DNA from: a virus
Lineage: Duplodnaviria; Heunggongvirae; Uroviricota; Caudoviricetes
Virus record (IMG/VR): IMGVR_UViG_2778261204_000006
Location: 1 to 38,045 of that record
Strand: one strand, 5' to 3'
DNA length: 38,045 nucleotides
Under the pieces are notes generated by a model. The model had not been told where the DNA came from. It worked only from the letters and a program-made list of their open reading frames with translations, and ran no database searches. Positions 1 through 38,045 of the stretch are shown piece after piece. The number at the start of each line of letters is the position of its first letter. Within the stretch, counting starts at the first letter, position 1. The position numbers were made by a program, and so were the translations under genes.

Positions 1-624
1 TTACCGACAAACTCGTCGTAGATCAACTCTGGCAATCTGTTCTGCAGGTATATAGGTTGCCAGAGTTCCCCATCCGTCATCTGCCACACCACTATCGCAT
101 TCTGTCCAGATATTGCTCCCGACTGTAGTCCGGTGCGTGACGTATAAGATTATATCTCCCTTATTACCTAACGTGACAGGACCGTTAGGCCGTCCTGCAA
201 ATCGCCCGGGGGCTCGTGAAAGTAAAACAGAGCCATCCTTAAGATATACATAGATTTCAGAAAAAGTGAAATCCATCTGATTGAACAATGACTGCCACGC
301 TGAATGAGTATCATCAGACCATGAGATGTTTTGCTTATGCAGAAATTCATACATCCATTTGCGACCGTATCTGCGCCACAACGCACCGTAAATAAAAGCG
401 CAAAGAAGCGCTGGTGGCGTTGCAAGCCACGAATTCAGACCTGCCCACATAACAGCCTGGTAAACCATCATTGACAGCAGGCCAAAAATCAGCGTCGTAA
501 ATGTCACCTCGATGGGCTTGTGATGGTCTTTCAGGCCCACGTTCGCAATAAAATAGCCGATGTATCCACTGGTCAGTGTCACCAGTGTTGCCCACGGCAG
601 ATTCAGCAGGGATGCATCAAACAT
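1..624 (-). CDS. hypothetical membrane protein (about 3 predicted TM helices plus about 120 aa soluble C-terminal domain); moron-like cargo
   Basis: ORF track 207 aa; strong RBS GGAGG 5 nt before ATG at 624; immediately preceded by an intrinsic terminator; hydrophobic N-terminal segments in translation. Confidence 0.55.
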   Translation of the reverse strand: MFDASLLNLPWATLVTLTSGYIGYFIANVGLKDHHKPIEVTFTTLIFGLLSMMVYQAVMWAGLNSWLATPPALLCAFIYGALWRRYGRKWMYEFLHKQNISWSDDTHSAWQSLFNQMDFTFSEIYVYLKDGSVLLSRAPGRFAGRPNGPVTLGNKGDIILYVTHRTTVGSNIWTECDSGVADDGWGTLATYIPAEQIARVDLRRVCR

Positions 625-653
625 ATTTCCTCCGGTGATATGTTTTTCTGCCA

Positions 654-691
654 GAATAAAAAAAGCGCAACAGGTTATCCATTGCGCTTTT
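654..691 (-). terminator. rho-independent terminator after the small gene downstream of mor
   Basis: Perfect 10-bp stem (661-670 pairs with 682-691), 11-nt loop, followed on the minus strand by a run of about 8 T. Confidence 0.5.
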
Positions 692-718
692 CATAAACCG
701 GGAATTTATTGACGCTCG

Positions 719-955
719 TTAACACTTTCGTGGCGGTGGTGGTGGGTTACGTAAAACTTTCCCGTAATACAAAACACACTTTTCATCAGGCCCGATATGC
801 AGACGTGAGTTGTCAATCAGTCGGTCGCACTCCCGGAGAACATATCTCGCCTCAGTTGAAGTCAGACCGTCAAAAAAATGCCGGATAATTTCCATCGCCA
901 TATCTGCATGGTCTGCCTTCTTCAGGGAGGCGCTGTTGGGGGTTTTATAGCGCAT
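719..955 (-). CDS. hypothetical small protein
   Basis: ORF 719..961; preferred start ATG at 955 with GAGGTG RBS; no recognisable family. Confidence 0.4.
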   Translation of the reverse strand: MRYKTPNSASLKKADHADMAMEIIRHFFDGLTSTEARYVLRECDRLIDNSRLHIGPDEKCVLYYGKVLRNPPPPPRKC

Positions 956-972
956 TATCACCTCGCTTTTGA

Positions 973-1359
973 TTAATCCCGGCTGTCATTCGGTTCATCA
1001 TCGTCTTCGAATAACTGCCCCTGCAACCGGCTGATTTCTTCCTTTCTTACGCGCTTTACCAGGTTGTAAATCCAGGGAACTGAAACCCTGAATCTGCGGG
1101 ACAGTTCGTGGTGGTTACGTCCGTTAAACGCCTCATAGATTTCACGGTCACGCTGGCTTATCTTCCATCTCATCCCCATAGGAAAATAAACGTTTTGCCC
1201 GCCCCAGACCTGCATCATGCGGTTCGCGACGGCCTGACCAATCTGGTCGGCAACTTCGGGCTCAATATCAATAATCTCGCGAACGGTCTCAGAGGTATGC
1301 TGTGCCAGTTCCACCAGGAGTTCCGGCCCCTTACTTCGAAACTGATTCAGGTCGCTCAT
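973..1359 (-). CDS. Mor/C-family transcriptional activator (phage middle/late gene activator)
   Basis: 128 aa; size and C-terminal HTH-like region fit the Mu Mor/C family; GGGAG RBS; located at the distal end of the early arm as in Mu. Confidence 0.65.
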   Translation of the reverse strand: MSDLNQFRSKGPELLVELAQHTSETVREIIDIEPEVADQIGQAVANRMMQVWGGQNVYFPMGMRWKISQRDREIYEAFNGRNHHELSRRFRVSVPWIYNLVKRVRKEEISRLQGQLFEDDDEPNDSRD

Positions 1360-1780
1360 GTTTGACTCCCGCAGCTCTGTGCTGCCACTTCTTCAGTTTC
1401 TCAATAACACTGCTTGCCTGTTCAGTACTGAGCCAGTGCAGGGCGCTGATGCCCGTTTCCCGCTTGATCCACCGCGCTAATGCATTTTCTGAACGGTCAC
1501 GAACAATGCCGGCAGCAGCCATTTCAAGCCATAGCGCACGAATTTTCCTGGACTGCGGATGGTCATCCAGCGGTAAACCGGAGCTGGCTTTTCTGGCAGG
1601 TTTAACCCGAAAGCCTTTCTTTTTCATGGATTCCAGCACGCAGTTTAGTTGTGTGGTATCCATTCCTTTGGTTGAGGCTTTACAGGTCAGCCCCTGTAAC
1701 ATCTGGCGGTAGGTGTCTTCATCCAGACCCAGTTCATTACGGGCAATATGGATAAGCTGAATCAGTCGTTTTTTCTGCAT
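1331..1780 (-). CDS. GemA-like protein (Mu gp16 family)
   Basis: 149 aa; N-terminus KRLIQLIHIARNELGLDEDTYRQML matches the recalled GemA/DUF1018 pattern; 3' end overlaps the mor start. Confidence 0.55.
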   Translation of the reverse strand: MQKKRLIQLIHIARNELGLDEDTYRQMLQGLTCKASTKGMDTTQLNCVLESMKKKGFRVKPARKASSGLPLDDHPQSRKIRALWLEMAAAGIVRDRSENALARWIKRETGISALHWLSTEQASSVIEKLKKWQHRAAGVKHERPESVSK

Positions 1781-1781
1781 A

Positions 1782-1985
1782 TCAACCCCGCTTTTTCAGT
1801 CTGCCGGCAGCAATGTCAGTTGCAGCTGGCAGGGTGACAGGCCAGAACAGCATGACAGCTGTCATATACAGGATGTAATTCGCGGTGTCATAATGGTTAC
1901 CGAAGCCCAGTGCATAATGAAGCCGGGCACTGCATAATCCTGCATATGTGTACCAGAAAAGAAAACAGGCAATAGTTTCAGCCAT
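1782..1985 (-). CDS. small hydrophobic protein
   Basis: ORF 1782..2006; likely start ATG 1985 overlapping the upstream stop by 8 nt (translational coupling). Confidence 0.4.
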   Translation of the reverse strand: MAETIACFLFWYTYAGLCSARLHYALGFGNHYDTANYILYMTAVMLFWPVTLPAATDIAAGRLKKRG

Positions 1986-2385
1986 TATATTTTTTCTCCA
2001 GTTCAATATTTTTCAGGTCATTTTCCGCAAAGAGGATTGCTGTTCTGGCACTCCGCAATCGTGCTTTTGCATTTTTCTCTTCACGTTCAAGGACTGCGAC
2101 AGATTCACGAAGTGCTTCCAGCTTTTTATGAAGACGTTTAATTTCATGTACGATATTTTCAGCATTACGGGCACGCTCAAGGATAAATTCAAATGGATCC
2201 AGTACAGACCCGCACAGTGAACAGGTCAGCGTCCGGTTGATTTCAGAGACTGTTGTCCGGGTATGCCGGCACTGGTTTTGTTCGTTATTCTTCCGTTCAG
2301 AAATAACCACATTCAGCAGTTTTTGGGCTTCTGCATCAGGATCTGGCTGAAGCAGATGAATAATGTTATCGCTGTCGTTATCCAT
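1978..2385 (-). CDS. hypothetical protein with Cys/His cluster and coiled-coil C-terminus
   Basis: ORF 1978..2484; start ATG 2385 overlaps the upstream stop (ATGGATAA); Cys/His cluster followed by charged helical region. Confidence 0.45.
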   Translation of the reverse strand: MDNDSDNIIHLLQPDPDAEAQKLLNVVISERKNNEQNQCRHTRTTVSEINRTLTCSLCGSVLDPFEFILERARNAENIVHEIKRLHKKLEALRESVAVLEREEKNAKARLRSARTAILFAENDLKNIELEKKYNG

Positions 2386-3067
2386 TATCCGCCTCCAGTT
2401 TCTGTTGTTCCTGCCCACTGACCGGGCGGTGCAGTCTGACGTTCTGCCCTTCTCGAAACCCCGCATAGCGCGAGGCGTCGCCATTGCGACTTCTTCCCGG
2501 TTTACGCGCCCTGGTGGTTTGCGTCTGCGGGTATTTATGTTCCAGCCACTGCTGCATCAGTTCACGCTCGTCATCGGTCAGGGCAAAAGCCTGTATTTCA
2601 CTGATAACGGCCAGCACCCAGCCTTCGGCAAACTGGTCGCCACGGCTGGTGCGGGTGGCGGTTTTTATTCTTTTGTTCTGTGCACTGACATACTGCTGAC
2701 GCGCCTTTTTCAGCTGGCGGGCCAGCACTTCCCAGGTATATGCAGCCAGTGCCGCACGTTCCCGGTTGCCGTAGAACCCCACACCCGGATGCGTGCCGGG
2801 GTGAATGATGGAGTTAACACCAGATGCCTCACGGATGATGTTCATCAGGCCCAGCATGTAGCGCGGCGGACGGAGGCTGCCTGTCGGCCAGTAGTGGCTG
2901 ATGGTTTCATCAATATCACTCATGGCTATGTCGGAATGTGTAATGCCGTGAACATCCATCAGTTTACGGGCACGGCGCAGTGCCAGAGCGGCCTCGTGCG
3001 GGTTGCCGGATGCGGCCAGCGCCAGCAACTTTTTCAGTTTCTCAATGTGTTTATTCTGGTCTGTCAT
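2378..3067 (-). CDS. DUF2786-like phage early protein
   Basis: 229 aa; N-terminus KLLALAASGNPHEAALALRRARKLM typical of DUF2786 (recalled); ATGA overlap with the upstream gene. Confidence 0.5.
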   Translation of the reverse strand: MTDQNKHIEKLKKLLALAASGNPHEAALALRRARKLMDVHGITHSDIAMSDIDETISHYWPTGSLRPPRYMLGLMNIIREASGVNSIIHPGTHPGVGFYGNRERAALAAYTWEVLARQLKKARQQYVSAQNKRIKTATRTSRGDQFAEGWVLAVISEIQAFALTDDERELMQQWLEHKYPQTQTTRARKPGRSRNGDASRYAGFREGQNVRLHRPVSGQEQQKLEADNG

Positions 3068-3279
3068 TGTTCAGTATCTCCGGTATTTTTTTGCTGTTCC
3101 CATGCCCGAACAGCGTCGGACAGTTCTTTCAGGCTGTATGCTGCTTTAAGCTTTTCCCATAGCCACTGTGTTGTTATGTGTATCAGCAGGGCAGCCAGGG
3201 CTGCCCCCGCACTGAGGCATGTCGCCAGGCCAGTAAGAATCAGTGTCCATGCGGTGATTTCCCTGAGTATGTCAGCCAC
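3064..3279 (-). CDS. small membrane protein
   Basis: 71 aa, GTG start with GGGAGG RBS 6 nt upstream; one hydrophobic helix. Confidence 0.45.
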   Translation of the reverse strand: MADILREITAWTLILTGLATCLSAGAALAALLIHITTQWLWEKLKAAYSLKELSDAVRAWEQQKNTGDTEQ

Positions 3280-3293
3280 TGAATGCCTCCCGG

Positions 3294-3590
3294 TTACTCG
3301 TTCGTGTAAATCACGCCCAGTCGTGCAGCCAGACGTTCCAGTTTTTTCTGTTTGTGGAAGTCAATCAGCCGGTCCATCCCCTGAAGGCGCAACTGCTCTG
3401 TCATGATTTCCACATCTGCCAGCTCTGCCGCGAGGTCACTTTCGCTGCCCTGTCCGTTCAGGTTGCGGGCGGCACTGGCCGCCAGTTCAGCGGCCTCTTC
3501 TGTCAGTTTCAGGGCCTGTGCATCCGGCCCGAAACGCTGCAGGGCCAGACGATAGAGGTCGGTGCGGGTGAGTATGGTGTTCCGTGTCAT
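3294..3590 (-). CDS. hypothetical early protein
   Basis: 98 aa; GAGGG RBS; within the operon-like leftward gene string. Confidence 0.45.
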   Translation of the reverse strand: MTRNTILTRTDLYRLALQRFGPDAQALKLTEEAAELAASAARNLNGQGSESDLAAELADVEIMTEQLRLQGMDRLIDFHKQKKLERLAARLGVIYTNE

Positions 3591-3599
3591 GCCGCGCCC

Positions 3600-3872
3600 T
3601 CAGTGCTTCCGGTCGACGGTGATGTTCAGGTTGCCTTCTGCAGTGGTTTCCATCCGGTACGGCACCTCATGCTTTGCCGTGTGGGTGAGTGTGTTCACCA
3701 GTACCTGCAGGGCAGCCTCCTTTCCGTTGGTCGCCACAATGGCCTGAGCGGCCATGCTGATTAGCGCTGTCAGGACGTGCTTCACATCGGTGAGGTCGCG
3801 GCATTCACACTCGTTGACATAGTGTTCAACAAGGGTTCGGGTGCGCTGTCGTGCTTCCTGTGGGGTAATCAT
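3600..3872 (-). CDS. hypothetical early protein
   Basis: 90 aa; tightly packed with flanking genes. Confidence 0.45.
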   Translation of the reverse strand: MITPQEARQRTRTLVEHYVNECECRDLTDVKHVLTALISMAAQAIVATNGKEAALQVLVNTLTHTAKHEVPYRMETTAEGNLNITVDRKH

Positions 3873-4063
3873 TGCGCGTCCTCCCTGTCAGGGCGGGAGA
3901 ATTCCATGACGGGCACGTCTGCCGAAAAATGCTGGCTGCAGTACGGGCAGACCAGGGTGACGCGTACCGCAGGTATGTGGTACTTACCGGACATCACGGC
4001 GATGGCGCTGTGAAAACGCAGGGCTGTTATATCCCTCTCGCACTGAATACATTTAAATATCAT
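3869..4063 (-). CDS. small zinc-ribbon-like protein
   Basis: 64 aa with CxxC...CPYC cysteine pairs; GAGGAG RBS. Confidence 0.45.
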   Translation of the reverse strand: MIFKCIQCERDITALRFHSAIAVMSGKYHIPAVRVTLVCPYCSQHFSADVPVMEFSRPDREDAQ

Positions 4064-4160
4064 GATTTAATTCTCCTCTGTTTCCGGCGTGCAGAAGCCC
4101 ACGGCGCTGACGCCGGAATAAAAAAGAAAATGTTTTTATTAAATAATTAACGTGGTGTGT

Positions 4161-4691
4161 TTACTGCACATCCTGCTCAAAAGGAATTATTGAAAAATCC
4201 TCAATATCACTTTTTATGGTAATACCGGGAATATTTTTCACGGCGTCTTTTTCATTCAGGATGGCGTCTTTATTTATTTCCTCTTTTACACGAATAAATC
4301 GCTCAAGCCCCAGACGTCTCAGTAGCTCAATAACATTATCCGCCCCGCGAATGCTGACTGACGGTGGACGGTTTCTCCACTGTACCTCGCCGGTGGTGAG
4401 GTTAGCGAACTTCACCTTCCCGTTGCCGGTCAGTTCATCACGGTGTGCCTCACACCATGTCTGGATACCGGACTGCAGTTCTGACATGCGTTTTTTCAGG
4501 CTCTCGGTGAGCGGGGCATAACGTGCGGTGATATCGCCAATGGCGTCATTCATTTCTGTTTCAGCCCTGACCAGTTCACGTTGTGCGTCACCGAGCAGTC
4601 TGATTCCCTCAATGACCTCTTCGCGTGTTCCTGGTACCCAGAGTGCCGCTGCGGACTTGATACGTTTTGCCCCTTTTGTACTTTTTGCCAT
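4161..4691 (-). CDS. Gam-like host-nuclease inhibitor protein
   Basis: About 176 aa from ATG 4691; size and position downstream of the B-like ATPase match Mu Gam; family assignment from recalled similarity. Confidence 0.6.
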   Translation of the reverse strand: MAKSTKGAKRIKSAAALWVPGTREEVIEGIRLLGDAQRELVRAETEMNDAIGDITARYAPLTESLKKRMSELQSGIQTWCEAHRDELTGNGKVKFANLTTGEVQWRNRPPSVSIRGADNVIELLRRLGLERFIRVKEEINKDAILNEKDAVKNIPGITIKSDIEDFSIIPFEQDVQ

Positions 4692-4716
4692 ATTATGATT
4701 TCTCCGGTTGTGCTGA

Positions 4717-4986
4717 TTACCACAAAGATTCCGGCCACACGACGCGACAGCCGTGCAGTTCGAAAACGCCCTGACGGAAATGTCCCCTGTGGTCATGACC
4801 GGTATACAGATAACTGGCTTTCCCCTGTTCAAGCATGCGCATGCAATGCGCACTCCGGGAAACGCGGATGACAGGTTTATTGCCCCTGATGGTGATGCTT
4901 TGTACATCCGTGTTCGTCGCCATAAGCGCCATAATGGCTGACTGCACTTTGCTGATTTGCTGGTTGATACCTGTGATGGATTTCAT
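4717..4986 (-). CDS. hypothetical early protein
   Basis: 89 aa; ATG 2 nt after the stop of the B-like gene. Confidence 0.45.
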   Translation of the reverse strand: MKSITGINQQISKVQSAIMALMATNTDVQSITIRGNKPVIRVSRSAHCMRMLEQGKASYLYTGHDHRGHFRQGVFELHGCRVVWPESLW

Positions 4987-4988
4987 TC

Positions 4989-6155
4989 TTAAACCCCTTT
5001 GACAACGTCAGCGTTGACCTGTGGAACACCGATTTCAGCAGCCAGATTCATGGCGGCTATCACCAGGTTACTGACGGCCAGCGGATACAGCAGGCTGACC
5101 CTGTTTTTACGGTGACTTCCCGGATTGCTCAGGCGGGCACGTATGGCATCCACTGCGCCGGCGTCCATAATGTCCGTCAGTTGTTTACCGGCCCGTTGCA
5201 GTTTGAACGTCAGAAACTCTTCAAGGTTATTGTCCAGAGGCAGAAGTTCGACCACCTCACAGCGCTGAACGACTTCACGGACTTCCATATTGCGTTCAGA
5301 CAGTTTTGTCGCCAGTTCCGGCTGGCCAATCAGCACGATGGACAGCAGTTTTTTGAAACCGGACTCCAGCTCAAAAAAGCGTTTGAGGTGTTTCAGTGTC
5401 GGAATAGGCAGACTGTGGGCCTCCTCAATCACCAGAACGTGGCTGAACCCCGCCTGGCTGCTGTCTTTCAGGACGCGATGCAACTGGCGAAAGCGGGCGT
5501 CCTGACTGCGTCTGATGCTTTCCAGTGGTGCGATGGTACTGATAATGGCTTCGGCAATCGCTGCTGCCTTCAGGGTTTTCCCTTTCACATCGTTGTCTTC
5601 CATGGCGATGACGTATGGCTCGATAACAATCACCGGCGCATTCTCGCGGTTGATACGTTCAGTCAGGTCGCGGCGCAGCGTGGATTTACCCGCACCGGAC
5701 TCACCGATGACGGCCATAAACCCGCCATGACGGGCTGTCTGGTACAGCGCCTCACGCACGTAGCGAATGTCCGGGGTGGTGAACACATCATCAGAACCCT
5801 GCATGGCTTCGTCGGCGAACGGGTCACGGAAAAGACCAAACGCTTTTTTGGTTGCTGGAAATAACACCTGTTTTTTGAGTAACATATTCTCTTCCTCACT
5901 GAGGCTCGTTTTATCTGTGGTACCCGCTGTACGGGGCGTGGCCGCGCCCTGTACAGCATCAAAACTCTTCGTTGTATCAATCCCCTGACTTTCCAGCCAG
6001 GACGCAAGACGCCGGCGCACTTCTCCGGGGCGGGTGCGGGGCCACGCGTTATGATTCACAATCTGGGCCAGCGTGGCCTCAGAAACATCGACAGCTCTCG
6101 CCACCACCGCCTGTGGAATACGGGCCTCTTTCAGTTGCTGCTTCAGTACCAGCAT
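4989..6155 (-). CDS. transposition ATPase (Mu B-like AAA+ target-DNA activator)
   Basis: Walker A GESGAGKST in translation; N-terminal HTH-like region; ATG 6155 with GGAGGG RBS 10 nt after the transposase stop. Confidence 0.75.
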   Translation of the reverse strand: MLVLKQQLKEARIPQAVVARAVDVSEATLAQIVNHNAWPRTRPGEVRRRLASWLESQGIDTTKSFDAVQGAATPRTAGTTDKTSLSEEENMLLKKQVLFPATKKAFGLFRDPFADEAMQGSDDVFTTPDIRYVREALYQTARHGGFMAVIGESGAGKSTLRRDLTERINRENAPVIVIEPYVIAMEDNDVKGKTLKAAAIAEAIISTIAPLESIRRSQDARFRQLHRVLKDSSQAGFSHVLVIEEAHSLPIPTLKHLKRFFELESGFKKLLSIVLIGQPELATKLSERNMEVREVVQRCEVVELLPLDNNLEEFLTFKLQRAGKQLTDIMDAGAVDAIRARLSNPGSHRKNRVSLLYPLAVSNLVIAAMNLAAEIGVPQVNADVVKGV

Positions 6156-6165
6156 GTTTCCCTCC

Positions 6166-7935
6166 TTAGTTGCCGTTAACAATGCTGATAACGCTGCTGC
6201 GGGCCGGCGTGGTCAGCGTGGCCATGACTTCATCCAGTGCGGCTTCCGGTACGCCGTCCGGATACTGTGCCGTTAACTGGCGGTAATGTTCCGGCGTCCA
6301 GGTAAGGCCGTTGGCGCTGAACTTCCCGCGCAGGGCTTTCGCGGCCTCCACATGAGTCATGGGACGCTGTTCAGTGCGCGGTCCGCGTACGTCAGAGGCC
6401 TGACCTCGCTTCGGTATACAGGCCGGAAGTGTGGCGTCATCAATATGTTTATACGGGTCAAGCCGCCCGCCGAACGGCAGCGCCTTCGCCTTGCGTGCGG
6501 CAGCTGCATCTGCGGCGTTGTCTGTACCGGTGACCAGCGCTTCGGTTTCTTTTGCCGCCATCTGCGCCGGGGTTTCCGGCAGGGCTTTGTAACTTTCGCC
6601 AAATACCGCCGCGCCTTCAGCAAAGCCAAACTCGTTCTTTCTGACCTCTTCGACCAGGAAGAACGTCTCGTGGCCGTCCTCACCGGTCAGAACCACCTGT
6701 GCCACATCGCTGCGCCACGGGTTACGGGTAATCATCAGTTTTTCACCGACCAGTACGCCCGGTACCGTTGATACGTCAAATTCAGTGCCCCGGAACGAGA
6801 CACGAAGTTTTGGCGTGACTTTGCGGAGTTCTGGTGCTGCCACAGCCAGTTCACGGCATACCTCAACGGAAGGCGCTTTTTTCAGCTGCTCAGCAGTAAT
6901 CTTCAGCCAGATATCCGTGCGGGTTTTACCGTGGCGGCTGTGAACAGCTGTTGCGTTAAAGTGGCTGCGCCATTTCGCGGCCAGCGCGTTGAGTTCTTCC
7001 AGACTGTGAACCGGCCGGAACTTCAGACCCGGCTCCAGCTTGCGTTCGATAATGTCTCGCGCCTTTTCCACCTGTCCGGTGGCGCGGGCGTTATGCGGCT
7101 TGTGCGCTATCAGGTCGATGCCCAGTGAGCGGCACATGTTTTTCGTCATACCCGCGGTGTTTGCCGAGCCGGGGTCGAGATAGAGTATTTTCGGCACGCC
7201 GTGCAGCACGTCTGCGCCGCCACGCTCCTGCATGGCATTGATAAGCACAGAACACAGGTTCTCACCGGATTCCGCACCCGTCACATACTCAACGTAAATC
7301 CAGCCGCTGGCATGGTCGGTAATCTCGTAACTCCACACGCGGTCACTGGCGATACGGGCAAGGTTAGCGGGCTTGTTCTTGTAGAATTTCGCGCTGTCCA
7401 TCACCTGCAGCCCTTTATGTCCATTGCTCAGGTAGTAAAGCGTGCAGAGTGAGGCGTCAATCTGCCAGACATGATTGGGATGCAGACTGGCCACTTCGGT
7501 ATGTGGTGCAGGGGCATCCAGTTGTTCCGGGTGCAGGCCATAGTTACGCAGGGCGCGACTGATGGCATCTTCGGACAACGGGAAAAACTCACCGGTGGTT
7601 TCATCTGTTCTGCCTGCGGAGATAAAGCCGTTAGCCCGCAGGGTTTCCACTGCATCCGCGATGGAATAGAGACGCTTACCGTTCTTGCGGGTGGCCTCAC
7701 GTAGTGTGGCAGATATCAGCGCGGCTTCGTCGCGGGTCAGGGCGCTGCGCCCGGCATCGGCGCGTTTTTTGCGTTTATCAGTCACAGATACCTCCTTCAG
7801 CCTGCGCAGCAGAGTGGCGCGGGACATGCCAAGTTCAGCACAGGCAGCGTCGTATATTGCACCGCGTTTACCATGCCCCGCGTCACGTGCCGCGCGGGCT
7901 GTTTCAACCAGTTTTTCAGTCAGTGCCGGGGTCAT
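6166..7935 (-). CDS. DDE transposase (Mu A-like)
   Basis: 589 aa; acidic catalytic-motif candidates (VWQIDAS, YLDPGSANT); paired with a downstream ATPase as in Mu A-B. Confidence 0.85.
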   Translation of the reverse strand: MTPALTEKLVETARAARDAGHGKRGAIYDAACAELGMSRATLLRRLKEVSVTDKRKKRADAGRSALTRDEAALISATLREATRKNGKRLYSIADAVETLRANGFISAGRTDETTGEFFPLSEDAISRALRNYGLHPEQLDAPAPHTEVASLHPNHVWQIDASLCTLYYLSNGHKGLQVMDSAKFYKNKPANLARIASDRVWSYEITDHASGWIYVEYVTGAESGENLCSVLINAMQERGGADVLHGVPKILYLDPGSANTAGMTKNMCRSLGIDLIAHKPHNARATGQVEKARDIIERKLEPGLKFRPVHSLEELNALAAKWRSHFNATAVHSRHGKTRTDIWLKITAEQLKKAPSVEVCRELAVAAPELRKVTPKLRVSFRGTEFDVSTVPGVLVGEKLMITRNPWRSDVAQVVLTGEDGHETFFLVEEVRKNEFGFAEGAAVFGESYKALPETPAQMAAKETEALVTGTDNAADAAAARKAKALPFGGRLDPYKHIDDATLPACIPKRGQASDVRGPRTEQRPMTHVEAAKALRGKFSANGLTWTPEHYRQLTAQYPDGVPEAALDEVMATLTTPARSSVISIVNGN

Positions 7936-7950
7936 AGCTTGTCTTCCCTG

Positions 7951-8268
7951 TTATCCGATTCTGGCGGCAATTTTTCTGGCGAGGTCGCACAGTGTTTCGC
8001 CATCGCAGGTTTTCACCACGGTATTTACCGGTTGCGGTGCAACTACCGGGCGCAATGCTGACTGATTCTGCAGACGTCTTATCTGCTGCATCAGCATCAC
8101 CTCCATCGCCAGTACAAACGGGTGCGCCTCCTGTGCGGGTACGCAGATTTCACCGGAAGGGGTCACCACGCGGAAACCCTGCACCATTTCCGGCACCAGA
8201 TTACACAGTGCGTGCCCCAGTGCTTCCGGGCTGTCCATCAGGATATTTTGTGTGTTATTCGTGTTCAT
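7951..8268 (-). CDS. hypothetical early protein
   Basis: 105 aa; TAATG overlap with the upstream gene. Confidence 0.45.
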   Translation of the reverse strand: MNTNNTQNILMDSPEALGHALCNLVPEMVQGFRVVTPSGEICVPAQEAHPFVLAMEVMLMQQIRRLQNQSALRPVVAPQPVNTVVKTCDGETLCDLARKIAARIG

Positions 8269-9185
8269 TAACGTATGCCCTCCGGTCGGTTGATTTCAGG
8301 CTCCGGTTCGGTCAGCCAGGCGGGGACATCGTTACCCGATGGTGCGGCATCAAGGTCAAACGTCTCACGCAATGCATGAACACTGCGTTCAATCTGGCAG
8401 ACCAGACCGGCCATGAAATCTCTGGGGGTATCAATCATGTGTTCAGCACAATATGCGCACAGCGTCTCAAACGCGCCGGACAGCCGGACGGCGATGGCAG
8501 ATTCCGCCTCAACCGCTAATGCCGTCACTTCCGCCCGCAATTTTTTCAGTTCTTCGTCTGGCGGCGGAGGTTGCAGGCGCGATTTCTTCTCCAGTTTTGT
8601 GGCCAGTTCGTTGATTTTTTCGTCCTTTCCGGCAAGCACCTGTTGCTGAGCTGCGTTGGTTTCGCGCGCTTCACGCAGGGCCTGGCGAAGTTCGCGGCTG
8701 GTCATGCGATCAATATCGTCGAGAGTCATTCCAGCAACCGTGCCGCCGTCAGCCAGTTCGGCAAGATCTTCGTCATCTTCCGTCATTAACTCAAAAAGTT
8801 TGGTTTTCCCCAAATGTGCCAGCGCTGGCACATTTGGTTTCAGCGTCGGGGATAAGTATTTTGTCGATGCCTGCATCATTCGCACAGATGTCCGGTACGC
8901 CAGCCCCAACTCACCTTCAAGAATCTTTATAAACTCCCCATGCGGCTCATTTTCCTTAAGAAGGATCAATCGTTTACCGGCTTCCAGCATTGCTTCCGCG
9001 CTCTGCGCCATATAAAAGCGTGCCTCATGAACAACACGATCGCGCTCATAGGGCAGGCCATCACCGAACAGTTGCATGATCTCCGTGCTGTGTTGTGTCA
9101 TGGCGTTCAGACTGACATTGAGATCATCCGACAGGGGGACCTCGGCGTTCAGTTCAGTGTTAACCAGTGATTTAGTGCGTCCCAT
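8268..9185 (-). CDS. hypothetical early protein (acidic and coiled-coil regions)
   Basis: 305 aa; strong AAGGAG RBS 6 nt before ATG 9185. Confidence 0.5.
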   Translation of the reverse strand: MGRTKSLVNTELNAEVPLSDDLNVSLNAMTQHSTEIMQLFGDGLPYERDRVVHEARFYMAQSAEAMLEAGKRLILLKENEPHGEFIKILEGELGLAYRTSVRMMQASTKYLSPTLKPNVPALAHLGKTKLFELMTEDDEDLAELADGGTVAGMTLDDIDRMTSRELRQALREARETNAAQQQVLAGKDEKINELATKLEKKSRLQPPPPDEELKKLRAEVTALAVEAESAIAVRLSGAFETLCAYCAEHMIDTPRDFMAGLVCQIERSVHALRETFDLDAAPSGNDVPAWLTEPEPEINRPEGIR

Positions 9186-9195
9186 TGATTACTCC

Positions 9196-9504
9196 TTACA
9201 AACGACTACCTGAAATAACTCGCTGGTTGATTTCGTTAATACGATCCTGTGCACGTGCCATCTCGTTACTGTGGGCCATAGCGATCTGCAGTAACTGGAT
9301 GCCCGGCGCGAAACGCCCGTTTTCCAGTTTCAGGGCCAACCCTTCTTCAATGAGGGTGTTGAGTGCCCGGTTGATGTTTGCCGGTGACTCGTGCAGTGCT
9401 GCCGCCAGTTCACCGTTGGAAATACCGTTCAGGGCATGACCACGCAGCGCTTTCAGTACCCGGAGGATGCGACTGCCGGAGCTTGAAACATTCGTCTTAC
9501 TCAT
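9196..9504 (-). CDS. winged-helix DNA-binding regulator (IclR-N-terminal-like fold)
   Basis: ORF 9196..9510; translation SRILRVLKALRGHALNGISNGELAAALHESPANINRALNTLIEEGLAL resembles wHTH domains. Confidence 0.45.
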   Translation of the reverse strand: MSKTNVSSSGSRILRVLKALRGHALNGISNGELAAALHESPANINRALNTLIEEGLALKLENGRFAPGIQLLQIAMAHSNEMARAQDRINEINQRVISGSRL

Positions 9505-9556
9505 CTGCATACCTATTTTTCAATATGTGATAATCTTTTTCGTATGCTGTATCTTT

Positions 9557-9745
9557 TTAAGCGGCGTCAGTGATGGTTTTTAATCCCAGCTTTACAGCGA
9601 TTTCATGGGCTTTGCCATAGTTCGCTTTTACCTGGCCATTCAGTACGCGGTAAACCTCCGCTCTGGTGTAGTTGTTCTGTTTTGCCCACTGGGTAAAAGT
9701 GATCCCATTGCGACGGAAATGAGCTTTGACCTGGTCTGCAGTCAT
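9557..9745 (-). CDS. small DNA-binding protein (Ner/Cro-like early regulator)
   Basis: 62 aa; first gene of the leftward early operon; strong AAGGAG RBS; divergent from the repressor-like gene. Confidence 0.55.
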   Translation of the reverse strand: MTADQVKAHFRRNGITFTQWAKQNNYTRAEVYRVLNGQVKANYGKAHEIAVKLGLKTITDAA

Positions 9746-9797
9746 TGTTGTCTCCTTGTTTGGTGCAATGATGTTTGCGTTATGTGTGATAGATTAT

Positions 9798-9815
9798 TGT
9801 CTAAAAATTTAGACA
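9798..9815. promoter_or_regulatory. palindromic operator candidate TGTCTAAA-AA-TTTAGACA in the divergent regulatory region
   Basis: 8-bp perfect inverted arms with 2-bp spacer, 12 nt upstream of the repressor start. Confidence 0.4.
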
Positions 9816-9826
9816 GAGCAAGTTTT

Positions 9827-10180
9827 ATGTCCATTAATTTAGAAAAAATACATGCGCGTCTCATTTCAGAATTAAAACGTGTTGGTCCTTTGGCGGTATC
9901 TAAGTCCACTGGTATCTCGCGGGCGACGATTTATAACTGGATGGAAAAAGGAAATATCCCGCTAGATAAACTGGTAGTTTTAGGAGCAGCAGGAGTAGAT
10001 GTTGCCTTCATTCTTACGGGTATGAGCACAGATGGTGAGGTGGAAATTCAGAACCGGATATCCCCCGAAAAACAAAAATTAATAGATACTTTTGACGACA
10101 TGACACCAGAGCAACAACGCTCATTTCTTGAGATTGGGCGATTCTATACTCAGCCAAAACCAGGAAAAATCGCAGGCTGA
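9827..10180 (+). CDS. HTH (XRE/Cro-C1 type) repressor-like protein
   Basis: 117 aa from ATG 9827; HTH segment KSTGISRATIYNWMEKGNIP; divergent from the early operon as c is in Mu. Confidence 0.6.
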   Translation: MSINLEKIHARLISELKRVGPLAVSKSTGISRATIYNWMEKGNIPLDKLVVLGAAGVDVAFILTGMSTDGEVEIQNRISPEKQKLIDTFDDMTPEQQRSFLEIGRFYTQPKPGKIAG

Positions 10181-10266
10181 TTCTGACCTGGACACAAAGG
10201 ACAGGTGGTTGATCTGGACGCTTTCAGAAAGCGCCGTCAGTAGCATGGCAGGAATGGGCTGATTTA

Positions 10267-10297
10267 CCGGAAAGCATTGTGCTTTCCGGTTTTGTTT
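10267..10297 (+). terminator. rho-independent terminator downstream of the repressor-like gene
   Basis: CCGGAAAGC / GCTTTCCGG 9-bp stem, 5-nt loop, followed by TTTTGTTT. Confidence 0.5.
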
Positions 10298-11061
10298 CAG
10301 AAGTTGCAGATTACCAGTTCACGGCGCGGCGTGGGTTTCCCCGCCAGACTGTAGTTGATATTCACCGTCTGTATGTTCAGTTCAGTGAACACCCGACGCA
10401 TCTGCGGAATGTCGTTCACCGAGATAATCATCTTTCCTCTGATGCACCGGGCCAGTTCTGCGAGTAGTGTGTAGTTCTCTTCAGGAAAATCCACACCATA
10501 GCCTTCCGTCCCCAGATAGGGCGGATCACAGTAGAACAACGTGTGCGGACGGTCATAACGCTTAATGCACTGGTGCCAGTCCATGTGCTCTATCACCGTT
10601 CTGGAAAGCCGCAGGTGTGCCGCTGACAGTTCTTCTTCAATACGTAGCAGGTTGAAGCGTGGCGGAGATGTGGTGGATGTGCCGAAGCTGTGCTCTGCCA
10701 CCTTGCCACCAAATGCCTGCTTCTGGAGGTAGTAGAACCGTGCCGCACGCTGGATATCCGTCAGTGTTTCTTCCGGGGTGATCTGCAGCCATTTGTAGAT
10801 CTGCCGGCTAACCAGCGCCCATTTGAACTGGCGGATAAATTCTTCCAGGTGATGTTTTACCACCCGGTACAGATTCACCAGTTCACCATTGATATCGTTA
10901 ATGACTTCGAGCTTGCCGGGAGTCTTGAGAAAATAGAGCGCAGCTGCGCCGCAGAACGGCTCCACATAACATTCATGCGCAGGAAACAGCGGCAGGATGT
11001 GTTTTGCCAGGCGGCGTTTGCCACCAATCCATGGAACGATGGGTAATGTCTGCGTTTTCAT
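10297..11061 (-). CDS. Dam-like N6-adenine DNA methyltransferase
   Basis: 254 aa; DPPY catalytic motif (LFYCDPPYLG) and SAM-binding FxGxG-like motif (EPFCGAAA). Confidence 0.85.
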   Translation of the reverse strand: MKTQTLPIVPWIGGKRRLAKHILPLFPAHECYVEPFCGAAALYFLKTPGKLEVINDINGELVNLYRVVKHHLEEFIRQFKWALVSRQIYKWLQITPEETLTDIQRAARFYYLQKQAFGGKVAEHSFGTSTTSPPRFNLLRIEEELSAAHLRLSRTVIEHMDWHQCIKRYDRPHTLFYCDPPYLGTEGYGVDFPEENYTLLAELARCIRGKMIISVNDIPQMRRVFTELNIQTVNINYSLAGKPTPRRELVICNF

Positions 11062-11250
11062 AATCTGTAAGCCTTTTACAATTATTAAAAATATGGCAGG
11101 CTAGTCTGGTCTCGCGAGACTGACTGAACCTTGGTCGGCTCACAGTGCATTCCTGTGGGACGATGGCCAGCCCGGCTTTCGGGTGCCGGGCTGGTCGTTC
11201 TTTCATGATGCGGCAGGGATGAAGTGATTTCTGTTGATGTGGTTTAGGGA

Positions 11251-11466
11251 TTATCCGGGGCGATTTTCTGACCTTATCTGGTCCAGGGCATAAGTGATCC
11301 CTTCTGCAAAAACAGAAGTATCGAACTGCTTTTGTATTTCCTGAAAATGAACAGTGGCACGACAGATACTCAGTTCTCCGCGATGTAACCGGATAATATC
11401 TTCCAGAACATTGTTCACTGCTTCGGCACGGCGCTGATGTTCTGTTAACGTTAATCGGGGATTCAT
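11251..11466 (-). CDS. hypothetical small protein (71 aa); uncertain
   Basis: AAGGAG RBS 6 nt upstream of ATG 11466, but start overlaps the divergent start of the 134-aa ORF. Confidence 0.35.
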   Translation of the reverse strand: MNPRLTLTEHQRRAEAVNNVLEDIIRLHRGELSICRATVHFQEIQKQFDTSVFAEGITYALDQIRSENRPG

Positions 11467-11869
11467 GATGCACTCCTTAAATGATGATTTTTATGTACTC
11501 ACCGGCAAAATATTCTGCCGATTACTGAACACGCATCCGGCACCTCAGGTTTTGATTTATTCTGGTTTTTTCGATATCCCGGACCAGGTTGATCACGACC
11601 AGAAAAAGTGCCGGTATTTTATTGATACGCTGATATGGCTTCGGGATAACAGCTATATTCGTTACTCTCAGTTGCTGGCTGTGGGAGCGGCTGATGTCGT
11701 CCTCACGGAAAAAACGCTCTGTCTGCTCAATGCCATGCCGACCTTTCTGCAGCCCCGGCCCGTACCATTTAAAGAGTCGCTTCTGGATGCAGTAAAAACC
11801 GGTGAAAATGCAGTCATCGCTGAATGCGTATCCCGGATTATGCGTTACGTGTTTAATGAACGTAAGTGA
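11465..11869 (+). CDS. hypothetical protein (134 aa)
   Basis: Exactly fills the gap between minus-strand genes; 3' end overlaps the P-loop gene by 25 nt; looks AT-richer than flanks by eye. Confidence 0.45.
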   Translation: MMHSLNDDFYVLTGKIFCRLLNTHPAPQVLIYSGFFDIPDQVDHDQKKCRYFIDTLIWLRDNSYIRYSQLLAVGAADVVLTEKTLCLLNAMPTFLQPRPVPFKESLLDAVKTGENAVIAECVSRIMRYVFNERK

Positions 11870-12588
11870 GGTTTATCCGCTGTCTGCATAATCCCGATAG
11901 CCAGTGCGAGGGGAAGCAATTCCGGGGAAACTCTTTCAAACAGCGATTCCCATTCTCCTCTCGCCATCACTCTGTCCAGCCCTCCCTCCAGCTGCATTTC
12001 AGCAATCTTCCTGATTTCCCGGAACAACGCCGCTTTGATCTCTTCGTGCTCAGCTTTATTTTCCGGTGTCAGAATGTATTCGTCGAAGAACCGGGGAGGC
12101 TGGTTAACGGGGATTGTGTTCACCGGGATGTGTTCCTGCTTCCCGTACTTCGGGGCCGAAAAACATTCTGTTGGCTGACCGGTGAGTTTACGTAACTCCT
12201 TCATGAGCAGCTCCTGATCGTAAACTGTCATCAGTGCCGCAATGGTGGCATGCAGTGCATCGGGCAGTATCCAGGGTTGCCGGCCCGTGGGGCATATAAC
12301 ATCCAGCAGCTCATTCGTCCGACAGATACGCTCCTCGCCGTATGACAACAGGCCCTGTCCCGTGTATTCCTCCAGCCTGATCACTGTGCCACCCCGTGGC
12401 TTCTGCCAGGTCGTCAGATCATCGCCATTCATACGGCGCTCATTCTCCACGTCAGCAGCATCGACAATGACGCTGTTTCCGAGTTCCTGTTTCACCACTT
12501 CCTCTATCCGCGCCAGTACGTAACTTTTACCGCTGCCCACAGGACCGGACACGGTGACAGTGATGACCGGATTCAGTGTGTGCGTCAT
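11845..12588 (-). CDS. P-loop NTPase/kinase-like protein of unknown function
   Basis: 247 aa; N-terminal Walker A VSGPVGSGKSY; GAGGAG RBS; divergent from the lysis cassette. Confidence 0.55.
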   Translation of the reverse strand: MTHTLNPVITVTVSGPVGSGKSYVLARIEEVVKQELGNSVIVDAADVENERRMNGDDLTTWQKPRGGTVIRLEEYTGQGLLSYGEERICRTNELLDVICPTGRQPWILPDALHATIAALMTVYDQELLMKELRKLTGQPTECFSAPKYGKQEHIPVNTIPVNQPPRFFDEYILTPENKAEHEEIKAALFREIRKIAEMQLEGGLDRVMARGEWESLFERVSPELLPLALAIGIMQTADKPHLRSLNT

Positions 12589-12659
12589 ATCGTATTCTCC
12601 TCTGTGAATAATTCATCGTTTATCCTGCACATCCCGTATCCCCGGCTCTCTTAACGCGC

Positions 12660-12699
12660 TTTAAAATCCTTCGCGCCCCGTATTTGTGATGCTGTCTCC
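12660..12699 (+). promoter_or_regulatory. candidate activator-dependent late promoter (lysis operon)
   Basis: TTTAAAATCC at 12660 and CTGTCTCC at 12692, 32 bp apart; same bipartite motif upstream of three other late units. Confidence 0.4.
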
Positions 12700-12718
12700 A
12701 CCAGACAAGGAGACACAC

Positions 12719-13069
12719 ATGAAAAACCTGAAAAAATTCATTCCCCCTGTTAAAAAACCTCGCCTCAGCGGCTGGCTGCTGACCTCAGTGCTGCTGCTGG
12801 GCACCATCGCTCTGGTATCGCCACAGCAGTTGCCTGTTGTGATCTACAAGCTGGCACTCATCACGCTGGCAGCAGTGCTGGGTTACTGGCTTGACCGTTC
12901 GCTCTTCCCCAAAGCCCGTCCCGGTCAGTACCTGAAACATGACAACAGGCTGATGGCTGAAGGGCGTTTCCCTGTGCAGACCGGCCTGCACCTGGTGTTT
13001 TCTGCTGCGTTAATCCGCCGCGCACTGATTGTTGCAGCAGTCTGTCTGGCTGTGGCAACAGGGCTGTGA
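12719..13069 (+). CDS. putative holin / lysis membrane protein
   Basis: 116 aa from ATG 12719 (AAGGAGA RBS); 2-3 hydrophobic helices; immediately upstream of and overlapping the endolysin. Confidence 0.5.
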   Translation: MKNLKKFIPPVKKPRLSGWLLTSVLLLGTIALVSPQQLPVVIYKLALITLAAVLGYWLDRSLFPKARPGQYLKHDNRLMAEGRFPVQTGLHLVFSAALIRRALIVAAVCLAVATGL

Positions 13070-13071
13070 CC

Positions 13072-13797
13072 ATGAACTGGCCTCAAATCACCCTCATTAT
13101 TCTGTTCGCCTTTGCTCTGGGCGTAACCGCCATCAGACACGGCGAACCACGTAACGATAAATACAGCTTCTGGTGGCAGCTTGCTGGCAACCTGGTGATT
13201 GCCTGGCTGCTCTGGTGTGGCGGCTTTTTCAGTCAGGCATCCGCAGCACAGCCCCCGCGGGCTGCCCTGCAGTATCGCGATGATGTGATCCGTAATGCCC
13301 GCCTTGAATGGGGACTGTCTGCGCCGGTGGCTGATTTCGCTGCGCAACTGCATCAGGAAAGCGGCTGGCGACCTGATGCGATCTCGCCGGTGGGGGCTCA
13401 GGGACTGGCGCAGTTTATGCCTGCCACTGCCGACTGGATAAGCCAGTTGATGCCGGCGCTGAGCAGTCGAGAGCCGTTTAATCCGGCATGGGCTATCCGG
13501 GCGCTGGTCAGTTATGACCGCTGGCTGTGGCAGCGCATCAGCGCCGCCAGTGACTGCGAGCGTATGGCCATGACGCTGTCGGGCTATAACGGGGGTCTTG
13601 GCTGGGTACAGCGGGACAGGCAACTTGCATCACAGAAAGGGCTGGACCGTACCCGCTGGTTCGGACATGTCGCCACGGTGAATGCCGGACGCAATGCTGC
13701 CAGCTGGCGGGAGAACCGTCATTATCCCCGGCGCATCCTGTTCACGCTTGCCCCGCGTTATCTCTCATGGGGAGGGGCAAGCTGTGTGGGTACGTAA
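13072..13797 (+). CDS. lytic transglycosylase (SLT-domain) endolysin with N-terminal hydrophobic segment
   Basis: Motif ESGWRPDAISPVGAQGLAQFMP typical of SLT; N-terminus MNWPQITLIILFAFALGVTAI; alternative GTG start at 13066. Confidence 0.8.
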   Translation: MNWPQITLIILFAFALGVTAIRHGEPRNDKYSFWWQLAGNLVIAWLLWCGGFFSQASAAQPPRAALQYRDDVIRNARLEWGLSAPVADFAAQLHQESGWRPDAISPVGAQGLAQFMPATADWISQLMPALSSREPFNPAWAIRALVSYDRWLWQRISAASDCERMAMTLSGYNGGLGWVQRDRQLASQKGLDRTRWFGHVATVNAGRNAASWRENRHYPRRILFTLAPRYLSWGGASCVGT

Positions 13798-14437
13798 GTT
13801 ACGGTCGCTGCCGTGGCGGGTCATTATGCTGGCCATTCTCCTGAACGCCTTCCTGCTGGCGATCTGGTGGCTGGGATACAGCACAGGCCACGACCGGGCC
13901 TCCGCTGACGGTCAGGCGGCGCTCAGCCGCCTGCAGGCGGATTTTGACGGATACCGGGCAGAACAGGCCCGGAGTGAGGTGGCGGCGCTGCGCGCATGGT
14001 CTGAGCGTTATCAGGAGCAGGTAGCCGCCGGGCAACGGGCTGAAGCTGGTTATCTTGAGCAGATTGCTCAACTGGAGGACCAGAACAAACAACTACAGGG
14101 GCAAATTAACGATGTCACACAGCGCTGGATTGATGAAAAAGGTAAGAGCCATCCCATTGAGTGCGTGTTTACTCGCGGTTTCGTGCGCCAGTACAACGCC
14201 GCACTCGGATACGACAACGCATCCGTCGACACCGGTCATTCAGACTCAGTTGCCGCCGCTGGCACCCGCTCTGGCACAGCGACCGGGCAACCTGAAACCG
14301 CTGATACCCGGTTACGCGATTCGGGTGTCTCCCAGCGTGACGTTCTCGCCAACCTCATCGACAACGCAGGGCAATGTCGTCGCTGGCGAAACCAGATAAA
14401 CGCGCTGCTGGATGAACGGGAAGGATTACAGAAATGA
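13784..14437 (+). CDS. i-spanin (Rz-like)
   Basis: GTG start with GGGGAGGGG RBS; N-terminal TM then coiled-coil periplasmic domain; follows the endolysin. Confidence 0.65.
   Translation: MWVRKLRSLPWRVIMLAILLNAFLLAIWWLGYSTGHDRASADGQAALSRLQADFDGYRAEQARSEVAALRAWSERYQEQVAAGQRAEAGYLEQIAQLEDQNKQLQGQINDVTQRWIDEKGKSHPIECVFTRGFVRQYNAALGYDNASVDTGHSDSVAAAGTRSGTATGQPETADTRLRDSGVSQRDVLANLIDNAGQCRRWRNQINALLDEREGLQK
14133..14399 (+). CDS. o-spanin (Rz1-like lipoprotein) embedded in +1 frame within the i-spanin gene
   Basis: MKKVRAIPLSACLLAVSC lipoprotein signal with lipobox Cys, proline-rich mature region; wholly inside 13784..14437. Confidence 0.6.
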   Translation: MKKVRAIPLSACLLAVSCASTTPHSDTTTHPSTPVIQTQLPPLAPALAQRPGNLKPLIPGYAIRVSPSVTFSPTSSTTQGNVVAGETR

Positions 14438-14760
14438 CACTGCAGGTTGAATTCTGGACGGTGGTTGGCTTTCTGCTCACCTTCATGGGCTTTGTCGGCG
14501 GTATGGCCAAATGGCTGTTCAGTAAAGCGGAGGAACGCCAGGCTGCACGCTTCGCCTCCCTTGAACAGGCCCTGCAACAGTCCGCCTCCAGTTGGGGCGA
14601 GCTGGAAAAAGAATTGATGCGATTTAAAGCGGATTTACCGCTGAATTATGTCCGTCGCGAGGATTATATCCGTGGCCAGACGGTCATTGAGGCCAAACTG
14701 GACGCGCTCTACAACAAACTGGAAGTGGTACAGCAGTACCGCAATACCGGAGGTCAATAA
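14434..14760 (+). CDS. hypothetical membrane protein (late operon)
   Basis: 108 aa; ATGA overlap with spanin stop; N-terminal TM. Confidence 0.5.
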   Translation: MTLQVEFWTVVGFLLTFMGFVGGMAKWLFSKAEERQAARFASLEQALQQSASSWGELEKELMRFKADLPLNYVRREDYIRGQTVIEAKLDALYNKLEVVQQYRNTGGQ

Positions 14761-15071
14761 TGGTCGATATTACCCGTGTGCGCCGCGAATCCCTGCGCTG
14801 GAGTCTGCTGGTTGCCCTGAACAAAACCCGCCCTTATACCGCCAGCGAGACGCTGCTGCTGGAAGTGTCCCGCGCCATCTACCCGGACACCACGCAACTG
14901 GAGCTGCGCCGTGAGCTTGATTACCTGGCAGATCGCAAGATGGTGGAACTGGAGAAGAGGCCTTCCGGTGACTGGTTTGCCGATCTGAGTCGCCTTGGTG
15001 TGGATATTGTGGAATACACCGTGGAATGCGGCCCCGGTATTGCCCGACCGGAAAAATACTGGAGTGAGTGA
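14760..15071 (+). CDS. hypothetical late protein
   Basis: 103 aa; GGAGG RBS; TAATG overlap. Confidence 0.5.
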   Translation: MVDITRVRRESLRWSLLVALNKTRPYTASETLLLEVSRAIYPDTTQLELRRELDYLADRKMVELEKRPSGDWFADLSRLGVDIVEYTVECGPGIARPEKYWSE

Positions 15072-15073
15072 TT

Positions 15074-15616
15074 ATGGGACGTCGCAGCAGCATTGATTCT
15101 CTGCCGAAGGAGGTCCGTCGCTGGCTTGAGCGGGCACTGACGGAGAATAATTTCACCGGCTATGCAGAGCTTGAAAGTCTGTTGAAGGAAAAGGGGTACA
15201 GCATCACCCGCTCTTCCCTGCAGCGGTTTGGCTACAAAATGGAGCAGCAACTGGCCCGTGTGCGGGCGGCAACCGAGGCAGCGCGTCTGCTTGCCCGGGA
15301 GGCCGGAGACGATCCTGATGACCGTTCAGCCGGGCTGATAACCCTCGTCCAGACCGAAATGACGGATATCCTGATGCGCCTGCAGGAGTCGCGGGAAAAC
15401 GACGATCCCTTCGCCCGGGCAAAACTGCTGGCAACGGCTTCAAAAAATATCGCCACACTGACCCGCGCCTCGGTCAACCTCAAGCGCTATCAGGCAGAAG
15501 TCAGAGAGAGGGTTGAACGTGCTGCCGCTGCCGCCGAGAAAATTGCCCGTAAGGGCGGGCTCTCTGCGGAAGCCGTACAGGCACTGCGCCGGGAAATTCT
15601 GGGGGTGGCATCATGA
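15074..15616 (+). CDS. DNA-binding protein, candidate small terminase subunit
   Basis: About 180 aa immediately upstream of and overlapping the large terminase; basic N-terminus. Confidence 0.5.
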   Translation: MGRRSSIDSLPKEVRRWLERALTENNFTGYAELESLLKEKGYSITRSSLQRFGYKMEQQLARVRAATEAARLLAREAGDDPDDRSAGLITLVQTEMTDILMRLQESRENDDPFARAKLLATASKNIATLTRASVNLKRYQAEVRERVERAAAAAEKIARKGGLSAEAVQALRREILGVAS

Positions 15617-17136
15617 CGGAGCTGCCGCCGCACATTCCTGACACCGCGAGTTATGAGGCACCGCCCGTTCTGTTGCCTTACCAGCAGCGCTGGGTGGCAG
15701 ACACCTCTCCGCTTAAGGTGATGGAAAAGAGCCGTCGTACCGGTATTACATGGGCTGAGGCATCCGATAACGTACTGACCGCCGCCTCTTCTGCGCCTGC
15801 AGGCGGGATGAATGTGTATTACATCGCCTATAACCAGGATATGACCGTCGAATACATTCAGGCGTGTGCGATGTGGGCACGGGCATTCAACTATGCGGCC
15901 AGTGAAATTGAAGAAGGATTCTGGGAAGAGGACGACGACGATAAACACATCAGGACTTACACCATCAAATTTCCTGACTCCGGCTTTCGTATTGTTGCGC
16001 TCTCCAGCCGCCCGTCTAACCTGCGTGGCCGTCAGGGTATTATTGTTATCGACGAAGCGGCGTTCCATGAGCAACTGGACGAACTGCTGAAAGCGGCGCT
16101 GGCGATGCTTATCTGGGGGGGCAAGGTACGCGTTATCTCCACCCATGACGGTGACGACAATCCGTTCAATACGCTTATCGGGGATATCCGTGCCGGACGT
16201 CAGGGAGGCAGCGTACATCGCATCACTTTCCGGGAAGCCGTATCTGAAGGGTTGTTCCGGCGTGTCTGTCTGCGCACCGGGGAGGAATGGTCGGAGGCAT
16301 CCGAACAGGCCTGGATGGCGTCGGTGTACAAATTCTACGGTGCCGGTGCATCCGAAGAGCTTGACTGTATTCCGGCCAACGGTGGCGGTGCCTGGCTGTC
16401 CCGAGCCCTGATAGAGTCCCGCATGTCCGCTGATACGCCGGTATTGCGTCTGACCTGCCAGGAAGGTTATGAACTGCTGTCTGATGAGGTTCGCTTCCGC
16501 GAGACGCAGGACTGGCTTGATGAGCATCTGAAACCATTACTGGAGGCACTCCCCACTGATGCCCGCTCTTTCCTGGGGCGCGACTTTGGCCGCAGCGGTG
16601 ATTTGTCGGTGGACTACCCGTTGTTGCAGGAGAAGAACCTGATACGACGCGTGCCATTCGTACTGGAGCTGCGTAACGTGCCGTTCAGACAGCAGGAGCA
16701 AATCACCTGGTATCTGATGGATGGTCTGCCCGGTCTGCTGGGTGCAGCGTTTGATGCCCGTGGTAATGGTGCCTATCTGGCTGAATACGCCATGCAGCGC
16801 TACGGTTCCAGCCGGGTTCAGCAGGTGATGCCAACCGAAGGCTGGTACCGGGAGCATATGCCTCCGGTCAAAGCTGCACTGGAAGACGGTAACCTGGTGG
16901 ACTTACCAAAGGATGAAGACACACTGGATGACCTGCGGGCCGTTCAGGTGGTGAACGGTGTCCCCCGCGTGCCGGAGCAACGCTCAAAAGCAAAGGCTGA
17001 TGGTGGTAAACGCCACGGGGATTCAGCCATCGCACTGGCGCTGGCGTATTTCGCCAGCCGTGAAATTAACAAAGGGCCGGTGAAGGCAAGCTCACGCCGT
17101 CGTCGTCAGGCGGCCCGTATGCTGGAGGGATTCTGA
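15613..17136 (+). CDS. terminase large subunit
   Basis: 507 aa; position directly upstream of portal; acidic DEAA-like segment (IVIDEAAFHEQ). Confidence 0.75.
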   Translation: MTELPPHIPDTASYEAPPVLLPYQQRWVADTSPLKVMEKSRRTGITWAEASDNVLTAASSAPAGGMNVYYIAYNQDMTVEYIQACAMWARAFNYAASEIEEGFWEEDDDDKHIRTYTIKFPDSGFRIVALSSRPSNLRGRQGIIVIDEAAFHEQLDELLKAALAMLIWGGKVRVISTHDGDDNPFNTLIGDIRAGRQGGSVHRITFREAVSEGLFRRVCLRTGEEWSEASEQAWMASVYKFYGAGASEELDCIPANGGGAWLSRALIESRMSADTPVLRLTCQEGYELLSDEVRFRETQDWLDEHLKPLLEALPTDARSFLGRDFGRSGDLSVDYPLLQEKNLIRRVPFVLELRNVPFRQQEQITWYLMDGLPGLLGAAFDARGNGAYLAEYAMQRYGSSRVQQVMPTEGWYREHMPPVKAALEDGNLVDLPKDEDTLDDLRAVQVVNGVPRVPEQRSKAKADGGKRHGDSAIALALAYFASREINKGPVKASSRRRRQAARMLEGF

Positions 17137-18629
17137 TGGCGAGGGGTATCTGGGTTTCACCCGATGAGTTCGTGGCGTTCGCCGAACCTAAAAAATCACT
17201 GACCGCGCAGATTGCCTCCCGCAGTCGCGCCATCGATTTTTACGCTCTGGGAATGTACCTGCCCAATCCTGATCCCATTCTCAAGGCTCAGGGACGGGAT
17301 ATCCGTATCTACCGCGAACTGCGCACCGACCCGCTGGTCGGGGGCTGTATCCGCAGACGTAAAGCAGCGCTCAAATCGCTGGAGCGTGGACTGGAGCGCG
17401 GTCACGCTTCTGCCCGGGTCTTCCGTTTCATCCGCGACATGCTCGACGATCTGGATCTGTCCCGTATCATCGGTGAGATGAGCGATGCCGTGCTCTACGG
17501 GTATCAGCCCTGTGAAATCATGTGGGGCCGTTCGGTCAGGGCGTGGGCGGTGACGGATATTGTCGGCAAACCACCTGAGTGGTTTCAGTTTGATACGGAC
17601 AACTGCCTGCGCTTCCGGGCGCGTGATGCGGGTGTGGAGGGGGAACTGCTGTCACCGTCAAAATTCGTGGTGCCCGCGCAGGATGCCTCGTATGACAATC
17701 CCTACGGTTTCCCGGACCTGTCCATGTGCTTCTGGCCTGTCACCTTCAAGAAAGGCGGGATGAAATTCTGGCTCCGCTTTGCCGAAAAGTTTGGCTCCCC
17801 GTGGGTAGTCGGTAAGCACCCGAGGGGCGCAAATGATGCAGAGATTGAAGAACTGCTGGACTCCATGGAGCAGATGGTGGAGGACGCGGTGGCCGCCATC
17901 CCCGATGACAGCAGCATTGAGCTTAAGGAGGCAGGCGGCAAGGCTGCCAGCAGTGAGGTGTTCCGCGAGCTGATCACACTGTCACGCAGTGAGATCTCCA
18001 TTGCATTACTCGGTCAGAACCAGACTACCGAAGCGAACAGTAACCGGGCCTCCGCGCAGGCCGGGCTGGAGGTGACGGATGATATCCGCGATGCGGATGC
18101 GGACATCATTCAGGCGGCAGTGAATCAGGTCATCAGAACGGTGGTCACCCTGAACTTTGGCGATGTGCCGTGTCCGGTCTGGGCCATGTGGGAACAGGAG
18201 GCCATTGATGACACCCGTGCCACCCGCGACGAAAAACTCACCCGGGCGGGGCTGCGCCTGACCCCGCAGTACTTCATGCGGGAGTACCAGTTGCAGGAAG
18301 GGGATATTGACCTCTCTGATGCACCGGTTGCGGACGGGGCAGTGCCTGCAGAATTTGCCGAGGCGATAAGCGCCGATCATGATGCACAACAGCAGCTTGA
18401 CGACGCGCTGGACATTCTGATGAACGGAGGTGTGTTAAATGGCACGCTGGAACCCGTCCTGGCACCTCTGTTCAGGCGGGTCGAAAATGGGGTTAACCCG
18501 TCTGAGCTGCTGGGCGAACTGGCGGAGCTCTACCCTCAGATGAGCACGGACGATCTGCAGGAACGGCTGGCCCGCATTCTCTTTGTGGCAAATATCTGGG
18601 GGCGTCTGCATGAGCGTGACAACGGCTGA
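17136..18629 (+). CDS. portal protein (Mu gp29/DUF935-like)
   Basis: 497 aa; between terminase and Mu F-like gene; TGATG coupling. Confidence 0.75.
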   Translation: MARGIWVSPDEFVAFAEPKKSLTAQIASRSRAIDFYALGMYLPNPDPILKAQGRDIRIYRELRTDPLVGGCIRRRKAALKSLERGLERGHASARVFRFIRDMLDDLDLSRIIGEMSDAVLYGYQPCEIMWGRSVRAWAVTDIVGKPPEWFQFDTDNCLRFRARDAGVEGELLSPSKFVVPAQDASYDNPYGFPDLSMCFWPVTFKKGGMKFWLRFAEKFGSPWVVGKHPRGANDAEIEELLDSMEQMVEDAVAAIPDDSSIELKEAGGKAASSEVFRELITLSRSEISIALLGQNQTTEANSNRASAQAGLEVTDDIRDADADIIQAAVNQVIRTVVTLNFGDVPCPVWAMWEQEAIDDTRATRDEKLTRAGLRLTPQYFMREYQLQEGDIDLSDAPVADGAVPAEFAEAISADHDAQQQLDDALDILMNGGVLNGTLEPVLAPLFRRVENGVNPSELLGELAELYPQMSTDDLQERLARILFVANIWGRLHERDNG

Positions 18630-19431
18630 ACTGGCGTACTGCATGACGCTTCCCCCGAAGCGGGCAATCAGCTACCTGAAGTCCAAAGGGTATCAGATTA
18701 CCTGGGACTGGGAAGAAATGTGGCAGGAAGCCCATGCCCGCGCCTTTACCGTCGCTAAAGTGACCCGCCTGGATATCCTGGAAGATATTCGCGGGGCACT
18801 GCAGCAGGCTGTCGATGAAGGAAAAACCGATCGCTGGTTCCGGCAGGAGCTGGAGCCGGCGCTGAAGCGCAGGGGATGGTGGGGACCGCGTGACACGACT
18901 GACCCGGTAACGGGTGAGCCGGTCACCATTCAGCAGGGCAGTCCGTGGCGGCTCGATACCATCTTTCGCACCAATATGTCCGTACTCTACAGCGCCGGAC
19001 GGTGGGCGGAACAGATGGAAAACGTCGATGACAGGCCGTACTGGATGTATACCGGCATCAACGACAGCCATACCCGCAGGAGCCATCTGGCGCTGCATGG
19101 TCTGGTGCTGCGCTGGGATGACCCGTTCTGGCAGGCATTTTACCCGCCGAACGGCTGGCGCTGCCGCTGTAGTGTGATTGCCCTGAGTGCGGCGGATGTA
19201 CGTGCCCGTGGCCTGAAGGTTATCAGCTCCGGCTCTGCCATGGGCCAGGAACTGAAACTGGTCTCAGAGAAAACCGGCGAAATGCGGAACGTGGCCACCT
19301 TTAATACCGGTACCACGAAGGTGACCACCGACGTCGGCTGGTCTTATGCACCGGGGGCAGCATACCGTCCCGACCTTGCCCGCTATCAGGGTACGCTTCA
19401 GCCACTGGCACAGCAGGAACTGAGAGGATAA
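18610..19431 (+). CDS. head morphogenesis protein (Mu F-like)
   Basis: Motif HGLVLRWDDPFWQAFYPPNGWRCRCSV characteristic of the Phage_Mu_F domain. Confidence 0.8.
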   Translation: MSVTTAELAYCMTLPPKRAISYLKSKGYQITWDWEEMWQEAHARAFTVAKVTRLDILEDIRGALQQAVDEGKTDRWFRQELEPALKRRGWWGPRDTTDPVTGEPVTIQQGSPWRLDTIFRTNMSVLYSAGRWAEQMENVDDRPYWMYTGINDSHTRRSHLALHGLVLRWDDPFWQAFYPPNGWRCRCSVIALSAADVRARGLKVISSGSAMGQELKLVSEKTGEMRNVATFNTGTTKVTTDVGWSYAPGAAYRPDLARYQGTLQPLAQQELRG

Positions 19432-19994
19432 TGATGGCTTCCGATAAACTGGTCGATATCACCATTAACGATAAATCCCTGCGCCGGAGTCTCCGCGCAC
19501 TGGAGCTCTCTGCCACAGATCTGGAACCCGCGATGCGCAAAATTGCCGGTGCATTGTTAACAGAAACCCAGATAAATTTTATGGATGAAGGGCGTCCCTC
19601 CTGGCTCCCTTCGCTGGCAGCAGAAGAACGTGATGGCCAGACACTGCAGGATACAGGACGTCTGATGAGCTCTGTCACCACACATTATGACCACCATCAG
19701 GCTGTCATCGGGACTAATGTGATCTATGCGGCCATCCATCAGTTCGGAGGGGAGATTAAACATAAAGAGCGACAGCAGAGTATCCACTGGCGTCAGGACA
19801 AAGAGGGAAACCTGCGTATGTCTGAACGAAGCCGGGCACATATCTCGCAGTCGTATCATGTGGACGCGTACACATCAGAAATGCCCGCCCGTCCTTTCCT
19901 GCCACTGAAAAGCGATGGGGGTTTGCAGCCAGAGGCTGAGCGTGCCGTACTGGACACGATTGTCCGCCATCTTGAATCAGCGGCCCGTCGCTGA
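19431..19994 (+). CDS. virion morphogenesis protein (Mu G-like)
   Basis: 187 aa; position after the F-like gene; TAATG coupling. Confidence 0.55.
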   Translation: MMASDKLVDITINDKSLRRSLRALELSATDLEPAMRKIAGALLTETQINFMDEGRPSWLPSLAAEERDGQTLQDTGRLMSSVTTHYDHHQAVIGTNVIYAAIHQFGGEIKHKERQQSIHWRQDKEGNLRMSERSRAHISQSYHVDAYTSEMPARPFLPLKSDGGLQPEAERAVLDTIVRHLESAARR

Positions 19995-20040
19995 GTTTTC
20001 TCTCTTCAGGCGGGTGATTTATCATTGCCAGCGAATGAGG

Positions 20041-20082
20041 GGCTGTATTACCTTTATAAAGGCTTTACAGCCTCTGTTTTAT
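20041..20082 (+). terminator. rho-independent terminator between the head-morphogenesis and protease/capsid units
   Basis: GGCTGTA...TACAGCC outer stem with inner CCTTTATAAAGG palindrome, followed by TCTGTTTTAT. Confidence 0.45.
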
Positions 20083-20144
20083 AACCGCCCCCGGTTCACC
20101 ACATTGCTTTCCCTGTCCTTCTCCCCTGATGTTTTCTAAAGCAG

Positions 20145-20184
20145 ATTAAAATCGCCGGGCCTGCATTTCTCACAAACTGTCTCC
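20145..20184 (+). promoter_or_regulatory. candidate activator-dependent late promoter (head operon)
   Basis: ATTAAAATCG at 20145 and CTGTCTCC at 20177, 32 bp apart. Confidence 0.4.
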
Positions 20185-20208
20185 GACAACATAACGCGGG
20201 ACAGCAAA

Positions 20209-21324
20209 ATGTCAGCCATTCACATTTTTAAAGCCGGTACCCATACCGATATGCACGGCAAAAAACTGCCGTTCACGCCAGACGATCTTGCCGCCTGCGT
20301 GAAAGCCTATGACCCGTCCGTCCATGAAGCACCACTCGTGATTGGTCATCCCAGAACGGAAGACCCGGCGTGGGGCTGGGTGAAAGCCCTGTCGCTCAGC
20401 GGTGTCGATCTGATGGCAGAGCCTGCCCAGCTGGACCCGCAGTTTGCTGAGATGGTCACCGACGGACGATTCAAAAAAGTGTCCGCCTCTTTCTACCTCC
20501 CGGATTCACCGTCCAATCCGAAGCCCGGCGTGCTCTACCTTCGCCATGTGGGCTTTCTCGGGGCACAGCCACCTTCCGTCAAAGGGCTGAAACAGGTGTC
20601 CTTCAGTGAGCAGGAAGAAGGTGTGGTGGAGTTCGCCGACTGGCAGGCCATCACGAATGCCTCCCTGTGGGGAAAGCTGCGCGATTTTCTGATCGCCCGC
20701 TTCAGTCTGGACGAGGCAGAAAAAGTCCTGCCGGAATGGCAGCTCAACAGTCTGCGCGAAGAGGCGTACCGCGACACACTGTCGCAGGATGCAGCAGGTG
20801 CACAATTCAGTGAGACAGGCCCGGGGCCGTCTTCCGCAAGTAACGAGGAATCATCGATGACAAAAGAAGAGATTGAAGCCCTTCAGGAGGAGAACCGCCG
20901 CCTGAAGCAGCAGGCTGCTGATCGCGATGCGCGTGATGCACAGGTCAGACAGGAGCAACTGCATAAGGACAATGTGGCCTTTGCAGAAAAACTGGTCGCA
21001 GAGGGGCGTCTGGCTCCCCGCGCCTCCTCCGTGGTGGTTGCCCTGCTGGATGCCGTCGCCGGTGGCGACAAGCCGGTGGAGTTTGCTGAGGGGGAAAGCA
21101 GCACGCCGCTGGCCACCGCCTTCCGTTCATTGCTCTCCGACGGGGAGCCGGTGATGAATTTCGCCGAACAGGCCACAAAGGAGCGTGTCGGCGACACGGT
21201 GAAGGTGGATGTGGCGGAGTTTGCGGAAGCCGATCCTGAGCGTCTGGCCCTGCATCAGAAAGCAGTGGCCCTGTCCAAAAAAGAAGACATCAGCTATGAG
21301 GCTGCTGTCGCACGCTGCCTGTAA
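20209..21324 (+). CDS. prohead protease/scaffold protein (Mu I-like)
   Basis: 371 aa; coiled-coil C-terminal half (EEIEALQEENRRLKQQ); immediately upstream of major capsid. Confidence 0.6.
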   Translation: MSAIHIFKAGTHTDMHGKKLPFTPDDLAACVKAYDPSVHEAPLVIGHPRTEDPAWGWVKALSLSGVDLMAEPAQLDPQFAEMVTDGRFKKVSASFYLPDSPSNPKPGVLYLRHVGFLGAQPPSVKGLKQVSFSEQEEGVVEFADWQAITNASLWGKLRDFLIARFSLDEAEKVLPEWQLNSLREEAYRDTLSQDAAGAQFSETGPGPSSASNEESSMTKEEIEALQEENRRLKQQAADRDARDAQVRQEQLHKDNVAFAEKLVAEGRLAPRASSVVVALLDAVAGGDKPVEFAEGESSTPLATAFRSLLSDGEPVMNFAEQATKERVGDTVKVDVAEFAEADPERLALHQKAVALSKKEDISYEAAVARCL

Positions 21325-21338
21325 TTTAAGGAGAAATC

Positions 21339-22292
21339 ATGTCTGATTACTTAAAAGGTAAACGTGTCGTTGATCCGGTACTGACCAGTATCGCCCGAGG
21401 CTATAAAAATGCCGCATTCATTGGCGAACGTATTTTCCCCGTCGTGCTGACGGACAAGGAAGGCGTGCGTGTGCCGACCTTCGGGAAAACCGCCTTTGTG
21501 GAATATGACACTGAGCGTGCCGTCGGGGCGGACAGCAATGTTCTGGTCCGTGAGAAAACCGGCACGCTTGATCTGGTGCTGGGTGAGCACGATCTGGCTG
21601 CGCCGGTGGACTATCGCGAGCAGGCGGAGTCCATGTTTAACGAGGAGAGCAAGGCCATCCGTCGCGCCACGAATGGCGTGAATCTGCGCCGTGAACTTAT
21701 CGCCGCCCGTCTGGCTCAGGATGAAAAGGTCTACCGTACCGGGCACGTTAAAAAACTGACAGCCAGTGATCGCTGGGCCGGTGGTAAGGGGGACCCCATC
21801 GGGGTGATTGAAGCCGGTATGGAAGCGGTCCGTACGGCCACGGGGCTGCGTCCTAACCTGATGACCATGGGTGCCAGCGTGATGGCGCTGCTGAAGTTCC
21901 ACCCGGCGATTCAGGCTGCCATCGGAGCCAACGAACGCAAGCGCATCACTACGGAGATCCTGCAGGACCTCTTTCAGATCGAAGAGATCGTCATCGGTGC
22001 CCCTGTCTCCCTGCCATCCATGAAAGCGGCAATGGATAGGGACAGCGTGCCGGCGGATATCTGGGGAGACAACCTGATGCTGCACTACGTCGGCAAGCCG
22101 CAGCCGGGGGCGGACAGCGCGGACGAGAACGAGCCGTCCTTCGGCTACACCCTGCGCCGTAAGGGGATGCCTGTTGCAGACAAATACGACGGTGCCGGTG
22201 GCAAGGTGAAGTACTGCCGTTATACCGATATCTACAAAGTCGCCGTGGTTGGTGGCGATGCCGGGTATCTCATCACCGGTATCAGTAAATAA
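21339..22292 (+). CDS. major capsid protein (Mu T-like)
   Basis: 317 aa; strong AAGGAG RBS; position after protease/scaffold. Confidence 0.75.
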   Translation: MSDYLKGKRVVDPVLTSIARGYKNAAFIGERIFPVVLTDKEGVRVPTFGKTAFVEYDTERAVGADSNVLVREKTGTLDLVLGEHDLAAPVDYREQAESMFNEESKAIRRATNGVNLRRELIAARLAQDEKVYRTGHVKKLTASDRWAGGKGDPIGVIEAGMEAVRTATGLRPNLMTMGASVMALLKFHPAIQAAIGANERKRITTEILQDLFQIEEIVIGAPVSLPSMKAAMDRDSVPADIWGDNLMLHYVGKPQPGADSADENEPSFGYTLRRKGMPVADKYDGAGGKVKYCRYTDIYKVAVVGGDAGYLITGISK

Positions 22293-22301
22293 GGAGGCGT
22301 T

Positions 22302-22640
22302 ATGGGAACCACTCAGCAGGTCATTCTGATTACAACCGTAACGGCAGGGGCAGAACTGGCACAGCAGCGTTTTGTCGGGGCAGATAATACCCCCTGTAAA
22401 GCCGGTGCCGCAGCGCTCGGGGTTGCCGAAGTGGATGCTGTTACCGGCGACAGCACGCCGGTGAGCGTTCTGGGCATTATTGCTGTTGAGGCCGGTGCTG
22501 CGGTCAGCCGTGGTGTGGCTGTTCAGTCAGATGCTCAGGCCAGAGCCGTGCCGCAGTCCGGCGACGGTAAATCCTGTGGTATTGCACTTGATGAAGCCGG
22601 GGGTGAAGGCGACGTCATTCGTATCCTGCGCGGGGTGTGA
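22302..22640 (+). CDS. small head-associated protein (DUF2190-like)
   Basis: 112 aa Gly/Ala/Val-rich; AAGGAGG RBS. Confidence 0.5.
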   Translation: MGTTQQVILITTVTAGAELAQQRFVGADNTPCKAGAAALGVAEVDAVTGDSTPVSVLGIIAVEAGAAVSRGVAVQSDAQARAVPQSGDGKSCGIALDEAGGEGDVIRILRGV

Positions 22641-22641
22641 C

Positions 22642-23088
22642 ATGTACTGCACCCTGGAGGATTTGCTTGAGCAGGTGCCGGAACGAACGCTGATCGAGCT
22701 CACCAGTGAAGAGATGGACTTCGACTCGCCTGCGACAGTGAATACCCGTGTGGTGGAGAGCTGTATCCGCTATGCCGACGAGCTGATTGATGCCCATCTG
22801 CGCGGACGCTATATCCTGCCGCTGGCGGAGATACCGACCGTTCTGCGGGACATTGCCATCACGCTGGTCCGTTACCGGCTCTACGCCCGCCGCCCGGAAG
22901 GTGACCTCCCGGATACGGTGAAGGATGACCACAAAGAAGCGCTGCGGCAACTGAAGGAGTTACGTGATAACAGGCTTACGCTGGGGCTGCCGTCCACTCA
23001 GAAAGATATGCCTGAGCCAGGAGAGTTTCGTGTACGCAGCCGCCCGGCCACTTTCGGCGGTCGTGACGGCTTACTGGAGAAATACTGA
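22642..23088 (+). CDS. head-tail connector-like protein (Mu gp36/DUF1320-like)
   Basis: 148 aa from ATG 22642. Confidence 0.5.
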   Translation: MYCTLEDLLEQVPERTLIELTSEEMDFDSPATVNTRVVESCIRYADELIDAHLRGRYILPLAEIPTVLRDIAITLVRYRLYARRPEGDLPDTVKDDHKEALRQLKELRDNRLTLGLPSTQKDMPEPGEFRVRSRPATFGGRDGLLEKY

Positions 23089-23552
23089 TGAATGTTCTGC
23101 CCGTCCTTGATGCGGTGCTGGCCCGGTTGCGCGAGAAGCTGCCTCAGCTGCAGGTTGAGTACTTCCCGGAAAAGCCGTCCGAATACCGCCTCAATCATTC
23201 TGTCGGGGCGTTGCTGCTGAGCTATGCAGGATCGCGTTTCGACAGGCCGGATGATACCGGTGCGGTGATCCAGCCTCAGACTATCCAGCTCTGCGTCACG
23301 GTGGTCTTCCGACAGCTCAACGGTAAAAAAGGGGCGATTAATGTCCTGGATGCTGTCCGCCGCATTCTTGGTGGCTACACCCCGCCCGGGTGCCGCCGCC
23401 GTATCTGGCTGACCCGCGAGGTGTTTATCGGTGAAGTCAGGGGGCTGTGGCAGTACGCCCTCGACTTCGCGACTGAAAGCGTCTTTATCGAAGACAGCGA
23501 TTTACCGTCCGGCCCGCTGTTAACTGAAGTGAACTATGAGGAAAGCGAGTGA
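23088..23552 (+). CDS. head-tail joining protein (Mu gp37-like)
   Basis: 154 aa; TGATG coupling. Confidence 0.5.
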   Translation: MNVLPVLDAVLARLREKLPQLQVEYFPEKPSEYRLNHSVGALLLSYAGSRFDRPDDTGAVIQPQTIQLCVTVVFRQLNGKKGAINVLDAVRRILGGYTPPGCRRRIWLTREVFIGEVRGLWQYALDFATESVFIEDSDLPSGPLLTEVNYEESE

Positions 23553-23803
23553 TGAAAGAATACCGCTATTCCGGCCCGGCCAGCGGCGTCACGCTGTCGG
23601 ACGGAACCGAAATCCTGCTCTGGCCGGGGAAGACTGTTTCCCTGCCGGAGGAGCATGACTACGTGAAGGTACTGGTGGCGCTGAAGCATCTGACGCCGGT
23701 ATCTGAAGAAATTAAACCCGCCGGCACACCGGCTGTGCAGTCACCAAAGCGCAGGAACGGCGGTGACAGCGAGGTGAAAACGGAGGACGCCCATGTCAGC
23801 TAA
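23552..23803 (+). CDS. hypothetical protein
   Basis: 83 aa; overlaps the sheath start. Confidence 0.45.
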   Translation: MKEYRYSGPASGVTLSDGTEILLWPGKTVSLPEEHDYVKVLVALKHLTPVSEEIKPAGTPAVQSPKRRNGGDSEVKTEDAHVS

Positions 23804-25220
23804 CTATCTGCATGGTCCGGAAACCATTGAAGTGGAAAACGGTGCCCGCCCGGTTAAAACGGTGAAATCTGCCGTTATTGGCCTGATTGGTACCGCACCA
23901 ATGGGGGATGTCAATACGCTGGTACAGTGCCTGTCTGAGAAAGACGCTGCGGCATTTGGCAGCCAGTTCACCGGCTTTACCATTCCACAGGCGCTGGATG
24001 CGATTTATGACCATGGTGCAGGCACCGTTCTGGTCATTAACGTACTCGATCCGTCTGTGCATAAAACCGCTGTGGTCAGTGAGAATGTGTCGTTCGACAA
24101 GGCGACAGGCAGAGCCCGGCTGGCTAATCCGGTGGTCGCGCAGCTGGTACTGAAACCGGACAGCGACGGTCAGCCTTATGTTGAAGGTCAGGACTACTCG
24201 CTTGATGCACAGACCGGGGTGATTACTAACCTGGGTAAAAGCATTGCTGCAGATGCAACGGTGAAGGCCAGCTATAACTATGCTGATCCGACCAAAGTCA
24301 CCCCGGCTGATATCATCGGTACCGTTAACGCTGCAGGCAACCGTACCGGCATGAAGCTGCTTAACGACAGTTTTAACCTGTTTGGCTACTTCGCCAAAAT
24401 CCTGATTGCTCCGGTATTCTGCACCCAGAACAGCGTCTCGGTTGAGCTTATCGCCATGGCTGAGAAACTGGGAGCAGTAACCTATATTGATGCGCCGGTT
24501 GGTACCACTTTTGCGCAGGCTCTGGCGGGACGTGGCCCGGAAGGCACCATTAACTTTAATACCAGCTCTGACCGTGTCCGCCTGTGCTACCCGCATGTGA
24601 AGGTATATGACCCGGTGACGAACACGGAGCGTCTGGAGCCACTGAGCCAGCGTGCGGCGGGCCTGCGTGCCAGAGTCGACCTGGACAAAGGGTACTGGTG
24701 GTCATCCTCCAATCAGGAAATTCTGGGGATCACCGGCGTGGAGCGCCAGCTGTCGGCAATGATTGACGATCCGCAGAGCGAGGTTAACCTGCTTAACGAA
24801 CAGGGGATCACCACGGTATTCAGCAGTTACGGTAGCGGCCTTCGTCTGTGGGGTAACCGGACGGCAGCATGGCCAACGGTCACCCATATGCGTAACTTTG
24901 AGAACGTTCGCCGCACCGGTGATGTGATCAATGAGTCCATTCGTTACTTCAGCCAGCAGTACATCGACATGCCGATTACTCAGGCGCTGATTGATGCACT
25001 GACGGAGTCAGTCAACGCTTACGGTCGCAAGATGATTGGCGATGGTGCACTGCTGGGCTTCACTTGCTGGTTTGATCCGGCCCGTAATGAAGAGACGGAG
25101 CTTGCCGCCGGTCACCTGTTACTGAGCTACAAATACACGCCACCGCCACCGCTGGAGCGGCTGACGTTTGAGACTGAGATCACCTCGGAATATCTGTTAA
25201 CCCTGAAGGGGACCAGTTGA
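23793..25220 (+). CDS. contractile tail sheath protein
   Basis: 475 aa; GGAGGA RBS; followed by tube gene. Confidence 0.8.
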   Translation: MSANYLHGPETIEVENGARPVKTVKSAVIGLIGTAPMGDVNTLVQCLSEKDAAAFGSQFTGFTIPQALDAIYDHGAGTVLVINVLDPSVHKTAVVSENVSFDKATGRARLANPVVAQLVLKPDSDGQPYVEGQDYSLDAQTGVITNLGKSIAADATVKASYNYADPTKVTPADIIGTVNAAGNRTGMKLLNDSFNLFGYFAKILIAPVFCTQNSVSVELIAMAEKLGAVTYIDAPVGTTFAQALAGRGPEGTINFNTSSDRVRLCYPHVKVYDPVTNTERLEPLSQRAAGLRARVDLDKGYWWSSSNQEILGITGVERQLSAMIDDPQSEVNLLNEQGITTVFSSYGSGLRLWGNRTAAWPTVTHMRNFENVRRTGDVINESIRYFSQQYIDMPITQALIDALTESVNAYGRKMIGDGALLGFTCWFDPARNEETELAAGHLLLSYKYTPPPPLERLTFETEITSEYLLTLKGTS

Positions 25221-25741
25221 TGTCAAAGATTGAGATAAACCGCATCACGAATGCCAACATCTATCTGGATGGTGTAAACCTGCTGGGACGGGCTGAGGAG
25301 GTTAAACTCCCCGATGTCTCCATGATTATGCAGGAACATAAAGCGCTGGGAATGGTGGGTAAGGTGGAGCTCCCGGCTGGCTTCGACAAACTGGAAGGCG
25401 AAATCAAATGGAACAGCTTTTACCGCGATGCGATGCTGTCTGCCGCGAACCCGTATAAGTCGCTGGCACTGCAGTGTCGTTCCAGCGTCCAGCGCTACAG
25501 CTCGCAGGGGCTGATTGACGAAATCCCGCTGGTCACCTTCCTGACAATTATGTTCAAGAAGAACCCGATGGGAACGTTCAAACAGCACGAGAACGCCGAG
25601 TTCTCCAGTAGCTTCACCTGCACGTATATAAAACAGGTACTGGATGGTGAAGAGCTGCTGGAGCTGGACTATCTGGCCAACATCTTCCGCGTCGGTGGCG
25701 TTGATCAACTGACCGACTACCGCATCAATATCGGGGGCTGA
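25220..25741 (+). CDS. tail tube protein
   Basis: 173 aa; TGATG coupling to sheath. Confidence 0.75.
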   Translation: MSKIEINRITNANIYLDGVNLLGRAEEVKLPDVSMIMQEHKALGMVGKVELPAGFDKLEGEIKWNSFYRDAMLSAANPYKSLALQCRSSVQRYSSQGLIDEIPLVTFLTIMFKKNPMGTFKQHENAEFSSSFTCTYIKQVLDGEELLELDYLANIFRVGGVDQLTDYRINIGG

Positions 25742-25743
25742 CA

Positions 25744-26025
25744 GTGAGTGTTGAACTGACTGATAAAGGAGGTCGATGTGCAGCACTGGGCATGTCGAAC
25801 GGTACGTGGTTTACCCTTCTCGATATTCCGGGGGTGGAAACCCTTTTTAATACCCGTAAAACCAATGACCCGATTGACTGCACACGTTCAAAGGCCCGCA
25901 AACTGGCCGATTTGATTGAAGCATGGGAGCCGCCCGACCACTGGTTCTCCGGCACCGGCAAATCTGAGGGAAAGGCGCTTCTCATCGCTTTCCTGCGTAA
26001 CTGCAAGGGGTTTCGCACTTGCTGA
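25744..26025 (+). CDS. hypothetical protein (start uncertain)
   Basis: GTG start; in-frame ATG at 25792; followed by terminator hairpin. Confidence 0.3.
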   Translation: MSVELTDKGGRCAALGMSNGTWFTLLDIPGVETLFNTRKTNDPIDCTRSKARKLADLIEAWEPPDHWFSGTGKSEGKALLIAFLRNCKGFRTC

Positions 26026-26031
26026 TATCAC

Positions 26032-26055
26032 AGGGGCTCCGGCCCCTTTCTTCTT
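26032..26055 (+). terminator. rho-independent terminator
   Basis: AGGGGC-TCCG-GCCCCT hairpin followed by TTCTTCTT. Confidence 0.45.
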
Positions 26056-26062
26056 AATCTCC

Positions 26063-26101
26063 TTTAATATCCGTTGCGTCCACCGCCAGACATACTGCCC
26101 T
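26063..26101 (+). promoter_or_regulatory. candidate activator-dependent late promoter (tail operon)
   Basis: CCTTTAATATCC at 26061 and ACTGCCC at 26094; same 32-bp spacing as the other late motifs. Confidence 0.4.
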
Positions 26102-26123
26102 GAACTTACACAGGAGCACGATC

Positions 26124-26459
26124 ATGTCACAGACCCAGCCAGATACTTTTACGCTATCTTATCCTTTCACCACTGCTGCAGGTACCAGAATTGAACAGAT
26201 TGAACTGAAACGCCTGACGGTCAAAGACCTGAAGCAGGTGCGCAAAATCAGCAAAAACCCGGCAGACTGGGACGAACCGCTGATTGCCCGCAGTACCGGC
26301 CTTCTCCCGGAAGATCTTGACAATATGGATCTGGCTGATTACCTGCAGTTGCAGAAACGATTTCAGCTCATCACTGGGATGGGTGAGAGCAACGAAGGCG
26401 CTGACGCAGGCACAGGGGCTGCTGGCAAGGTGGTTCAGGTTTCAGCCGGGGGAGATTGA
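26124..26459 (+). CDS. tail assembly chaperone (P2 E / lambda G-like)
   Basis: 111 aa acidic protein immediately upstream of tape measure; AGGAG RBS; overlapped by an alternate-frame ORF 26284..26541. Confidence 0.55.
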   Translation: MSQTQPDTFTLSYPFTTAAGTRIEQIELKRLTVKDLKQVRKISKNPADWDEPLIARSTGLLPEDLDNMDLADYLQLQKRFQLITGMGESNEGADAGTGAAGKVVQVSAGGD

Positions 26460-26616
26460 TGCCCTCGATACTGACGATCTGGAGATGTGGCTGGAGCAGG
26501 CTGAAGAGCAAATCAGAAGCGAGTACGGCGACAAATCGTAGCACGGACAGCCGCCAGTGGCGGCTGTTCTGCGTTATCCCCTCACGTCTTTTCACCTTCC
26601 CCGGAGGTTAACCACT

Positions 26617-29094
26617 ATGTCGGGAAAGTTTTCAGTCGGCGTTGTTATCGGCGGGATGATTGGCAGCACATTCCGTTCTGCAATGAGCGGTACCCGCCGT
26701 GCGCTTGATTCCCTGAGCGATACCTCACGCCGCCTGCAGGAACGTCAGAACGCTTTAACCCGTGCAACAGAACGTTATGGTCAGTTGGGTTCTTCCCGGA
26801 TGCAGCGTCTCAACAGCGAGCTGCTGCGGGTAAGCCGCACCATGGAGCAAATTGAACGTCAGCAGCGCCGCCTGTCAGCAGCATCAGCGACCAGTGATGC
26901 GCTGAAAGCTAACCGCATGGCGCTGTATGGTCAGGGACTTGAAGCGTATGGCATGGCACAGACTGTTTATCATACGGTTTCCCCGGCCGTTCAGCAGTCC
27001 ATGTCTTTTCAGGATAAAATGATTGATATGTCGATCACCGCAAAATATGACAATAAAACGCGGGATGCACTTGCCGGACAGATAAAAGGCTGGGCGCTTA
27101 AATACAATCAGTATCAGGATGAGCTGCAGGAGGCGGTGGGTTCGCTCATCAGCGACAATATTGATAATGTGTCAGATATCGGTTTTCTGATGCCGGATAT
27201 TGCCCGCGCGGCAACGGCAACACGCACGTCTGCTCAGGACTGGGCAAAAGTGGCCGCAGTCTGGCAAAATTCCCTGAAAGGTGCGGCCAGCGATTTTGGT
27301 GCTGTCCAGAATATTATGGCTTATGCCGGTGACCAGGGGTCATTTGAAATCCCGGATCAGGTCAAATGGATGCAGTCCCTGGCCCCAATGATGGAGGGTG
27401 TTGCCAGCGGGAAAGAGGCTGTTGCTGAAATCGGTGCCAGTCTCCAGATAGCAAAAATCGGTGCGGGCTCCACCGATGAAGCAGCCAATAACTTTAAAAA
27501 CTTCCTTACCAAAATTTTTGCCCGTGATACTCAGAAACAGTTTGCTGATCTGGGTATTGATTTGCAGGGTTCTATTGCGAGTTATAAAGCTGCGGGGATC
27601 TCTCCGATTGAAGGGATGTTGAGTGTGATAGAACGTTACCTCAATGCCAAAAGCCCCGAAGCGCTGGCCGGCTTCAAATCCGCCATGAAAATAAAGAATG
27701 ATACGGCAAGAGATGAGGCACTTCAGGCTCTGGCGAAAAACTTTGGTCTGGGCGATATGTTCGCGGATATGCAGGTCATGGCATTTATCCGCCCGATGCT
27801 GGCAAACATGGACAGATATCGCGAGATCCGTGCCGGTGCTCTCAGGGCAGCCGATAACGATTTGCTTGCCAGTGCGTATGATCAGCGGCTGAAATCCCCC
27901 CTTGAAGCCACCAAAGCGCTGGCAGTCAACAGTCGGGATCTGGCAATTACGCTGGGCGATCAATTAGCCCCGTCTTTTATTTCTCTGACTCAGGAGCTGC
28001 TCCCACTCATTCAGGGGGCAAAACACTGGGTAGCGACTCACCCGCAATTTGTCAGTGGGGCTTTTAAGCTTATCAGTGCGCTCCTTGCGATTAAGATAGC
28101 GACTATTGGTCTCAAACTGGGGCTGAATCTCCTTATTTCCCCCTTTGTAAGTGTCTGGAAAAATGCTGTTTTACTTCGGGCCAACTGGCTTCGTCTGATG
28201 CTCGCACTGGGGGAAGGCGGTAAACTCCGCTGGCTGGTGACAGGCTTTGGTGCCGTCGCCAGAGGCGCCAGAACACTGGGGGGGGTGCTCTCAGGGGGGC
28301 TGGTTCGCGGAATTATGAGCGCCGGGCGTGCCGTTCTCTGGATTGGCCGGGCGCTGATGATGAATCCCATCGGTCTCGCTATCACCGCCGTCGCGGCAGC
28401 AGCTTACCTTATCTACCGCAACTGGGGCGCGGTCAGTAGCTGGTTTAAACAGCGCTGGGCTGACATTCAGGAAGCCTTTAACGGCGGTATCGCGGGAACT
28501 GGTAAACTGCTGGTTAACTGGTCTCCGGCAGGTCTGCTTTATAAAGCCTTTGCGGCTGCGCTGAAATATCTCGGCGTTGATTTGCCGGCGAAATTCACCG
28601 ACTTCGGTGGTCATCTTATTGACGGGCTGATAAATGGCATCAGAAACAAATGGGAGTCACTGAAAACCAGCATAACCGGAATGGGTGACAGCATCAGTGA
28701 CTGGTTCAGCGAAAAGCTGGGCATCCATTCACCGAGTCGCGTGTTTATAGGCTTTGGTGACAATATCGCGCAGGGTGCCGCCATTGGCCTGCAACGGACC
28801 ACTCCGCTTGCTGCACTGGCCGGGCAGCGCCTGGCCGCTGAAATGACACCGGATGTTCCCCGTATCCCGTCGCCGGAAATCATGGCTGCCGGATATTCAG
28901 GCCGTGGCGCAACTGCAACCGGCGGTGGAGCGTCTGGCGGTATCCAGGTCAGCTTTAATCCTCAGTTTTTCCTCAATGGTAAGGAAACCGCAGCGCCTGC
29001 CGGGCTGGCTGGTGCCCTGAATATGAGCCTGCATGAGCTGGAAAAAATGCTGGAGCGTCTGCTGGCTCAGAAACAACGTAAGGAGTACAGCTGA
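26617..29094 (+). CDS. tail tape measure protein
   Basis: About 825 aa, helical and Gly/Ala-rich with hydrophobic segments; GGAGG RBS before ATG 26617. Confidence 0.85.
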   Translation: MSGKFSVGVVIGGMIGSTFRSAMSGTRRALDSLSDTSRRLQERQNALTRATERYGQLGSSRMQRLNSELLRVSRTMEQIERQQRRLSAASATSDALKANRMALYGQGLEAYGMAQTVYHTVSPAVQQSMSFQDKMIDMSITAKYDNKTRDALAGQIKGWALKYNQYQDELQEAVGSLISDNIDNVSDIGFLMPDIARAATATRTSAQDWAKVAAVWQNSLKGAASDFGAVQNIMAYAGDQGSFEIPDQVKWMQSLAPMMEGVASGKEAVAEIGASLQIAKIGAGSTDEAANNFKNFLTKIFARDTQKQFADLGIDLQGSIASYKAAGISPIEGMLSVIERYLNAKSPEALAGFKSAMKIKNDTARDEALQALAKNFGLGDMFADMQVMAFIRPMLANMDRYREIRAGALRAADNDLLASAYDQRLKSPLEATKALAVNSRDLAITLGDQLAPSFISLTQELLPLIQGAKHWVATHPQFVSGAFKLISALLAIKIATIGLKLGLNLLISPFVSVWKNAVLLRANWLRLMLALGEGGKLRWLVTGFGAVARGARTLGGVLSGGLVRGIMSAGRAVLWIGRALMMNPIGLAITAVAAAAYLIYRNWGAVSSWFKQRWADIQEAFNGGIAGTGKLLVNWSPAGLLYKAFAAALKYLGVDLPAKFTDFGGHLIDGLINGIRNKWESLKTSITGMGDSISDWFSEKLGIHSPSRVFIGFGDNIAQGAAIGLQRTTPLAALAGQRLAAEMTPDVPRIPSPEIMAAGYSGRGATATGGGASGGIQVSFNPQFFLNGKETAAPAGLAGALNMSLHELEKMLERLLAQKQRKEYS

Positions 29095-29978
29095 TGTTTG
29101 CCGTACTGGGTGATATTGAGTTTGAACTGATTACCTACTGGGACGGCTTCGAGGCCACGTTTGGCGTAGATTATGCGGAGCATGCCCGCATCGAGGGTAA
29201 ACCCGGCCTGCAGTTCGTCGGCGACAGGCTGGACGAAATCCAGATAAGCCTGGTCTTCCATCAGCATTATTGTGTGCCCGACGTGGAGCTGGCGAGAGTG
29301 CGAACAGCCATGAAGGCCCATCAGGCACTGGCGCTGGTCTTCGGCAACGGTGACTATCGCGGCTGGTTCGTGATTACCGATGTGACCGCAACCAGCGAGC
29401 AGACAGACAGCACCGGTAACGTGCTGGCTGTCAGTGCCACCGTGTCTCTCCGGGAATACACCGGTGACCCGAAAAATCCTCTGCAACCGCCGGCAATACG
29501 CAGGCAGGTTCCCGGTGCCGGGGCCGTATCTGGTGCTGTTCCATCGCCTTCCGGGGTGGCGCAGTTCGTCCGTAACGGCGTCAACTATGCGAAACAGGCG
29601 CAGTCTGTACTCCAGACCACTATCAGTGCCGTTCGGGTGGCGCAGAAAATGAAGGGTAACCCCGTTGTCGCGCTGACCCGTGTGCCGGGACTGATGAGCG
29701 GACTGGGTAATATATCCGGAGCTCTGGGGAAAAGTGTTCCGGCGTTTAATGCACTCTCAGAATCCATGCCCGATGCCATCAGTCTGGCCAGAACAGCCAG
29801 TGAGGCAGCCACGTATGTACAGCAGGCGCAGTCGGCGCTGAGTGGTGTGGACAAAAGAAATATTGCAGGTGCTCTGGATACCGTTTCCGGGCAGCTTAAC
29901 GCCGCCGGCACAGCATTCAACCGCATGTCTCCGGGATTAAGTGCAATGGCCGCCAGAATACTGACGAGGAGTGTGTGA
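29094..29978 (+). CDS. tail protein (Mu N / P2 U-like)
   Basis: 294 aa between tape measure and gpX/gpD-like genes; AAGGAG RBS. Confidence 0.5.
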   Translation: MFAVLGDIEFELITYWDGFEATFGVDYAEHARIEGKPGLQFVGDRLDEIQISLVFHQHYCVPDVELARVRTAMKAHQALALVFGNGDYRGWFVITDVTATSEQTDSTGNVLAVSATVSLREYTGDPKNPLQPPAIRRQVPGAGAVSGAVPSPSGVAQFVRNGVNYAKQAQSVLQTTISAVRVAQKMKGNPVVALTRVPGLMSGLGNISGALGKSVPAFNALSESMPDAISLARTASEAATYVQQAQSALSGVDKRNIAGALDTVSGQLNAAGTAFNRMSPGLSAMAARILTRSV

Positions 29979-30190
29979 TGTTTCTTGAACATATTACCCG
30001 TGACGGAGAGCGCTGGGATTCGCTGGCATGGCAGTACTACGGTGACCCGCTGGGCTATCCCCGGATTATTGCAGCCAATCCGCACGTGGCCATCACGCCG
30101 GTGCTGCCCTCCGGGCTGTTGTTACTGATTCCGGTTATCGAGGCTGAAGAAGCCAGTACAGAAGAGGATATTGCCCCATGGCTGAGATAA
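29978..30190 (+). CDS. tail protein X-like
   Basis: 70 aa; RWDSLAWQYYGD segment resembles P2 gpX; GAGGAG RBS. Confidence 0.6.
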   Translation: MFLEHITRDGERWDSLAWQYYGDPLGYPRIIAANPHVAITPVLPSGLLLLIPVIEAEEASTEEDIAPWLR

Positions 30191-31347
30191 ACAGCACTGC
30201 ACAAGCCGCATCAGCGTTAACCGGCGTCAGCGATGTTCTGAGTCCGGTGTTCACGCTGTGGTATCTGCAGAAGAACATCACCACCGATATCGCCCCCTAT
30301 GTCACCCGCGTAACCTACAGCGATAACATCAAAAGCGAGTCCGATACCATTGAGGTGGAACTGGACGACACCGATGGCCGCTGGCTGGATAAGTGGTATC
30401 CGGGCAAGGGTGACACGCTGACGCTGAAAATGGGTTATCAGGGCGAGAAGCTGCTGTCCTGCGGTACGTTCTCTATAGACGAGATCGAGGTGAGTTCGCC
30501 CGCGTCCGTTGTCGCTATCCGGGGCGTGGCCACGTCGGTCAACAACGCCCTGCGGACAAAATCCAGTCGTGGTTTCGAGAGCACCACGCTGGCGGCCATC
30601 GCCGGACGGATTGCCAAAAAGCATCAGCTGAAGCTGGTTGGCAGTATTGAGTCCATCAAAATTGACCGGGTGACCCAGTATGCTGAAACGGACGTGGGCT
30701 TCCTGCGCCGACTGGCCAGCGAGTATGGTTATGCCGTGAAAGTGGTCAGCGACCAGCTGGTTTTTTCTCATCTTGCCACGTTGCGCGGTCAGGAGCCGGT
30801 CAGGCAGTTAAAGCCGCAGGATGTGGCCAGCTTTTCCCTGCGTGACACCATCAACCGCGTCTACAAATCCGCGAAGGTAAAACACCAGAAGAGCAGCGAT
30901 AAAAAGCTGATCGTTTATGAAGCTGATGGCGGTACCAGCGAAAGCGACAAACAAACCAAAGGCGGTAAGGTCACCAGTGCCGACTCACTGAAGGTCAACA
31001 GCCGCGTCAGTGACCCGGACAGCGCCCGGATTAAAGCAGATTCGGCGCTGGCCAGGCATAACGAATACCAGCAGAACGGCTCCCTGACGCTGATGGGGAC
31101 GCCCCAGTTGACTGCAGGCAACAAAATTGAACTGGTGGGCTTTGGTCAGTTATCCGGGCCATGGCTGATAACCACTGCCCGCCATGCGTTTGATCGTAAC
31201 AGCGGCTACATCACCGAACTGGAAGTGGCACGAGGGCCGGTCACGCAGGGCAAGGCGAAGAAAGGTAAAAAGACTGGCAAAACCCAGACGCTGACCGTCT
31301 ATCAACCGGACGGCAGTACGTCCACGGTAATAAAGGAGAAGAAATAA
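30178..31347 (+). CDS. tail/baseplate hub protein (P2 gpD / Mu P-like)
   Basis: 389 aa; ETDVGFLRRLA segment typical of gpD family. Confidence 0.8.
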   Translation: MAEINSTAQAASALTGVSDVLSPVFTLWYLQKNITTDIAPYVTRVTYSDNIKSESDTIEVELDDTDGRWLDKWYPGKGDTLTLKMGYQGEKLLSCGTFSIDEIEVSSPASVVAIRGVATSVNNALRTKSSRGFESTTLAAIAGRIAKKHQLKLVGSIESIKIDRVTQYAETDVGFLRRLASEYGYAVKVVSDQLVFSHLATLRGQEPVRQLKPQDVASFSLRDTINRVYKSAKVKHQKSSDKKLIVYEADGGTSESDKQTKGGKVTSADSLKVNSRVSDPDSARIKADSALARHNEYQQNGSLTLMGTPQLTAGNKIELVGFGQLSGPWLITTARHAFDRNSGYITELEVARGPVTQGKAKKGKKTGKTQTLTVYQPDGSTSTVIKEKK

Positions 31348-31859
31348 TGGCAGGCGTCACCCGTCAGGTCGGTACGGTCAGCGCCGTCGATGCCGACAAG
31401 GTACAGGCCCGTGTTCGTTTGCCGGAATGCGATAACCTGCGCACTAACTGGCTTAACGTGCTGCAGCGCAATACCCAGGATAACAAGGATTACTGGCTCC
31501 CTGACGTGGGGGAGCAGGTTGAGGTGCTGCTCGATGCCAACGGCGAGGATGGCGTCATTCTGGGCGCGGTGTACTCAGAAGTCGATAAACCGCCGTTCAG
31601 CGACAAAAATGTCCGGGGCACAAAATACGCTGATGGTGCTGAGTTCAGCTATAACCGCGCGACCCATACGCTGACGGTTAAAGGCGGTATCGAGCATGTG
31701 GTGATCGAGGTTGCGGTGGGTATCAACCTGAAGGGGAAAACTATTGATTTGACCGCTGACACCACCACGGTGAACGGCGACCTTGAAATCAACGGCAATG
31801 CCCACTCGACAGGCAGCATGCTCTCTGACGGCCAGAACTCCAATCATCACTCCCACTGA
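31347..31859 (+). CDS. baseplate spike protein (gpV-like)
   Basis: 170 aa; AAGGAGA RBS. Confidence 0.8.
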   Translation: MAGVTRQVGTVSAVDADKVQARVRLPECDNLRTNWLNVLQRNTQDNKDYWLPDVGEQVEVLLDANGEDGVILGAVYSEVDKPPFSDKNVRGTKYADGAEFSYNRATHTLTVKGGIEHVVIEVAVGINLKGKTIDLTADTTTVNGDLEINGNAHSTGSMLSDGQNSNHHSH

Positions 31860-31873
31860 CCTTCTTAAACGCC

Positions 31874-31912
31874 TTTAATATCGGCGTTCCCGCACAGGGG
31901 CAATACTGCCCC
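31874..31912 (+). promoter_or_regulatory. candidate internal late promoter upstream of the baseplate W gene
   Basis: CCTTTAATATCG at 31872 and ACTGCCC at 31905, 32 bp apart. Confidence 0.35.
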
Positions 31913-31913
31913 C

Positions 31914-32261
31914 ATGAAAACAACCTCAGTATTCTGGCAACCGGCTCTGCAGGCCCCCGGCGAAATCGTCCGGGGGCTGGATGATATCTGGCAGGCTATT
32001 CAAATCATCCTGCGTACTCCTCGCGGCAGCGACCCGCATCGCCCGGAGTTCGGCAGCAATCTGCACCTTTATATCGACTGGCCTATTGACCGGGCCATTC
32101 CGCATGTGGTGCGCGAATCCGTCGATGCCATCCGCAGCTGGGAGCCTCGCTGCCAGCTTATGTCGGTCAAACCCGCCGTCGACGGCGAACATCTTACGCT
32201 CCGGGTGAGCTGGAAAGGCTCTGACGGACAGCCCCGGACTCAGGAGTTGCTATGGCGCTGA
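31914..32261 (+). CDS. baseplate protein W (GPW/gp25 family)
   Basis: 115 aa; IILRTPRGSDPHRPEFGSNLHLYIDWP motif. Confidence 0.8.
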   Translation: MKTTSVFWQPALQAPGEIVRGLDDIWQAIQIILRTPRGSDPHRPEFGSNLHLYIDWPIDRAIPHVVRESVDAIRSWEPRCQLMSVKPAVDGEHLTLRVSWKGSDGQPRTQELLWR

Positions 32262-33355
32262 CAGAACCCGATTTTATTGAACGTGATGCCGACAAAATCA
32301 CGGCTGAAATGATTGCTCAGTACGAAGCCGCAACCGGCAAGACGCTGTACCCCGCTCAGGCTGAGCGCCTGTTGATTGACCTGTGGGCATACCGCGAAAT
32401 GCTGGTCAGGGTAGCGGCGCAGGAAGCGGCCAAACAGAATCTGGTCGCCTTTGCCCGTGAGCCGATGATTGATTACCTCGGTGAACTGGTCGGTGTATAT
32501 CGCCTGGCCGCACAGCCTGCCACCACCACGCTCCAGTTCTCCGTGGATGAGGCACTGGCCATTGACGTGCTGATTCCGGCGGGTACCCGCGTCAGTGCTT
32601 CCGACAGCATCATTTTTGCCACCGACACGGACGTGGTGTTAAAGGCCGGATTGCTGCTGGTCAATACCACGGCCACCTGTACCGAGCCGGGGGCCGCTGG
32701 CAACGGCTGGCAGCCTGCACAGGTCAGTCAGTTGCTCGATGAAATTGATAACGTCGACCTGCAGGTGACCAATCTGGCGGCCAGTTCTGGCGGTTCAGAG
32801 CAGGAAGACAATGACAGGCTCCGCGAGCGTATCAAGCTGGCCCCGGAGTCATTCACCAACGCCGGAAGCCGTATGGCATACCGCTTTCATGCCATGCAGG
32901 CCCATCCCAACATCGTCGATGTTGCGGTGCTTTCCCCGGTTCCCGGCACCGTAGAACTGTATCCGCTGCTCAGCACCGGCCTGCCGGACGACAGCATCCT
33001 CACGCTGGTAGAGAGTTTCTGCTCGGACGAAAAAGTCAGGCCGCTCACTGATACCGTGCGGGCTAAAACACCTGTGCAGGTGGATTACGCCATTGAGGCC
33101 AACATCACTATCTATCGTGATCAGGATGCCAACTCGATAAAGGACAGCGCCAACAGCGCCATACAGAACTGGGTGGCGTCCCGTACCGCCACGCTGGGGC
33201 GCGATATTGTCCCCAGCCAGATTATCAGCGTTCTGTCCGTTACCGGGGTCTATCAGGTCGAACTGGTGACACCGGTGCTGAAGGTGGTGGCAGAAAACGA
33301 ATGGGCAAACTGTACGGCGATCACTCTTAACATGACCGGGGTGTCCGATGGCTGA
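32252..33355 (+). CDS. baseplate protein J
   Basis: 367 aa; follows W as in P2/Mu baseplate modules. Confidence 0.8.
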   Translation: MALTEPDFIERDADKITAEMIAQYEAATGKTLYPAQAERLLIDLWAYREMLVRVAAQEAAKQNLVAFAREPMIDYLGELVGVYRLAAQPATTTLQFSVDEALAIDVLIPAGTRVSASDSIIFATDTDVVLKAGLLLVNTTATCTEPGAAGNGWQPAQVSQLLDEIDNVDLQVTNLAASSGGSEQEDNDRLRERIKLAPESFTNAGSRMAYRFHAMQAHPNIVDVAVLSPVPGTVELYPLLSTGLPDDSILTLVESFCSDEKVRPLTDTVRAKTPVQVDYAIEANITIYRDQDANSIKDSANSAIQNWVASRTATLGRDIVPSQIISVLSVTGVYQVELVTPVLKVVAENEWANCTAITLNMTGVSDG

Positions 33356-33926
33356 GCCGTTACAACTTCCGCCACCGCTTGAGGGTGATATCAGCCTCAG
33401 AACGCTGGGAAGACTGGCCGGGCGGCTGGATAACATCGACCTGAGCGTACTGATGGTCTATCTCGTCGATATTGTCGACAGTTCCGCGCTGCCATGGCTG
33501 GGCGAGCAGTGCTCGCTGTTCGGCGATGGCTGGGAGTTGGCGGAGTCGGACGATGTACGCCGCATGCTTATCAAATCCGCTATCGAGCTGCACCGCTACA
33601 AAGGGACGCCGTGGTCAATCCGGGAAATCATCCGCCGTTTCGGCTTTGGCGAAGTGGATCTGATTGAAGGCACTGGCCAGATCGGCTACGACGGCAAACA
33701 CACTTACAACGGGCTTTTCGTCCATGGCGATGCAGAAGCCTGGGCGGTCTATCGCGTCATTCTTCAACAGCCCATCACTAACGATCAGGCCGCGTTGTTA
33801 CGCCAGACGCTCGCTGCTTTTGCTCCGGCCCGCTGCCATCTGGCGAGCCTTGAGTATCAGTCTGTCGCCATTCGCTACAACAACACCGTCAACTACGACG
33901 GCAGCTATAACCACGGGAGCAGTTAA
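33348..33926 (+). CDS. tail protein I-like (baseplate)
   Basis: 192 aa; follows J. Confidence 0.7.
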   Translation: MAEPLQLPPPLEGDISLRTLGRLAGRLDNIDLSVLMVYLVDIVDSSALPWLGEQCSLFGDGWELAESDDVRRMLIKSAIELHRYKGTPWSIREIIRRFGFGEVDLIEGTGQIGYDGKHTYNGLFVHGDAEAWAVYRVILQQPITNDQAALLRQTLAAFAPARCHLASLEYQSVAIRYNNTVNYDGSYNHGSS

Positions 33927-33928
33927 TT

Positions 33929-34771
33929 ATGGCAAACCTACCTGAAACCCCGCAGTGGGAAGACGGCATCTATCAGATTGAGGTCTCTGACCCCGTTCTG
34001 GGCGGGCCTGACGGGATTTCTAACCGCCAGGGTAAACAACTGGCCAGCCGCACGCTGTACCTGAAACAACAGGTTGAGAAAGGCGGTACAGACCTTGCGA
34101 AACACATCGCGGCAGCAGACCCGCATACACAGTACGCACCGAAAGCCAGCCCGACATTCACCGGCACGCCAACAGCGCCCACGCCTGCAAATAGCGATAA
34201 CAGCAAGAAGCTGGCGACGACGGAGTTTGTGGCCAAAGCACTTGCGGCGCTTGCAGGCAGCGCCCCTGAAACGCTGGATACGCTTAAAGAGCTGGCGGAT
34301 GCCCTCGGTAACGATCCGAATTTTGCGACCACGGTGCTTAACAAACTGGCGGAGAAGCTGGCCAAAGACCAGAACGGCGCAGATATTCCTGACCCGGCGC
34401 TCTTTGTCAAAAACCTTGGTTTAGGGGAATCGGCGAAAATGCCTGCTGCGACAGCATTGGCCAGCAGTGCTGGTAACATCGCTATTCCAGTATTAATTGG
34501 TGGAGTACAACGAACAGCACTGCTTCAGTGGAAGATGGTATCAGTGCCGCAATCAGCAGACGGTAACATGGTAGTGGTTGACGACTCATGGCCGGTTGCC
34601 TTTCCTAATGCTTGCCTTTCCATCAATCCTTCGCTGTCCAGTTCTTTGATTTACGCGACCAGTGGAGCACCTTTTGTCAGCGCAGCGATTGTTGACCGGG
34701 TCAAATTCAAAGCCGCTTGCGCATACACGAAATCTAATTCAACAGTAACAGTATGGGGAGTGGGATATTAA
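33929..34771 (+). CDS. tail fibre protein (constant N-terminus plus currently expressed variable C-terminus)
   Basis: 280 aa; crossover repeat lies in frame at codons KNLGLGE; C-terminal part inside invertible segment. Confidence 0.75.
   Translation: MANLPETPQWEDGIYQIEVSDPVLGGPDGISNRQGKQLASRTLYLKQQVEKGGTDLAKHIAAADPHTQYAPKASPTFTGTPTAPTPANSDNSKKLATTEFVAKALAALAGSAPETLDTLKELADALGNDPNFATTVLNKLAEKLAKDQNGADIPDPALFVKNLGLGESAKMPAATALASSAGNIAIPVLIGGVQRTALLQWKMVSVPQSADGNMVVVDDSWPVAFPNACLSINPSLSSSLIYATSGAPFVSAAIVDRVKFKAACAYTKSNSTVTVWGVGY
34408..34429. repeat. left inverted repeat (gix/hix-like recombination site) CAAAAACCTTGGTTTAGGGGAA
   Basis: 22-bp perfect match to the reverse complement of 36241..36262. 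Confidence 0.75.
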
Positions 34772-35214
34772 TGACAGACTATGTATTCAGCCCGGCTGAA
34801 AATGCTTTTTATCTTGTGGCACTGAAAGACGATTATTTATCTGCTGGCACATGGCCGTCAGACGGCATCAATATAGATGCTGAAGATGCGCTAGTTTTCA
34901 TGGGGGTGCCTCCCGAAGGTAAAGTGCGTGGCATTGGTGATGATGGGTTGCCTTGCTGGGCTGATCTTCCGCCACCTACGCATGAAGAACAACTCGCAGC
35001 GGCTGACTCAGAAAAGCAGTCGAGAATTGACCAGGCCAACGATTATATGAATGGTAAGCAGTGGCCTGGCAAAGCAGCAATCGGGCGACTGAAAGGTGAC
35101 GAACTGGCTCAGTATAATTTGTGGCTTGATTATTTGGATGCGCTGGAAGCGGTTGATACTGCCAGCGCGCCAAATATCAATTGGCCTACACCTCCGGTCG
35201 GGCAGGCCAGCTAA
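34771..35214 (+). CDS. tail fibre assembly protein (Tfa/U-like)
   Basis: About 147 aa from ATG 34771 (TAATG overlap with fibre stop); conserved Tfa C-terminal pattern. Confidence 0.75.
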   Translation: MTDYVFSPAENAFYLVALKDDYLSAGTWPSDGINIDAEDALVFMGVPPEGKVRGIGDDGLPCWADLPPPTHEEQLAAADSEKQSRIDQANDYMNGKQWPGKAAIGRLKGDELAQYNLWLDYLDALEAVDTASAPNINWPTPPVGQAS

Positions 35215-35788
35215 CATCAGGAGCCGTCGAAACATCGACGGCTTTAACTGCAGTTTTATAAGCCATCCACGATGACAGTTTCTTTTTGCTTTCTTCGCTG
35301 ATATCACCGAGCATCAGCTCTACCCGCCAATCCGAGGTAAGATCATCTACCTGAGCGAGGAGCGTTTGTCGGTGTTGTTCTGCATCAGCAATATCACCTT
35401 GATGTTTTGCAGCAGAATCCGTGACCCATTTATCTCCGTCCCATTTATCATACGGTGATGCTGGAGCTGTGGGGGTTGTACCTTCGGGATAATCTCCCAG
35501 TGCCGTCACTACAACCTGTTGCATTGTCTCAATGTTATAAACGGTTTGACCTCTGTGATCGGTTATATATTCCCATGATGAAAGGTCTGCTGTACGGCAA
35601 ATGGCAAAACCCTCATTATTTTCACCTGGAGCATCAATGCAAGAATTGGCAGGAATACCAACCCCCACGGCGAGATACTCAACGGTTGAAGACAGATATT
35701 CAAGCGTCTCACCATCGAAGTTATAGACGGTGATTTCCCCTGCAACTATAGCGATCATGTCCTGGTTTAATTCAGCTTTAGCCATCAT
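35186..35788 (-). CDS. alternative tail fibre assembly protein (Tfa', inverted orientation)
   Basis: 200 aa; C-terminus VDVSTAPDVSWPARPEV parallels the plus-strand Tfa C-terminus. Confidence 0.7.
   Translation of the reverse strand: MMAKAELNQDMIAIVAGEITVYNFDGETLEYLSSTVEYLAVGVGIPANSCIDAPGENNEGFAICRTADLSSWEYITDHRGQTVYNIETMQQVVVTALGDYPEGTTPTAPASPYDKWDGDKWVTDSAAKHQGDIADAEQHRQTLLAQVDDLTSDWRVELMLGDISEESKKKLSSWMAYKTAVKAVDVSTAPDVSWPARPEV
35223..35250 (+). terminator. hairpin terminator candidate at the convergence point inside the invertible segment
   Basis: GCCGTCG-aaacat-CGACGGC 7-bp stem followed by TTTAACTGCAGTTTTAT. Confidence 0.35.
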
Positions 35789-36262
35789 GCAGCCCTCACA
35801 ATGTAGTTAAATGCAATATTCCGCGCACGGGTTTCTGTCGCTGTTCGTACTGAGCGGGAGGCATCAAACGTCCAGTTTGCAGCACCATATCCACCATCAG
35901 TGGACGGAGTTAAACCTAAGGATAAAAGCATTCCATCCTGACGGAATGGGCCGGAGTAAACGGTATCCTTGAAAAGCTGAGTGCGACCAAACGAACCGAC
36001 AATGTTCTGGATGGAGTCTGACTGAGCAGACAATAGGCTACGCCCCGTATCAACTCCGCGCCCGTCATCCCATCCACGGATAAACTCCCCGCGTAGATCA
36101 GGCAGTCTGAGCGCCGGATAGGCCAGTGCCAGCTTAGGGTACTGGGAGGCGGTAAACGCAGCCCCATTGCATTTGAGCCACCCTGTTGGTGGTGTCGCTG
36201 ACGGCCATGGAATGGGCACGCCAACCGGCAATGCAGAGCCTTCCCCTAAACCAAGGTTTTTG
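35785..36262 (-). CDS. alternative tail fibre C-terminal segment (Sv'-like), promoterless until inversion
   Basis: Reading frame through the right repeat encodes KNLGLGE as in the plus-strand fibre, then a distinct C-terminal domain (PDLRGEFIRGWDDGRGVD). Confidence 0.65.
36241..36262. repeat. right inverted repeat (gix/hix-like recombination site)
   Basis: TTCCCCTAAACCAAGGTTTTTG, reverse complement of 34408..34429. Confidence 0.75.
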
Positions 36263-36328
36263 GAAAAGCGGTTACACATAGCGAAATCTGTAAAAATCCT
36301 CCCGCCGCGACATAGAGGAGGAGAATTG

Positions 36329-36910
36329 ATGGCCGTCATTGGTTATATCCGTGTATCAACAATCGACCAGAACAGCGATTTACAGCGTAATGCACTCACA
36401 AGCGCAAACTGTGACCGCATTTTTGAAGACCGCATGAGCGGAAAAGTTGCCAGCCGCCCCGGTCTGAAACGCGCTTTAAAGTGCGTTAATAGCGGAGACA
36501 CCCTGGTCGTGTGGAAACTGGACAGGCTGGGGCGCAGCGTTAAGAACCTGATCGCACTGATATCAGAGTTACATGAACGCGGTGCCCACTTCCGCTCTTT
36601 AACAGACAGTATTGATACCAGCACAGCCATGGGGCGTTTCTTTTTCCATGTGATGTCGGCACTGGCGGAGATGGAACGTGAACTGATCGTCGAACGAACA
36701 CTGGCCGGGCTGGCAGCGGCCAGAGCACAGGGACGCATAGGTGGAAGGCCCAACGCATTAAAGCCGCATGAGCAGGAACAGATTGGGCGGCTATTGGCTA
36801 AGGGGCATACCCGCCAGCAGCTGGCCATTATCTACGGGGTGGGGTTATCTACACTCTACCGGTATTTTCCGGTAGATGGTCAGAGGAAGGATGACGCGAT
36901 AGGATTGTAA
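36329..36910 (+). CDS. serine recombinase DNA invertase (Gin/Hin/Pin/Cin family)
   Basis: 193 aa; N-terminus YIRVSTIDQNSDLQRNAL with catalytic Ser; TLVVWKLDRLGRS and C-terminal HTH; GAGGAGGAG RBS. Confidence 0.9.
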   Translation: MAVIGYIRVSTIDQNSDLQRNALTSANCDRIFEDRMSGKVASRPGLKRALKCVNSGDTLVVWKLDRLGRSVKNLIALISELHERGAHFRSLTDSIDTSTAMGRFFFHVMSALAEMERELIVERTLAGLAAARAQGRIGGRPNALKPHEQEQIGRLLAKGHTRQQLAIIYGVGLSTLYRYFPVDGQRKDDAIGL

Positions 36911-36944
36911 TTCTTTTGCAAATATTGAAACGCCGCAGCGGTGC

Positions 36945-36987
36945 CATTTATCTCACGGAATGGGCGCATTTATCGCGCGGCGCATCA
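36945..36987. repeat. prophage right terminus with two CATTTATC motifs 22 bp apart (candidate transposase-binding sites)
   Basis: Motifs at 36945-36952 and 36967-36974; element ends ...GCGCATCA at about 36987. Confidence 0.5.
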
Positions 36988-38045
36988 GTCATCAGGCCGA
37001 GCGTAATCGTACCGGCAACAATTGACGGAAACAGCAAGAACAAACCGAAAACGTTATCGACCTGCAAATAGAGAATGCGGGCGATGTTGAAATACATATA
37101 GTGAAAATAGAGGCGAAAATAGTTTTTCCGTACGGCGCTAAACAGCTCGCGTACCGTAGGCGGCGTCGCGCGCGTGGCATCGTCTTCACCATAAACCAGC
37201 TCTTTACGGTAGGCGGCCTCTACTCGCTGGTTTTTAAACTCCAGCCCCGGCAGTTTGATCCCTACCACTGCCAGCAATCCGGTCCCCATCAGCGACCAGA
37301 CGATAGCGGCAATCACCAGACCATACGGAATGTGCCCGATAATCGGCAGCTCCGGCACATGCGCGGAGAGCGTTACCAGCACCGGCAGGAAGGCGATCAA
37401 CGTCATGATGGCGTTGATAAAACTGACGCCCATATTCTCCAGCGTTGAAGCAAAACGCATGGTGTCTTCCTGCACACGCTGTGCGGCACCTTCGATATGA
37501 CGCAGTTGTTGCCAGTTCGCCATGTAATATTCGTTCATCGCCGTACGCCAGCGGAACACATAGTGACTGACAAAGAAGTTGTTCAGTACACTGATCACCA
37601 CCGCGATCAGCGCAATCCCCAGAAAGACGCCCACTTCGCGGTAAAATTGTTCGATAGTGACTTTATGCGGCGAACTTAGCGCGGTTTGAATCAGATCATA
37701 GAACGGTGCATACCAGGCGTTGACGGCGACCCCGACTTCCACCAAAAACCAGGTGACGAAGATGATCAGTGCAGTACCGAGTATTGACCAGTATTGCCAA
37801 CGGTGCGGGCTGTAGATAAACCAGAAAAATGCAAAAAGTCCTACGCAAACAATGTAGTAAGCGTAAAAAATCAGGAAATCCAACGACCAGAAACGCGCGG
37901 CGCTAATCGGGATCTGCCCGGAAGCGCCGGTGATACGCGCCACCCAGTCACCCCCACCGGCTTGCCAGAAGATAACGGCAATCAATGCCCAAACAAAGGC
38001 CGAGAGAAAAAACGCTCCCGGCTTTGGGAAAAAAGACTTAAACAT
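36948..38045 (-). pseudogene. sbmA: sbmA (peptide antibiotic transporter) truncated by prophage insertion; last 13 codons are phage-derived
   Basis: Translation matches recalled SbmA from [10 protein letters not shown] through about residue 352 (…TITLGLMT), then diverges to [12 protein letters not shown] and stops at 36948. Confidence 0.7.

What the first reader, a model, noticed from the sequence alone, without database searches (positions are those of the whole stretch)
1..961. Moron-like unit at the end of the early arm: terminator followed by a strong-RBS membrane protein gene
After the small gene downstream of mor there is a clean intrinsic terminator (654-691), followed within 30 nt by GGAGG-ATG of a 207-aa protein with about three N-terminal transmembrane helices and a soluble C-terminal domain. 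A gene set off by its own terminator at an arm end is the classic signature of lysogenic-conversion cargo such as superinfection exclusion or abortive infection. The window starts at its stop codon, so downstream partners are not visible.
Basis: partly seen in the sequence, partly recalled or inferred. Interest (0 to 1): 0.5.

Follow-up and report, generated by a model that had tools for sequence, protein, structure and literature searches.

The report
Prophage-end membrane gene with hidden partner
The gene at the very end of this Mu-like E. coli prophage is dispensable cargo that encodes an uncharacterised inner-membrane protein, and just outside the window it is always paired with a tiny proline-tailed protein gene, a two-gene unit that also turns up in other prophages and beside known anti-phage systems, so it is a plausible but untested new phage-defence or toxin-antitoxin-like module.

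Summary
On the minus strand, mor (973-1359) is followed by a 78-aa ORF (719-955), a strong intrinsic terminator (692-654, -17.3 kcal/mol, U7), a GGAGG (633-629) and a 207-aa ORF (624-1). That protein has three N-terminal TM helices and a cytoplasmic Sm/SH3-like beta-barrel.

The gene is accessory. BcepMu, PhiKM and about 80% of closely related E. coli prophages end with mor. Its GC content is 47.6% against 54.9% for the prophage, and it is under purifying selection.

It is a divergent relative of Pfam DUF6338, with 522 representative clusters. It has no PADLOC hit and no literature. Relatives sit at the ends of other Mu-like prophages, after gpD in P2-like prophages, inside HK97-type head modules, and next to Thoeris, DRT-UG17/SLATT, Abi_alpha and McrA/TIR-caspase genes.

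New here: 21 of 25 family loci, against 10 of 366 control ORFs, carry a convergent 40-60-aa ORF that abuts the gene's stop. It ends in a Pro-rich basic tail (PPPPKK-like), is under strong purifying selection, and in Enterobacterales has a TTGAAA-N18-TAGAAT promoter. In the window's own genome it starts 18 nt beyond base 1.

A defence or exclusion function is inferred, not shown. No strong promoter for the 207-aa gene was found.

The parts
1..624 (-). 207-aa inner-membrane protein gene. It is a divergent relative of DUF6338 (PHROG 12870, unknown function) with 3 TM helices (N-out/C-in) and a cytoplasmic Sm/SH3-like beta-barrel (residues about 107-206).
629..633 (-). Shine-Dalgarno GGAGG, 4 nt upstream of the ATG at 624-622
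   Evidence: Read directly from the sequence.
654..692 (-). Rho-independent terminator (14-bp stem, 5-nt loop, U7) that closes the mor operon and insulates the 207-aa gene from early transcription
   Evidence: -17.3 kcal/mol. A hairpin plus T-run sits at the same position in all 9 homologous upstream regions compared, with different stems. It is absent after mor in cassette-free prophages.
653..681 (-). Candidate weak sigma-70 promoter overlapping the terminator: -35 TGGATA (681-676), 17-nt spacer, -10 TATTCT (658-653). Unproven.
   Evidence: It is the best-scoring promoter-like match (8 of 12) in the window. A match at the equivalent position ranks first in 6 of the 9 upstream regions and second in 2 more. 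It falls below the 9-of-12 threshold of the scan tool.
719..955 (-). 78-aa ORF between mor and the terminator. It has its own GAGG SD and a C-terminal tail NPPPPPRKC. It is a variable part of the cassette, present only in some variants.
   Evidence: An ORF is annotated or called at this position in L001, L026, L055 and L057 but not in L027, L028, L004-L007 or L021-L024. No Pfam, PHROG, PADLOC or phage-database match.
973..1359 (-). mor (Mor/C-family transcription activator). It is the last backbone gene of the early arm.
   Evidence: Pfam PF08765 at 5.2e-41. mor is the last gene in BcepMu, PhiKM and the cassette-free E. coli prophages.
1331..1780 (-). gemA (gp16 family), a backbone gene upstream of mor
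   Evidence: Pfam PF06252 at 1.1e-38.

Best explanation
Shown: the terminator plus 207-aa gene is the visible half of an accessory two-gene cassette. It is inserted between mor and the terminal transposase-binding repeats of a BcepMu-like transposable prophage of E. coli.

Gene 1 (in the window) encodes an inner-membrane protein with three TM helices and a cytoplasmic Sm/SH3-like barrel.

Gene 2 starts 18 nt beyond the window's first base on the opposite strand. It encodes a 50-aa hydrophilic protein read from a strong constitutive-type promoter (TTGAAA-N18-TAGAAT), and it converges on gene 1. This pairing is conserved across the whole protein family in gamma- and alpha-proteobacteria.

Inferred: the cassette benefits the lysogen or the element rather than serving phage replication. 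Most likely it is a toxin-antitoxin-like anti-phage (abortive infection or exclusion) module. In this model the membrane protein is the effector and perturbs the inner membrane through its holin-like 3-TM bundle, probably as an oligomer, because Sm barrels form rings. The small protein restrains it. Restraint could work through the small protein's Pro-rich basic tail (PxxPxK-like) docking on the SH3-like barrel, through convergent antisense transcription into gene 1, or through both. The upstream terminator keeps the effector from being driven by the strong early promoter.

Every step from 'benefits the lysogen' onward is inference.
For: **Accessory insertion**
- mor is the last gene in BcepMu, PhiKM and three sampled E. 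coli relatives, with about 155 nt to the genome end and no terminator.
- 132 of about 640 E. coli genomes with this mor/gemA carry the gene.
- GC is 47.6% against 54.9% for the prophage.
- In Klebsiella, Salmonella, Serratia and Citrobacter the gene is always directly after mor, at the end of prophages inserted at different host loci. This holds even where mor is only 28-35% identical.

**Real genes**
- dN/dS is 0.08-0.38 for gene 1.
- For the partner, 1 non-synonymous against 20 synonymous differences between L009 and L015, and pN/pS of 0.22 between L001 and L028.

**Conserved partner**
- 21 of 25 family loci against 10 of 366 control ORFs meet the criteria; Fisher p = 1.6e-23.
- An HMM of the enterobacterial partners hits 12 of 12 enterobacterial loci and nothing in cassette-free phages.
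- The promoter is conserved.
- The partner is present in the window's own genome, L057, which has 0 mismatches over 3124 nt.

**Mobile-cargo and defence neighbourhoods of relatives**
- After gpD in two P2-like prophages, one followed by RelE/HTH, McrA-like HNH and TIR plus caspase genes.
- At the repressor end of a true Mu-like prophage.
- Between head-tail connector and head-completion genes of an HK97-type module.
- Directly downstream of a ThsB(TIR)-ThsA Thoeris operon.
- Beside DRT RT_UG17, SLATT and AbiJ_NTD4 genes.
- Beside Abi_alpha/PDC-S47 and PDC-S67 genes.

**Fold**
- The TM part resembles 3-TM LydA-type holins weakly, E 0.015-0.1.
- No conserved catalytic residues across 77 diverse members, which argues for a non-enzymatic membrane or binding role.
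Against: - There are no functional data of any kind.
- PADLOC (2023) has no model for either protein, and no paper mentions DUF6338 functionally.
- Only a minority of the non-enterobacterial loci examined have recognised defence genes nearby. My sampling was small and neighbours were scanned unevenly, so no enrichment statistic can be given.
- No convincing promoter for gene 1 was found, so it may not be expressed in the lysogen at all.
- The Pro-tail/barrel interaction is purely a structural analogy. The tail in the window's own variant is degenerate (SPPKDKK).
- Co-variation between the C-terminal domain type and the partner type is confounded by physical linkage.
- The holin resemblance is weak and generic for 3-TM bundles.
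Confidence: 0.4

Rival explanations
1. Selfish addiction module. The pair is a toxin-antitoxin system whose only role is to stabilise the mobile elements that carry it (membrane toxin, labile small antitoxin or antisense RNA). It has no anti-phage activity.
For: - The pair is conserved and convergent, and the partner has a constitutive-type promoter.
- It occurs on many kinds of mobile element: Mu-like, P2-like, an integrase/primase island and resolvase-adjacent loci.
- The arrangement resembles 3'-overlapping convergent type I TA loci of prophages (own knowledge).
Against: - The partner transcript encodes a protein under strong purifying selection, unlike a purely RNA antitoxin.
- Chromosomally transposed prophages gain little from post-segregational killing.
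- The co-location with Thoeris, DRT and Abi genes fits defence at least as well.
- The two roles are not mutually exclusive.
Confidence: 0.2
2. Lytic-cycle accessory. Gene 1 is expressed by partial read-through of the terminator after induction. It acts in the phage's own cycle, for example as a lysis-timing or antiholin-like factor, by excluding superinfecting phage during lytic growth, or by modifying the membrane for release.
For: - It is on the same strand as, and immediately downstream of, the early operon.
- No strong promoter of its own was found.
- It has a strong SD.
- Its TM bundle resembles 3-TM holins in BFVD, E 0.015-0.1.
Against: - It is absent from about 80% of close relatives and from BcepMu and PhiKM.
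- A -17 kcal/mol terminator, conserved with the cassette and absent from cassette-free phages, separates it from the operon.
- The phage has a canonical holin-endolysin pair elsewhere.
- Family members occur in non-phage defence islands.
Confidence: 0.15
3. Host-fitness cargo unrelated to phages or to toxin-antitoxin behaviour. For example, a small membrane channel, a stress-response protein or an envelope-modifying protein, with the partner as a co-factor.
For: - The family is broad, with 522 representative clusters.
- Some chromosomal loci have no phage or defence hallmark, for example the Mesorhizobium loci L037 and L047.
- Three TM helices plus an Sm-like barrel loosely echo the MscS architecture (own knowledge).
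Against: - There is no match to MS_channel or any transporter family above noise.
- Most loci are on mobile elements.
- No metabolic or regulatory gene is consistently linked.
Confidence: 0.12

Closest known systems
Morons of temperate phages (e.g. HK97 gp15, lambda rexAB/bor/lom; concept of Juhala and Hendrix, as summarised in PMC4378225)
   Same: Extra DNA is present at one position in some phages and absent from close relatives. The base composition is atypical. The unit is separated from the neighbouring operon by a terminator. The product is a membrane protein. The reading as lysogen-benefit cargo is plausible.
   Different: The terminator lies upstream of the gene, not downstream. No clear promoter was found. 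The unit is two convergent genes rather than one. Expression from the repressed prophage is untested.
Pfam DUF6338 (PF19865), integral membrane family of unknown function
   Same: Half of the homologues (19 of 39) match it weakly, best E 1.4e-6. Precomputed Pfam calls and one NCBI name ('DUF6338 family protein') agree. Length and membrane N-terminus are similar.
   Different: The window protein itself gives no hit at E<=0.1, so this is a divergent sister group. The Pfam family has no known function, so membership explains nothing.
Membrane effectors of signalling defence systems with TM helices plus a cytoplasmic small beta-barrel (e.g. CBASS Cap15)
   Same: The architecture logic is shared: N-terminal TM helices and a C-terminal cytoplasmic barrel that could gate membrane disruption. 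Relatives occur next to Thoeris and DRT/SLATT genes.
   Different: There is no sequence similarity (one of 39 members hits Cap15_TM at E 0.32, which is noise). The barrel is Sm/SH3-like, not the Cap15 barrel. No cyclase or signal-generating gene is linked to it in the Mu-like prophages.
Prophage-borne convergent toxin-antitoxin loci with 3'-overlapping transcripts (type I, e.g. B. subtilis bsrG/SR4, txpA/RatA; own knowledge)
   Same: The genes converge with abutting or overlapping 3' ends. The candidate toxin is membrane-targeted. The location is on a prophage. The partner has a strong constitutive-type promoter.
   Different: The candidate toxin is 207 aa with a folded cytoplasmic domain, not a 30-60-aa peptide. 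The partner encodes a conserved protein (pN/pS 0.01-0.2).
Three-TM (LydA-type/class I) holins
   Same: The TM bundle is a 3-TM N-out/C-in bundle. Foldseek gives weak matches, E 0.015-0.1, over about 100 residues.
   Different: It is twice the size, with an extra 110-aa domain. It is not in the lysis cassette. The phage already has a PF13272 holin. The gene is dispensable among relatives.

Membership tests
Moron (phage accessory transcription unit) | Present at a given position in one phage, absent at the same position from closely related phages | tested here: met
   mor is the terminal gene in BcepMu, PhiKM and three E. coli prophages with 84-94% identical mor/gemA. 132 of about 640 E. coli genomes with this mor/gemA carry the gene.
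Moron (phage accessory transcription unit) | Own promoter upstream and terminator downstream | tested here: inconclusive
   Only a weak candidate promoter was found (TGGATA-17-TATTCT, 8 of 12), overlapping the upstream terminator. No plus-strand or downstream terminator was detected. Downstream there is instead a convergent gene.
Moron (phage accessory transcription unit) | Base composition different from neighbouring phage genes | tested here: met
   GC is 47.6% (GC3 46.6%) against 54.9% for the prophage. This is the lowest 7% of 624-bp windows, though some small early genes are equally low.
Moron (phage accessory transcription unit) | Expressed from the repressed prophage | not testable with these tools
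   This needs RNA-seq or 5'-RACE of a lysogen.
Pfam DUF6338 (PF19865) | Significant match to the family HMM | tested here: inconclusive
   The window protein gives no hit at E<=0.1. 19 of 39 homologues hit, best E 1.4e-6. Some relatives are precomputed as PF19865.
Known anti-phage defence systems (PADLOC-DB v2) | Match to a model of a described defence protein | tested here: not met
   There are no hits for the window protein, three distant homologues or the partner.
Defence gene by 'guilt by association' | Family members preferentially located next to known defence systems | tested here: inconclusive
   Positive examples are Thoeris ThsB/ThsA (L015), DRT UG17 with SLATT and AbiJ_NTD4 (L009), Abi_alpha with PDC-S67 (L012), and McrA-HNH with TIR-caspase and RelE (L039). 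That is about 4-6 of about 22 non-enterobacterial loci. No genome-wide background was computed.
Holin | Small membrane protein encoded in the lysis cassette next to the endolysin and required for lysis | tested here: not met
   The gene lies 12 kb from the lysis genes. The phage has a PF13272 holin at 12686-13069 followed by an SLT endolysin. The gene is absent from most relatives.
Toxin-antitoxin / abortive-infection pair | Two tightly linked genes, one toxic, the other neutralising | not testable with these tools
   Tight conserved linkage is shown. Toxicity and neutralisation need experiments.
MscS-type mechanosensitive channel | Match to MS_channel; TM3 pore helix followed by Sm-like beta domain and alpha-beta domain | tested here: not met

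The most novel reading that the evidence does not exclude
The DUF6338-like membrane protein and its convergent polyproline-tailed micro-protein form a previously unrecognised, widespread two-gene immunity module of mobile elements (522 representative clusters across Proteobacteria).

In this reading the micro-protein's PxxPxK-type tail plugs the SH3/Sm-like cytoplasmic ring of a holin-like effector. When micro-protein supply is lost during phage-induced shut-off, the effector is released and collapses the membrane. Supply could be especially sensitive because polyproline synthesis depends on EF-P, or because convergent transcription is disturbed.
Probability: 0.22. Interest if true: 0.75.

Novelty: new variant of a known kind. 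Interest (0 to 1): 0.5.

Why it matters
Both proteins are annotated only as 'hypothetical protein'. The membrane protein is seen on hundreds of E. coli contigs and the partner on more than a thousand. No defence database or paper covers them.

If the cassette protects lysogens, it adds a compact (about 1 kb) new family to the prophage-encoded defence repertoire of E. coli, Klebsiella and Salmonella. That is relevant to phage-therapy host range. It would also identify the mor-proximal end of BcepMu-like prophages as a cargo slot.

The strictly conserved convergent pairing of a membrane protein with a polyproline-tailed micro-protein is also an unusual and directly testable regulatory design.

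If it has no phenotype, it is one more uncharacterised prophage accessory gene.

Tried and rejected
- **Catalytic-site idea.** The 39-sequence alignment suggested invariant H35, S101, D104, D157 and H164. The 77-sequence diverse alignment leaves only Gly, aromatic and Pro positions conserved, so I rejected an enzyme reading.
- **SD-sequestering hairpin.** A hairpin around the start codon is not conserved in relatives, so I dropped it.
- **Phage database.** Only one distant hit, in 'Synechococcus phage Ssp-JY41', at the record end. It was uninformative.
- **Sequence search of the PDB with the family profile.** Nothing below E 0.6.
- **Foldseek afdb50.** The library was not available.
- **Literature.** Nothing functional was found for DUF6338, the WP accessions, Sm-like TM defence proteins, or proline-rich partner proteins.
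- **HMM of enterobacterial partners.** It did not detect the alpha-proteobacterial partners. I found those by position and composition.
- **Search for the same sbmA insertion among complete E. coli genomes.** This failed. I found the source by exact-protein look-up.
- **My look-up of the 78-aa ORF.** It used coordinates that cut off the first Met, so its negative result is void.
- **Mor-dependent promoter.** I could not test this because no reliable Mor-site model was available.

Full report
**1. What is in the window**

The window is a BcepMu-type transposable (Mu-like) prophage of E. coli with its early arm on the minus strand. The early-arm genes are:
- DDE transposase, 6166-7935
- an ExeA/MuB-like ATPase
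- Gam
- DUF2786
- gemA, 1331-1780
- mor, 973-1359

After mor come, in order:
- a 78-aa ORF (719-955)
- an intrinsic terminator (stem 692-660, U7 at 664-658, -17.3 kcal/mol)
- GGAGG (633-629)
- a 207-aa ORF (624-1) whose stop codon is the first three bases of the window

Hydropathy, the positive-inside rule and an AlphaFold2 model (pLDDT 79) agree on the protein's layout. It has three TM helices (N-out/C-in), a juxtamembrane helix, and a cytoplasmic beta-rich domain.

**2. It is accessory, not core**

- In the type phage BcepMu, mor is gene 1, 364 bp from the genome end.
- In PhiKM and in three E. coli prophages with 84-94% identical mor/gemA (ST131 strain 751, 21KM1392, O68:H12 97.3), mor is likewise the last gene. 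It lies about 155 nt from the terminal ...CATTTATCTCA repeats, and no terminator is detected there.
- Of about 640 complete E. coli genomes that carry this mor/gemA, 132 carry a homologue of the 207-aa gene.
- In Klebsiella, Salmonella, Serratia and Citrobacter the homologue (54-64% identity) is always the gene directly after mor. It sits at the end of prophages inserted at unrelated host loci, even where mor is only 28-35% identical.
- The gene has 47.6% GC against 54.9% for the prophage.
- It is under purifying selection, with dN/dS of 0.08-0.38.
- Its C-terminal half is mosaic. In strain ST69 the N-terminal half is 90% identical to the window protein and the C-terminal half only 51%, with raised dS. 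This indicates allele exchange by recombination.
- The phage has its own holin (PF13272, 12686-13069) next to an SLT endolysin.

**3. What the protein is**

- It has no Pfam, NCBIfam or PADLOC hit of its own.
- It matches PHROG 12870 (unknown function) at 5.5e-97.
- 19 of 39 homologues match Pfam DUF6338 weakly.
- A profile search of 1.84 billion representatives finds 522 clusters, almost all about 200-215 aa.
- Across 77 diverse members only Gly, aromatic and Pro positions stay conserved, which argues against an enzyme.
- Against viral models, the TM part weakly resembles 3-TM LydA-type holins.
- No paper says anything functional about DUF6338 or these accessions.

**4. The hidden partner**

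The exact window protein occurs in E. coli GCA_002468025.1 (locus L057). L057 is identical to the window over all 3124 nt compared and shares its insertion into sbmA. Beyond the window's first base, L057 carries:
- after 18 nt, the stop codon of a convergent 50-aa ORF (MATNNSKCDTFDSSEKPEGLVVATVSNSHKKKSSSGTSNKPEQSPPKDKK)
- that ORF's promoter, TTGAAA-N18-TAGAAT
- the prophage end, 366 nt beyond the 207-aa gene's stop

An HMM of this small protein hits 12 of 12 enterobacterial loci that have the membrane gene. It hits nothing in KP12, PhiKM or BcepMu. PGAP annotates the small ORF in some strains (WP_001571575.1), and it is seen on more than 1000 contigs as 'hypothetical protein'.

The same arrangement exists throughout the family in alpha-proteobacteria. 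There is a convergent 40-60-aa hydrophilic ORF whose stop lies -22 to +12 nt from the membrane gene's stop. It carries an aromatic-x-x-P-K/Q/R motif, often a GNYTPTT motif, and a C-terminal Pro-rich basic tail (PPPPKK, PPPSPKKK, PPPPPPSR).

I counted loci that have a convergent ORF of at least 30 aa ending within 30 nt of the stop, with at least 3 Pro in its last 12 residues and a K or R in its last 3. 21 of 25 family loci meet these criteria, against 10 of 366 control ORFs from the same loci (p = 1.6e-23).

The small ORF is a real gene. L009 and L015 differ by 1 non-synonymous and 20 synonymous changes in 41 codons. It has no Pfam or PADLOC family.

**5. Where relatives live**

Outside Enterobacterales the pair occurs in these contexts:
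- after gpD in two P2-like prophages, one followed by RelE/HTH, a McrA-like HNH nuclease and a TIR plus caspase pair
- outside the repressor at the end of a true Mu-like prophage
- between connector and head-completion genes of an HK97-type head module, and near tail genes of other prophages
- after a Prim-Pol/VapE primase in an integrase island
- after resolvase genes
- immediately downstream of a ThsB(TIR)-ThsA Thoeris operon
- beside DRT RT_UG17, SLATT and AbiJ_NTD4 genes
- beside Abi_alpha/PDC-S47 and PDC-S67 genes
- in some loci with no hallmark at all

This is the distribution expected of mobile cargo, and it is suggestive of defence. I could not compute a background, so I treat it as supportive evidence only.

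**6. How it most likely works**

Shown: this is an insulated, dispensable two-gene cassette at a prophage end that encodes a membrane protein and a small partner.

Inferred (overall confidence about 0.4): it is a toxin-antitoxin-like anti-phage or exclusion module.
- The membrane protein is the effector. It may act as a ring oligomer, since Sm barrels form hexamers and heptamers.
- The constitutively transcribed partner restrains it. Restraint could be at the protein level, through its PxxPxK-like tail docking on the SH3-like barrel. It could also be at the RNA level, through convergent transcription into gene 1. No terminator separates the two genes.
- The cassette-specific upstream terminator prevents the early promoter from over-expressing the effector.

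Expression of gene 1 in the lysogen is the weakest link. The only candidate promoter (TGGATA-17-TATTCT, embedded in the terminator) matches 8 of 12 positions. A match at the equivalent position ranks first in 6 of 9 upstream regions and second in 2 more.

The rivals are a purely selfish addiction module (0.2), a lytic-cycle helper expressed by read-through (0.15), and phage-unrelated host-fitness cargo (0.12).

**7. Comparison and verdict**

The unit behaves like a moron in distribution and composition. It fails or leaves open the promoter and terminator criteria.

It is a divergent relative of DUF6338. It is not a member of any described defence family, holin family or MscS.

I rate it a new variant of a known kind: prophage accessory membrane-protein or TA-like cargo. 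The conserved convergent polyproline-tailed partner is the new element. Interest is 0.5: it is not surprising in kind, but it is a well-defined, widespread and cheaply testable candidate.

Noticed in passing
window 36948-38045 (and prophage right end at 36987): The prophage is inserted into the host gene sbmA, which encodes the importer of microcins, bleomycin and proline-rich peptides. The ORF starts with the native SbmA N-terminus ([10 protein letters not shown]) at the window's last base and runs into phage-end sequence. The other sbmA fragment lies beyond the left end in L057. GTCATC flanks both ends, as expected for a target-site duplication.
   Followed up: partly
window 33929-36910: A Gin-like serine invertase (36167-36910, +) sits next to two opposed sets of tail-fibre and tail-fibre-assembly genes (33929-35214 on the plus strand; 35186-36339 on the minus strand). 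This looks like a Mu G-segment-like invertible host-range switch.
   Followed up: no
window 719-955 (-): The 78-aa ORF between mor and the terminator ends in NPPPPPRKC. This polyproline-plus-basic tail resembles the tails of the convergent partner family. In this cassette variant the partner's own tail is degenerate (SPPKDKK). An ORF at this position occurs only in some variants. It could be a second ligand for the barrel, but this is untested.
   Followed up: partly
L057 3125-3490 (just left of window base 1); also L001 11641-12000: A 16-19-bp inverted repeat (CATTGAAAyCATCCTT) brackets the partner gene's promoter and its start codon in the enterobacterial loci inspected by eye. It could be an operator, or the 3' stem-loop of the membrane-gene transcript. 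It remains unexplained.
   Followed up: no
L001 11650-11790 (phage left-end about 140 bp): The terminal about 140 bp of this prophage type also matches 109 places on E. coli plasmids, many from poultry isolates, at 84-88% identity. This suggests Mu-like end remnants or insertions on plasmids.
   Followed up: no
window 11465-12588: Two ORFs lie between the dam methylase (10297-11061) and the holin: 134 aa on the plus strand, and 247 aa on the minus strand with a GSGKS P-loop-like motif. Neither has a Pfam or PADLOC match. This may be another cargo slot of the prophage.
   Followed up: partly
window 397-412 (-): A short terminator-like hairpin (5-bp stem plus T-run) lies inside the 207-aa coding region. 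It is probably chance.
   Followed up: no

Follow-up and report, generated by a model that had tools for sequence, protein, structure and literature searches.

Gene Content and Organization

The window analyzed here, a stretch of 38,045 nucleotides, carries two gene arms that point away from each other (Table 1). Minus-strand ORFs run unbroken from 9745 down to 719, passing from an HTH gene through three small genes to the transposase, an ATPase, Gam, GemA and Mor, in the places and directions given in a preliminary description of this DNA. Plus-strand late genes extend from the holin, whose ATG lies at 12719, where the same description had the late genes begin, to the tail fibre. Between the arms lie, also as described, a repressor-like gene (9827-10180) and a 2.4-kb accessory island (10297-12588).

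The first gene of the early operon, at the Ner/Cro position, encodes an HTH protein without a match to Mu Ner. As had been proposed, exactly three ORFs separate it from the transposase. The DUF3102 gene in the middle of the three is conserved immediately upstream of the transposase gene in the phages compared, and no PDB relative of its product was found; the acidic protein next to the transposase has a 35% partial match in Ralstonia phage YO107_2. The transposase, which has no match to Mu A, belongs to the Tn552/B3/BcepMu lineage and not to that of MuA, and the ATPase, with no match among Mu proteins, is B-like in role but an ExeA/GspA-type AAA+ protein rather than a MuB homologue. The names Ner, A and B used in the preliminary description hold by position but not by homology, as no homologue of Mu Ner, A, B or c was detected in the window. 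Gam has no match among BcepMu proteins or in the early-arm stretch of B3 that was compared (16 kb). The run of seven small ORFs, which includes a protein 33% identical to B3 ORF5 (2378-3067), corresponds by position to the semi-essential early region of Mu.

The mor gene is the second-to-last of the operon, and the window contains no second Mor/C-family copy. The last ORF (719-961) gave no family match in domain and PHROG searches. The hairpin beyond it is probably the end of the leftward operon, and past this terminator lies a cargo gene whose product has no Pfam, NCBIfam or PADLOC match. In the accessory island, the ORFs match PHROGs 4490, 2266 and 3787, none with an assigned function, and the methylase is the only PADLOC match; BcepMu has unrelated genes (gp18-20) at this place.

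Table 1. Features of the window, with positions, strands and supporting matches (percentages are protein identities).
Feature	Position	Strand	Evidence or remark
Left-end cargo gene, 207 aa, hydrophobic N-terminal part	1-624	-	PHROG 12870
Terminator-like hairpin	660-692	-	14-bp stem, then T run
Small ORF, 78-80 aa, downstream of mor	719-961	-	annotated in CFS3292; called in L016 and L018
Mor/C-family late activator	973-1359	-	Pfam Mor 5e-41; 51% BcepMu gp01, 42% Mu C, 29% Mu Mor
GemA (Mu gp16) homologue	1331-1780	-	Pfam GemA 1e-38; 44% BcepMu gp02
Seven small early ORFs	1782-4063	-	include DUF2786/DUF7168 protein, 2378-3067
Mu-type Gam (host-nuclease inhibitor)	4161-4691	-	Pfam Phage_Mu_Gam 1e-40; 63% Mu Gam
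89-aa ORF between ATPase and Gam	4717-4986	-	ORF call
Transposition ATPase	4989-6155	-	Pfam AAA_22 3e-20; 59% BcepMu gp08, 55% B3 ORF11
DDE transposase	6166-7935	-	Pfam rve; 68% BcepMu gp09, 56% B3 A
Acidic protein, 105 aa	7951-8268	-	PHROG 5446; position of BcepMu gp11
DUF3102 protein, 305 aa	8268-9185	-	Pfam DUF3102; 44% BcepMu gp10, 48% B3 ORF13
Winged-helix (HTH_IclR-like) DNA-binding protein, 104 aa	9196-9510	-	Pfam HTH_IclR, PHROG 1368; 34% BcepMu gp12, 56% B3 ORF14
HTH protein, 62 aa, BcepMu gp16 family	9557-9745	-	TIGR04111 BcepMu_gp16, 95.5 bits (cutoff 34); 48% gp16, 71% B3 ORF17
Candidate early promoter Pe	9798-9833	-	-35 TGGACA 9833-9828; -10 TAAATT 9811-9806
Candidate operator, 18-bp palindrome TGTCTAAAAATTTAGACA	9798-9815		overlaps Pe; unique in window
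Candidate repressor, 117 aa, N-terminal HTH	9827-10180	+	weak Phage_CI_repr/AlpA HTH matches; transcribed away from early operon
Terminator-like hairpin after repressor gene	10266-10290	+	11-bp stem
Accessory island	10297-12588	mixed	four ORFs
D12-class Dam methylase	10297-11061	-	Pfam MethyltransfD12 1e-28
71-aa ORF	11251-11466	-	island
134-aa ORF	11465-11869	+	island
247-aa protein, Walker-A motif	11845-12588	-	island
Late-promoter motif 1, TAACGCGCTTTAAAAT	12652-12667	+	51 nt upstream of holin ATG; same site in BcepMu and YO107_2
Lysis cassette: holin, SLT-type endolysin, Rz-like spanin	12719-14437	+	52%, 63%, 32% to BcepMu gp21, gp22, gp23
Packaging and head: TerS, TerL, portal, F, G, protease/scaffold, major head protein, adaptors	14434-23803	+	45-62% to BcepMu gp25-gp38
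Late-promoter motif 2	20137-20152	+	gap between G-like and protease genes; also in BcepMu and YO107_2
P2-type contractile tail and baseplate: sheath, tube, chaperones, tape measure, U, X, D, V, W, J, I equivalents	23793-33926	+	
Late-promoter motif 3	26055-26070	+	upstream of tail-chaperone gene at 26124; near-match at same place in BcepMu
Late-promoter motif 4	31866-31881	+	upstream of gpW-like baseplate gene at 31914; BcepMu one mismatch, YO107_2 exact
Tail-fibre gene	33929-34771	+	constant part to 34402; in-frame variable part within invertible segment
G-type invertible segment	34402-36268		gix-like 28-nt inverted repeats 34402-34429 and 36241-36268, core AAACCAAGGTTT
Gin-type serine invertase, 193 aa	36329-36910	+	71% Mu Gin; Pfam Resolvase and HTH_7
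Right end	36945-36987	+	14-nt repeats CATTTATCTCACGG at 36945 and CATTTATCGCGCGG at 36967; terminal ...GCGCATCA
Host sbmA	36988-38045	-	first 1058 nt of 1221, interrupted by insertion; 100% identical to the sbmA of many E. coli genomes

Insertion in sbmA

At the right junction, ...GCGCATCA is followed directly by GTCATCaggccg. The right end at 36987 is exactly where the preliminary description had drawn it, and the sbmA match starts at 36988, but the left end lies 366 bp beyond position 1, where it had placed the other boundary. This true left end, starting TGATCAGACATGAGATAAATG..., was seen in the L018 assembly, which has 0 mismatches to window positions 1-3624 and whose left junction joins ...aatctgcGTCATC to TGATCAGACATG, and at nine other loci. 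The empty sbmA site in strain EC11 is aatctgcGTCATCaggccg. The sequence GTCATC after the right end (36988-36993) is a target-site duplication, and in L018 the same 6 bp join the left end to the rest of sbmA. The element has TG...CA ends and a length of 37,353 bp. Mu duplicates 5 bp at its target; this element duplicates 6 bp. A 6-bp duplication is typical of B3/Tn552-type transposases (PMC8705779). Relatives carry the 14-nt repeats of the right end in inverted form at their left end as well; these repeats are candidate transposase-binding sites. Almost certainly, the window contains a transposable myovirus prophage in E. coli sbmA that is of the BcepMu/B3 architectural type and complete except for its leftmost 366 bp.

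The identical 6-bp duplication of sbmA sequence at the two junctions shows that this is a single element. The preliminary description had allowed that the left part could be an assembly inversion or a separate element, and it is extremely improbable that the divergent layout arose as an artefact, with the left 10-12 kb inverted in assembly or a separate Mu-like transposition module lying beside a P2-like prophage. Such a reading draws on the a priori oddity of the layout relative to Mu and on tail genes that are P2-like next to early genes that are Mu-like in function. However, the duplication flanks the whole unit on both sides, the unit has matching inverted terminal repeats at its two outer ends and nowhere else, and an independent complete genome contains a prophage of the same architecture, that of CFS3292 (37,287 bp), with its own duplication, ATGCAT. 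The independently sequenced BcepMu, B3 and YO107_2 share the arrangement as well. An inverted or separate left arm is already refuted by the junction data, and a joint mis-assembly of L018 and the window is ruled out by the independent genomes.

Comparison With Known Phages

Prophages of this kind, Mu-like and of the BcepMu/B3 type, have been described before, and two opposed arms are the usual layout of the group. The preliminary description had suggested such a layout for BcepMu-type phages; this is correct according to the gene strands of BcepMu (NC_005882), in which genes 1-13, 15 and 16 lie on the bottom strand and gp17 onward on the top, and to the literature (Summer et al., 2004, summarized in PMC2771037). 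B3 organization, too, typically has opposed arms with one to three regulatory genes between them (PMC8705779). In the whole-genome synteny comparison that had been proposed, window and BcepMu proved collinear in every gene shared and in its strand, and 35 of the 51 BcepMu proteins have homologues in the window in matching order and strand; the corresponding count for Mu is 12 of 54.

On the bottom strand of BcepMu, Mor lies far left, followed by the B-like ATPase, the transposase, gp10-13 and the gp16 HTH gene. The window likewise has Mor far left with GemA adjoining, a Tn552-type rve transposase (68%) and an ExeA-like ATPase (59%), homologues of gp10, gp12 and gp16 between the transposase and the control region, and the control region at the interface of the opposed clusters. 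Both late arms open with holin, SLT endolysin and Rz, continue with packaging and head genes like those of Mu and a contractile tail like that of P2, and carry the late-promoter motif at the same four positions; both elements have TG...CA ends. Tail and baseplate proteins range from 77% (sheath) down to 31% identity to BcepMu gp39-gp51, in identical order. Nucleotide similarity to BcepMu is, however, only about 23%. The Mu-type Gam, the Gin/G invertible fibre segment, the Dam island and the left-end cargo gene occur in the window and not in BcepMu, whereas BcepMu gp03-07, gp13-15, gp17-20 and the gp53 acyltransferase are absent from the window.

The layout is the same over the first 16 kb of Pseudomonas phage B3 (AF232233). 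With B3 compared over this stretch, it is nevertheless very unlikely that the element is better classed with the B3-like phages than with BcepMu. This filing could appeal to the identical layout and to three early proteins that are closer to B3 than to BcepMu (HTH, 71% vs. 48%; winged-helix, 56% vs. 34%; DUF3102, 48% vs. 44%), but the transposase (68% vs. 56%) and ATPase (59% vs. 55%) are closer to BcepMu, and the whole contractile-tail cassette is of the BcepMu/P2 type. B3 is a siphovirus, and its TerL is only 28% identical, compared with 62% for that of BcepMu.

Like Mu (NC_000929), the BcepMu-type element in the window is a transposable temperate myovirus with homologous Gam (63%), GemA, Mor/C, TerL (49%), portal, F (47%), G and Gin (71%) and a G-type inversion of the tail-fibre tip. 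Unlike it, Mu has its early, middle and late genes all in one direction from the left end, two activators (Mor, then C) and tail genes that are not P2-like. The TG...CA ends are shared with Mu (PMC2771037).

The same lineage and gene order are found in Escherichia phage PhiKM (PQ738613; ~94% nucleotide identity), the Klebsiella phage KP12 clone KP12_2 contig (OM835952; about 85-91%), the CFS3292 prophage (~95%) and Phi06_2974 B. The window differs from its close relatives (PhiKM, the KP12 contig, Phi06_2974 B and prophages of E. coli genomes such as CFS3292) in insertion site and in a divergent middle part of the tape measure, and from CFS3292 also in the immunity module (operator and repressor N-terminus) and G-segment orientation.

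Control Region and Probable Late Promoters

Pe is the only minus-strand promoter-like site within positions 1-9900. The adjacent gene is a candidate for the repressor by its position, its weak HTH match and covariation in one phage pair; it has no homology to BcepMu gp17 or B3 ORF18. The C-terminal 61 aa of its product are 85% identical to the CFS3292 protein, whereas the DNA-binding N-terminal half shows no relation to it, and where the window has the candidate operator CFS3292 carries another perfect palindrome. The repressor N-terminal half and the palindrome vary together between the window and CFS3292.

In the late arm, four conserved motifs with the consensus TAA-N6-TTAAWAK probably mark Mor-dependent late promoters. 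The consensus occurs in the window only at these four intergenic sites and once inside gin; the window and BcepMu were the sequences from which it was picked out by eye, so that its enrichment figure is circular and YO107_2 is the only independent test. In that phage the motif is confined to sites upstream of the holin, protease and gpW homologues. We infer that Mor binds the motif; Mu Mor and C reportedly bind farther upstream of the promoter than its position here.

Tail-Fibre Inversion and Proposed Phage Cycle

The N-terminal 143 aa of the tail fibre are 53% identical to BcepMu gp52. The invertible segment that follows comprises two alternative fibre C-termini and two fibre-assembly genes (34753-35214, plus strand; 35186-35788 and 35785-36268, minus strand), with Caudo_TAP and Collar domains (Pfam); the crossover peptide KNLGLGE is common to the in-frame and the alternative C-terminus. 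In CFS3292 the segment lies in the opposite orientation while both flanks remain collinear. BcepMu lacks a tail-fibre inversion system (PMC2771037; PMC2628397).

These features suggest how the phage could work. In the lysogen, the 117-aa repressor would bind the palindrome over the early-promoter -10 (about 9806-9833) and keep the 9-kb leftward operon silent. Upon induction the operon would be transcribed, the transposase and ATPase would replicate the genome by transposition, and Gam would guard DNA ends. Mor would be made late because its gene is distal in the operon, and could then act in trans on the four rightward promoters (12652, 20137, 26055 and 31866) to turn on the lysis, head, tail and baseplate genes, a two-tier cascade unlike the Mor-then-C cascade of Mu. 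Gin may flip the 1.87-kb segment to switch the tail-fibre tip and thereby alter host range.

It is unlikely, though less so than the alternatives above, that this element of BcepMu layout is a defective remnant that cannot be induced. Cryptic prophages are numerous in E. coli, the phage records nearest to it (PhiKM and the KP12 clone) are partial, and this copy is known from its sequence. On the other hand, all BcepMu-homologous genes are full length, both ends are intact, the G segment occurs in both orientations, and PhiKM was deposited as a phage. The left end is identical at ten loci, each of which has its own host flank, and copies at ten or more sites differ by only 0-57 mismatches in 3.6 kb. 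Such near-identity at different sites implies that the lineage has probably transposed recently. Related prophages occupy many different sites among E. coli genomes, including malZ, dpiA, ygfM and the interior of another prophage, and the Mor/GemA end is matched in 639 of 5,426 complete E. coli genomes.

Gene Organization of the Prophage

ORF calling and family searches (Pfam, NCBIfam and PHROG) over the window resolved a minus-strand string that runs unbroken from 9745 to 719 and a plus-strand string whose first gene, a holin, has its ATG at 12719. Between the two arms, three ORFs without assigned function lie beside an HTH gene and a Dam methylase gene (see table). The late arm carries, in order, the holin, an SLT endolysin, an Rz-like gene, TerS, TerL, portal, F, G, protease/scaffold and major head protein genes, followed by sheath, tube, tape measure and baseplate genes and, last, a tail fibre gene at 33929. 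The positions 9745, 12719 and 36987, assigned in the preliminary description to the starts of the two arms and the right limit of the prophage, all proved correct when set against the ORF map, the holin ATG and the start of the sbmA match.

Features of the early operon, the control region and the late arm (window coordinates)
Feature	Length	Position	Strand	Remark
HTH protein	62 aa	9557-9745	-	TIGR04111 'BcepMu gp16 family', 95.5 bits
Winged-helix protein	104 aa	9196-9510	-	
DUF3102 protein	305 aa	8268-9185	-	
105-aa protein	105 aa	7951-8268	-	
Transposase	589 aa	6166-7935	-	rve core (Pfam)
ATPase		4989-6155	-	AAA_22
89-aa ORF	89 aa		-	between ATPase and Gam
Gam		4161-4691	-	
Seven small ORFs			-	between Gam and GemA
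GemA		1331-1780	-	
Mor		973-1359	-	
80-aa ORF	80 aa		-	last in string, after Mor (string ends at 719)
HTH gene	117 aa	9827-10180	+	between arms
Dam methylase		10297-11061	-	between arms
Late motif		12652	+	upstream of holin
Late motif		20137	+	upstream of protease
Late motif		26055	+	upstream of tail chaperone
Late motif		31866	+	upstream of gpW

Rfam and tRNA scans of the window gave no matches. The SLT endolysin (13066-13797) has a hydrophobic start, MNWPQITLIILFAFALGVTAI, and this N-terminal stretch suggests an enzyme of the signal-anchor-release type. The middle of the tape-measure gene (26936-28095) does not align with the related prophage of the complete E. coli genome CFS3292 or with the KP12 relatives, and is the only large late-arm block besides the fibre tips of which this is true.

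Relationship to BcepMu and Mu

The opposed arrangement of the arms is real and was rightly interpreted; it is textbook for a phage group that has been described before. The preliminary description had suggested that BcepMu-type phages share it, and this is borne out. In the annotation of BcepMu (NC_005882), the bottom strand carries genes 1-13, 15 and 16 and the top strand everything from gp17 on, and Lavigne et al. (2009; PMC2771037) describe BcepMu-like phages as having two clusters, with lysogeny control at genes 16 and 17 followed by a lysis cassette and morphogenesis genes, as well as a Tn552-IS1604-type transposase and terminal CA repeats. The prophage agrees with that account (PMC2771037) in its Tn552/IS1604 rve transposase, which is unrelated to MuA, its gene clusters on opposite strands, its TG...CA ends and its lysis, Mu-like head and P2-order tail cassettes. 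In the control region, the gp16-type HTH gene faces a divergent HTH gene that is not homologous to gp17; its covariation with the operator favours an equivalent role.

Comparison gene by gene matched 35 of the 51 BcepMu proteins, all in identical order and on the identical strand. Protein identities to BcepMu were 68% for the transposase (over 581 aa, gp09), 59% for the ATPase, 51% for Mor, 62% for TerL, 60% for the portal, 77% for the sheath (gp39) and 67% for the tube (gp40), and the homologues of gp21-gp51 follow one another as a lysis cassette, Mu-like packaging and head genes and a P2-like tail. Unlike BcepMu, for which two papers report an inversion system to be absent (PMC2771037, PMC2628397), the prophage has a Mu-type inversion system, as well as a Mu-type Gam (63% identical to Mu Gam). 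It also differs in its central island (Dam and three ORFs, versus gp18-20 in BcepMu), in two ORFs left of Mor that have no BcepMu counterpart and in lacking the gp53 acyltransferase.

In Mu, transcription of every gene but c proceeds in a single direction from the left end. Of the 54 Mu proteins, only 12 were matched in the window; Gam, GemA, Mor, C, TerL (49% identical to Mu gp28), portal, F, G and Gin have homologues there, and the fibre proteins S, S' and U' were matched over short stretches only. Protein comparison detected no homologue of Mu c, Ner, A or B (Mup01-04) in the window, and this absence, together with the opposed arms, sets the prophage apart from Muvirus. The names Ner-like, A and B used for the early genes therefore hold as roles but not as ancestry, and annotation should treat them as Mu analogues rather than homologues.

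The lineage is already represented among sequenced phages, and E. coli genomes carry it in abundance. Escherichia phage PhiKM, filed as Bcepmuvirus in GenBank, is approximately 94% identical over the shared part, the Klebsiella phage KP12 clone 2 contig and Phi06_2974 B are approximately 85-91% identical, and the Mor/GemA end is matched in 639 of 5,426 complete E. coli genomes. BcepMu was not among the megablast matches of the window, and a rough blastn estimate puts its similarity at approximately 23% identical bases per genome length. In ICTV practice, the threshold for a genus is about 70% genome-wide nucleotide similarity. The prophage is BcepMu-like in architecture and proteome and would fall short of the 70% threshold for Bcepmuvirus. 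The layout, a published hallmark of BcepMu/B3-type transposable phages, is of little consequence for discovery.

Ends of the Element and Its Mobility

The right end is exact: the phage finishes ...GCGCATCA at 36987, with a CA dinucleotide at 36986-36987, and the match to sbmA begins at 36988. The left end was read outside the window. A look-up by protein sequence retrieved ten contigs that carry the exact 207-aa product of window 1-624, among them the contig L018 (GCA_002468025.1, NMNK01000003.1), with 0 mismatches to window 1-3624. Its left junction reads ...ggtaatctgcGTCATC|TGATCAGACATGAGATAAATG..., with TG at the phage end, and is followed by the remainder of sbmA and then yaiW; in strain EC11, the uninterrupted sbmA reads ...aatctgcGTCATCaggccg.... 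The right junction, the L018 left junction and the EC11 empty site together define an element of 37,353 bp with TG...CA ends and a 6-bp duplication, GTCATC, on both sides. The first position of the window, taken in the preliminary description as the left boundary, is consequently not the prophage end, which lies 366 bp further left. A second possibility, that the left arm is an assembly inversion or a separate element, is excluded since the same 6-bp duplication flanks the whole element. The exact ends, size and target duplication are the gain for annotation.

The stretch 1-1035 had no match in the phage collection by sensitive blastn and is missing from deposited phage records. It is prophage DNA and not host DNA, given that the same stretch adjoins Mor in other E. 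coli prophages. The CFS3292 prophage, from an independent complete genome, has the same architecture, is collinear with the window at approximately 95% identity, and lies between malZ and proY as an element of 37,287 bp flanked by the duplication ATGCAT. The target duplication is thus 6 bp in both prophages, compared with 5 bp in Mu. Two 14-nt repeats (CATTTATCTCACGG-like) near the right end both recur inverted near the left end and are candidate transposase-binding sites. Two database records are unreliable as a reference for the ends: the KP12 clone 2 record (OM835952) holds a contig of a BcepMu-like transposable phage although it is classed with Vequintavirinae, and the PhiKM record (PQ738613) is partial and permuted, starting at TerS, with the tail fibre joined to the Mor end and no gin.

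At ten loci with the 207-aa gene, the left end is identical and its distance to the gene constant, and the host flank is different in each. Further copies lie at malZ (CFS3292) and, in three other complete genomes, downstream of dpiA, beside ygfM and within another prophage; counted together, near-identical copies occupy about 15 different insertion sites. This pattern is what transposition would predict, and provides indirect evidence for it.

In the present host, sbmA is split after nucleotide 1058 of 1221 (window 36988-38045; L018 3980-4159), leaving a product of 352 native residues with a 13-residue tail encoded by the phage. Strains that lose SbmA become resistant to microcins B17 and J25, to bleomycin and to proline-rich antimicrobial peptides. 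At the level of the strain, the interruption should reduce uptake of these agents, and the lysogen may show the resistance.

Early Control and Immunity

The sole promoter-like site on the minus strand within 1-9900 is TGGACA-16-TAAATT at 9833-9806, and its -10 element overlaps an 18-bp palindrome, TGTCTAAAAATTTAGACA, unique in the window. At the same position, CFS3292 carries a different perfect palindrome, TGCTCATAATTATGAGCA. The divergent 117/118-aa proteins of the two prophages are unrelated in their N-terminal HTH halves and 85% identical over their C-terminal 61 residues. Joint replacement of an operator and a DNA-binding domain reads as the signature of an immunity module, and it supports the assignment of the divergent gene as the putative repressor and of TGTCTAAAAATTTAGACA as its operator. 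The early leftward promoter would then be located at 9833-9806, under the control of the 117-aa repressor at the overlapping palindrome. The swapped region spans window 9798-10013 and L006 10740-10973 (CFS3292), where the palindrome has been exchanged along with the first 56 residues of the repressor candidate; across the swap, the gene at the Ner position and the C-terminal half of the repressor candidate remain 85-95% identical.

Late Control

Mor is the only Mor/C-family gene in the window and should be made last, since its gene sits close to the far end of the early operon of 9 kb. A common motif, TAA-N6-TTAAWAK, is found in four intergenic regions of the late arm; towards its 3' side it looks like a -10 hexamer, and it is accompanied by no -35 element. 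In BcepMu, the four corresponding positions (L004 11486, 18813, 24533, 30775) also carry the motif, two exact and two near. Ralstonia phage YO107_2 played no part in deriving the motif; its exact matches are confined to sites directly ahead of the holin, protease and gpW homologues (L007 25357, 18105, 5342, minus strand, which is the late strand). Three BcepMu-like phages of different hosts share the motif, and it is not present in the Mu late promoters. At each site, a short leader hairpin follows by the start codon and takes in the ribosome-binding region; its support is modest, with z-scores of -1.5 to -2.9. The four sites are probably Mor-dependent late promoters, and the cascade would accordingly depend on one activator in two tiers, versus three in Mu. 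Together with the covariation of operator and repressor, the motif offers a directly testable handle on regulation in a little-studied group of E. coli phages. A fifth exact copy, also found in the KP12 contig, lies inside gin (36477-36492, plus strand), and could be either a chance occurrence or an internal promoter.

The Genes Between the HTH Gene and the Transposase

Three genes separate the HTH gene from the transposase, as the preliminary description stated. It called them uncharacterised, yet they form a conserved part of the operon, because counterparts exist in BcepMu, Pseudomonas phage B3 and YO107_2. The DUF3102 protein is 44% identical to BcepMu gp10 and 48% to B3 ORF13, the winged-helix protein 34% to BcepMu gp12 and 56% to B3 ORF14, and a partial match to the 105-aa protein was found in YO107_2. 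B3 has the same opposed-arm layout, with four ORFs between the HTH gene and the transposase; it differs as a siphovirus with a non-contractile tail, whereas sheath and tube genes are present in the window.

When window 7951-9745 was compared with B3 (AF232233, 7341-9904) and BcepMu (6485-9098), the HTH protein, like the other two early proteins, was nearer to B3 (71% versus 48%), whereas the adjacent transposase was closer to BcepMu (68%) than to B3 A (56%). By these identities, the element reads as a mosaic, with early control genes nearer to B3 and with the transposase and the compared structural genes (B3 tail excluded) nearer to BcepMu.

Structural searches were uninformative: against PDB sequences, the transposase, the ATPase, the DUF3102 protein and a profile built from six DUF3102 sequences gave chance-level matches only, and the DUF3102 protein, modelled with AlphaFold from its single sequence, yielded an unusable prediction (mean pLDDT 41.6). 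The 207-, 105-, 134- and 247-aa proteins had no NCBIfam or Pfam match.

The block of winged-helix, DUF3102 and small acidic proteins is conserved in the BcepMu- and B3-type phages compared, in which the operator lies approximately 10 kb from the left end. The Mu operator lies approximately 1 kb from the left end, and MuA carries the operator/enhancer-binding role in its own N-terminal domain. We regard as unlikely the proposal that the block is a dedicated module for transposition or its control, which could, for example, supply operator or enhancer binding in trans and, with a one-step Mor regulon of four TAA-N6-TTAAWAK promoters, would constitute a regulatory logic distinct from that of Mu.

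Fibre Inversion and Accessory Genes

The Gin protein (36329-36910) shares 71% identity with that of Mu. A segment of 1.87 kb (34402-36268) has 28-nt gix-like inverted repeats at its two ends and contains a pair of alternative fibre tips together with two genes for assembly. It evidently flips in nature, because its orientation in CFS3292 (L006 35264-36611) is opposite to that in the window and the flanks are collinear.

The product of the 207-aa gene (1-624) is a predicted membrane protein assigned to PHROG 12870. Between the gene and the early operon lies a strong terminator-like hairpin (692-660), so that the gene looks like independently expressed cargo. Genes for lysogenic conversion or exclusion are typically found at such a place, between the early-operon terminator and the left end. 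In many other E. coli copies, the position is taken by an alternative allele, a 214-aa annotated ORF that matches the window only from 308.

Beside Dam, the island 11251-12588 encodes on mixed strands a 247-aa protein with the Walker-A motif GPVGSGKS and two small ORFs, all in PHROG families of unknown function. PADLOC, applied to the island and left-end cargo proteins, returned the methylase only. The 247-aa protein and the two small ORFs may constitute a small exclusion or toxin-antitoxin-like module.

What the first reader, a model, noticed from the sequence alone, without database searches (positions are those of the whole stretch)
7951..9510. Three uncharacterised early genes between the Ner-like regulator and the transposase
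A 104-aa winged-helix protein, a 305-aa protein with strong RBS and a 105-aa protein are translationally coupled at the head of the early operon. Proteins expressed first after infection are frequent anti-defence or host-takeover factors.
Basis: inference. Interest (0 to 1): 0.4.

Follow-up and report, generated by a model that had tools for sequence, protein, structure and literature searches.

The report
Conserved partner genes of a phage transposase
The three small early genes are real. Two of them are DNA-binding-type proteins that always sit directly in front of the transposase genes in this family of Mu-like phages, so they look like untested helpers or regulators of phage transposition rather than anti-defence add-ons.

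Summary
The window is a BcepMu-like transposable prophage of E. coli. The three ORFs lie exactly where reported and are tightly packed: 104 aa at 9196-9510, 305 aa at 8268-9185, 105 aa at 7951-8268, all on the minus strand.

The 104-aa IclR/MarR-type winged-helix protein and the 305-aa DUF3102 protein form a fixed cassette, wHTH > DUF3102 > TnpA > TnpB. It was found in essentially every related locus examined, from Enterobacterales to Treponema genome bins and a cyanophage.

The DUF3102 protein has two modules. The N-terminal helix-turn-helix-like head also occurs in non-transposable elements and is exchanged between phages. The C-terminal helical module follows the transposase type.

The 105-aa gene is optional, present in about 59% of E. 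coli copies. Its 55-residue core belongs to a family of at least 569 protein clusters that sits either before the wHTH gene or between DUF3102 and TnpA.

None of the three has a solved relative, an informative fold match, or a function in the papers searched.

Best reading: cassette-linked DNA-binding accessory or regulatory factors of BcepMu/B3-type transposition. Mechanism is inferred, not shown. The anti-defence reading is disfavoured for two genes and open for the third.

The parts
9196..9510 (-). 104-aa winged-helix (IclR/MarR-type HTH) protein, the first member of the cassette. Equivalent to BcepMu gp12, B3 ORF14, phiE255 gp42, PM105_14 and Fc02_14.
   Evidence: Pfam HTH_IclR E 3e-6 and HTH_24 E 4e-5, both above cut-off; phrog_1368 E 9e-45. 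dN/dS 0.02. Adjacent upstream of DUF3102 in 76/76 viral loci and 65/70 genome loci. Present in 73/73 loci found by searching with TnpA. No solved sequence relative; best is a MarR protein at E 0.24.
8268..9185 (-). 305-aa DUF3102 protein, equivalent to BcepMu gp10, B3 ORF13 and phiE255 gp41. It has an N-terminal module (about aa 40-180: HTH-like motif 'GEF..ILE..LGL..RT..RMMQAS' plus a SAP-like motif at about 152-176), a long coiled region, and a C-terminal helical hairpin module (about aa 205-290).
7951..8268 (-). 105-aa small protein (phrog_5446). Conserved core at aa 14-71 (helix, beta-hairpin, helix), a disordered linker at 73-88, and a lineage-specific C-terminal helix at 93-104. It is an optional member of the cassette.
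6166..7935 (-). TnpA, a 589-aa DDE (rve) transposase of the BcepMu/B3 type. It is the invariant downstream neighbour of the cassette.
   Evidence: PF00665 E 1e-8. phrog_310 E 2e-146, aligned from profile position 130, so it lacks the N-terminal about 130 profile positions. 99% identical to the PhiKM transposase.
4989..6155 (-). TnpB, the MuB-like AAA ATPase (transposition protein).
   Evidence: ORF 4989-6182. The equivalent PhiKM gene lies directly after the transposase. Homologues carry AAA_22 in related loci.
9557..9745 (-). Ner-like HTH protein (BcepMu gp16 family), the first gene of the early operon.
   Evidence: TIGR04111 E 1e-27; phrog_925. A promoter-like site at 9833-9806(-) lies upstream.

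Best explanation
The three genes belong with TnpA and TnpB to one conserved transposition/early-control module of BcepMu/B3-type transposable phages.

- The 104-aa protein is a small winged-helix DNA binder.
- The 305-aa protein is a two-part adaptor. Its exchangeable N-terminal DUF3102 head, which looks like a helix-turn-helix plus a SAP-like motif, most likely binds DNA. Its C-terminal helical hairpin, found here only alongside this type of TnpA/TnpB, most likely contacts a cassette partner (TnpA, TnpB or the wHTH protein).
- The 105-aa protein is an optional small modulator from a family that always sits next to the wHTH-DUF3102 pair.

Proposed working: soon after induction the pair binds phage DNA, at operator/enhancer-like sites or at the phage ends, and helps assemble or time the transposition-replication complex. 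This would be a job that Mu covers with host factors and the enhancer-binding domain of MuA.

Shown here: gene structure, conservation, synteny, selection, domain modularity, and the absence of any known homologue. Inferred: DNA binding, the partner contact, and the role in transposition.
For: 1. Fixed synteny.
- wHTH is adjacent upstream of DUF3102 in 76/76 viral and 65/70 genome loci. Four more genome loci have it slightly further up.
- TnpA lies downstream in 74/74 and 69/69 loci.
- Starting independently from TnpA, 73/73 evaluable loci carry both genes.
- Hosts span Enterobacterales, Burkholderiales, Neisseriales, Pseudomonas, Xanthomonadales, Treponema genome bins, Stenotrophomonas phage phiSHP3 and Microcystis phage Mae-JY22.
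- By contrast, the ner-to-wHTH distance varies from -44 to 2423 nt.

2. Domain behaviour.
- Fc02_13 sits beside the same TnpA type (57% identity) and shares only aa 166-291 with the window protein.
- KS10 gp15 sits beside a barely related transposase and shares only aa 13-217.
- A Bacillus thuringiensis phage-plasmid protein, with no transposase annotated within the 6.5 kb read, shares only aa 51-177.
- tblastn with aa 167-305 hits 28 phage records, all of them BcepMu/B3-type transposable phages.

3. DNA-binding features.
- HTH_IclR and HTH_24 hits for the 104-aa protein.
- An HTH-like conserved motif in DUF3102.
- Weak SAP hits in 5 of 78 family members.

4. Purifying selection: dN/dS 0.02 and 0.12-0.19.

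5. The phage already carries a Mor/C-type activator at the far end of the operon. A transcription-cascade role is therefore not vacant.

6. The small-protein family stays next to the pair while changing sides.
Against: - No experiment and no homologue of known function supports any step.
- The claim that the C-terminal module tracks the transposase type rests on one example of each contrast, plus a phage database of limited breadth.
- The DUF3102 head also occurs in non-transposable elements, at the head of early operons or near a Mor-type gene. That fits a general early regulator equally well.
- Fixed gene order may reflect operon inheritance rather than joint function.
- Among near-identical E. 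coli phages the N-terminal head has been swapped independently of TnpA (dS 1.8 against 0.07). So it does not co-evolve tightly with the transposase.
- Loss of the MuA enhancer-binding domain is common to most transposable phages (PMC8705779). It therefore does not single out this family as needing a substitute.
Confidence: 0.45

Rival explanations
1. The wHTH and DUF3102 proteins are transcription regulators of the early operon or of the lysis-lysogeny switch. They might autoregulate Pe, counter the repressor, or activate later genes. On this view they sit before TnpA only because they are inherited as part of the same operon.
For: - The wHTH belongs to the IclR/MarR-type regulator folds, and databases annotate it as a transcriptional regulator.
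- DUF3102-head proteins sit directly after a Cro-like gene in a B. thuringiensis phage-plasmid and near a Mor-type gene in an Enterobacter phage-plasmid, with no transposase annotated nearby.
- The N-terminal head is swapped between near-identical phages, as the immunity region is.
Against: - The phage has its own repressor, Ner-like protein and Mor/C-type activator.
- The pair stays glued to TnpA/TnpB while its distance to the Ner/operator region varies by more than 2 kb.
- The C-terminal module follows the transposase type, not the immunity type.
Confidence: 0.27
2. This is the first reader's idea: the genes are anti-defence, superinfection-exclusion or host-takeover factors made first after induction. 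It is most plausible for the 105-aa gene, which occupies a variable slot directly upstream of TnpA.
For: - The 105-aa gene is optional: 414 of 706 E. coli copies, and absent from KP12.
- The DUF3102/TnpA junction holds unrelated small ORFs in other lineages: 99 aa in L073 and L080, 73 aa in L076.
- BcepMu has an unrelated 70-aa gene between wHTH and DUF3102.
- In B3-like Fc02 the gene after ner gives superinfection exclusion (PMC9936078).
- From my own knowledge, not checked here: in D3112-type phages the gene just before the transposase (Tip) blocks type IV pili.
- dN/dS of the 105-aa gene is the highest of the set, 0.31-0.43.
Against: - wHTH and DUF3102 are universally conserved, strongly constrained and DNA-binding-like, which is unlike fast-turnover counter-defence cargo.
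- The core of the 105-aa protein belongs to a widespread family that keeps its place beside the wHTH-DUF3102 pair across Beta- and Gammaproteobacteria. That suggests a cassette-linked job rather than a host-specific weapon.
- PADLOC gave no meaningful hit. That library holds defence systems, not anti-defence proteins, so this says little.
Confidence: 0.15
3. The DUF3102 protein is a ParB/KfrA-like DNA organiser. On this view an HTH head plus a coiled-coil tail would bridge or condense phage DNA, for example pairing the two phage ends or shielding the prophage domain, without any direct contact with the transposase.
For: - Long helices at 163-204, 209-248 and 255-275.
- The architecture resembles the plasmid protein KfrA (HTH plus coiled coil, about 300 aa). 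This comparison is from my own knowledge.
Against: - No ParB, KorB or KfrA Pfam hit appears in any of the 78 family members.
- There is no ParA-type partner and no CTP-binding ParB N-terminal domain.
Confidence: 0.08

Closest known systems
BcepMu gp12-gp10 and B3 ORF14-ORF13, also phiE255 gp42-gp41, PM105_14-13 and Fc02_14-13
   Same: Direct homologues in the same position, immediately upstream of transposase A and B in the early operon. phiE255 gp41 is 58% identical and B3 ORF13 48% identical to the 305-aa protein.
   Different: The enterobacterial version is minimal. It has no CII-like gene and no other ORFs between Ner and the wHTH gene, and it carries the extra 105-aa gene between DUF3102 and TnpA. 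BcepMu has an unrelated 70-aa gene between the pair. Fc02-type phages carry a different N-terminal head. No homologue has an assigned function (PMC9936078; annotations).
Phage Mu early operon (ner, A, B) and the MuA enhancer-binding domain I-alpha
   Same: Same operon logic: a divergent repressor, then Ner, then the transposase and its ATPase. In Mu, a winged-helix domain that binds an internal enhancer assists transpososome assembly (established knowledge of Mu).
   Different: Mu has nothing between ner and A, and its enhancer binder is part of MuA. Here TnpA aligns to the transposase PHROG only from profile position 130, and two separate proteins precede it. The wHTH is IclR/MarR-type, not the MuA/repressor type. 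Functional equivalence is speculation.
ParB/SopB/Spo0J DNA-binding domains and the plasmid protein KfrA
   Different: No sequence or Pfam relationship, no Foldseek support, no ParB N-terminal CTPase domain, and no ParA partner.
Early accessory genes of Pseudomonas transposable phages: Fc02/Ps56 gene 10, and D3112 Tip
   Same: Small genes between ner and the transposase, expressed from the early promoter. Some act on the host or exclude other phages (PMC9936078; the Tip case is from my own knowledge).
   Different: Those genes are lineage-specific cargo with no homology to the three genes here. Two of the three genes here are universal in the family.

Membership tests
Pfam DUF3102 (PF11300) | Match to the family profile above the gathering score | tested here: met
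   28.4 bits against a cut-off of 24.4, E 2e-6, residues 65-172. 73 of 78 aligned relatives also match at E<=1.
IclR/MarR-type winged-helix DNA-binding proteins | Match to HTH_IclR, HTH_24 or MarR profiles above the gathering score | tested here: met
   HTH_IclR 27.3 bits (cut-off 22) and HTH_24 23.7 bits (cut-off 21.9). MarR is below its cut-off. The protein is only 104 aa, so it has the HTH domain alone.
IclR-family transcription regulators (full family) | C-terminal effector-binding IclR domain following the HTH | tested here: not met
   The protein ends at residue 104 and no IclR C-terminal domain was hit. It shares the HTH type only and should not be filed as an IclR-family regulator.
BcepMu/B3-type transposition cassette (wHTH > DUF3102 > rve TnpA > AAA TnpB) | The four genes are co-oriented and adjacent in this order | tested here: met
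   Window coordinates. The same order is seen in 76/76, 74/74 and 73/73 related viral loci, and in 65-69 of about 70 genome loci.
ParB/SopB/KorB DNA-binding proteins | Sequence-profile match to ParB-type domains (ParBc, HTH_ParB, KorB) | tested here: not met
   No such Pfam hit in the window protein or in 78 relatives at E<=1. No PDB sequence match.
ParB/SopB/KorB DNA-binding proteins | Fold of the central HTH DNA-binding domain | tested here: inconclusive
Known anti-phage defence components (PADLOC) | Significant match to a defence-system protein model | tested here: not met
   Only a wHTH-type match to CARF3--CARF_TM (E 2e-5, covering the HTH region) and a weak coiled-coil match to JetC (E 1e-3). 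The 105-aa protein has none.
Known anti-defence proteins (anti-CRISPR, anti-restriction and similar) | Homology to a characterised anti-defence protein, or a demonstrated inhibitory activity | not testable with these tools
   No anti-defence library was available. Pfam, NCBIfam and PHROGs gave no such annotation.
Small-protein family of the 105-aa gene (phrog_5446 plus the distant 65-70-aa relatives found here) | Conserved core motif L.YAL.K.VP.M..GF.I.T.YG.I.I...DA..F, with location next to the wHTH-DUF3102 pair | tested here: met
   Alignment A5; the motif above is my summary of it. Invariant columns in the window protein are M28, G31, F32, T36, G39, F51 and L59. Profile search finds 569 clusters. 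Positions are given.

The most novel reading that the evidence does not exclude
The wHTH protein and the two-module DUF3102 protein, sometimes with the small helix-hairpin-helix protein, may be previously unrecognised obligatory subunits of the BcepMu/B3-type transposition machine. In this reading the exchangeable DNA-binding head reads a phage-specific site, and the conserved C-terminal hairpin docks onto TnpA or TnpB. This would supply in trans the enhancer or architectural function that Mu builds into MuA and borrows from host proteins. It would define a new class of accessory factor for DDE transposases, present in about 12% of complete E. coli genomes.
Probability: 0.25. Interest if true: 0.65.

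Novelty: new member of a known kind. Interest (0 to 1): 0.4.

Why it matters
BcepMu/B3-type transposable prophages are common. The transposase is found in 637 of 5426 complete E. coli genomes, and related elements occur in Burkholderia, Pseudomonas, Ralstonia, Neisseria and others. Yet the papers searched assign roles only to transposase A and B, GemA and Mor in the early operon (PMC9936078).

Two DNA-binding-type proteins are inseparable from the transposase genes, and one of them has a module that follows the transposase type. That gives a concrete, testable lead to accessory factors of replicative transposition outside the Mu paradigm. It would also give Pfam DUF3102 and two function-less PHROG families a first functional context.

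If instead they are plain early regulators, the result is ordinary annotation.

The practical lesson for genome scans is that position at the head of an early operon is not enough to nominate an anti-defence gene. Presence/absence variation should be checked first.

Tried and rejected
- Pfam, NCBIfam, PHROGs and PADLOC scans gave family names only, with no function.
- PDB sequence searches with the proteins or their profiles found nothing meaningful.
- Fold searches:
  - Foldseek against PDB was empty.
- A search for informative gene fusions in the long DUF3102 relatives (434-545 aa) found no extra Pfam domain.
- The idea that BcepMu gp11, the small gene between wHTH and DUF3102, is a relative of the 105-aa protein was rejected. 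It gave no HMM match.
- The idea that the JBD25/Fc02 group lacks the DUF3102 partner was raised because tblastn missed it (31 phage records against 69 with TnpA). It was rejected: Fc02 and phiSHP3 have a gene of the same size in the same place, which matches the HMM (E 3e-24 and 4e-43).
- Literature searches for DUF3102, BcepMu or B3 early genes, and E. coli Bcepmuvirus found no functional study.
- The first alignment was too diverse for the locus finder, and a first HMM script timed out.

Full report
**What the window is**

The region belongs to a BcepMu-like (Bcepmuvirus) transposable prophage of E. coli.
- The closest phage record is Escherichia phage PhiKM, at 87% nucleotide identity over 7800-9800.
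- The same 2-kb stretch matches 634 of 5426 complete E. coli genomes. The transposase gene alone matches 637 genomes at 706 places.

The early operon runs on the minus strand:
- a promoter-like site at 9833-9806;
- a Ner-like gene at 9557-9745 (BcepMu_gp16 family);
- the three genes of the finding;
- TnpA at 6166-7935 (rve, phrog_310);
- a MuB-like ATPase at 4989-6155;
- then Gam, GemA and a Mor/C-type activator further down (PhiKM annotation).

The repressor is divergent, probably 9827-10180(+), and is followed by a strong terminator.

**Check of the observation**

The three ORFs are exactly as described.
- The wHTH stop is followed by 10 nt before the ATG of the 305-aa gene, with AAGGAG overlapping the stop.
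- The 305-aa and 105-aa genes overlap as TAATG.
- 15 nt separate the 105-aa stop from the TnpA start.
- No convincing minus-strand terminator interrupts the series.

Against PhiKM-like alleles, dN/dS is 0.02 for the wHTH gene, 0.12-0.19 for DUF3102 and 0.31-0.43 for the 105-aa gene. The last value rests on only 8-12 differences.

**The 104-aa protein**

It matches HTH_IclR and HTH_24 above the Pfam cut-offs and phrog_1368 at E 9e-45. It consists of the winged-helix domain plus a C-terminal helix only. There is no IclR effector domain, so it is of IclR HTH type but is not an IclR-family regulator. It has no solved sequence relative.

**The 305-aa protein**

Family and fold:
- It matches PF11300 (DUF3102) and phrog_1748.
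- An exhaustive search finds 1573 representative clusters with E<=1e-3.
- With a 78-sequence alignment, AlphaFold gives a confident all-helical model (pLDDT 92.5). It shows a helical head to about residue 160, then three long helices at 163-204, 209-248 and 255-275.
- The most conserved stretch reads GDGLPY.R...EARFYMAQSAEAMLEAGKRLI.LKENEPHGEF..I.E..LGL..RTA.RMMQAS. This ends in a typical helix-turn-helix pattern.
- A SAP-like motif follows at about 152-176. Five of the 78 members give weak SAP hits.
- Foldseek finds nothing, and there is no PDB sequence relative.
- DNA binding is therefore plausible but not shown.

The protein has two modules:
- Fc02_13 is the equivalent gene of a B3-like phage whose TnpA is 57% identical to the window's. 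It shares only residues 166-291 with the window protein.
- KS10 gp15 precedes a barely related transposase. It shares only residues 13-217.
- A B. thuringiensis phage-plasmid protein sits right after a Cro-like gene. It shares only residues 51-177.
- PHROGs likewise split into N-only and C-only families.
- tblastn with residues 167-305 hits 28 phage records, all of them BcepMu/B3-type transposable phages.

The head occurs on its own in phage-plasmids and in a streptococcal satellite.

Among near-identical E. coli prophages the head region has been replaced by recombination. Synonymous divergence is 1.8 in codons 41-180, against 0.07 in TnpA. The amino-acid changes are concentrated around the putative recognition helix.

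**Synteny**

Loci found by searching with DUF3102:
- Viral contigs: the wHTH gene is adjacent upstream in 76/76, and TnpA lies downstream in 74/74. Eleven of these carry a 150-700-nt insert.
- One genome per species: 65/70 have the wHTH gene within 150 nt, four more have it further upstream, and 69/69 have TnpA downstream.

Loci found independently by searching with TnpA: 73/73 carry both genes.

Hosts include Enterobacterales, Burkholderiales, Neisseriales, Pseudomonas, Cellvibrionales, Xanthomonadales, Treponema genome bins, a Stenotrophomonas phage and a Microcystis phage.

The distance from Ner to the wHTH gene varies from overlap to 2.4 kb. The fixed unit is therefore wHTH > DUF3102 > TnpA > TnpB. 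D3112 lacks it. Mu has nothing between ner and A (established knowledge of Mu; the Mu genome was not examined here).

**The 105-aa protein**

- A single-sequence search finds only 11 clusters, all from E. coli or Salmonella.
- The gene is absent from KP12 and from about 41% of E. coli copies: 414 places against 706 for TnpA.
- Other lineages hold unrelated small ORFs in the same slot.
- Its core, residues 14-71, is modelled confidently as helix, beta-hairpin, helix. This core has distant relatives.
- A profile of ten sequences finds 569 clusters, mostly 65-70-aa proteins of Betaproteobacteria with no Pfam family.
- These relatives lie either immediately upstream of, and overlapping, the wHTH gene (Ralstonia, Oryzomicrobium and others), or between DUF3102 and TnpA (E. 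coli, Xenorhabdus and others).
- Two database proteins read as fusions of this core with a sequence that looks to me like a winged helix. They may be gene-calling artefacts.
- One relative lies in a P4-like element.
- No fold or sequence match gives a function.

**Interpretation**

Two of the three genes are core, constrained, DNA-binding-type partners of the transposase genes. The third is an optional member of a small family that stays beside them.

The most economical reading is a cassette-linked accessory or control function in transposition-replication. The DUF3102 C-terminal module would be the cassette-specific interface, and the head an exchangeable DNA reader.

The main rival is plain early transcription control. 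It is supported by the occurrence of the head in non-transposable early operons.

The anti-defence reading is disfavoured for the pair. It remains possible for the 105-aa gene, given that variable early genes in related phages do exclude other phages (PMC9936078).

The papers searched assign no function to these genes. One paper notes that the MuA enhancer-binding domain is missing from most transposable phages (PMC8705779). That tempers the idea that these proteins replace it.

**Verdict**

- This is a new member of a known, uncharacterised gene set. The analysis adds a fixed four-gene cassette, a two-module DUF3102 protein, and a floating small-protein family.
- Interest is moderate (0.4).

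Noticed in passing
window 8700-9100 (codons about 41-180 of the DUF3102 gene): This is a recombinant mosaic patch. Against PhiKM-like prophages, nucleotide identity drops to 60-82% while the flanks are 93-100% identical. Synonymous divergence is 1.8 here against 0.07 in TnpA. Other relatives show patches at different positions, so the gene is a recombination hot spot carrying old alleles.
   Followed up: partly
L073 5933-6232, L080 5936-6235, L076 5867-6088; L257 (BcepMu) 5450-5662: The junctions of the cassette accept unrelated small genes in other lineages. A 99-aa and a 73-aa ORF lie between DUF3102 and TnpA. BcepMu gp11 (70 aa) lies between wHTH and DUF3102. None resembles the 105-aa protein.
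   Followed up: partly
window 9800-10300: The repressor ORF listed as 9605-10180(+) probably starts at 9827 (MSINLEK...). A Pe-like promoter on the minus strand (9833-9806) overlaps that start. A strong terminator-like hairpin at 10266-10290(+) follows the repressor gene.
   Followed up: no
window 10297-11061 (-) and 11845-12588 (-): A 254-aa ORF at 10297-11061 lies beside the immunity region; I read it as a Dam-type DNA adenine methylase because PhiKM annotates one at the matching place. A 247-aa ORF at 11845-12588 has a P-loop-like N-terminus (GPVGSGKS) and is annotated only as hypothetical in PhiKM.
   Followed up: no
L164 (Enterobacter hormaechei IncFIB plasmid) 3603-4559(-) and 4899-5630(+); L165 (B. 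thuringiensis p46701) 4962-5873: DUF3102-head proteins occur in what look like phage-plasmids, with no transposase annotated within the stretches read. The Enterobacter element has two divergent copies near a Mor-family gene, RecA and an exonuclease. The Bacillus element has one directly after a Cro-like gene, near an AimR arbitrium receptor.
   Followed up: partly
P0358 (148 aa) and P0320 (168 aa), database proteins: These are apparent fusions of the 105-aa-type core with a sequence that looks to me like a winged helix, in either order. They could be real fusions that point to a partnership, or gene-calling artefacts. Their contexts were not examined.
   Followed up: no
L251/L252 5001-5492 (Burkholderia gladioli-type element): A 163-aa relative of the small-protein core carries the precomputed Pfam label PF27050 (Phage_P22_Y8K6). 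It lies in an integrase plus P4-like primase-helicase element, so the core also exists outside transposable phages.
   Followed up: no
Phage database records KP12 (OM835952) and others: Klebsiella phage KP12 clone KP12_2 is filed under Vequintavirinae, but this clone carries the BcepMu-type early cassette. It is likely a co-assembled prophage fragment. Several Burkholderia phage records annotate the transposase as 'integrase', and one Pseudomonas record annotates it as 'replication protein DnaD'.
   Followed up: no

What the first reader, a model, noticed from the sequence alone, without database searches (positions are those of the whole stretch)
9746..9826. Divergent regulatory region with palindromic operator candidate
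The 81-bp region between the Ner-like and repressor-like genes contains TGTCTAAA-AA-TTTAGACA (9798..9815) 12 nt upstream of the repressor start, positioned to autoregulate or act as the lysis-lysogeny switch.
Basis: seen in the sequence. Interest (0 to 1): 0.35.

Follow-up and report, generated by a model that had tools for sequence, protein, structure and literature searches.

The report
Repressor operator inside phage early promoter
The palindrome is real and is very probably the main binding site of the prophage's own repressor, placed inside the promoter that starts the lytic genes: an ordinary phage on/off switch, resolved here in some detail.

Summary
The 18-bp palindrome TGTCTAAA-AA-TTTAGACA is at 9798-9815, as reported. 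It is unique in the window and unlikely by chance. The window is a BcepMu/B3-type transposable prophage of E. coli.

Comparison with 5 E. coli/phage loci, 67 loci from other species and 5 further contigs gives four results:
- **Position.** The palindrome exactly fills the 17-bp spacer between the -35 (TTGCTC) and -10 (AATAAT) of the leftward early promoter.
- **Pairing with the repressor.** Its sequence changes with the N-terminal DNA-binding domain of the divergent 117-aa repressor. It does not change with the "Ner-like" protein, which stays conserved.
- **Mosaic boundary.** The boundary between immunity types starts at the first base of the palindrome.
- **Second operator.** A degenerate copy (O2, 9828-9845, 14/18 identical) lies 30 bp away over the repressor's start codon. 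It is specific to its own operator type across about 20 types.

A separate conserved box (9760-9772) sits about 20 nt downstream of the -10 and may be the site for the Ner-like protein.

This is a new member of a known kind of switch, of modest interest. No binding experiment exists; every functional step is inferred from comparative data.

The parts
9798..9815 (.). O1, the primary operator: 18-bp dyad TGTCTAAA-AA-TTTAGACA
   Evidence: Sequence; unique in the window. Six contexts that share the same N-terminal DNA-binding domain all keep TGTCYAA-N4-TTAGACA at this place. Other immunity types carry a different 18-bp dyad at the identical position.
9828..9845 (.). O2, the auxiliary degenerate operator TGTCCATTAATTTAGAAA. 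It is 14/18 identical to O1 and 30 bp away centre to centre, and it overlaps codons 1-7 of the repressor.
   Evidence: In 19 of 24 representative loci the best secondary match to O1 lies 29-34 bp away on this side. Cognate O1 matches 11.6/18 against 8.6 for non-cognate, permutation p <= 5e-5, with no signal on the other side. In L196 the match is 16/18. In the window, 54 of 20,000 shuffles of the 60-bp flank reach 14/18.
9816..9821 (-). -35 hexamer of the early promoter Pe (TTGCTC on the - strand)
   Evidence: Relatives carry TTGACA, TTTACA, TTGATA or TTGACC at the homologous position, always 17 bp from the -10. In the window itself it matches only 3 of 6 bases, and the consensus scan did not report it.
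9793..9798 (-). -10 hexamer of Pe (AATAAT on the - strand). The inferred start of transcription is near 9786.
   Evidence: Conserved as AATAAT, CATAAT or CATCAT in 61 of 67 relatives with a promoter-like score. It lies in the block conserved across immunity types, which ends exactly at O1. In the B3-like phage Fc02 the promoter upstream of the homologous ner-like gene fires when the repressor is inactivated (PMC9936078).
9787..9795 (+). Candidate proximal repressor promoter (pC2-like): extended -10 TGATAGATT, overlapping the Pe -10 on the other strand. The inferred start is near 9802, inside O1.
   Evidence: TGnTAGATT or TGTGATTAT is present in all enterobacterial relatives inspected. Overlapping pC2/pE promoters are described for B3 and Fc02. 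No recognisable -35 was found, so this is inference only.
9760..9772 (-). Conserved box ATCATTGCACCAA (family consensus ATC[T/A]TTGCATCA[C/A]), about +15 to +27 of the early transcript. Candidate site for the gp16/Ner-like protein.
   Evidence: 46 of 61 relatives match at least 9 of 13 bases, typically 20 (range 16-29) nt after the -10. The box stays near the promoter even where the Shine-Dalgarno sequence is far away. It is unique in the window. No conserved RNA structure was predicted. It is absent in L196, where a true Ner replaces gp16.
9751..9757 (-). Shine-Dalgarno sequence AAGGAGA of the gp16-family gene
   Evidence: Read directly from the sequence; conserved in relatives.
9557..9745 (-).
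   Evidence: TIGR04111 at 95.5 bits against a cut-off of 34; phrog_925; 71% identical to phage B3 ORF17. Pfam HTH_35 only at E = 0.18. hhalign against Mu Ner gives probability 10%.
9827..10180 (+). 117-aa immunity repressor: N-terminal 5-helix HTH (residues 1-64), a linker, and a C-terminal helical hairpin (80-108)
   Evidence: Pfam Phage_CI_repr 21.4 bits (cut-off 22) and AlpA 21.2 bits (cut-off 21). AlphaFold2 model with mean pLDDT 81. The best PDB fold matches are the DNA-binding domains of 434 repressor, P22 c2, DdrO and SinR. The domain structure is modular.
10266..10290 (+). Terminator-like hairpin followed by a T-run, downstream of the repressor gene
   Evidence: conserved in L001 and L002.

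Best explanation
The region is the immunity switch of a BcepMu/B3-type transposable prophage.

**Proposed mechanism (all steps inferred).**
- The 117-aa repressor binds as a dimer to the 18-bp dyad O1 (9798-9815). Its half-sites are one helical turn apart.
- O1 is the 17-bp spacer plus the first -10 base of the leftward early promoter Pe (TTGCTC-17-AATAAT). Pe drives the gp16 gene, two further genes, and the transposase. Occupancy of O1 therefore excludes RNA polymerase and keeps the lytic/transposition operon silent.
- A second dimer binds the weaker O2 (9828-9845), about three helical turns away and over the repressor's own start codon. It probably binds cooperatively through the C-terminal helical domain.
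- Any transcript that reaches the repressor gene must cross both sites. That holds for the overlapping proximal promoter (extended -10 at 9787-9795) and for a distal one. The repressor therefore also limits its own synthesis.
- After derepression, the conserved gp16 protein may bind the conserved box at about +15 to +27 (9760-9772) and damp both directions, as Ner does in Mu. This is the weakest step.

**Shown here:** the sequence anatomy, its conservation, and its co-variation with the repressor domain.
**Inferred:** binding, cooperativity, transcription start sites and autoregulation.
For: **Position in the promoter.**
- In 35 of 67 distinct relatives, the best inverted repeat in the 200 nt upstream of gp16 is centred within 2.5 bp of the spacer centre of the best sigma-70-like promoter.
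- Relatives have strong -35 hexamers (TTGACA) at the same 17-bp spacing.

**Specificity.**
- There are at least 12 unrelated dyad types.
- Identity of the repressor's N-terminal 80 aa correlates with half-site similarity (Mantel r = 0.60, p = 2e-4). Operator similarity is 0.37 for repressor pairs below 50% identity and 0.76-0.88 above it.
- Three E. coli immunity types have near-identical gp16 and flanks but different dyads.
- Sequence divergence between the three types starts at the first base of O1 and ends at about repressor codon 75.
- The same DNA-binding domain, joined to five other C-termini and in one case next to a true Ner, keeps the O1 and O2 sequences.

**O2.**

**Fold.** The predicted 5-helix HTH resembles the 434 and P22 c2 DNA-binding domains.

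**Experiment in a relative.** Fc02 is B3-like, and the window's gp16 protein is 71% identical to B3 ORF17. Inactivating its temperature-sensitive repressor fires pE upstream of the ner-like gene. The overlapping pC2 becomes active only after induction. In lysogens the repressor is transcribed from a distal promoter (PMC9936078). B3 itself shows the same anatomy.
Against: - There are no binding or transcription-start data for this phage.
- The window's -35 matches only 3 of 6 bases. The consensus scan instead reported TGGACA-16-TAAATT (9833-9806, - strand), which would place O1 over the -10 rather than in the spacer.
- About half of the 67 relatives show no clean centred dyad. Some have long S24-type repressors with direct repeats instead.
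- No convincing -35 exists for a repressor promoter, so the autoregulation geometry is uncertain.
- O2 lies in coding sequence, so within one immunity type its conservation is confounded with protein conservation. The cross-type test addresses this.
- The link between gp16 and the box rests on co-occurrence only.
Confidence: 0.8

Rival explanations
1. The palindrome is the operator of the 62-aa Ner-like (gp16) protein, which would repress from it as Cro or Ner does.
For: The site lies in the shared control region next to the gp16 gene, and small HTH proteins often bind dyads.
Against: gp16 is 98% identical between the window and L002, and 73% identical to L003, yet the three dyads are unrelated. 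L196 keeps the window-type dyad although its neighbouring gene is a true Ner (PF13693) rather than gp16. gp16 identity correlates with operator similarity more weakly than the repressor domain does (r = 0.28 against 0.60). The element that tracks gp16 is the box at 9760-9772.
Confidence: 0.04
2. The palindrome acts mainly as an autoregulatory site for the repressor's own proximal promoter, and repression of the early promoter happens elsewhere.
For: The site lies 11 nt before the repressor ATG and covers the inferred start of the extended -10 promoter at 9787-9795. In Fc02, pC2 is silent in lysogens and active after induction.
Against: No other site co-varies with the repressor except O2, which lies further from Pe. 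The fixed placement of the dyad between the -35 and -10 of the gp16-directed promoter is the most conserved geometric feature across genera. The two roles are not exclusive, and the best explanation includes both.
Confidence: 0.1
3. The palindrome works as an RNA hairpin, either a terminator/attenuator or a translational element in the repressor leader.
For: It folds as a 7-bp stem at -6.4 kcal/mol, z = -2.0 on the + strand and -3.8 on the - strand.
Against: The stem is weak and AT-rich, and no T-run follows it directly. On the - strand it lies upstream of the inferred transcription start. A hairpin does not explain the co-variation with a protein domain, or a second, non-palindromic degenerate copy 30 bp away.
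Confidence: 0.02
4. The palindrome is a chance feature of an AT-rich promoter spacer with no specific binder.
For: The region is AT-rich, and short palindromes are common in such sequence.
Against: Only 63 of 20,000 shuffles give such a repeat, and 0.06 matches are expected in the window. Dyads of different sequence recur at the same promoter position in at least 12 types.
Confidence: 0.02

Closest known systems
Lysis/lysogeny region of Pseudomonas phages B3 and Fc02 (Beetrevirus): RepC repressor, ner-like gene, overlapping pE/pC2 promoters, distal pC1
   Same: - A gp16-family first early gene; the window protein is 71% identical to B3 ORF17.
- A divergent HTH repressor with a short control region.
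- The same -35, dyad, -10 and conserved-box anatomy in B3.
- RNA-seq in Fc02 shows pE firing when the repressor is inactivated (PMC9936078).
   Different: - The operator sequence and the subtype of repressor DNA-binding domain differ.
- The Fc02 paper defines promoters but no operators: 'operator' occurs once and 'binding site' not at all.
- Fc02's distal pC1 lies antisense to gene 10. The window's only candidate (TGTGATAAT, 9526-9534) sits between gp16 and the next gene.
Phage Mu c repressor, Ner, and the Pe/Pc switch
   Same: - A transposable phage with divergent repressor and early promoters.
- A small HTH protein as the first early gene, followed by the transposase.
- A likely Ner-style site just downstream of the early transcription start.

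The Mu side of this comparison rests on established knowledge of Mu.
   Different: - By established knowledge, the Mu repressor binds many non-dyad sites in O1-O3 with help from IHF, and its DNA-binding domain is related to that of MuA. Here there are two dyads and a predicted Cro/C1-type 5-helix HTH.
- gp16 does not reach Ner-family thresholds.
P22 c2, 434 and lambda-type repressor/operator systems
   Same: - A predicted 5-helix HTH domain.
- An 18-bp dyad with an AT-rich centre, similar in layout to P22 operators.
- An operator overlapping the core promoter.
- A strong site plus a weak site on roughly the same helical face.
- Immunity modules in which operator and DNA-binding domain are exchanged together.
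   Different: - Two sites 30-34 bp apart rather than three adjacent ones.
- The second site lies inside the repressor's first codons.
- No S24 autocleavage domain; the C-terminus is a roughly 40-aa helical hairpin.
- No sign that the repressor activates its own promoter.
BcepMu gp16 and gp17
   Same: The window's 62-aa protein is a gp16-family member. gp17 is the presumed repressor, divergent from gp16 (KS10 paper PMC2628397). The nearest deposited phage, PhiKM, is classified as Bcepmuvirus.
   Different: No operator analysis of this group was found in the searchable literature. The original BcepMu paper could not be read.

Membership tests
B3/BcepMu-type transposable-phage immunity switch (repressor divergent from a gp16-family early gene) | The first early gene belongs to the BcepMu gp16 family | tested here: met
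   TIGR04111 at 95.5 bits against a cut-off of 34; 71% identical to B3 ORF17.
B3/BcepMu-type transposable-phage immunity switch (repressor divergent from a gp16-family early gene) | A divergent HTH repressor separated from the early gene by a short control region that holds a sigma-70-type early promoter | tested here: met
   An 81-bp region, with -35/17 bp/-10 conserved in 61 of 67 relatives.
B3/BcepMu-type transposable-phage immunity switch (repressor divergent from a gp16-family early gene) | The site in the promoter co-varies with the repressor's DNA-binding domain (operator/repressor cognacy) | tested here: met
   Mantel r = 0.60, p = 2e-4; mosaic boundary at the O1 edge; the same domain goes with the same dyad in 6 contexts.
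B3/BcepMu-type transposable-phage immunity switch (repressor divergent from a gp16-family early gene) | The repressor physically binds the site, and the early promoter is derepressed when the repressor is inactivated | not testable with these tools
   The only experimental support comes from a relative, Fc02 (RNA-seq, PMC9936078).
Mu Ner family (Pfam PF13693 HTH_35) | A sequence match to the family model above its threshold | tested here: not met
   The window protein scores E = 0.18, 12.3 bits against a cut-off of 25, and gives no hit at E <= 0.01. 13 of 26 family members hit at E <= 1 (best 5e-5), but the window protein itself stays below the cut-off. hhalign against Mu Ner gives probability 10%, E = 0.003. 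Remote homology remains possible.
Mu c-type repressor/operator system | Multiple non-palindromic repressor sites in three operators, and a repressor domain related to the transposase N-terminus | tested here: not met
   Only two dyads are present. The repressor's predicted fold is Cro/C1-type. The description of Mu comes from established knowledge.
Cro/C1-type (434, P22 c2, 186 CI-like) phage repressors | A five-helix HTH DNA-binding domain | tested here: met
   The AlphaFold2 model has helices at 3-19, 21-28, 32-41, 46-54 and 59-64, with pLDDT about 90. Foldseek matches the 434, P22 c2, SinR and DdrO domains at probability 0.9-0.99, target TM-score 0.55-0.68 and rmsd 2.5-3.2 Å, but with E-values of only 0.15 or worse. 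This is evidence at the level of a prediction.
Cro/C1-type (434, P22 c2, 186 CI-like) phage repressors | A Pfam family match above the gathering score (Phage_CI_repr PF07022 or HTH_3) | tested here: inconclusive
   PF07022 scores 21.4 bits against a cut-off of 22. AlpA PF05930 scores 21.2 against 21. Homologues with the same domain carry precomputed PF07022 hits, marked weak.
Lambdoid SOS-inducible repressors | A C-terminal S24 peptidase (RecA-stimulated autocleavage) domain | tested here: not met
   The protein is 117 aa with no S24 hit, and its C-terminus is a helical hairpin. Some distant relatives (L013, L021, L053) do have long S24-like repressors.

The most novel reading that the evidence does not exclude
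Across the B3/BcepMu-like transposable phages of Proteobacteria, immunity is set by a compact cassette that is exchanged as one unit. It consists of a strong dyad in the early-promoter spacer, a weak dyad written into the first codons of the repressor gene, and the repressor's DNA-binding domain. The repressor's N-terminal amino acids and its own DNA specificity would then be physically coupled. The family would also offer about 20 natural, mutually orthogonal repressor/operator pairs, none of which appears to have been described.
Probability: 0.55. Interest if true: 0.45.

Novelty: new member of a known kind. Interest (0 to 1): 0.3.

Why it matters
For this window the result is an annotation. 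It identifies the immunity repressor, its two operators and the early promoter of a Mu-like prophage family present in about 9% of complete E. coli genomes (483 of 5426). The window's own immunity type is rare (3 of 5426).

More broadly, the comparison predicts which prophages are homo-immune or hetero-immune. It also gives a set of cognate HTH/operator pairs useful for studying DNA-recognition rules or as orthogonal genetic parts. It does not challenge any current model of phage regulation.

Tried and rejected
1. **Consensus promoter scan.** It did not report the promoter proposed here, because the window's -35 matches only 3 of 6 bases. It reported TGGACA-16-TAAATT instead. I kept the homology-based assignment because relatives carry TTGACA at the same place.
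2. **Pattern scan of viral contigs for TGTCTAA-N4-TTAGACA.** It returned 120 loci. Only two (L099, L149) encode the repressor. The rest are chance matches to 14 specified bases. L109, with a weak HTH hit 270 bp away, was judged coincidental.
3. **Sequence search of the PDB.** Nothing significant for either protein.
4. **A -35 for a proximal repressor promoter.** None found in enterobacterial or Pseudomonas relatives. Only an extended -10 is arguable.
5. **RNA structure in the early 5'-UTR.** RNAalifold predicted no conserved pairs, so the conserved box is not an RNA structural element.
6. **GCAA-N6-TTGC dyad reading of the box.** It holds in enterics and some Pseudomonas loci, but the left arm is not conserved. 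I dropped it as a defining feature.
7. **Extra copies of O1 or of the box elsewhere in the prophage.** None found.
8. **Literature.** No operator description for BcepMu-like or B3-like phages was found. The 2004 BcepMu paper is not held, and I did not attempt to retrieve the 2004 B3 paper, so prior description there cannot be excluded.

Full report
**Observation.** The + strand reads TGTCTAAAAATTTAGACA at 9798-9815, with 8-bp arms and an AA spacer. It lies in the 81-bp gap (9746-9826) between a 62-aa gene on the - strand (9557-9745) and a 117-aa gene on the + strand (ATG at 9827). It is the only match in the 38 kb window at up to 3 mismatches, where 0.06 are expected. Only 63 of 20,000 shuffles of the 81-bp region give a repeat with arms of at least 8 and spacer of at most 4.

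**Context.** The window is a nearly complete transposable prophage. Leftward from the gap lie four genes:
- the 62-aa HTH protein;
- an IclR-type winged-helix protein (9196-9510);
- a DUF3102 protein (8268-9185);
- a DDE transposase (6166-7935).

The nearest deposited phage is Escherichia phage PhiKM, classified as Bcepmuvirus. Related prophages occur in 483 of 5426 complete E. coli genomes. The 62-aa protein belongs to the BcepMu gp16 family (TIGR04111, 95.5 bits against a cut-off of 34) and is 71% identical to ORF17 of Pseudomonas phage B3. It does not reach the Ner family threshold: Pfam HTH_35 gives E = 0.18, and hhalign against Mu Ner gives probability 10%. I verified the Mu Ner sequence against the Mu records. 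"Ner-like" is therefore a positional analogy, with remote homology possible.

**A natural experiment in E. coli.** Three immunity types share almost identical gp16 genes and flanks but carry different 18-bp dyads at exactly the same place:
- TGTCTAAAAATTTAGACA (window, L001);
- TATCCCAAAAATGGGATA (L002);
- TGCTCATAATTATGAGCA (L003-L005).

Each goes with a different N-terminal half of the repressor and a conserved C-terminal tail. In a three-way alignment the sequences agree through ...TTAGATTATT. They diverge from the first base of the dyad up to about codon 75 of the repressor, then agree again. Operator, -35, and the DNA-binding domain therefore form one exchangeable cassette.

**Promoter geometry.** On the - strand the dyad is flanked by TTGCTC (9821-9816) and AATAAT (9798-9793), 17 bp apart. 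In the other two E. coli types the -35 is TTTACA or TTGATA. I collected 67 loci from other species through the gp16 protein; they span enterics, Pseudomonas, Xanthomonadales, beta-proteobacteria and others. Of these, 61 have a good sigma-70-like promoter pointing at gp16, usually TTGACA-17-(C/A)AT(A/C)AT. In 35, the best inverted repeat of the whole 200-nt upstream region is centred within 2.5 bp of the spacer centre. The consensus scan did not report this promoter in the window, because TTGCTC matches only 3 of 6 bases. It reported TGGACA-16-TAAATT instead. Either way the dyad overlaps core promoter elements.

**Specificity.**
- Among the 35 loci, identity of the repressor's N-terminal 80 residues predicts half-site similarity (Mantel r = 0.60, p = 2e-4). 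Operator similarity is 0.37 for pairs below 50% identity and 0.76-0.88 above it. gp16 identity predicts it less well (r = 0.28).
- A protein search found the window's DNA-binding domain (ELKRVGP...GISRATIYNWMEKGN.PLDKL) fused to at least five other C-termini.
- Their contigs all carry TGTCYAA-N4-TTAGACA 10-12 nt before the start codon. This includes L196, whose divergent neighbour is a true Ner (PF13693), and L194, where a Mor-like gene comes first.

This excludes gp16 as the binder of the dyad and assigns it to the repressor.

**A second operator.** Scanning ±120 bp around each O1 for its own best secondary match gives a hit 29-34 bp away in 19 of 24 representative loci. The hit is always on the repressor side, 67-78% identical, and usually includes the repressor start codon.
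- Cognate O1 sequences match that position at 11.6/18, against 8.6/18 for non-cognate ones (permutation p <= 5e-5). The mirror position on the other side shows nothing.
- In the window, O2 is TGTCCATTAATTTAGAAA (9828-9845), 14/18 identical to O1. Only 54 of 20,000 shuffles of the 60-bp flank reach this.
- In L196, O2 matches O1 at 16/18, and the N-terminal peptide M-S-N-I-L-E is in effect encoded by the operator.

The 30-34 bp spacing is about three helical turns. That fits cooperative binding of two dimers.

**The repressor.** An AlphaFold2 model (mean pLDDT 81) shows five helices in residues 3-64, a disordered linker, and a helical hairpin at 80-108. The best PDB fold matches are the DNA-binding domains of 434 repressor, P22 c2, SinR and DdrO (probability 0.9-0.99, target TM-score 0.55-0.68, but E-values of 0.15 or worse). 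Pfam gives borderline Phage_CI_repr and AlpA hits. There is no S24 domain, so RecA-type autocleavage is not expected. How induction occurs is unknown.

**The repressor's own promoter.** The start codon is 11 nt from O1, so any promoter must lie on the gp16 side and read through O1 and O2. Enterobacterial relatives conserve an extended -10 (TGnTAGATT or TGTGATTAT; window 9787-9795). It overlaps the Pe -10 on the other strand. No -35 is recognisable.

This matches the published picture for B3 and Fc02. There pC2 and pE overlap, and pC2 is active only after the repressor is inactivated. In lysogens the repressor is transcribed from a distal promoter antisense to the early genes. pE fires on thermal inactivation of a temperature-sensitive repressor (PMC9936078). 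B3 itself has the same layout of -35, dyad, -10 and box. A candidate distal promoter in the window is the extended -10 TGTGATAAT at 9526-9534. It is conserved in Escherichia, Intestinirhabdus, Photorhabdus and Xenorhabdus loci. It is untested.

**A conserved box.**
- The sequence ATC(T/A)TTGCATCA(C/A) follows the Pe -10 in 46 of 61 loci, typically 20 nt downstream (range 16-29). It stays near the promoter even where the ribosome-binding site is far away.
- In the window it is ATCATTGCACCAA (9772-9760 on the - strand), and this is its only copy.
- No conserved RNA structure is predicted.
- It is absent in L196, where gp16 is replaced by a true Ner.

The near-invariant gp16 protein is the obvious candidate binder, which would give a Ner-like function. 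This rests on co-occurrence only; I put it at about 0.4.

**Rivals.**
- An RNA hairpin is weak (-6.4 kcal/mol), lacks a T-run, and cannot explain the co-variation with a protein domain.
- Chance is excluded by the statistics above.
- Binding by gp16 is excluded by the natural swaps.
- A purely autoregulatory role is not exclusive with repression of Pe, and I treat it as a secondary effect.

**Novelty.** This is a classical repressor/operator arrangement in a phage group whose promoters have been described, but whose operators, as far as the searchable literature goes, have not. The 2004 BcepMu paper could not be read and I did not try to retrieve the 2004 B3 paper. I rate it a new member of a known kind, with interest 0.3. 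The family-wide O1/O2 cassette, with O2 written into the repressor's first codons, is the most interesting generalisation.

Noticed in passing
window 8810-8837 (inside the DUF3102 gene, 8268-9185, - strand): A 28-bp perfect palindrome, CCAAATGTGCCAGC|GCTGGCACATTTGG, lies in coding sequence. At the homologous position, eight relatives (L002, L003, L006, L007, L019, L022, L023, L065) carry different near-perfect palindromes of the form CAAA-N9|N9-TTTG. Eight of 13 pair positions vary while staying Watson-Crick complementary. It may be a binding site for a dimeric protein (possibly DUF3102 itself, in the manner of parS), a cruciform, or an RNA hairpin in the early transcript. It remains unexplained.
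   Followed up: partly
window 9526-9534 (+ strand), in the gap between the gp16-family gene and the IclR-type gene: An extended -10-like motif, TGTGATAAT, points towards the repressor gene and runs antisense to gp16. It is conserved in the other E. coli immunity types and in Intestinirhabdus, Photorhabdus and Xenorhabdus loci. It could be the counterpart of the distal pC1 promoter that transcribes the repressor in Fc02 lysogens.
   Followed up: partly
window 9780-10050: The window's immunity cassette (O1, O2 and the N-terminal DNA-binding domain) is found in only 3 of 5426 complete E. coli genomes, whereas the prophage family is in 483. RefSeq names this repressor 'AlpA family phage regulatory protein'. 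The predicted fold is instead a 5-helix Cro/C1-type HTH, so that name is probably misleading.
   Followed up: yes
window 9605-10180 (+ strand ORF of 191 aa): The mechanical ORF list extends the repressor frame 74 codons upstream, through the control region and antisense into gp16. Homologues and the RefSeq annotation start at the ATG at 9827, so the extension is almost certainly not translated.
   Followed up: yes
L013, L021, L053 (relatives from Sideroxydans, Nitrosomonadales and Fluviicoccus): These loci pair the same gp16-family early gene with long (226-244 aa) S24/LexA-like repressors. Near the promoter they have direct-repeat motifs (for example GATTCAT-TTGAAGT twice) instead of a single spacer dyad. 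The early module therefore combines with different classes of repressor.
   Followed up: no
window 10266-10290: A strong hairpin (11-bp stem) with a T-run lies between the convergent repressor and Dam methylase genes. It is probably a terminator for the repressor transcript, and is conserved in L001 and L002.
   Followed up: no
L109 960-1010 (IMG/VR contig IMGVR_UViG_3300005963_000011): An unrelated small element carries TGTCTAAAATTTTAGACA and, 13 bp further on, a second TTAGACA half-site. Both lie at the 5' end of an ORF whose HTH (GVSRATFYNWL) resembles the window repressor's recognition region. This may be convergent use of the same HTH/half-site pair, or coincidence.
   Followed up: partly

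What the first reader, a model, noticed from the sequence alone, without database searches (positions are those of the whole stretch)
10297..12588. Accessory island between the repressor and the lysis cassette: Dam-like methyltransferase plus an uncharacterised P-loop protein and two small ORFs
These genes sit at the junction of the two arms and are not part of the structural or transposition core. The 134-aa ORF looks AT-richer than the flanks by eye. The Dam-like enzyme is a plausible anti-restriction function. The 247-aa P-loop protein (Walker A GPVGSGKSY) converges on and overlaps the 134-aa ORF by 25 nt, an arrangement compatible with a toxin/antitoxin, abortive-infection or other defence or counter-defence pair. 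I could not place either protein in a family from sequence alone, so this is the strongest candidate here for an undescribed system.
Basis: partly seen in the sequence, partly recalled or inferred. Interest (0 to 1): 0.65.

Follow-up and report, generated by a model that had tools for sequence, protein, structure and literature searches.

The report
Swappable cargo cassette in Mu-like prophage
The region is a real, exchangeable accessory cassette in a fixed slot of a BcepMu-like transposable prophage found in about 12% of complete E. coli genomes, but its three non-methylase genes match no known toxin-antitoxin or defence system and their function is still unknown.

Summary
All four ORFs exist as described, including the Walker A motif, the 25-nt convergent overlap and the lower GC of the 134-aa gene.

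The window is a BcepMu-like (Bcepmuvirus) transposable prophage. Comparison with relatives defines a cargo slot at 11206-12647. It lies between a conserved + strand terminator hairpin and a conserved element just upstream of the holin. In relatives this slot is empty or holds other genes. The Dam gene lies outside the slot and is semi-conserved backbone.

- **134-aa protein:** a winged-helix protein. Its constant partner is the 71-aa gene, not the P-loop protein. The two are encoded head-to-head with overlapping start codons, as in 43 of 43 P2-like relatives, where the pair sits in the GpA-GpQ defence hotspot.
- **247-aa protein:** a recombinant chimera. It joins a ~75-residue mini P-loop domain with no Pfam family, which also occurs as stand-alone 68-90-aa phage proteins, to shuffled C-terminal modules. 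It is not a canonical NTPase.
- **Toxin-antitoxin reading:** natural variants delete or interrupt the 134-aa gene while the 247-aa gene stays intact, which argues against a 134/247 toxin-antitoxin pair.
- **Known defence systems:** only the methylase matched a PADLOC model convincingly.

Verdict: a genuine accessory cassette of unknown, probably conflict-related, function. It is a moderate lead for experiments, not a demonstrated new system.

The parts
10266..10290 (+). Terminator-like hairpin after the repressor gene. The 116-nt repressor-dam gap is a second cargo slot. It is empty here and occupied in relatives.
   Evidence: The terminator scan found 11 pairs and a T-run. KP12 has a 177-aa ORF here, and DLI.5a has NA37 plus a 401-aa ORF.
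10297..11061 (-). Orphan D12-class (Dam-family) N6-adenine DNA methyltransferase, 254 aa. It is semi-conserved backbone and is not part of the exchangeable cargo.
   Evidence: PF02086 scores 9.6e-29, phrog_56 scores 6e-99 and PADLOC MTase_II scores 1e-110. TIGR00571 scores 114.0 against a cut-off of 114.85. The DPPY motif is present. pN/pS is 0.05-0.19. The gene is present beside empty or different slots.
11155..11206 (+). Conserved strong hairpin followed by TCGTTCTTTC. It is a + strand terminator that marks the left border of the cargo slot.
   Evidence: Folding gives -36.4 kcal/mol with z = -4.6. The arms are perfect 10-nt repeats (I4). The hairpin is conserved in the E. coli empty-slot prophage, KP12 and Serratia. 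Changes there keep pairing on the + strand: A-U becomes U-G. Homology to relatives ends at 11203-11206.
11206..12647 (.). The exchangeable cargo cassette, 1442 nt, GC 50.2%.
   Evidence: blastn junctions against DLI.5a (empty, 32 nt between the flanks), KP12 and Serratia. Alignments of both junctions. GC. Synonymous divergence is lower than in the flanking genes.
11251..11466 (-). 71-aa helical protein (phrog_4490). It is the constant partner of the winged-helix gene and has a good ribosome-binding site (AAGGAG, 6-nt spacer).
   Evidence: phrog_4490 scores 7e-51. The Serratia 73-aa homologue is 35% identical. The ribosome-binding site was read from the sequence. There is no Pfam, PADLOC or PDB match.
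11465..11869 (+). 134-aa winged-helix protein (phrog_2266). Its start codon overlaps that of the 71-aa gene (CATG at 11464-11467). The true start may be the second ATG at 11468.
11845..12078 (-). C-terminal module of the 247-aa protein (about residues 171-247). It is homologous to the stand-alone 89-aa Serratia protein and overlaps the 3' end of the winged-helix gene by 25 nt.
   Evidence: blastp of the Serratia 89-aa protein against the 247-aa protein gives 48% identity over 54 aa, E = 3e-11. Translation. The same module occurs in P0041, P0050 and P0055.
12079..12360 (-). Variable middle modules of the 247-aa protein (about residues 77-170). Residues 53-124 are absent in 182-aa E. coli variants.
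   Evidence: Alignment A1. Shuffled modules are shared with P0036, P0038, P0064 and P0077.
12361..12588 (-). N-terminal mini P-loop domain of the 247-aa protein (residues 1-76). It has Walker A G15-S22, invariant W61, P64 and E74, and a possible Walker B VIRLEE at 69-74. The ribosome-binding site GAGGAG lies upstream.
   Evidence: 54 proteins scored E <= 0.001 among 1.84 billion representatives; apart from fragments of the 247-aa protein itself and two repeat-protein false positives, they match only residues 1 to about 75. Alignment A2. Stand-alone proteins of 68-90 aa exist. No Pfam family reaches threshold. The PDB profile search matches only beta1-P-loop-alpha1.
12651..12666 (+). Conserved element TTAACGCGCTTTAAAA at the right border of the slot, upstream of the holin ATG (12719). 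It is presumed to be the late (Mor-dependent) promoter or operator region.
   Evidence: It is conserved in the window, the empty-slot E. coli prophage, KP12 and Serratia. Homology to relatives resumes at 12648-12652. A Mor-family activator is encoded at 973-1359. The promoter role is inferred.

Best explanation
The finding covers two different things.

**1. The methylase.** Dam (10297-11061) is an orphan D12-class adenine methylase. It belongs to the semi-conserved backbone of enterobacterial BcepMu-like transposable prophages.

**2. The cargo cassette.** Bases 11206-12647 are a mobile accessory ('moron'-type) cassette. It sits in a fixed slot between a + strand terminator hairpin and the conserved element upstream of the holin/late operon. 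The cassette has two parts.
- (a) A two-gene module that always occurs together: a 134-aa winged-helix protein and a ~70-aa helical partner. They are encoded head-to-head with overlapping start codons, so each gene's promoter and 5' leader must lie inside the other gene. This module also sits in the GpA-GpQ defence hotspot of P2-like phages.
- (b) A 247-aa recombinant protein. It joins a ~75-residue mini P-loop domain, common as the first gene next to the holin in this phage group, to the C-terminal module that travels with the winged-helix pair.

**Shown:** the slot and its borders, cargo turnover, recent spread of this cassette among diverged E. coli prophages, the winged-helix fold, the modular chimeric nature of the P-loop protein, and the dispensability of the 134-aa gene.

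**Inferred:**
- The cassette is expressed independently of the late operon, leftwards together with dam.
- The winged-helix protein and its small partner act as one unit, and their opposed transcription makes their expression mutually antagonistic.
- The cassette serves phage-host or phage-phage conflict (exclusion, defence or counter-defence) rather than phage propagation.
For: **Identity of the prophage.**
- 94% identity to Escherichia phage PhiKM (Bcepmuvirus) and 95-96% to E. coli prophages.
- Mor, GemA, Gam, transposase B and A on the left arm; holin and SLT on the right.

**Slot borders.** Homology to the empty-slot prophage DLI.5a, to KP12 and to Serratia stops at 11203-11206 and resumes at 12648-12652. 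The junction alignments show the conserved hairpin and the TTAACGCnnTTTAAAA element. The hairpin is strong at -36.4 kcal/mol, z = -4.6.

**Turnover in the slot.**
- Empty in DLI.5a.
- A DUF2441 188-aa gene in KP12.
- 73-, 139- and 89-aa genes in Serratia.
- Other cargo in L031-L034.
- gp18-gp20 in BcepMu.

**Recent spread.**
- 635 of 5426 complete E. coli genomes carry the cargo, 593 of them at 95-99% identity. The adjacent lysis region is only 80-90% identical in 511 genomes.
- pS is 0.01-0.09 in the cargo against 0.19-0.26 for dam at the same E. coli-type loci.

**The pair.** The head-to-head layout occurs in E. coli (2-nt overlap), Serratia (adjacent), and in Midge, ST147-VIM1phi7.1 and 43 of 43 P2-like viral contigs (2-nt overlap).

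**Hotspot location.** The P2 GpA-GpQ interval is the main P2 defence hotspot (PMC13586616). Neighbours of the pair there include a 316-aa protein carrying the YVDD motif typical of reverse transcriptases (annotated 'polymerase' in ST147-VIM1phi7.1) and a TM protein with a DUF6864 protein.

**Fold.** Winged helix.

**Chimera.** The N-domain alone is shared with 200-360-aa mosaic proteins and with 68-90-aa stand-alone proteins. The C-module corresponds to the Serratia 89-aa protein. Recombination junctions lie inside the gene (L033 homology ends at 12188).
Against: - Function is not shown by anything here. There is no hit to a known defence, anti-defence or toxin family for the three proteins. 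Foldseek against viral structures gave nothing significant.
- No convincing sigma-70 promoter was found for any of the three genes, with 8 of 12 matches at best. Independent expression and the face-to-face promoter arrangement are therefore inferred only from gene geometry.
- None of the alternative cargos sampled in this slot is a recognised defence system either. The slot is a cargo hotspot, but it is not shown to be a defence hotspot.
- The structure model of the 247-aa protein is poor (pLDDT 41). The mini-domain fold and any nucleotide binding are therefore unverified.
- The small partner proteins of the BcepMu-type and P2-type modules are not detectably homologous in sequence.
Confidence: 0.6

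Rival explanations
1. One reading: the 247-aa P-loop protein and the 134-aa protein form a toxin-antitoxin or abortive-infection pair. The convergent 25-nt overlap would couple their expression.
For: The convergent overlap is real, and a similar overlap (37 nt) is kept in Serratia. The 134-aa protein has a winged-helix fold, as some antitoxins do. Both proteins are accessory and uncharacterised.
Against: - In L013 and L019, 318 bp of the 134-aa gene are deleted. In L023 the gene carries a stop codon. In all three, the 247-aa, 71-aa and dam genes are intact.
- The Serratia counterpart has no P-loop domain at all.
- The 134-aa family travels with the small head-to-head gene, not with a P-loop protein, in all 43 P2-like loci examined.
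- P-loop N-domain proteins occur next to the holin with quite different neighbours, or with none.
- The genes are not co-transcribed.
- There are no PADLOC or toxin-family hits.
Confidence: 0.07
2. The winged-helix protein is a DNA-binding transcription regulator and the 71-aa protein is its antagonist or co-regulator. Together they would form a small genetic switch, analogous to the face-to-face C/Cox or CI/Apl switches of P2 and 186. The switch would control neighbouring cargo, dam or the adjacent late promoter.
For: - The best structural neighbours include MarR, PadR, CodY and TubR DNA-binding domains.
- A perfect 10-bp palindrome, TTAACGTTAA, lies 10 nt upstream of the 134-aa start. It resembles the TTAACGC half of the conserved holin-upstream element (sequence).
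- The overlapping divergent starts force opposed promoters, as in P2-type switches (own knowledge of P2 and 186).
- The pair flanks variable cargo in P2-like phages.
Against: - The family is acidic (median pI 4.76), which is atypical for DNA binders. The window copy is neutral.
- No HTH Pfam family matches at E <= 0.1.
- A solo paralogue occurs without any partner or cargo in L020.
- The gene can be lost without loss of its neighbours.
Confidence: 0.22
3. The leftward genes (247-aa, 71-aa, dam) form a counter-defence operon. Dam would protect phage DNA from restriction. The acidic small proteins would inhibit or sequester host defence components, for example as a nucleotide-binding sponge or decoy built on the mini P-loop.
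For: - The genes are co-oriented with dam, and the hairpin has no T-run on the - strand, so it should not terminate leftward transcription.
- All three cargo proteins are acidic or neutral (pI 5.2, 6.3 and 6.8).
- The mini P-loop keeps GxxGxGK[S/T] and an invariant Trp, Pro and Glu, and it exists as a free-standing 68-90-aa phage protein.
- The PDB profile search matches a designed minimal 'phosphate-loop protein', 6c2u.
Against: - Nothing links these proteins to any known anti-defence family.
- Some family members have GKN instead of GKS/T in the Walker A motif.
- The promoter and timing of expression are unknown.
- The host already has Dam if the target is GATC (own knowledge).
Confidence: 0.15
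4. The genes are ordinary conserved phage genes with a role in the lytic cycle, such as lysis timing, late regulation or DNA handling.
For: The genes sit next to the lysis and late operon. The cassette is highly conserved in hundreds of E. coli genomes.
Against: - Related prophages have an empty slot or unrelated genes between identical flanks.
- BcepMu itself lacks all of these genes.
- A Mor-family late activator is encoded elsewhere.
- The high conservation reflects low synonymous divergence, meaning recent spread, rather than ancient core status.
Confidence: 0.03

Closest known systems
Prophage 'morons' and accessory-gene hotspots (regions of genomic plasticity in Mu-like phages; the GpA-GpQ and other hotspots of P2-like phages)
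   Same: There are fixed borders in the conserved backbone and different unrelated cargo between them in relatives, including an empty state. GC is lower than in the flanks. Orientation is opposite to the neighbouring late operon. The winged-helix pair itself recurs inside the P2 GpA-GpQ hotspot.
   Different: No cargo sampled in this BcepMu-type slot is a recognised defence or virulence gene. The cassette's own promoter and terminator could not be identified.
Orphan phage Dam-family (D12 class) adenine methyltransferases
   Same: The gene matches PF02086 and has the DPPY motif. No nuclease partner is nearby. It is encoded by a phage.
   Different: It scores just under the TIGR00571 'dam' cut-off and far under the E. 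coli Dam equivalog. Target sequence and role are unknown.
P-loop NTPases (Walker A/B ATPases such as ABC, AAA+ and PilT; some records annotate truncated copies as 'ABC transporter ATPase')
   Same: It has a canonical Walker A, GPVGSGKS, after a beta-strand and before a helix. A hydrophobic strand ending in EE (residues 69-74) could serve as Walker B.
   Different: Similarity covers only about 30-40 residues (beta1-P-loop-alpha1). No family reaches its gathering score. The conserved unit is only ~75 residues and exists as 68-90-aa proteins. Some members have GKN. The 'ABC transporter ATPase' label is not justified.
Winged-helix proteins of the YjcQ/DUF2513 type and MarR/PadR-like regulators
   Same: The fold is a winged helix. 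One Serratia homologue is labelled DUF2513 by UniRef, and YjcQ appears among the Foldseek matches.
   Different: There is no Pfam hit to DUF2513 or any HTH family at E <= 0.1. The family is acidic. It has extra C-terminal helices and an invariable head-to-head small partner gene.
Face-to-face promoter switches of P2 (C/Cox) and 186 (CI/Apl)
   Same: These are divergent genes whose promoters must fire towards each other. The setting is a temperate phage (geometry; P2 and 186 from own knowledge).
   Different: The start codons actually overlap, leaving no intergenic operator region. There is no sequence similarity to C, Cox, CI or Apl. Promoters have not been mapped.

Membership tests
D12-class (Dam family) N6-adenine DNA methyltransferase | Match to the family profile above the curated threshold | tested here: met
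   PF02086 scores 101.3 bits against a cut-off of 22. phrog_56 scores 6e-99. PADLOC MTase_II PDLC03253 scores 1e-110.
D12-class (Dam family) N6-adenine DNA methyltransferase | Catalytic DPPY motif | tested here: met
   FYCDPPYLG is present in the translation.
D12-class (Dam family) N6-adenine DNA methyltransferase | GATC specificity (true Dam) | tested here: inconclusive
   TIGR00571 scores 114.0 against a cut-off of 114.85. The E. coli Dam equivalog NF008152 scores 65.7 against 441. Specificity needs a methylome experiment.
P-loop NTPase | Walker A GxxxxGK[ST] | tested here: met
   G15-PVGSGKS-22. G15, G20 and K21 are invariant in alignment A2. A minority of relatives have GKN.
P-loop NTPase | Membership of a described NTPase family (profile above threshold, full alpha/beta core with Walker B) | tested here: not met
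   The best Pfam hits (AAA_30, KAP, AAA_22) are all below their gathering scores and cover about 30-40 residues. The conserved region is ~75 residues, and 182-aa variants lack residues 53-124. The PDB profile search matches only beta1-P-loop-alpha1. A Walker-B-like VIRLEE with invariant E74 is only a candidate.
Type II toxin-antitoxin pair (247-aa plus 134-aa) | Adjacent co-transcribed genes, with the antitoxin indispensable while the toxin is intact | tested here: not met
   The genes are convergent. The 134-aa gene is deleted or interrupted with the 247-aa gene intact in L013, L019 and L023.
Known anti-phage defence systems (PADLOC-DB v2.0.0) | Profile match of component proteins | tested here: not met
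   No hit for the 71-aa or 134-aa protein at E <= 0.1. The 247-aa protein has only P-loop noise (E >= 0.014). Only the methylase matches.
Winged-helix fold (YjcQ/DUF2513-like) | Winged-helix topology in a confident model | tested here: met
Winged-helix fold (YjcQ/DUF2513-like) | Sequence match to Pfam DUF2513 | tested here: not met
   There is no Pfam hit at E <= 0.1. The DUF2513 label comes only from UniRef's name for the Serratia homologue.
Prophage accessory cargo ('moron') at a hotspot | Conserved flanks with variable or absent content in related phages | tested here: met
   Junctions lie at 11205/11206 and 12647/12648. Empty, KP12, Serratia and other states are documented.
Prophage accessory cargo ('moron') at a hotspot | Own promoter and terminator; expression in the lysogen | tested here: inconclusive
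   Only weak promoter-like matches were found. Transcript mapping is needed.

The most novel reading that the evidence does not exclude
The cassette could encode two undescribed functional units.

1. A natural, autonomous ~75-residue mini P-loop domain that binds nucleotides or nucleic acid on its own. It would be a natural counterpart of designed 'phosphate-loop' prototypes, used by phages as a sensor, sponge or decoy and fused to interchangeable C-terminal modules.

2. A two-gene winged-helix plus small-protein module whose overlapping divergent start codons create a mutually exclusive expression switch. This module would act as a new exclusion, defence or counter-defence unit shared by BcepMu-like and P2-like phages.
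Probability: 0.18. Interest if true: 0.7.

Novelty: new member of a known kind. Interest (0 to 1): 0.42.

Why it matters
The cassette is common. It is present in about 12% of complete E. coli genomes, including ST131 strains such as EC958, and it is everywhere annotated as hypothetical.

It has spread recently across diverged prophages, which suggests a selectable benefit.

The analysis defines an exact cargo slot in BcepMu-like phages, between a terminator and the conserved element upstream of the holin. This slot can be mined systematically, as was done for the P2 and P4 hotspots.

Two testable units emerge:
- A strictly conserved head-to-head winged-helix/small-protein pair that also sits in the P2 defence hotspot.
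- A family of mini P-loop proteins with no Pfam family.

If either has a conflict-related activity, it would add a new component to phage-host biology. If not, the locus is one more uncharacterised moron.

Tried and rejected
- **Structure of the 247-aa protein.** The AlphaFold2 model built from a shallow alignment was unusable (pLDDT 41), so no fold search was run on it.
- **Unavailable library.** The afdb50 fold library was not available.
- **Genome-contig scan.** The scan with the N-domain alignment first failed because no stretch was conserved enough. The second attempt was swamped by generic Walker A matches. It gave two loci, one of them a PilT-type false positive.
- **False positives.** Two large repeat proteins in the representative search (P0054, P0068) were inspected and discarded.
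- **PDB sequence searches.** Searches with the 71-aa protein, the C-terminal 171 residues of the 247-aa protein and the winged-helix profile found nothing meaningful.
- **RNA families.** The Rfam scan of 9000-13300 found nothing.
- **Repeats at the cargo borders.** Only short, chance-level repeats were found. A 10-nt exact repeat, TTCATGATGC, is about what is expected by chance in 1.6 kb.
- **M.EcoGII.** I considered whether the methylase is a relative of M.EcoGII. I rejected this because that enzyme is described as a beta-class methyltransferase (abstract of PMC7544214, listed), whereas this one matches the D12/Dam profile PF02086.
- **Late activator.** I considered whether the winged-helix protein is the late activator. 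I rejected this because a Mor-family protein is encoded at 973-1359.
- **Literature.** Searches by RefSeq protein accession and by DUF2513 returned nothing relevant.


Full report
**1. The observation**

The four ORFs are present exactly as described:
- Dam-like gene, 10297-11061 (-), 254 aa.
- 71-aa ORF, 11251-11466 (-).
- 134-aa ORF, 11465-11869 (+).
- 247-aa ORF, 11845-12588 (-), with GPVGSGKSY at residues 15-23.

The 134-aa and 247-aa ORFs converge and overlap by 25 nt (11845-11869). The 134-aa and 71-aa genes are AT-richer than the window: GC is 46.2% and 44.9% against 54.9%.

All four are real genes.
- Each unknown ORF matches a PHROG of unknown function over its full length: phrog_4490, phrog_2266 and phrog_3787.
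- Serratia prophages encode recognisable protein homologues in the same layout.
- Substitutions are biased towards synonymous sites. pN/pS is 0.05-0.19 for dam and 0.17-0.31 for the 247-aa gene. The two small genes have too few changes to judge.

**2. The setting**

The window is a BcepMu-like transposable prophage. Its closest isolated phage is Escherichia phage PhiKM (Bcepmuvirus, 94% identity), and related prophages occur in 636 of 5426 complete E. coli genomes.
- The left arm, on the - strand, carries a Ner-like HTH gene, an IclR-type HTH gene, a DUF3102 gene, transposase A (rve), transposase B (AAA_22), Gam, GemA and Mor.
- The right arm, on the + strand, starts with a holin (PF13272) and an SLT endolysin.
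- The finding therefore does lie at the junction of the two arms, just after the repressor.

**3. A precisely bounded cargo slot**

I compared the window by blastn with related prophages.
- Homology ends at 11203-11206 and resumes at 12648-12652 in three independent relatives: an E. coli prophage with nothing in between (DLI.5a, 32 nt between the flanks), Klebsiella phage KP12 and Serratia prophages.
- The left border is the 3' end of a strong conserved hairpin followed by TCGTTCTTTC (11155-11206). It folds at -36.4 kcal/mol with z = -4.6. Substitutions in relatives keep pairing on the + strand. It reads as a + strand terminator.
- The right border is the conserved element TTAACGCGCTTTAAAA (12651-12666), about 50 nt upstream of the holin ATG at 12719. 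I take it to belong to the late promoter, but this is an inference.
- The exchangeable unit is therefore 11206-12647. It holds the 71-, 134- and 247-aa genes.

The dam gene lies outside the slot. It is present beside empty and differently filled slots. It is absent from L032 and from BcepMu itself. I treat it as semi-conserved backbone.

The contents of the slot differ between relatives:

| Relative | Slot content |
|---|---|
| E. coli DLI.5a | nothing |
| KP12 | a DUF2441 protein on the + strand |
| Serratia | 73-aa, 139-aa and 89-aa genes |
| L033 | a 141-aa P-loop protein plus a 173-aa protein with paired CxxC motifs |
| L031 | a 291-aa P-loop protein plus two small ORFs |
| L034 | a 151-aa P-loop protein only |
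| L032 | a 314-aa P-loop protein plus a DUF7424 lipoprotein |

BcepMu has gp18-gp20 on the + strand between its repressor and holin.

**4. Recent spread**

The cargo segment is found in 635 complete E. coli genomes and is 95-99% identical in 593 of them. The adjacent lysis region is only 80-90% identical in 511 genomes. At the same E. coli-type loci, synonymous divergence is 0.01-0.09 in the cargo genes against 0.19-0.26 in dam. The cassette has therefore moved recently between already diverged prophages.

**5. The 134-aa protein and its true partner**

The family is confined to Enterobacterales. An AlphaFold2 model from a 32-sequence alignment is usable (pLDDT 73.9).
- Foldseek against PDB and viral models gives nothing significant.
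- No Pfam HTH family or DUF2513 matches at E <= 0.1.
- The family is acidic, with median pI 4.76. The window copy has pI 6.8. This fits a protein-binding winged helix as well as, or better than, a DNA binder.

Its constant neighbour is a small helical protein encoded head-to-head.
- In the window the two start codons overlap, as CATG at 11464-11467.
- In Serratia the genes abut.
- In the P2-like phages Midge and ST147-VIM1phi7.1, in Salmonella prophages and in 43 of 43 P2-like viral contigs, a 63-64-aa gene overlaps the winged-helix start by the same 2 nt.
- The P2-type small proteins are not detectably similar in sequence to the 71-aa protein, so it is the arrangement that is conserved.

In P2-like phages the pair lies between GpA and the portal GpQ. 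A recent survey identifies this interval as the main P2 defence hotspot (PMC13586616). Its neighbours there include the following:
- a 316-aa protein carrying the YVDD motif typical of reverse transcriptases, annotated 'polymerase' in ST147-VIM1phi7.1;
- DinI-like proteins;
- a membrane protein with a DUF6864 protein.

One E. coli prophage (L020) carries a second, solo paralogue beside dam.

**6. The 247-aa protein is a chimera**

An exhaustive HMMER search of 1.84 billion representatives found 54 proteins with E <= 0.001. Apart from fragments of the 247-aa protein itself and two repeat-protein false positives, they share only residues 1 to about 75.
- This N-domain has the order strand, GxxGxGK[S/T], helix, strand, loop with invariant W61 and P64, then a strand ending in invariant E74.
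- It heads mosaic proteins of 200-360 aa whose C-terminal segments are shuffled.
- It also occurs alone as 68-90-aa phage proteins.
- No Pfam family reaches threshold.
- A profile search of PDB sequences matches only the beta1-P-loop-alpha1 element of ABC and other NTPases, together with a designed 'phosphate-loop protein', 6c2u.
- Some relatives have GKN in place of GKS/T.
- E. coli 182-aa variants lack residues 53-124.
- The C-terminal ~75 residues are homologous to the free-standing 89-aa Serratia protein, which converges on the Serratia winged-helix gene.
- In four other sampled BcepMu-like prophages an N-domain protein is the first gene next to the holin, and recombination junctions fall inside the gene.

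The 'P-loop protein' is thus a recombinant of a resident mini P-loop gene and the C-module gene of an incoming cassette. The label 'ABC transporter ATPase', attached to truncated copies in RefSeq, is unfounded. The full-length structure model was poor (pLDDT 41).

**7. Tests of the toxin-antitoxin and defence reading**

- PADLOC matched none of the three proteins convincingly.
- In L013 and L019 a clean 318-bp deletion (window 11519-11836) removes most of the 134-aa gene. In L023 the gene carries a stop codon. In all three, the 247-aa, 71-aa and dam genes are intact.
- Together with the absence of the P-loop domain in Serratia, and the pairing of the 134-aa gene with the 71-aa gene, this argues against a 134/247 toxin-antitoxin or Abi pair.
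- None of the alternative cargos sampled in this slot is a recognised defence gene.

**8. How it most likely works**

Shown: a mobile accessory cassette in a fixed slot. It consists of an obligate winged-helix/small-protein pair plus a chimeric mini-P-loop protein, next to a backbone orphan methylase.

Inferred from geometry:
- The 247-aa and 71-aa genes are co-oriented with dam.
- The border hairpin has no T-run on the - strand, so leftward transcription can continue into dam.
- The 134-aa gene is transcribed against this flow.
- Because the 134-aa and 71-aa start codons overlap, each promoter and leader must lie inside the other gene. Expression of the two should therefore interfere, as in the face-to-face switches of P2 and 186 (own knowledge).

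Inferred from context (hotspot location in two phage lineages, recent sweep, dispensability, acidic proteins): the role is in phage-host or phage-phage conflict rather than in propagation.

No promoter better than 8 of 12 consensus matches was found, and no RNA family matches.

**9. Verdict**

The 'accessory island' reading is supported and sharpened. The specific 'P-loop plus 134-aa toxin/antitoxin or Abi pair' reading is not supported.

The locus is a new member of a known kind: prophage cargo at a hotspot. It is made of uncharacterised protein families. It is a reasonable experimental lead because it is frequent and carries two unusual features, the strictly conserved overlapping divergent starts and the mini P-loop domain. 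Nothing here shows a new mechanism.

Noticed in passing
window 10181-10296; L002 2361-2894; L041 1025-3240: A second variable slot lies between the repressor and the 3' end of dam. It is empty in the window, holding only a terminator-like hairpin at 10266-10290. KP12 has a 177-aa ORF there. E. coli DLI.5a has an NA37 nucleoid-associated protein plus a 401-aa protein with weak similarity to Kiwa KwaA (E = 8e-5).
   Followed up: partly
L013 and L019 (junction at about locus 4746-4752), corresponding to window 11519-11836: A natural 318-bp (106-codon) deletion inside the 134-aa winged-helix gene occurs in two viral contigs. The 247-aa, 71-aa and dam genes are intact. A third contig (L023) has a stop codon in the same gene.
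   Followed up: yes
L020 5588-6052 (- strand in the locus): One E. coli prophage carries a second, solo paralogue of the winged-helix protein (27% identity to the 134-aa protein). It is inserted between the border hairpin and dam, without a small partner gene.
   Followed up: partly
L060, L061, L066, L067, L073, L082, L083, L086, L087 (about 3530-4500); L009 4056-5006: In many P2-like loci the gene converging on the winged-helix homologue encodes a 316-aa protein with a YVDD motif typical of reverse transcriptases (annotated 'polymerase' in ST147-VIM1phi7.1). This would fit a defence-associated reverse transcriptase in the GpA-GpQ hotspot. No profile search was run on it.
   Followed up: no
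window 9605-10180: The 191-aa repressor ORF is probably over-extended. The RefSeq homologue is 115 aa (L003 2339-2686), which corresponds to a start at the internal ATG at 9827 (MSINLEKIH...). That would leave about 80 nt of divergent control region facing the Ner-like gene (9557-9745).
   Followed up: partly
window 12686-13069: The holin ORF listed from GTG at 12686 most likely starts at ATG 12719. That ATG is preceded by AAGGAG at 12707-12712, and RefSeq homologues are 116 aa.
   Followed up: partly
window 11445-11454: A perfect 10-bp palindrome, TTAACGTTAA, lies 10 nt upstream of the 134-aa start and inside the 5' end of the 71-aa gene. Its half-site resembles the conserved TTAACGC element upstream of the holin (12651-12657). 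It could be an operator or a coincidence.
   Followed up: no
L040 (E. coli 510016) and viral contigs L012, L014-L018: Several prophage copies are remnants cut within the 247-aa gene at about codon 157. In L040 an IS1 lies just beyond the cut. The surviving N-terminal fragment is the protein that RefSeq names 'ABC transporter ATPase'.
   Followed up: partly
L008, L009, L043, L060, L073: about 95-125 nt inside the winged-helix gene, - strand: A recurrent weak promoter-like match (TAGTCA, 16 nt, TAAATT) lies inside the P2-type winged-helix genes and points towards the small partner gene. It may be the partner's promoter, or it may reflect coding conservation.
   Followed up: no

What the first reader, a model, noticed from the sequence alone, without database searches (positions are those of the whole stretch)
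12660..12699. Conserved bipartite motif upstream of four late transcription units
Element A (TTTAA[A/T]ATC) and element B (CTG[T/C]C[T/C]C) occur with an identical 32-bp offset upstream of the lysis operon (12660/12692), the protease-capsid unit (20145/20177), the tail chaperone unit (26063/26095) and the baseplate W gene (31874/31906). Three of the four follow an intrinsic terminator or a divergent region (the baseplate W copy lies in a short gap after the spike gene), and the elements sit about 40-64 bp before the start codons. This fits activator-dependent late promoters of the kind Mu C and Mor use. Only one Mor/C-family gene (973..1359) is in the window.
Basis: seen in the sequence. Interest (0 to 1): 0.55.

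Follow-up and report, generated by a model that had tools for sequence, protein, structure and literature searches.

The report
Mor-activated late promoters of Mu-like prophage
The repeated motif marks four (possibly five) late promoters of a BcepMu-type transposable prophage, most likely switched on by the phage's single Mor/C-type activator: an expected kind of element, but each promoter also appears to encode the RNA arm that masks the next gene's ribosome-binding site.

Summary
TTAAWATC-N23-CTGYCY occurs exactly four times, all on the + strand, in gaps before the holin, protease/scaffold, tail-chaperone and baseplate-W genes.

The window is a BcepMu-like prophage with one Mor/C-family gene (973-1359, minus strand).

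Across 74 unique orthologous sites from Enterobacterales, Burkholderia and others, the register is fixed. TTAA-N6-TTAA lies at -49..-36, A at -34, and 23 nt further on a -10 hexamer nAnnCT followed by G. The spacer is not conserved and there is no -35 hexamer.

Element A is the proximal half of the activator box. Element B is the end of the -10 hexamer plus the discriminator. The dyad centre is about -42.5, against -43.5 for Mu C/Mor sites.

Two further features emerged:
- Element B is also the 5' arm of a conserved hairpin that pairs with the downstream Shine-Dalgarno sequence. Only promoter-initiated RNA would then expose it, as in T4 gene e.
- The W start codon sits at the predicted +1, which implies a leaderless mRNA.

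A weaker fifth box lies on the minus strand before the dam methylase gene.

No start site was mapped, so all positions relative to +1 are inferred. This is a new member of a known kind.

The parts
973..1359 (-). Mor/C-family transcription activator gene. It is the last gene of the leftward early operon and the only family member in the window.
   Evidence: PF08765 E = 5e-41. It is 51% identical to BcepMu gp01. It matches Mu C (PDB 9l0x, E = 1.6e-10) better than Mu Mor (1rr7, E = 2e-7). A six-frame search finds no second copy.
12651..12668 (+). Plys activator box TTAA-N6-TTAAAATC (predicted -49..-32).
   Evidence: T-48, A-47, A-46, T-39, T-38, A-37, A-36 and A-34 are present in 97-100% of 74 unique orthologous sites.
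12688..12700 (+). Plys -10 hexamer GATGCT (12688-12693, preceded by TGt), discriminator, and predicted +1 at A12700.
   Evidence: A-11 and T-7 are invariant and G-6 is present in 96% of 74 sites. The start site is inferred from the geometry and was not mapped.
12693..12715 (+). Hairpin that forms only in read-through RNA: 5' arm TGTCTCC (12693-12699, -7..-1) pairs with GGAGACA (12709-12715), the holin Shine-Dalgarno sequence. The holin ATG is at 12719.
   Evidence: Fold energy -12.3 kcal/mol, z = -2.4. 92% of cells are paired in 18 relatives, against 32-51% for slid controls. The Shine-Dalgarno sequence pairs with -5..-1 in nearly all relatives.
20136..20153 (+). PI activator box CTAA-N6-TTAAAATC, upstream of the protease/scaffold and capsid genes.
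20173..20204 (+). PI -10 hexamer CAAACT (20173-20178; the inferred Mu PI hexamer is the same), predicted +1 at G20185, and a hairpin CTGTCTCCG (20177-20185) with CGCGGGACAG (20195-20204) covering the Shine-Dalgarno region. The ATG is at 20209.
   Evidence: 91% of cells paired, 4 pairs with changes on both sides, 15 compensatory cells, 0 of 500 shuffles reach the observed score. z = -3.0. The Photorhabdus version CTGCCTCTAT/ATAGAGGCAG folds at -19 kcal/mol, z = -6.7.
26032..26047 (+). Intrinsic terminator ending the head/sheath/tube unit. Its T-run runs into the Ptail box.
   Evidence: 6-bp stem with 5 G-C pairs, followed by TTCTTCTT.
26054..26071 (+). Ptail activator box TTAA-N6-TTAATATC.
26091..26118 (+). 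Ptail -10 hexamer CATACT (26091-26096), predicted +1 at A26103, and a hairpin TGCCCTG (26096-26102) with CAGG(A)GCA (26111-26118) covering the Shine-Dalgarno sequence. An outer ACAU/AUGU pairing reaches the start codon at 26124.
   Evidence: Fold energy -12.7 kcal/mol, z = -3.4. The distant Gallibacterium relative has a perfect 11-12-bp version, AACTCCTTAGT/ACTAAGGAGTT, z = -3.5.
31865..31882 (+). PW activator box TTAA-N6-TTAATATC, in the 54-bp gap after the spike gene.
   Evidence: BcepMu has TTAG-N6-TTAATATC at the same place.
31897..31916 (+). PW -10 hexamer AATACT (31902-31907), flanked by hairpin arms GGGGCA (31897-31902) and TGCCCC (31907-31912). The baseplate-W ATG (31914) is exactly at the predicted +1, with no Shine-Dalgarno sequence within 12 nt: a candidate leaderless mRNA.
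   Evidence: The ATG lies 6 nt (7 in two sequences) after the hexamer in all 12 unique W sites, including Burkholderia. The hairpin is 98% paired, with 2 pairs changed on both sides and 6 of 500 shuffles reaching the score. z = -3.1.
11198..11247 (-). Candidate fifth Mor-type promoter upstream of the dam methylase gene (10297-11061, minus strand). Box CTAA-N6-TCAA (11247-11230), hexamer CATCAT (11210-11205) followed by G, predicted +1 near 11198. The window copy has C at the otherwise near-invariant T-38.
   Evidence: Best non-cognate PWM hit, 15.2 bits in the window and 22.7 in PhiKM. PhiKM and 9 IMG/VR contigs all carry TTAA, with a variable spacer.
11167..11194 (-). Conserved stem-loop CCAGCCCGGC...GCCGGGCTGG at +5..+32 of the predicted dam leader.
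   Evidence: Relatives show compensatory variants (GGC/GCC to GGA/TCC, and a changed loop with an extended stem).

Best explanation
The four sites are sigma-70 late promoters that need the prophage's single Mor/C-family activator (973-1359, minus strand).

Anatomy, numbered from the predicted start site:
- An 18-bp box, TTAA-N6-TTAA-W-A-T-C, spans -49..-32. Its dyad centre is near -42.5 and it overlaps the place where a -35 hexamer would be.
- A non-conserved spacer follows.
- A weak -10 hexamer, nAnnCT, spans -12..-7 and lacks the usual T at -12.
- G is at -6, and a purine is at +1.

Inferred mechanism, by homology with Mu C and Mor: the activator is made at the end of the leftward early operon. 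It binds the two TTAA half-sites in adjacent major grooves and recruits or repositions RNA polymerase through the alpha C-terminal domain and sigma region 4. This turns on the lysis/packaging, head, tail and baseplate units directly. It is a two-tier early-to-late cascade, without Mu's separate middle stage.

Element A is the proximal half-site plus its flank. Element B is C-8, T-7, G-6 plus the discriminator.

Second layer, inferred with lower confidence (about 0.5): the promoter's -8..-1 bases also encode the 5' arm of an RNA hairpin whose 3' arm is the Shine-Dalgarno or start region of the first gene.
- RNA reading in from upstream would have that ribosome-binding site masked.
- RNA started at the promoter lacks the arm and is translatable. 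This is the logic known for T4 genes e, soc, 49 and I-TevI.
- At the W promoter the start codon is itself +1 (a leaderless mRNA). There the hairpin brackets the -10 hexamer and would bury the AUG context in read-through RNA.

What is shown: motif, register, conservation, the family of the activator, and hairpin conservation. What is inferred: start sites, activator binding, and translational gating.
For: Significance and uniqueness of the motif:
- Exact-pattern statistics and a PWM with the window's own sites excluded single out these four positions.

Independent conservation:
- A scan of 40 capsid-anchored loci with the 16 invariant columns hits only the + strand. Nearly all hits fall at the four syntenic positions, in about 25 Enterobacterales prophages. 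The one exception is a hit at about 700 in the distant Gallibacterium locus.
- BcepMu has related boxes in the same four gaps.
- In 74 unique sites the box and the A-11/T-7/G-6 positions carry 1.7-2.0 bits. The spacer carries 0.0-0.5 bits, and the spacing never varies.

The activator:
- PF08765, E = 5e-41.
- The closest solved relatives are Mu C and Mu Mor.
- There is a single copy.

Geometry check against Mu:
- The same counting gives ATAA + 24 nt to the inferred hexamers TAGACT, CAAACT and TAAGAT at Mu Plys, PI and Pmom. That places the dyad at -43.5, which reproduces the published value.
- In this family the distance is 23 nt.

Absence of a consensus promoter:
- The sigma-70 scan, which covered 9000-28000, lists none at the lysis, protease or tail sites.

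The hairpin layer:
- Covariation at PI and PW, with many G-U pairs that work only on the sense strand.
- Fold z-scores from -2.4 to -6.7.
- In 49 of 52 unique leaders the Shine-Dalgarno sequence pairs with bases upstream of +3, mostly -6..-1.
- Predicted Shine-Dalgarno accessibility is 0.09-0.21 in read-through RNA, 0.41-0.48 in promoter-initiated RNA, and 0.25-0.31 when the arm is shuffled.
- The median accessibility for 23 other late genes is 0.45.
- Mu Plys and PI show the same arrangement.
- The T4 precedent is described in PMC3014915.
Against: - No transcription start site, footprint or activator dependence is available for any member of this phage group. All positions relative to +1 rest on the A-11/T-7 assignment.
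- The -10 hexamers are weak, and position -12 is rarely T.
- The box centre is 1 bp closer to the start than in Mu.
- The holin and tail hairpins are conserved but show almost no compensatory change. Their conservation could simply reflect constraint on the Shine-Dalgarno sequence and the -10/discriminator.
- A source of read-through RNA at Plys is not evident: the region is divergent and there is a strong terminator at 10266-10290.
- The strong terminator before Ptail would already limit read-through there.
- Translation of leaderless mRNA in E. coli is usually inefficient.
Confidence: 0.8

Rival explanations
1. The promoters are real, but the inverted repeats involving element B are not a translational gate. 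They could be by-products of two constrained sequences: a C/T-rich discriminator and a purine-rich Shine-Dalgarno sequence. Alternatively they could serve another RNA role in polycistronic read-through transcripts, such as an RNase III/E processing site, a stability element or a pause site.
For: The holin hairpin has only 1 cell changed on both sides, and shuffles do as well (195 of 500). The tail hairpin in the close clade shows only one-sided changes and a few mismatches. Shuffling the arm still leaves the Shine-Dalgarno sequence partly paired, at 0.25-0.31. Strong terminators already insulate some of the units.
Against: PI and PW show true compensatory changes. Unrelated arm sequences in Photorhabdus, Gallibacterium, BcepMu and Mu all end at -1..+2 and all reach the Shine-Dalgarno sequence or the AUG. 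The three first genes rank among the six least accessible of 26 late-gene Shine-Dalgarno sites.
Confidence: 0.3
2. Transcription starts upstream of element B. B and its partner would then form a 5'-terminal stem-loop present in all late mRNAs, acting as an mRNA stabiliser or as an operator for a translational regulator (as in Mu com-mom). Element A would act as an UP-like or -35-like part of an ordinary promoter.
For: The hairpins are conserved and lie next to the start codons. Mu does use an RNA hairpin plus the Com protein to control mom translation (own knowledge).
Against: There is no conserved -10-like signal 7 nt upstream of B: positions -22..-17 carry 0.0-0.25 bits. By contrast, A-11 and T-7 are invariant in 74 sites. 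At PW, and at PI in Burkholderia, the start codon lies 6-7 nt after the hexamer, which leaves no room for such a leader. The sigma-70 consensus scan finds no promoter at the three sites it covered.
Confidence: 0.07
3. The box is a binding site for some other DNA-binding protein and is not a promoter element. Candidates are an IHF/HU-type bending site, a transposition or packaging site, the Ner- or repressor-like proteins, or a site for an antiterminator acting on the upstream terminators.
For: The box is AT-rich and palindromic. Two copies sit just after terminator-like hairpins. The prophage encodes several helix-turn-helix proteins.
Against: The box keeps a rigid 23-nt distance to a -10-like hexamer and always points towards the downstream genes. 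The only strong extra copy lies before another late-type gene, dam. The half-site layout (4 bp, N6, 4 bp) copies the Mu C site TTAT-N6-ATAA. One copy (Plys) follows no terminator. No copy lies near the predicted early promoter/operator region.
Confidence: 0.04
4. The four copies are chance matches, or a dispersed selfish repeat (REP- or MITE-like) without regulatory function.
For: The motif is short and AT-rich, and there are only four copies in the window.
Against: 0 of 100 shuffles reach the observed count. The copies are conserved at orthologous positions in genomes whose capsid proteins are only 44-86% identical to the window's, while the intervening spacers are randomised. All copies are strand-specific and intergenic.
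Confidence: 0.01

Closest known systems
Phage Mu C-dependent late promoters (Plys, PI, PP, Pmom) and the Mor-dependent middle promoter Pm
   Same: - The activator belongs to the same family (PF08765).
- The promoters use sigma-70, with a recognisable -10 and no -35.
- The box has two 4-bp AT-rich half-sites separated by 6 bp (Mu: TTAT-N6-ATAA; here: TTAA-N6-TTAA) and overlaps the -35 region.
- Units before the lysis genes and before the protease/scaffold gene I are in equivalent places.
- The PI hexamer CAAACT is identical to the one inferred for Mu PI.
- A DNA-modification gene may also be under late control (Mu mom; dam here).
   Different: - There is one activator instead of two, so no middle stage.
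- The half-site sequence differs.
- The box is 23 nt rather than 24 nt from the hexamer (centre -42.5 against -43.5).
- The tail-region promoters sit before the tail chaperone and before baseplate W, not before Mu gene P.
- The early arm is inverted relative to the late arm, as in BcepMu.
- Nothing has been tested experimentally.
T4 genes e (lysozyme), soc, 49 and I-TevI: late promoter placed inside a hairpin that sequesters the ribosome-binding site (PMC3014915)
   Same: Long upstream-initiated transcripts can form a hairpin over the Shine-Dalgarno sequence or AUG. The late promoter lies in the DNA that encodes the 5' arm, so late transcripts lack that arm. A lysis gene is among the targets.
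   Different: - T4 uses gp55-dependent TATAAATA promoters. Here the promoters are sigma-70 promoters dependent on an activator.
- Here the arrangement is found at every late promoter of the phage, and apparently also at Mu Plys and PI.
- In this family it is purely a prediction.
Phage P2/186 Ogr/B-dependent late promoters (four per genome); P2 gene V mRNA is reported to be leaderless (own recollection, not verified here)
   Same: There are four activator-dependent sigma-70 late promoters without -35 hexamers driving lysis/head/tail units. The tail module here is P2-like (V, W, J, I, H). There is a possible leaderless transcript in the V-W baseplate region.
   Different: The activator family is unrelated (a zinc-finger Ogr protein, site TGT-N12-ACA near -55). 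In P2 the promoter precedes V; here it lies between V and W.
Lambda cI mRNA from PRM, the classic leaderless mRNA (own knowledge)
   Same: The transcript is predicted to begin with the A of the AUG of the first gene.
   Different: The lambda case is experimentally established and concerns a regulator made at a low level. Here it concerns a structural baseplate protein and is inferred from promoter geometry only.

Membership tests
Mor/C-dependent promoters (phage Mu type) | A Mor/C-family activator is encoded by the same element. | tested here: met
   PF08765 E = 5e-41. Matches Mu C (9l0x) and Mu Mor (1rr7). Single copy.
Mor/C-dependent promoters (phage Mu type) | A recognisable -10 hexamer and no usable -35 hexamer. 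| tested here: met
   A-11 and T-7 are invariant and C-8 is present in 84% of 74 sites. The -35..-30 bases (AATCCT, AATCGC, TATCCG, TATCGG) match TTGACA at 2 of 6 or fewer. The sigma-70 scan, which covered 9000-28000, lists none of the three sites in that range.
Mor/C-dependent promoters (phage Mu type) | [quoted passage not shown] | tested here: met
   TTAA-N6-TTAA at -49..-36, centre -42.5 relative to the predicted +1. That is 1 bp nearer than in Mu. The result depends on an inferred start site.
Mor/C-dependent promoters (phage Mu type) | Transcription needs the activator, and the activator footprints about -30 to -55. | not testable with these tools
   Needs reporter assays and EMSA or DNase I footprinting.
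Mor/C-dependent promoters (phage Mu type) | Mapped start sites about 7 nt downstream of the hexamer. | not testable with these tools
   No RNA data. No paper on late promoters of BcepMu-type phages was found.
Promoter-inside-hairpin translational gating (T4 e / I-TevI type) | A hairpin in upstream-initiated RNA sequesters the Shine-Dalgarno sequence or AUG of the gene. | tested here: met
   This is a prediction only. Support comes (pair conservation and covariation; accessibility; z-scores; 49 of 52 leaders).
Promoter-inside-hairpin translational gating (T4 e / I-TevI type) | The late start site falls within or just after the 5' arm, so late RNA lacks it. | tested here: inconclusive
   The arms end at -1..+2 relative to the predicted +1 in nearly all instances, but +1 is inferred and not mapped.
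Promoter-inside-hairpin translational gating (T4 e / I-TevI type) | Read-through transcripts exist and are poorly translated. | not testable with these tools
   Needs RNA-seq and translational fusions.
Leaderless mRNA | The transcript starts at (or within 1-2 nt of) the A of the start codon, and there is no Shine-Dalgarno sequence. | tested here: inconclusive
   The W ATG lies 6-7 nt after the hexamer in all 12 unique W sites. There is no upstream in-frame start and no Shine-Dalgarno sequence within 12 nt. The same holds for the protease gene in the Burkholderia clade. The start site is not mapped.

The most novel reading that the evidence does not exclude
Mor/C-type late promoters, in this family and apparently in Mu itself (Plys, PI), are built so that the -10/discriminator DNA doubles as the anti-Shine-Dalgarno arm of a hairpin. 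Only transcripts started by the activator-bound promoter would then be translated, and any read-through RNA would be translationally silent. At the baseplate-W promoter (and the protease promoter of the Burkholderia clade) the same end is reached by starting the mRNA at the AUG. This would be a general, previously unremarked coupling of promoter identity to translatability in transposable phages. Such phages sit at random places in host transcription units.
Probability: 0.4. Interest if true: 0.6.

Novelty: new member of a known kind. Interest (0 to 1): 0.42.

Why it matters
It gives a concrete regulatory map for a very common but unstudied prophage group. A 1.4-kb segment around the lysis promoter is present in 636 of 5,426 complete E. 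coli genomes.
- It names the activator and gives its box, TTAA-N6-TTAA-N23-nAnnCT-G.
- It defines four or five late units and a two-tier cascade.
- The consensus can be used to annotate late promoters across BcepMu-like phages of Enterobacterales and Burkholderia.
- It points to specific mutations for experiments.

If the promoter-embedded anti-Shine-Dalgarno arms and the leaderless W transcript are confirmed, they extend a translational safety device known from T4 to activator-dependent promoters, including those of phage Mu.

Tried and rejected
- A sigma-70 consensus scan over 9000-28000 found no promoter at the three sites it covers. That is consistent with activator dependence rather than against a promoter.
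- Rfam found nothing in the window.
- A second Mor/C paralogue, which would give a Mu-like middle stage, was searched for and not found.
- An alternative -10 placement upstream of element B was considered and rejected, because positions -22..-17 carry no information.
- Literature on BcepMu-family late promoters was searched and nothing was found. The original BcepMu paper (J Mol Biol 2004) and Margolin et al. 1989 (PMC209851) are not held. I therefore could not check whether the boxes were noted there, nor read the mapped Mu start sites directly.
- A literature check for the leaderless P2 gene V mRNA failed. That parallel is from memory only.
- MAFFT put the Burkholderia W hairpins out of register. 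They were left out of the pair counts and treated as independent instances.
- A first accessibility calculation used a fixed -14..-5 window, which was too crude. It was redone with a located Shine-Dalgarno sequence and shuffled-arm controls.
- One script failed because alignment rows named 'window' overwrote the window sequence. It was fixed.
Full report
**Observation.**
The four copies are in the sequence as described.
- The common core TTAAWATC-N23-CTGYCY has four exact matches in 38 kb, all on the + strand.
- With up to two mismatches there are 7 matches against 0.89 expected, and no shuffle out of 100 reaches 7.
- Two small corrections apply. The copy at 20145 starts with A, and the B copy at 26095 ends in T.
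- Aligning the four regions shows an additional conserved TTAA (CTAA at the protease copy) exactly 10 bp upstream of the TTAA in element A. It also shows an invariant A three bases before the CTG of element B.

**What the window is.**
The layout of the window is as follows.
- Leftward early operon: a Ner-like helix-turn-helix gene (9196-9510), a transposase (6166-7935), GemA (1331-1780) and, last, a Mor-family gene (973-1359; PF08765, E = 5e-41).
- Between the arms: a rightward repressor-like gene (9605-10180) and a leftward dam methylase gene (10297-11061).
- Rightward late arm: holin, SLT lysin, Mu gp27-like small terminase, portal, Mu G-like protein, protease/scaffold, capsid, sheath, tube, tail chaperone, tape measure, spike V, baseplate W and fibres.

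The Mor-like protein is 51% identical to gp01 of Burkholderia phage BcepMu, and the gene order is that of BcepMu. A 1.4-kb segment around the lysis promoter occurs in 636 of 5,426 complete E. coli genomes.

Only one Mor/C-family gene is present. It is closer to Mu C than to Mu Mor among solved structures.

**Independent test by conservation.**
BcepMu has non-coding gaps at the same four places: before holin gp21, protease gp32, chaperone gp41 and baseplate gp49. It carries related boxes there.
- I fetched 40 loci around capsid homologues from one genome per species. I scanned them with only the 16 columns invariant in the window.
- Every hit was on the + strand. Nearly all were at the four syntenic positions, in about 25 prophages. 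Genera included Mixta, Pantoea, Erwinia, Photorhabdus, Xenorhabdus, Pectobacterium and Brenneria. The one hit elsewhere was in the distant Gallibacterium locus.
- I then anchored the regions by protein homology. This gave 74 unique promoter instances in one fixed, ungapped register.
- T-48, A-47, A-46, T-39, T-38, A-37, A-36, A-34, A-11, T-7 and G-6 are present in 96-100% of sites and carry 1.7-2.0 bits. C-8 is present in 84%.
- The 22 spacer positions carry 0.0-0.5 bits.
- A PWM built without the target genome's own sites finds the four sites in the window at 33-46 bits. It likewise finds four in each of KP12 and PhiKM, well above everything else.

The motif is therefore real, selected, strand-specific and intergenic.

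**What the elements are.**
The profile is that of an activator-dependent sigma-70 promoter.
- The hexamers are GATGCT, CAAACT, CATACT and AATACT in the window. In BcepMu they are CAAGAT, GATGAT, GACAAT and CAACAT.
- All of them keep the two key -10 positions, A-11 and T-7, and lack T-12.
- There is no -35 hexamer. The consensus scan, which covered 9000-28000, lists none of the three sites in that range.
- The box is TTAA-N6-TTAA followed by W-A-T-C. Element A is therefore the promoter-proximal half-site plus flank. Element B is C-8, T-7, G-6 plus four discriminator bases.

I checked the counting on Mu itself. At Plys, PI and Pmom the right half-site ATAA lies 24 nt from the inferred hexamers TAGACT, CAAACT and TAAGAT. 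That puts the centre of TTAT-N6-ATAA at -43.5, which is the published value. The literature describes a 16-bp imperfect dyad centred at -43.5, a footprint from -30 to -55, and important bases immediately downstream (PMC2582627).

In the present family the distance is 23 nt, so the centre is near -42.5.

Cryo-EM work shows that Mor and C bind two adjacent major grooves just upstream of the -35 region and contact the alpha C-terminal domain, sigma region 4 and the beta flap (bioRxiv 10.1101/2025.05.02.651988). Two 4-bp half-sites 10 bp apart fit that picture.

The likely recognition helix is shared by the window protein, KP12 and BcepMu (S-x-x-W-I/V-Y) and differs in Mu C and Mor. This agrees with a shared TTAA specificity, but it is only an inference.

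**Mechanism proposed.**
The activator is the last gene of the early operon and no second family member exists. I therefore infer a two-tier cascade: early transcription makes the activator, which directly switches on the lysis/packaging, head, tail and baseplate units. Activator binding, polymerase recruitment and the start sites (A12700, G20185, A26103, A31914) are inferred by homology and geometry. None is shown.

**Why the distal part of element B looks conserved.**
Pooled over the family, positions -5..-2 carry little information, yet within each lineage they are conserved. They form the 5' arm of an inverted repeat whose partner is the Shine-Dalgarno region of the first gene:
- Holin: TGTCTCC with GGAGACA.
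- Protease: CTGTCTCCG with CGCGGGACAG.
- Chaperone: TGCCCTG with CAGG(A)GCA.

These fold at -10.7 to -12.7 kcal/mol, with z-scores of -2.4 to -3.4.

Pair counts across relatives:
- The protease hairpin is 91% paired. It has four pairs changed on both sides and 15 compensatory cells, and no shuffle out of 500 reaches the observed score. Slid controls are 32-49% paired.
- The holin hairpin is 92% paired but barely covaries.
- The many G-U pairs fit RNA of the sense strand, not a DNA palindrome.

More distant relatives realise the same idea with unrelated sequences:
- Photorhabdus: CTGCCTCTAT with ATAGAGGCAG, -19 kcal/mol, z = -6.7.
- Gallibacterium: AACTCCTTAGT with ACTAAGGAGTT.
- BcepMu holin leader: -28.4 kcal/mol, z = -6. 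Here the spacer pairs with GGGAGG and the -10 hexamer sits in an inner loop.

Summary statistics:
- In 49 of 52 unique leaders the Shine-Dalgarno sequence pairs with bases upstream of +3, mostly -6..-1.
- Predicted Shine-Dalgarno accessibility is 0.09-0.21 in RNA that includes 60 nt upstream. It is 0.41-0.48 in RNA starting at the predicted +1, and 0.25-0.31 when -12..-1 is shuffled.
- The median for 23 other late genes in the window is 0.45.

Mu Plys and PI behave the same way. Their fold energies are -13.9 and -14.7 kcal/mol, and both fall to -1.5 when the RNA starts at the predicted +1.

This is the arrangement established for T4 genes e, soc, 49 and I-TevI. There a late promoter lies in the DNA encoding the 5' arm of a hairpin that masks the ribosome-binding site (PMC3014915). 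I give the gating interpretation about 0.5. The alternative is that two constrained sequences happen to be complementary, or that the hairpins have another RNA role.

**The W promoter.**
- The ATG of baseplate W (31914) is the first possible start codon of its frame, and its N-terminus is conserved.
- It has no Shine-Dalgarno sequence within 12 nt.
- It lies 6 nt (7 in two sequences) after the hexamer in all 12 unique W sites, including Burkholderia. That is exactly the predicted +1.
- This implies a leaderless W mRNA.
- The hexamer is bracketed by GGGGCA and TGCCCC. This hairpin is 98% paired, has two pairs changed on both sides, and has a separate GCGGC/GCCGC version in BcepMu.
- In the Burkholderia clade the protease gene is in the same situation. 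Its homology-supported start, ATGAAC at L001 18862, is 7 nt after the hexamer. The annotated ATG at 18850 lies inside the hexamer.

These cases also pin the start site. If those genes are translated from these promoters, +1 cannot be further downstream.

**A fifth site.**
The best remaining PWM hit is on the minus strand at 11247-11198, right after a 71-codon ORF and upstream of the dam methylase gene.
- It reads CTAA-N6-TCAA, then CATCAT followed by G, in the standard register.
- PhiKM and nine IMG/VR contigs carry the canonical TTAA with a variable spacer. The window copy therefore has a substitution at a position that is otherwise conserved in 97% of sites.
- A conserved stem-loop with compensatory variants follows at +5..+32.
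- A DNA-modification gene under the late activator recalls Mu Pmom. This remains a candidate only.

**Comparison with known systems, and novelty.**
The sites work like Mu C/Mor-dependent promoters and meet the sequence-level criteria of that class. Activator dependence, footprint and start sites are untestable here.

I found no description of late promoters for BcepMu-type phages in the searchable literature. I could not read the original BcepMu paper.

I therefore file this as a new member of a known kind. Its specific differences are the TTAA half-sites, a 1-bp shorter distance to the hexamer, a single activator, and different placement of the tail-region promoters. The promoter-embedded anti-Shine-Dalgarno arms and the leaderless W transcript are the most novel readings that the evidence allows.

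**Verdict.**
Interest is moderate: this is a solid, transferable regulatory annotation of a widespread prophage family, plus a testable hypothesis about promoters and translation.

Noticed in passing
window 20055-20067 (+); also L001 18741-18753 and 16 other loci: The 13-mer TATAAAGGCTTTA is exactly conserved in 18 fetched loci, from E. coli-type prophages to BcepMu of Burkholderia. It always lies in the gap between the Mu G-like gene and the protease gene, about 60-110 nt upstream of the PI box. Mu has its central strong gyrase site in the equivalent G-I gap (annotated cut site). This could be the counterpart, or another cis-acting site.
   Followed up: partly
window 11198-11247 (-) and 11167-11194 (-): There is a fifth Mor-type box plus hexamer upstream of the dam methylase gene, with a C at position -38 where all ten relatives examined have T. 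A conserved leader stem-loop with compensatory variants follows it. It is a possible functional analogue of Mu Pmom.
   Followed up: partly
L044 (phage Mu NC_000929) 1945-1990 and 9519-9565: Mu Plys and PI also have inverted repeats. They join the -8..+3 region of the promoter to the lys start codon (CTGCCATCA with TGATGGCGG) or to the region just before the gene I Shine-Dalgarno sequence (CTGCTCA with TGAGCAG). Predicted stability drops from about -14 to -1.5 kcal/mol if the RNA starts at the predicted +1. I found no mention of this in the papers searched.
   Followed up: partly
L001 (BcepMu NC_005882) 18850-18864: The annotated start of gp32 (ATG at 18850) lies inside the predicted -10 hexamer GATGAT. 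Homology to the window protein begins at the ATGAAC at 18862, which is 7 nt after the hexamer. The annotated start is probably wrong and the mRNA may be leaderless.
   Followed up: partly
window 31887-31895 (+): The PW spacer contains TTCCCGCAC at -27..-19. The same 9-mer is at the same position in Mu PI. The 8-mer TCCCGCAC is also in Mu Plys, 10 bp further upstream. It is the only TCCCGCAC in the window. It is not conserved in Photorhabdus or Xenorhabdus relatives, so its meaning is unclear.
   Followed up: partly
window 10266-10290: A strong hairpin (11-bp stem) with T-runs on both sides lies between the convergent repressor-like gene and the dam gene. It is probably a bidirectional terminator.
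   Followed up: no
L002 (OM835952, 'Klebsiella phage KP12 clone KP12_2'): This GenBank record is filed under Vequintavirinae. It is in fact a complete BcepMu-like element with transposase, Mor-like gene and the four late promoters. It is probably a co-assembled prophage.
   Followed up: no
window 11845-12588 (-) compared with L002 24342-24908: The segment between dam and the holin promoter is a variable cargo region. In the window and PhiKM it holds a 247-aa leftward gene with a weak AAA_30 match. In KP12 it holds a different, rightward gene.
   Followed up: no
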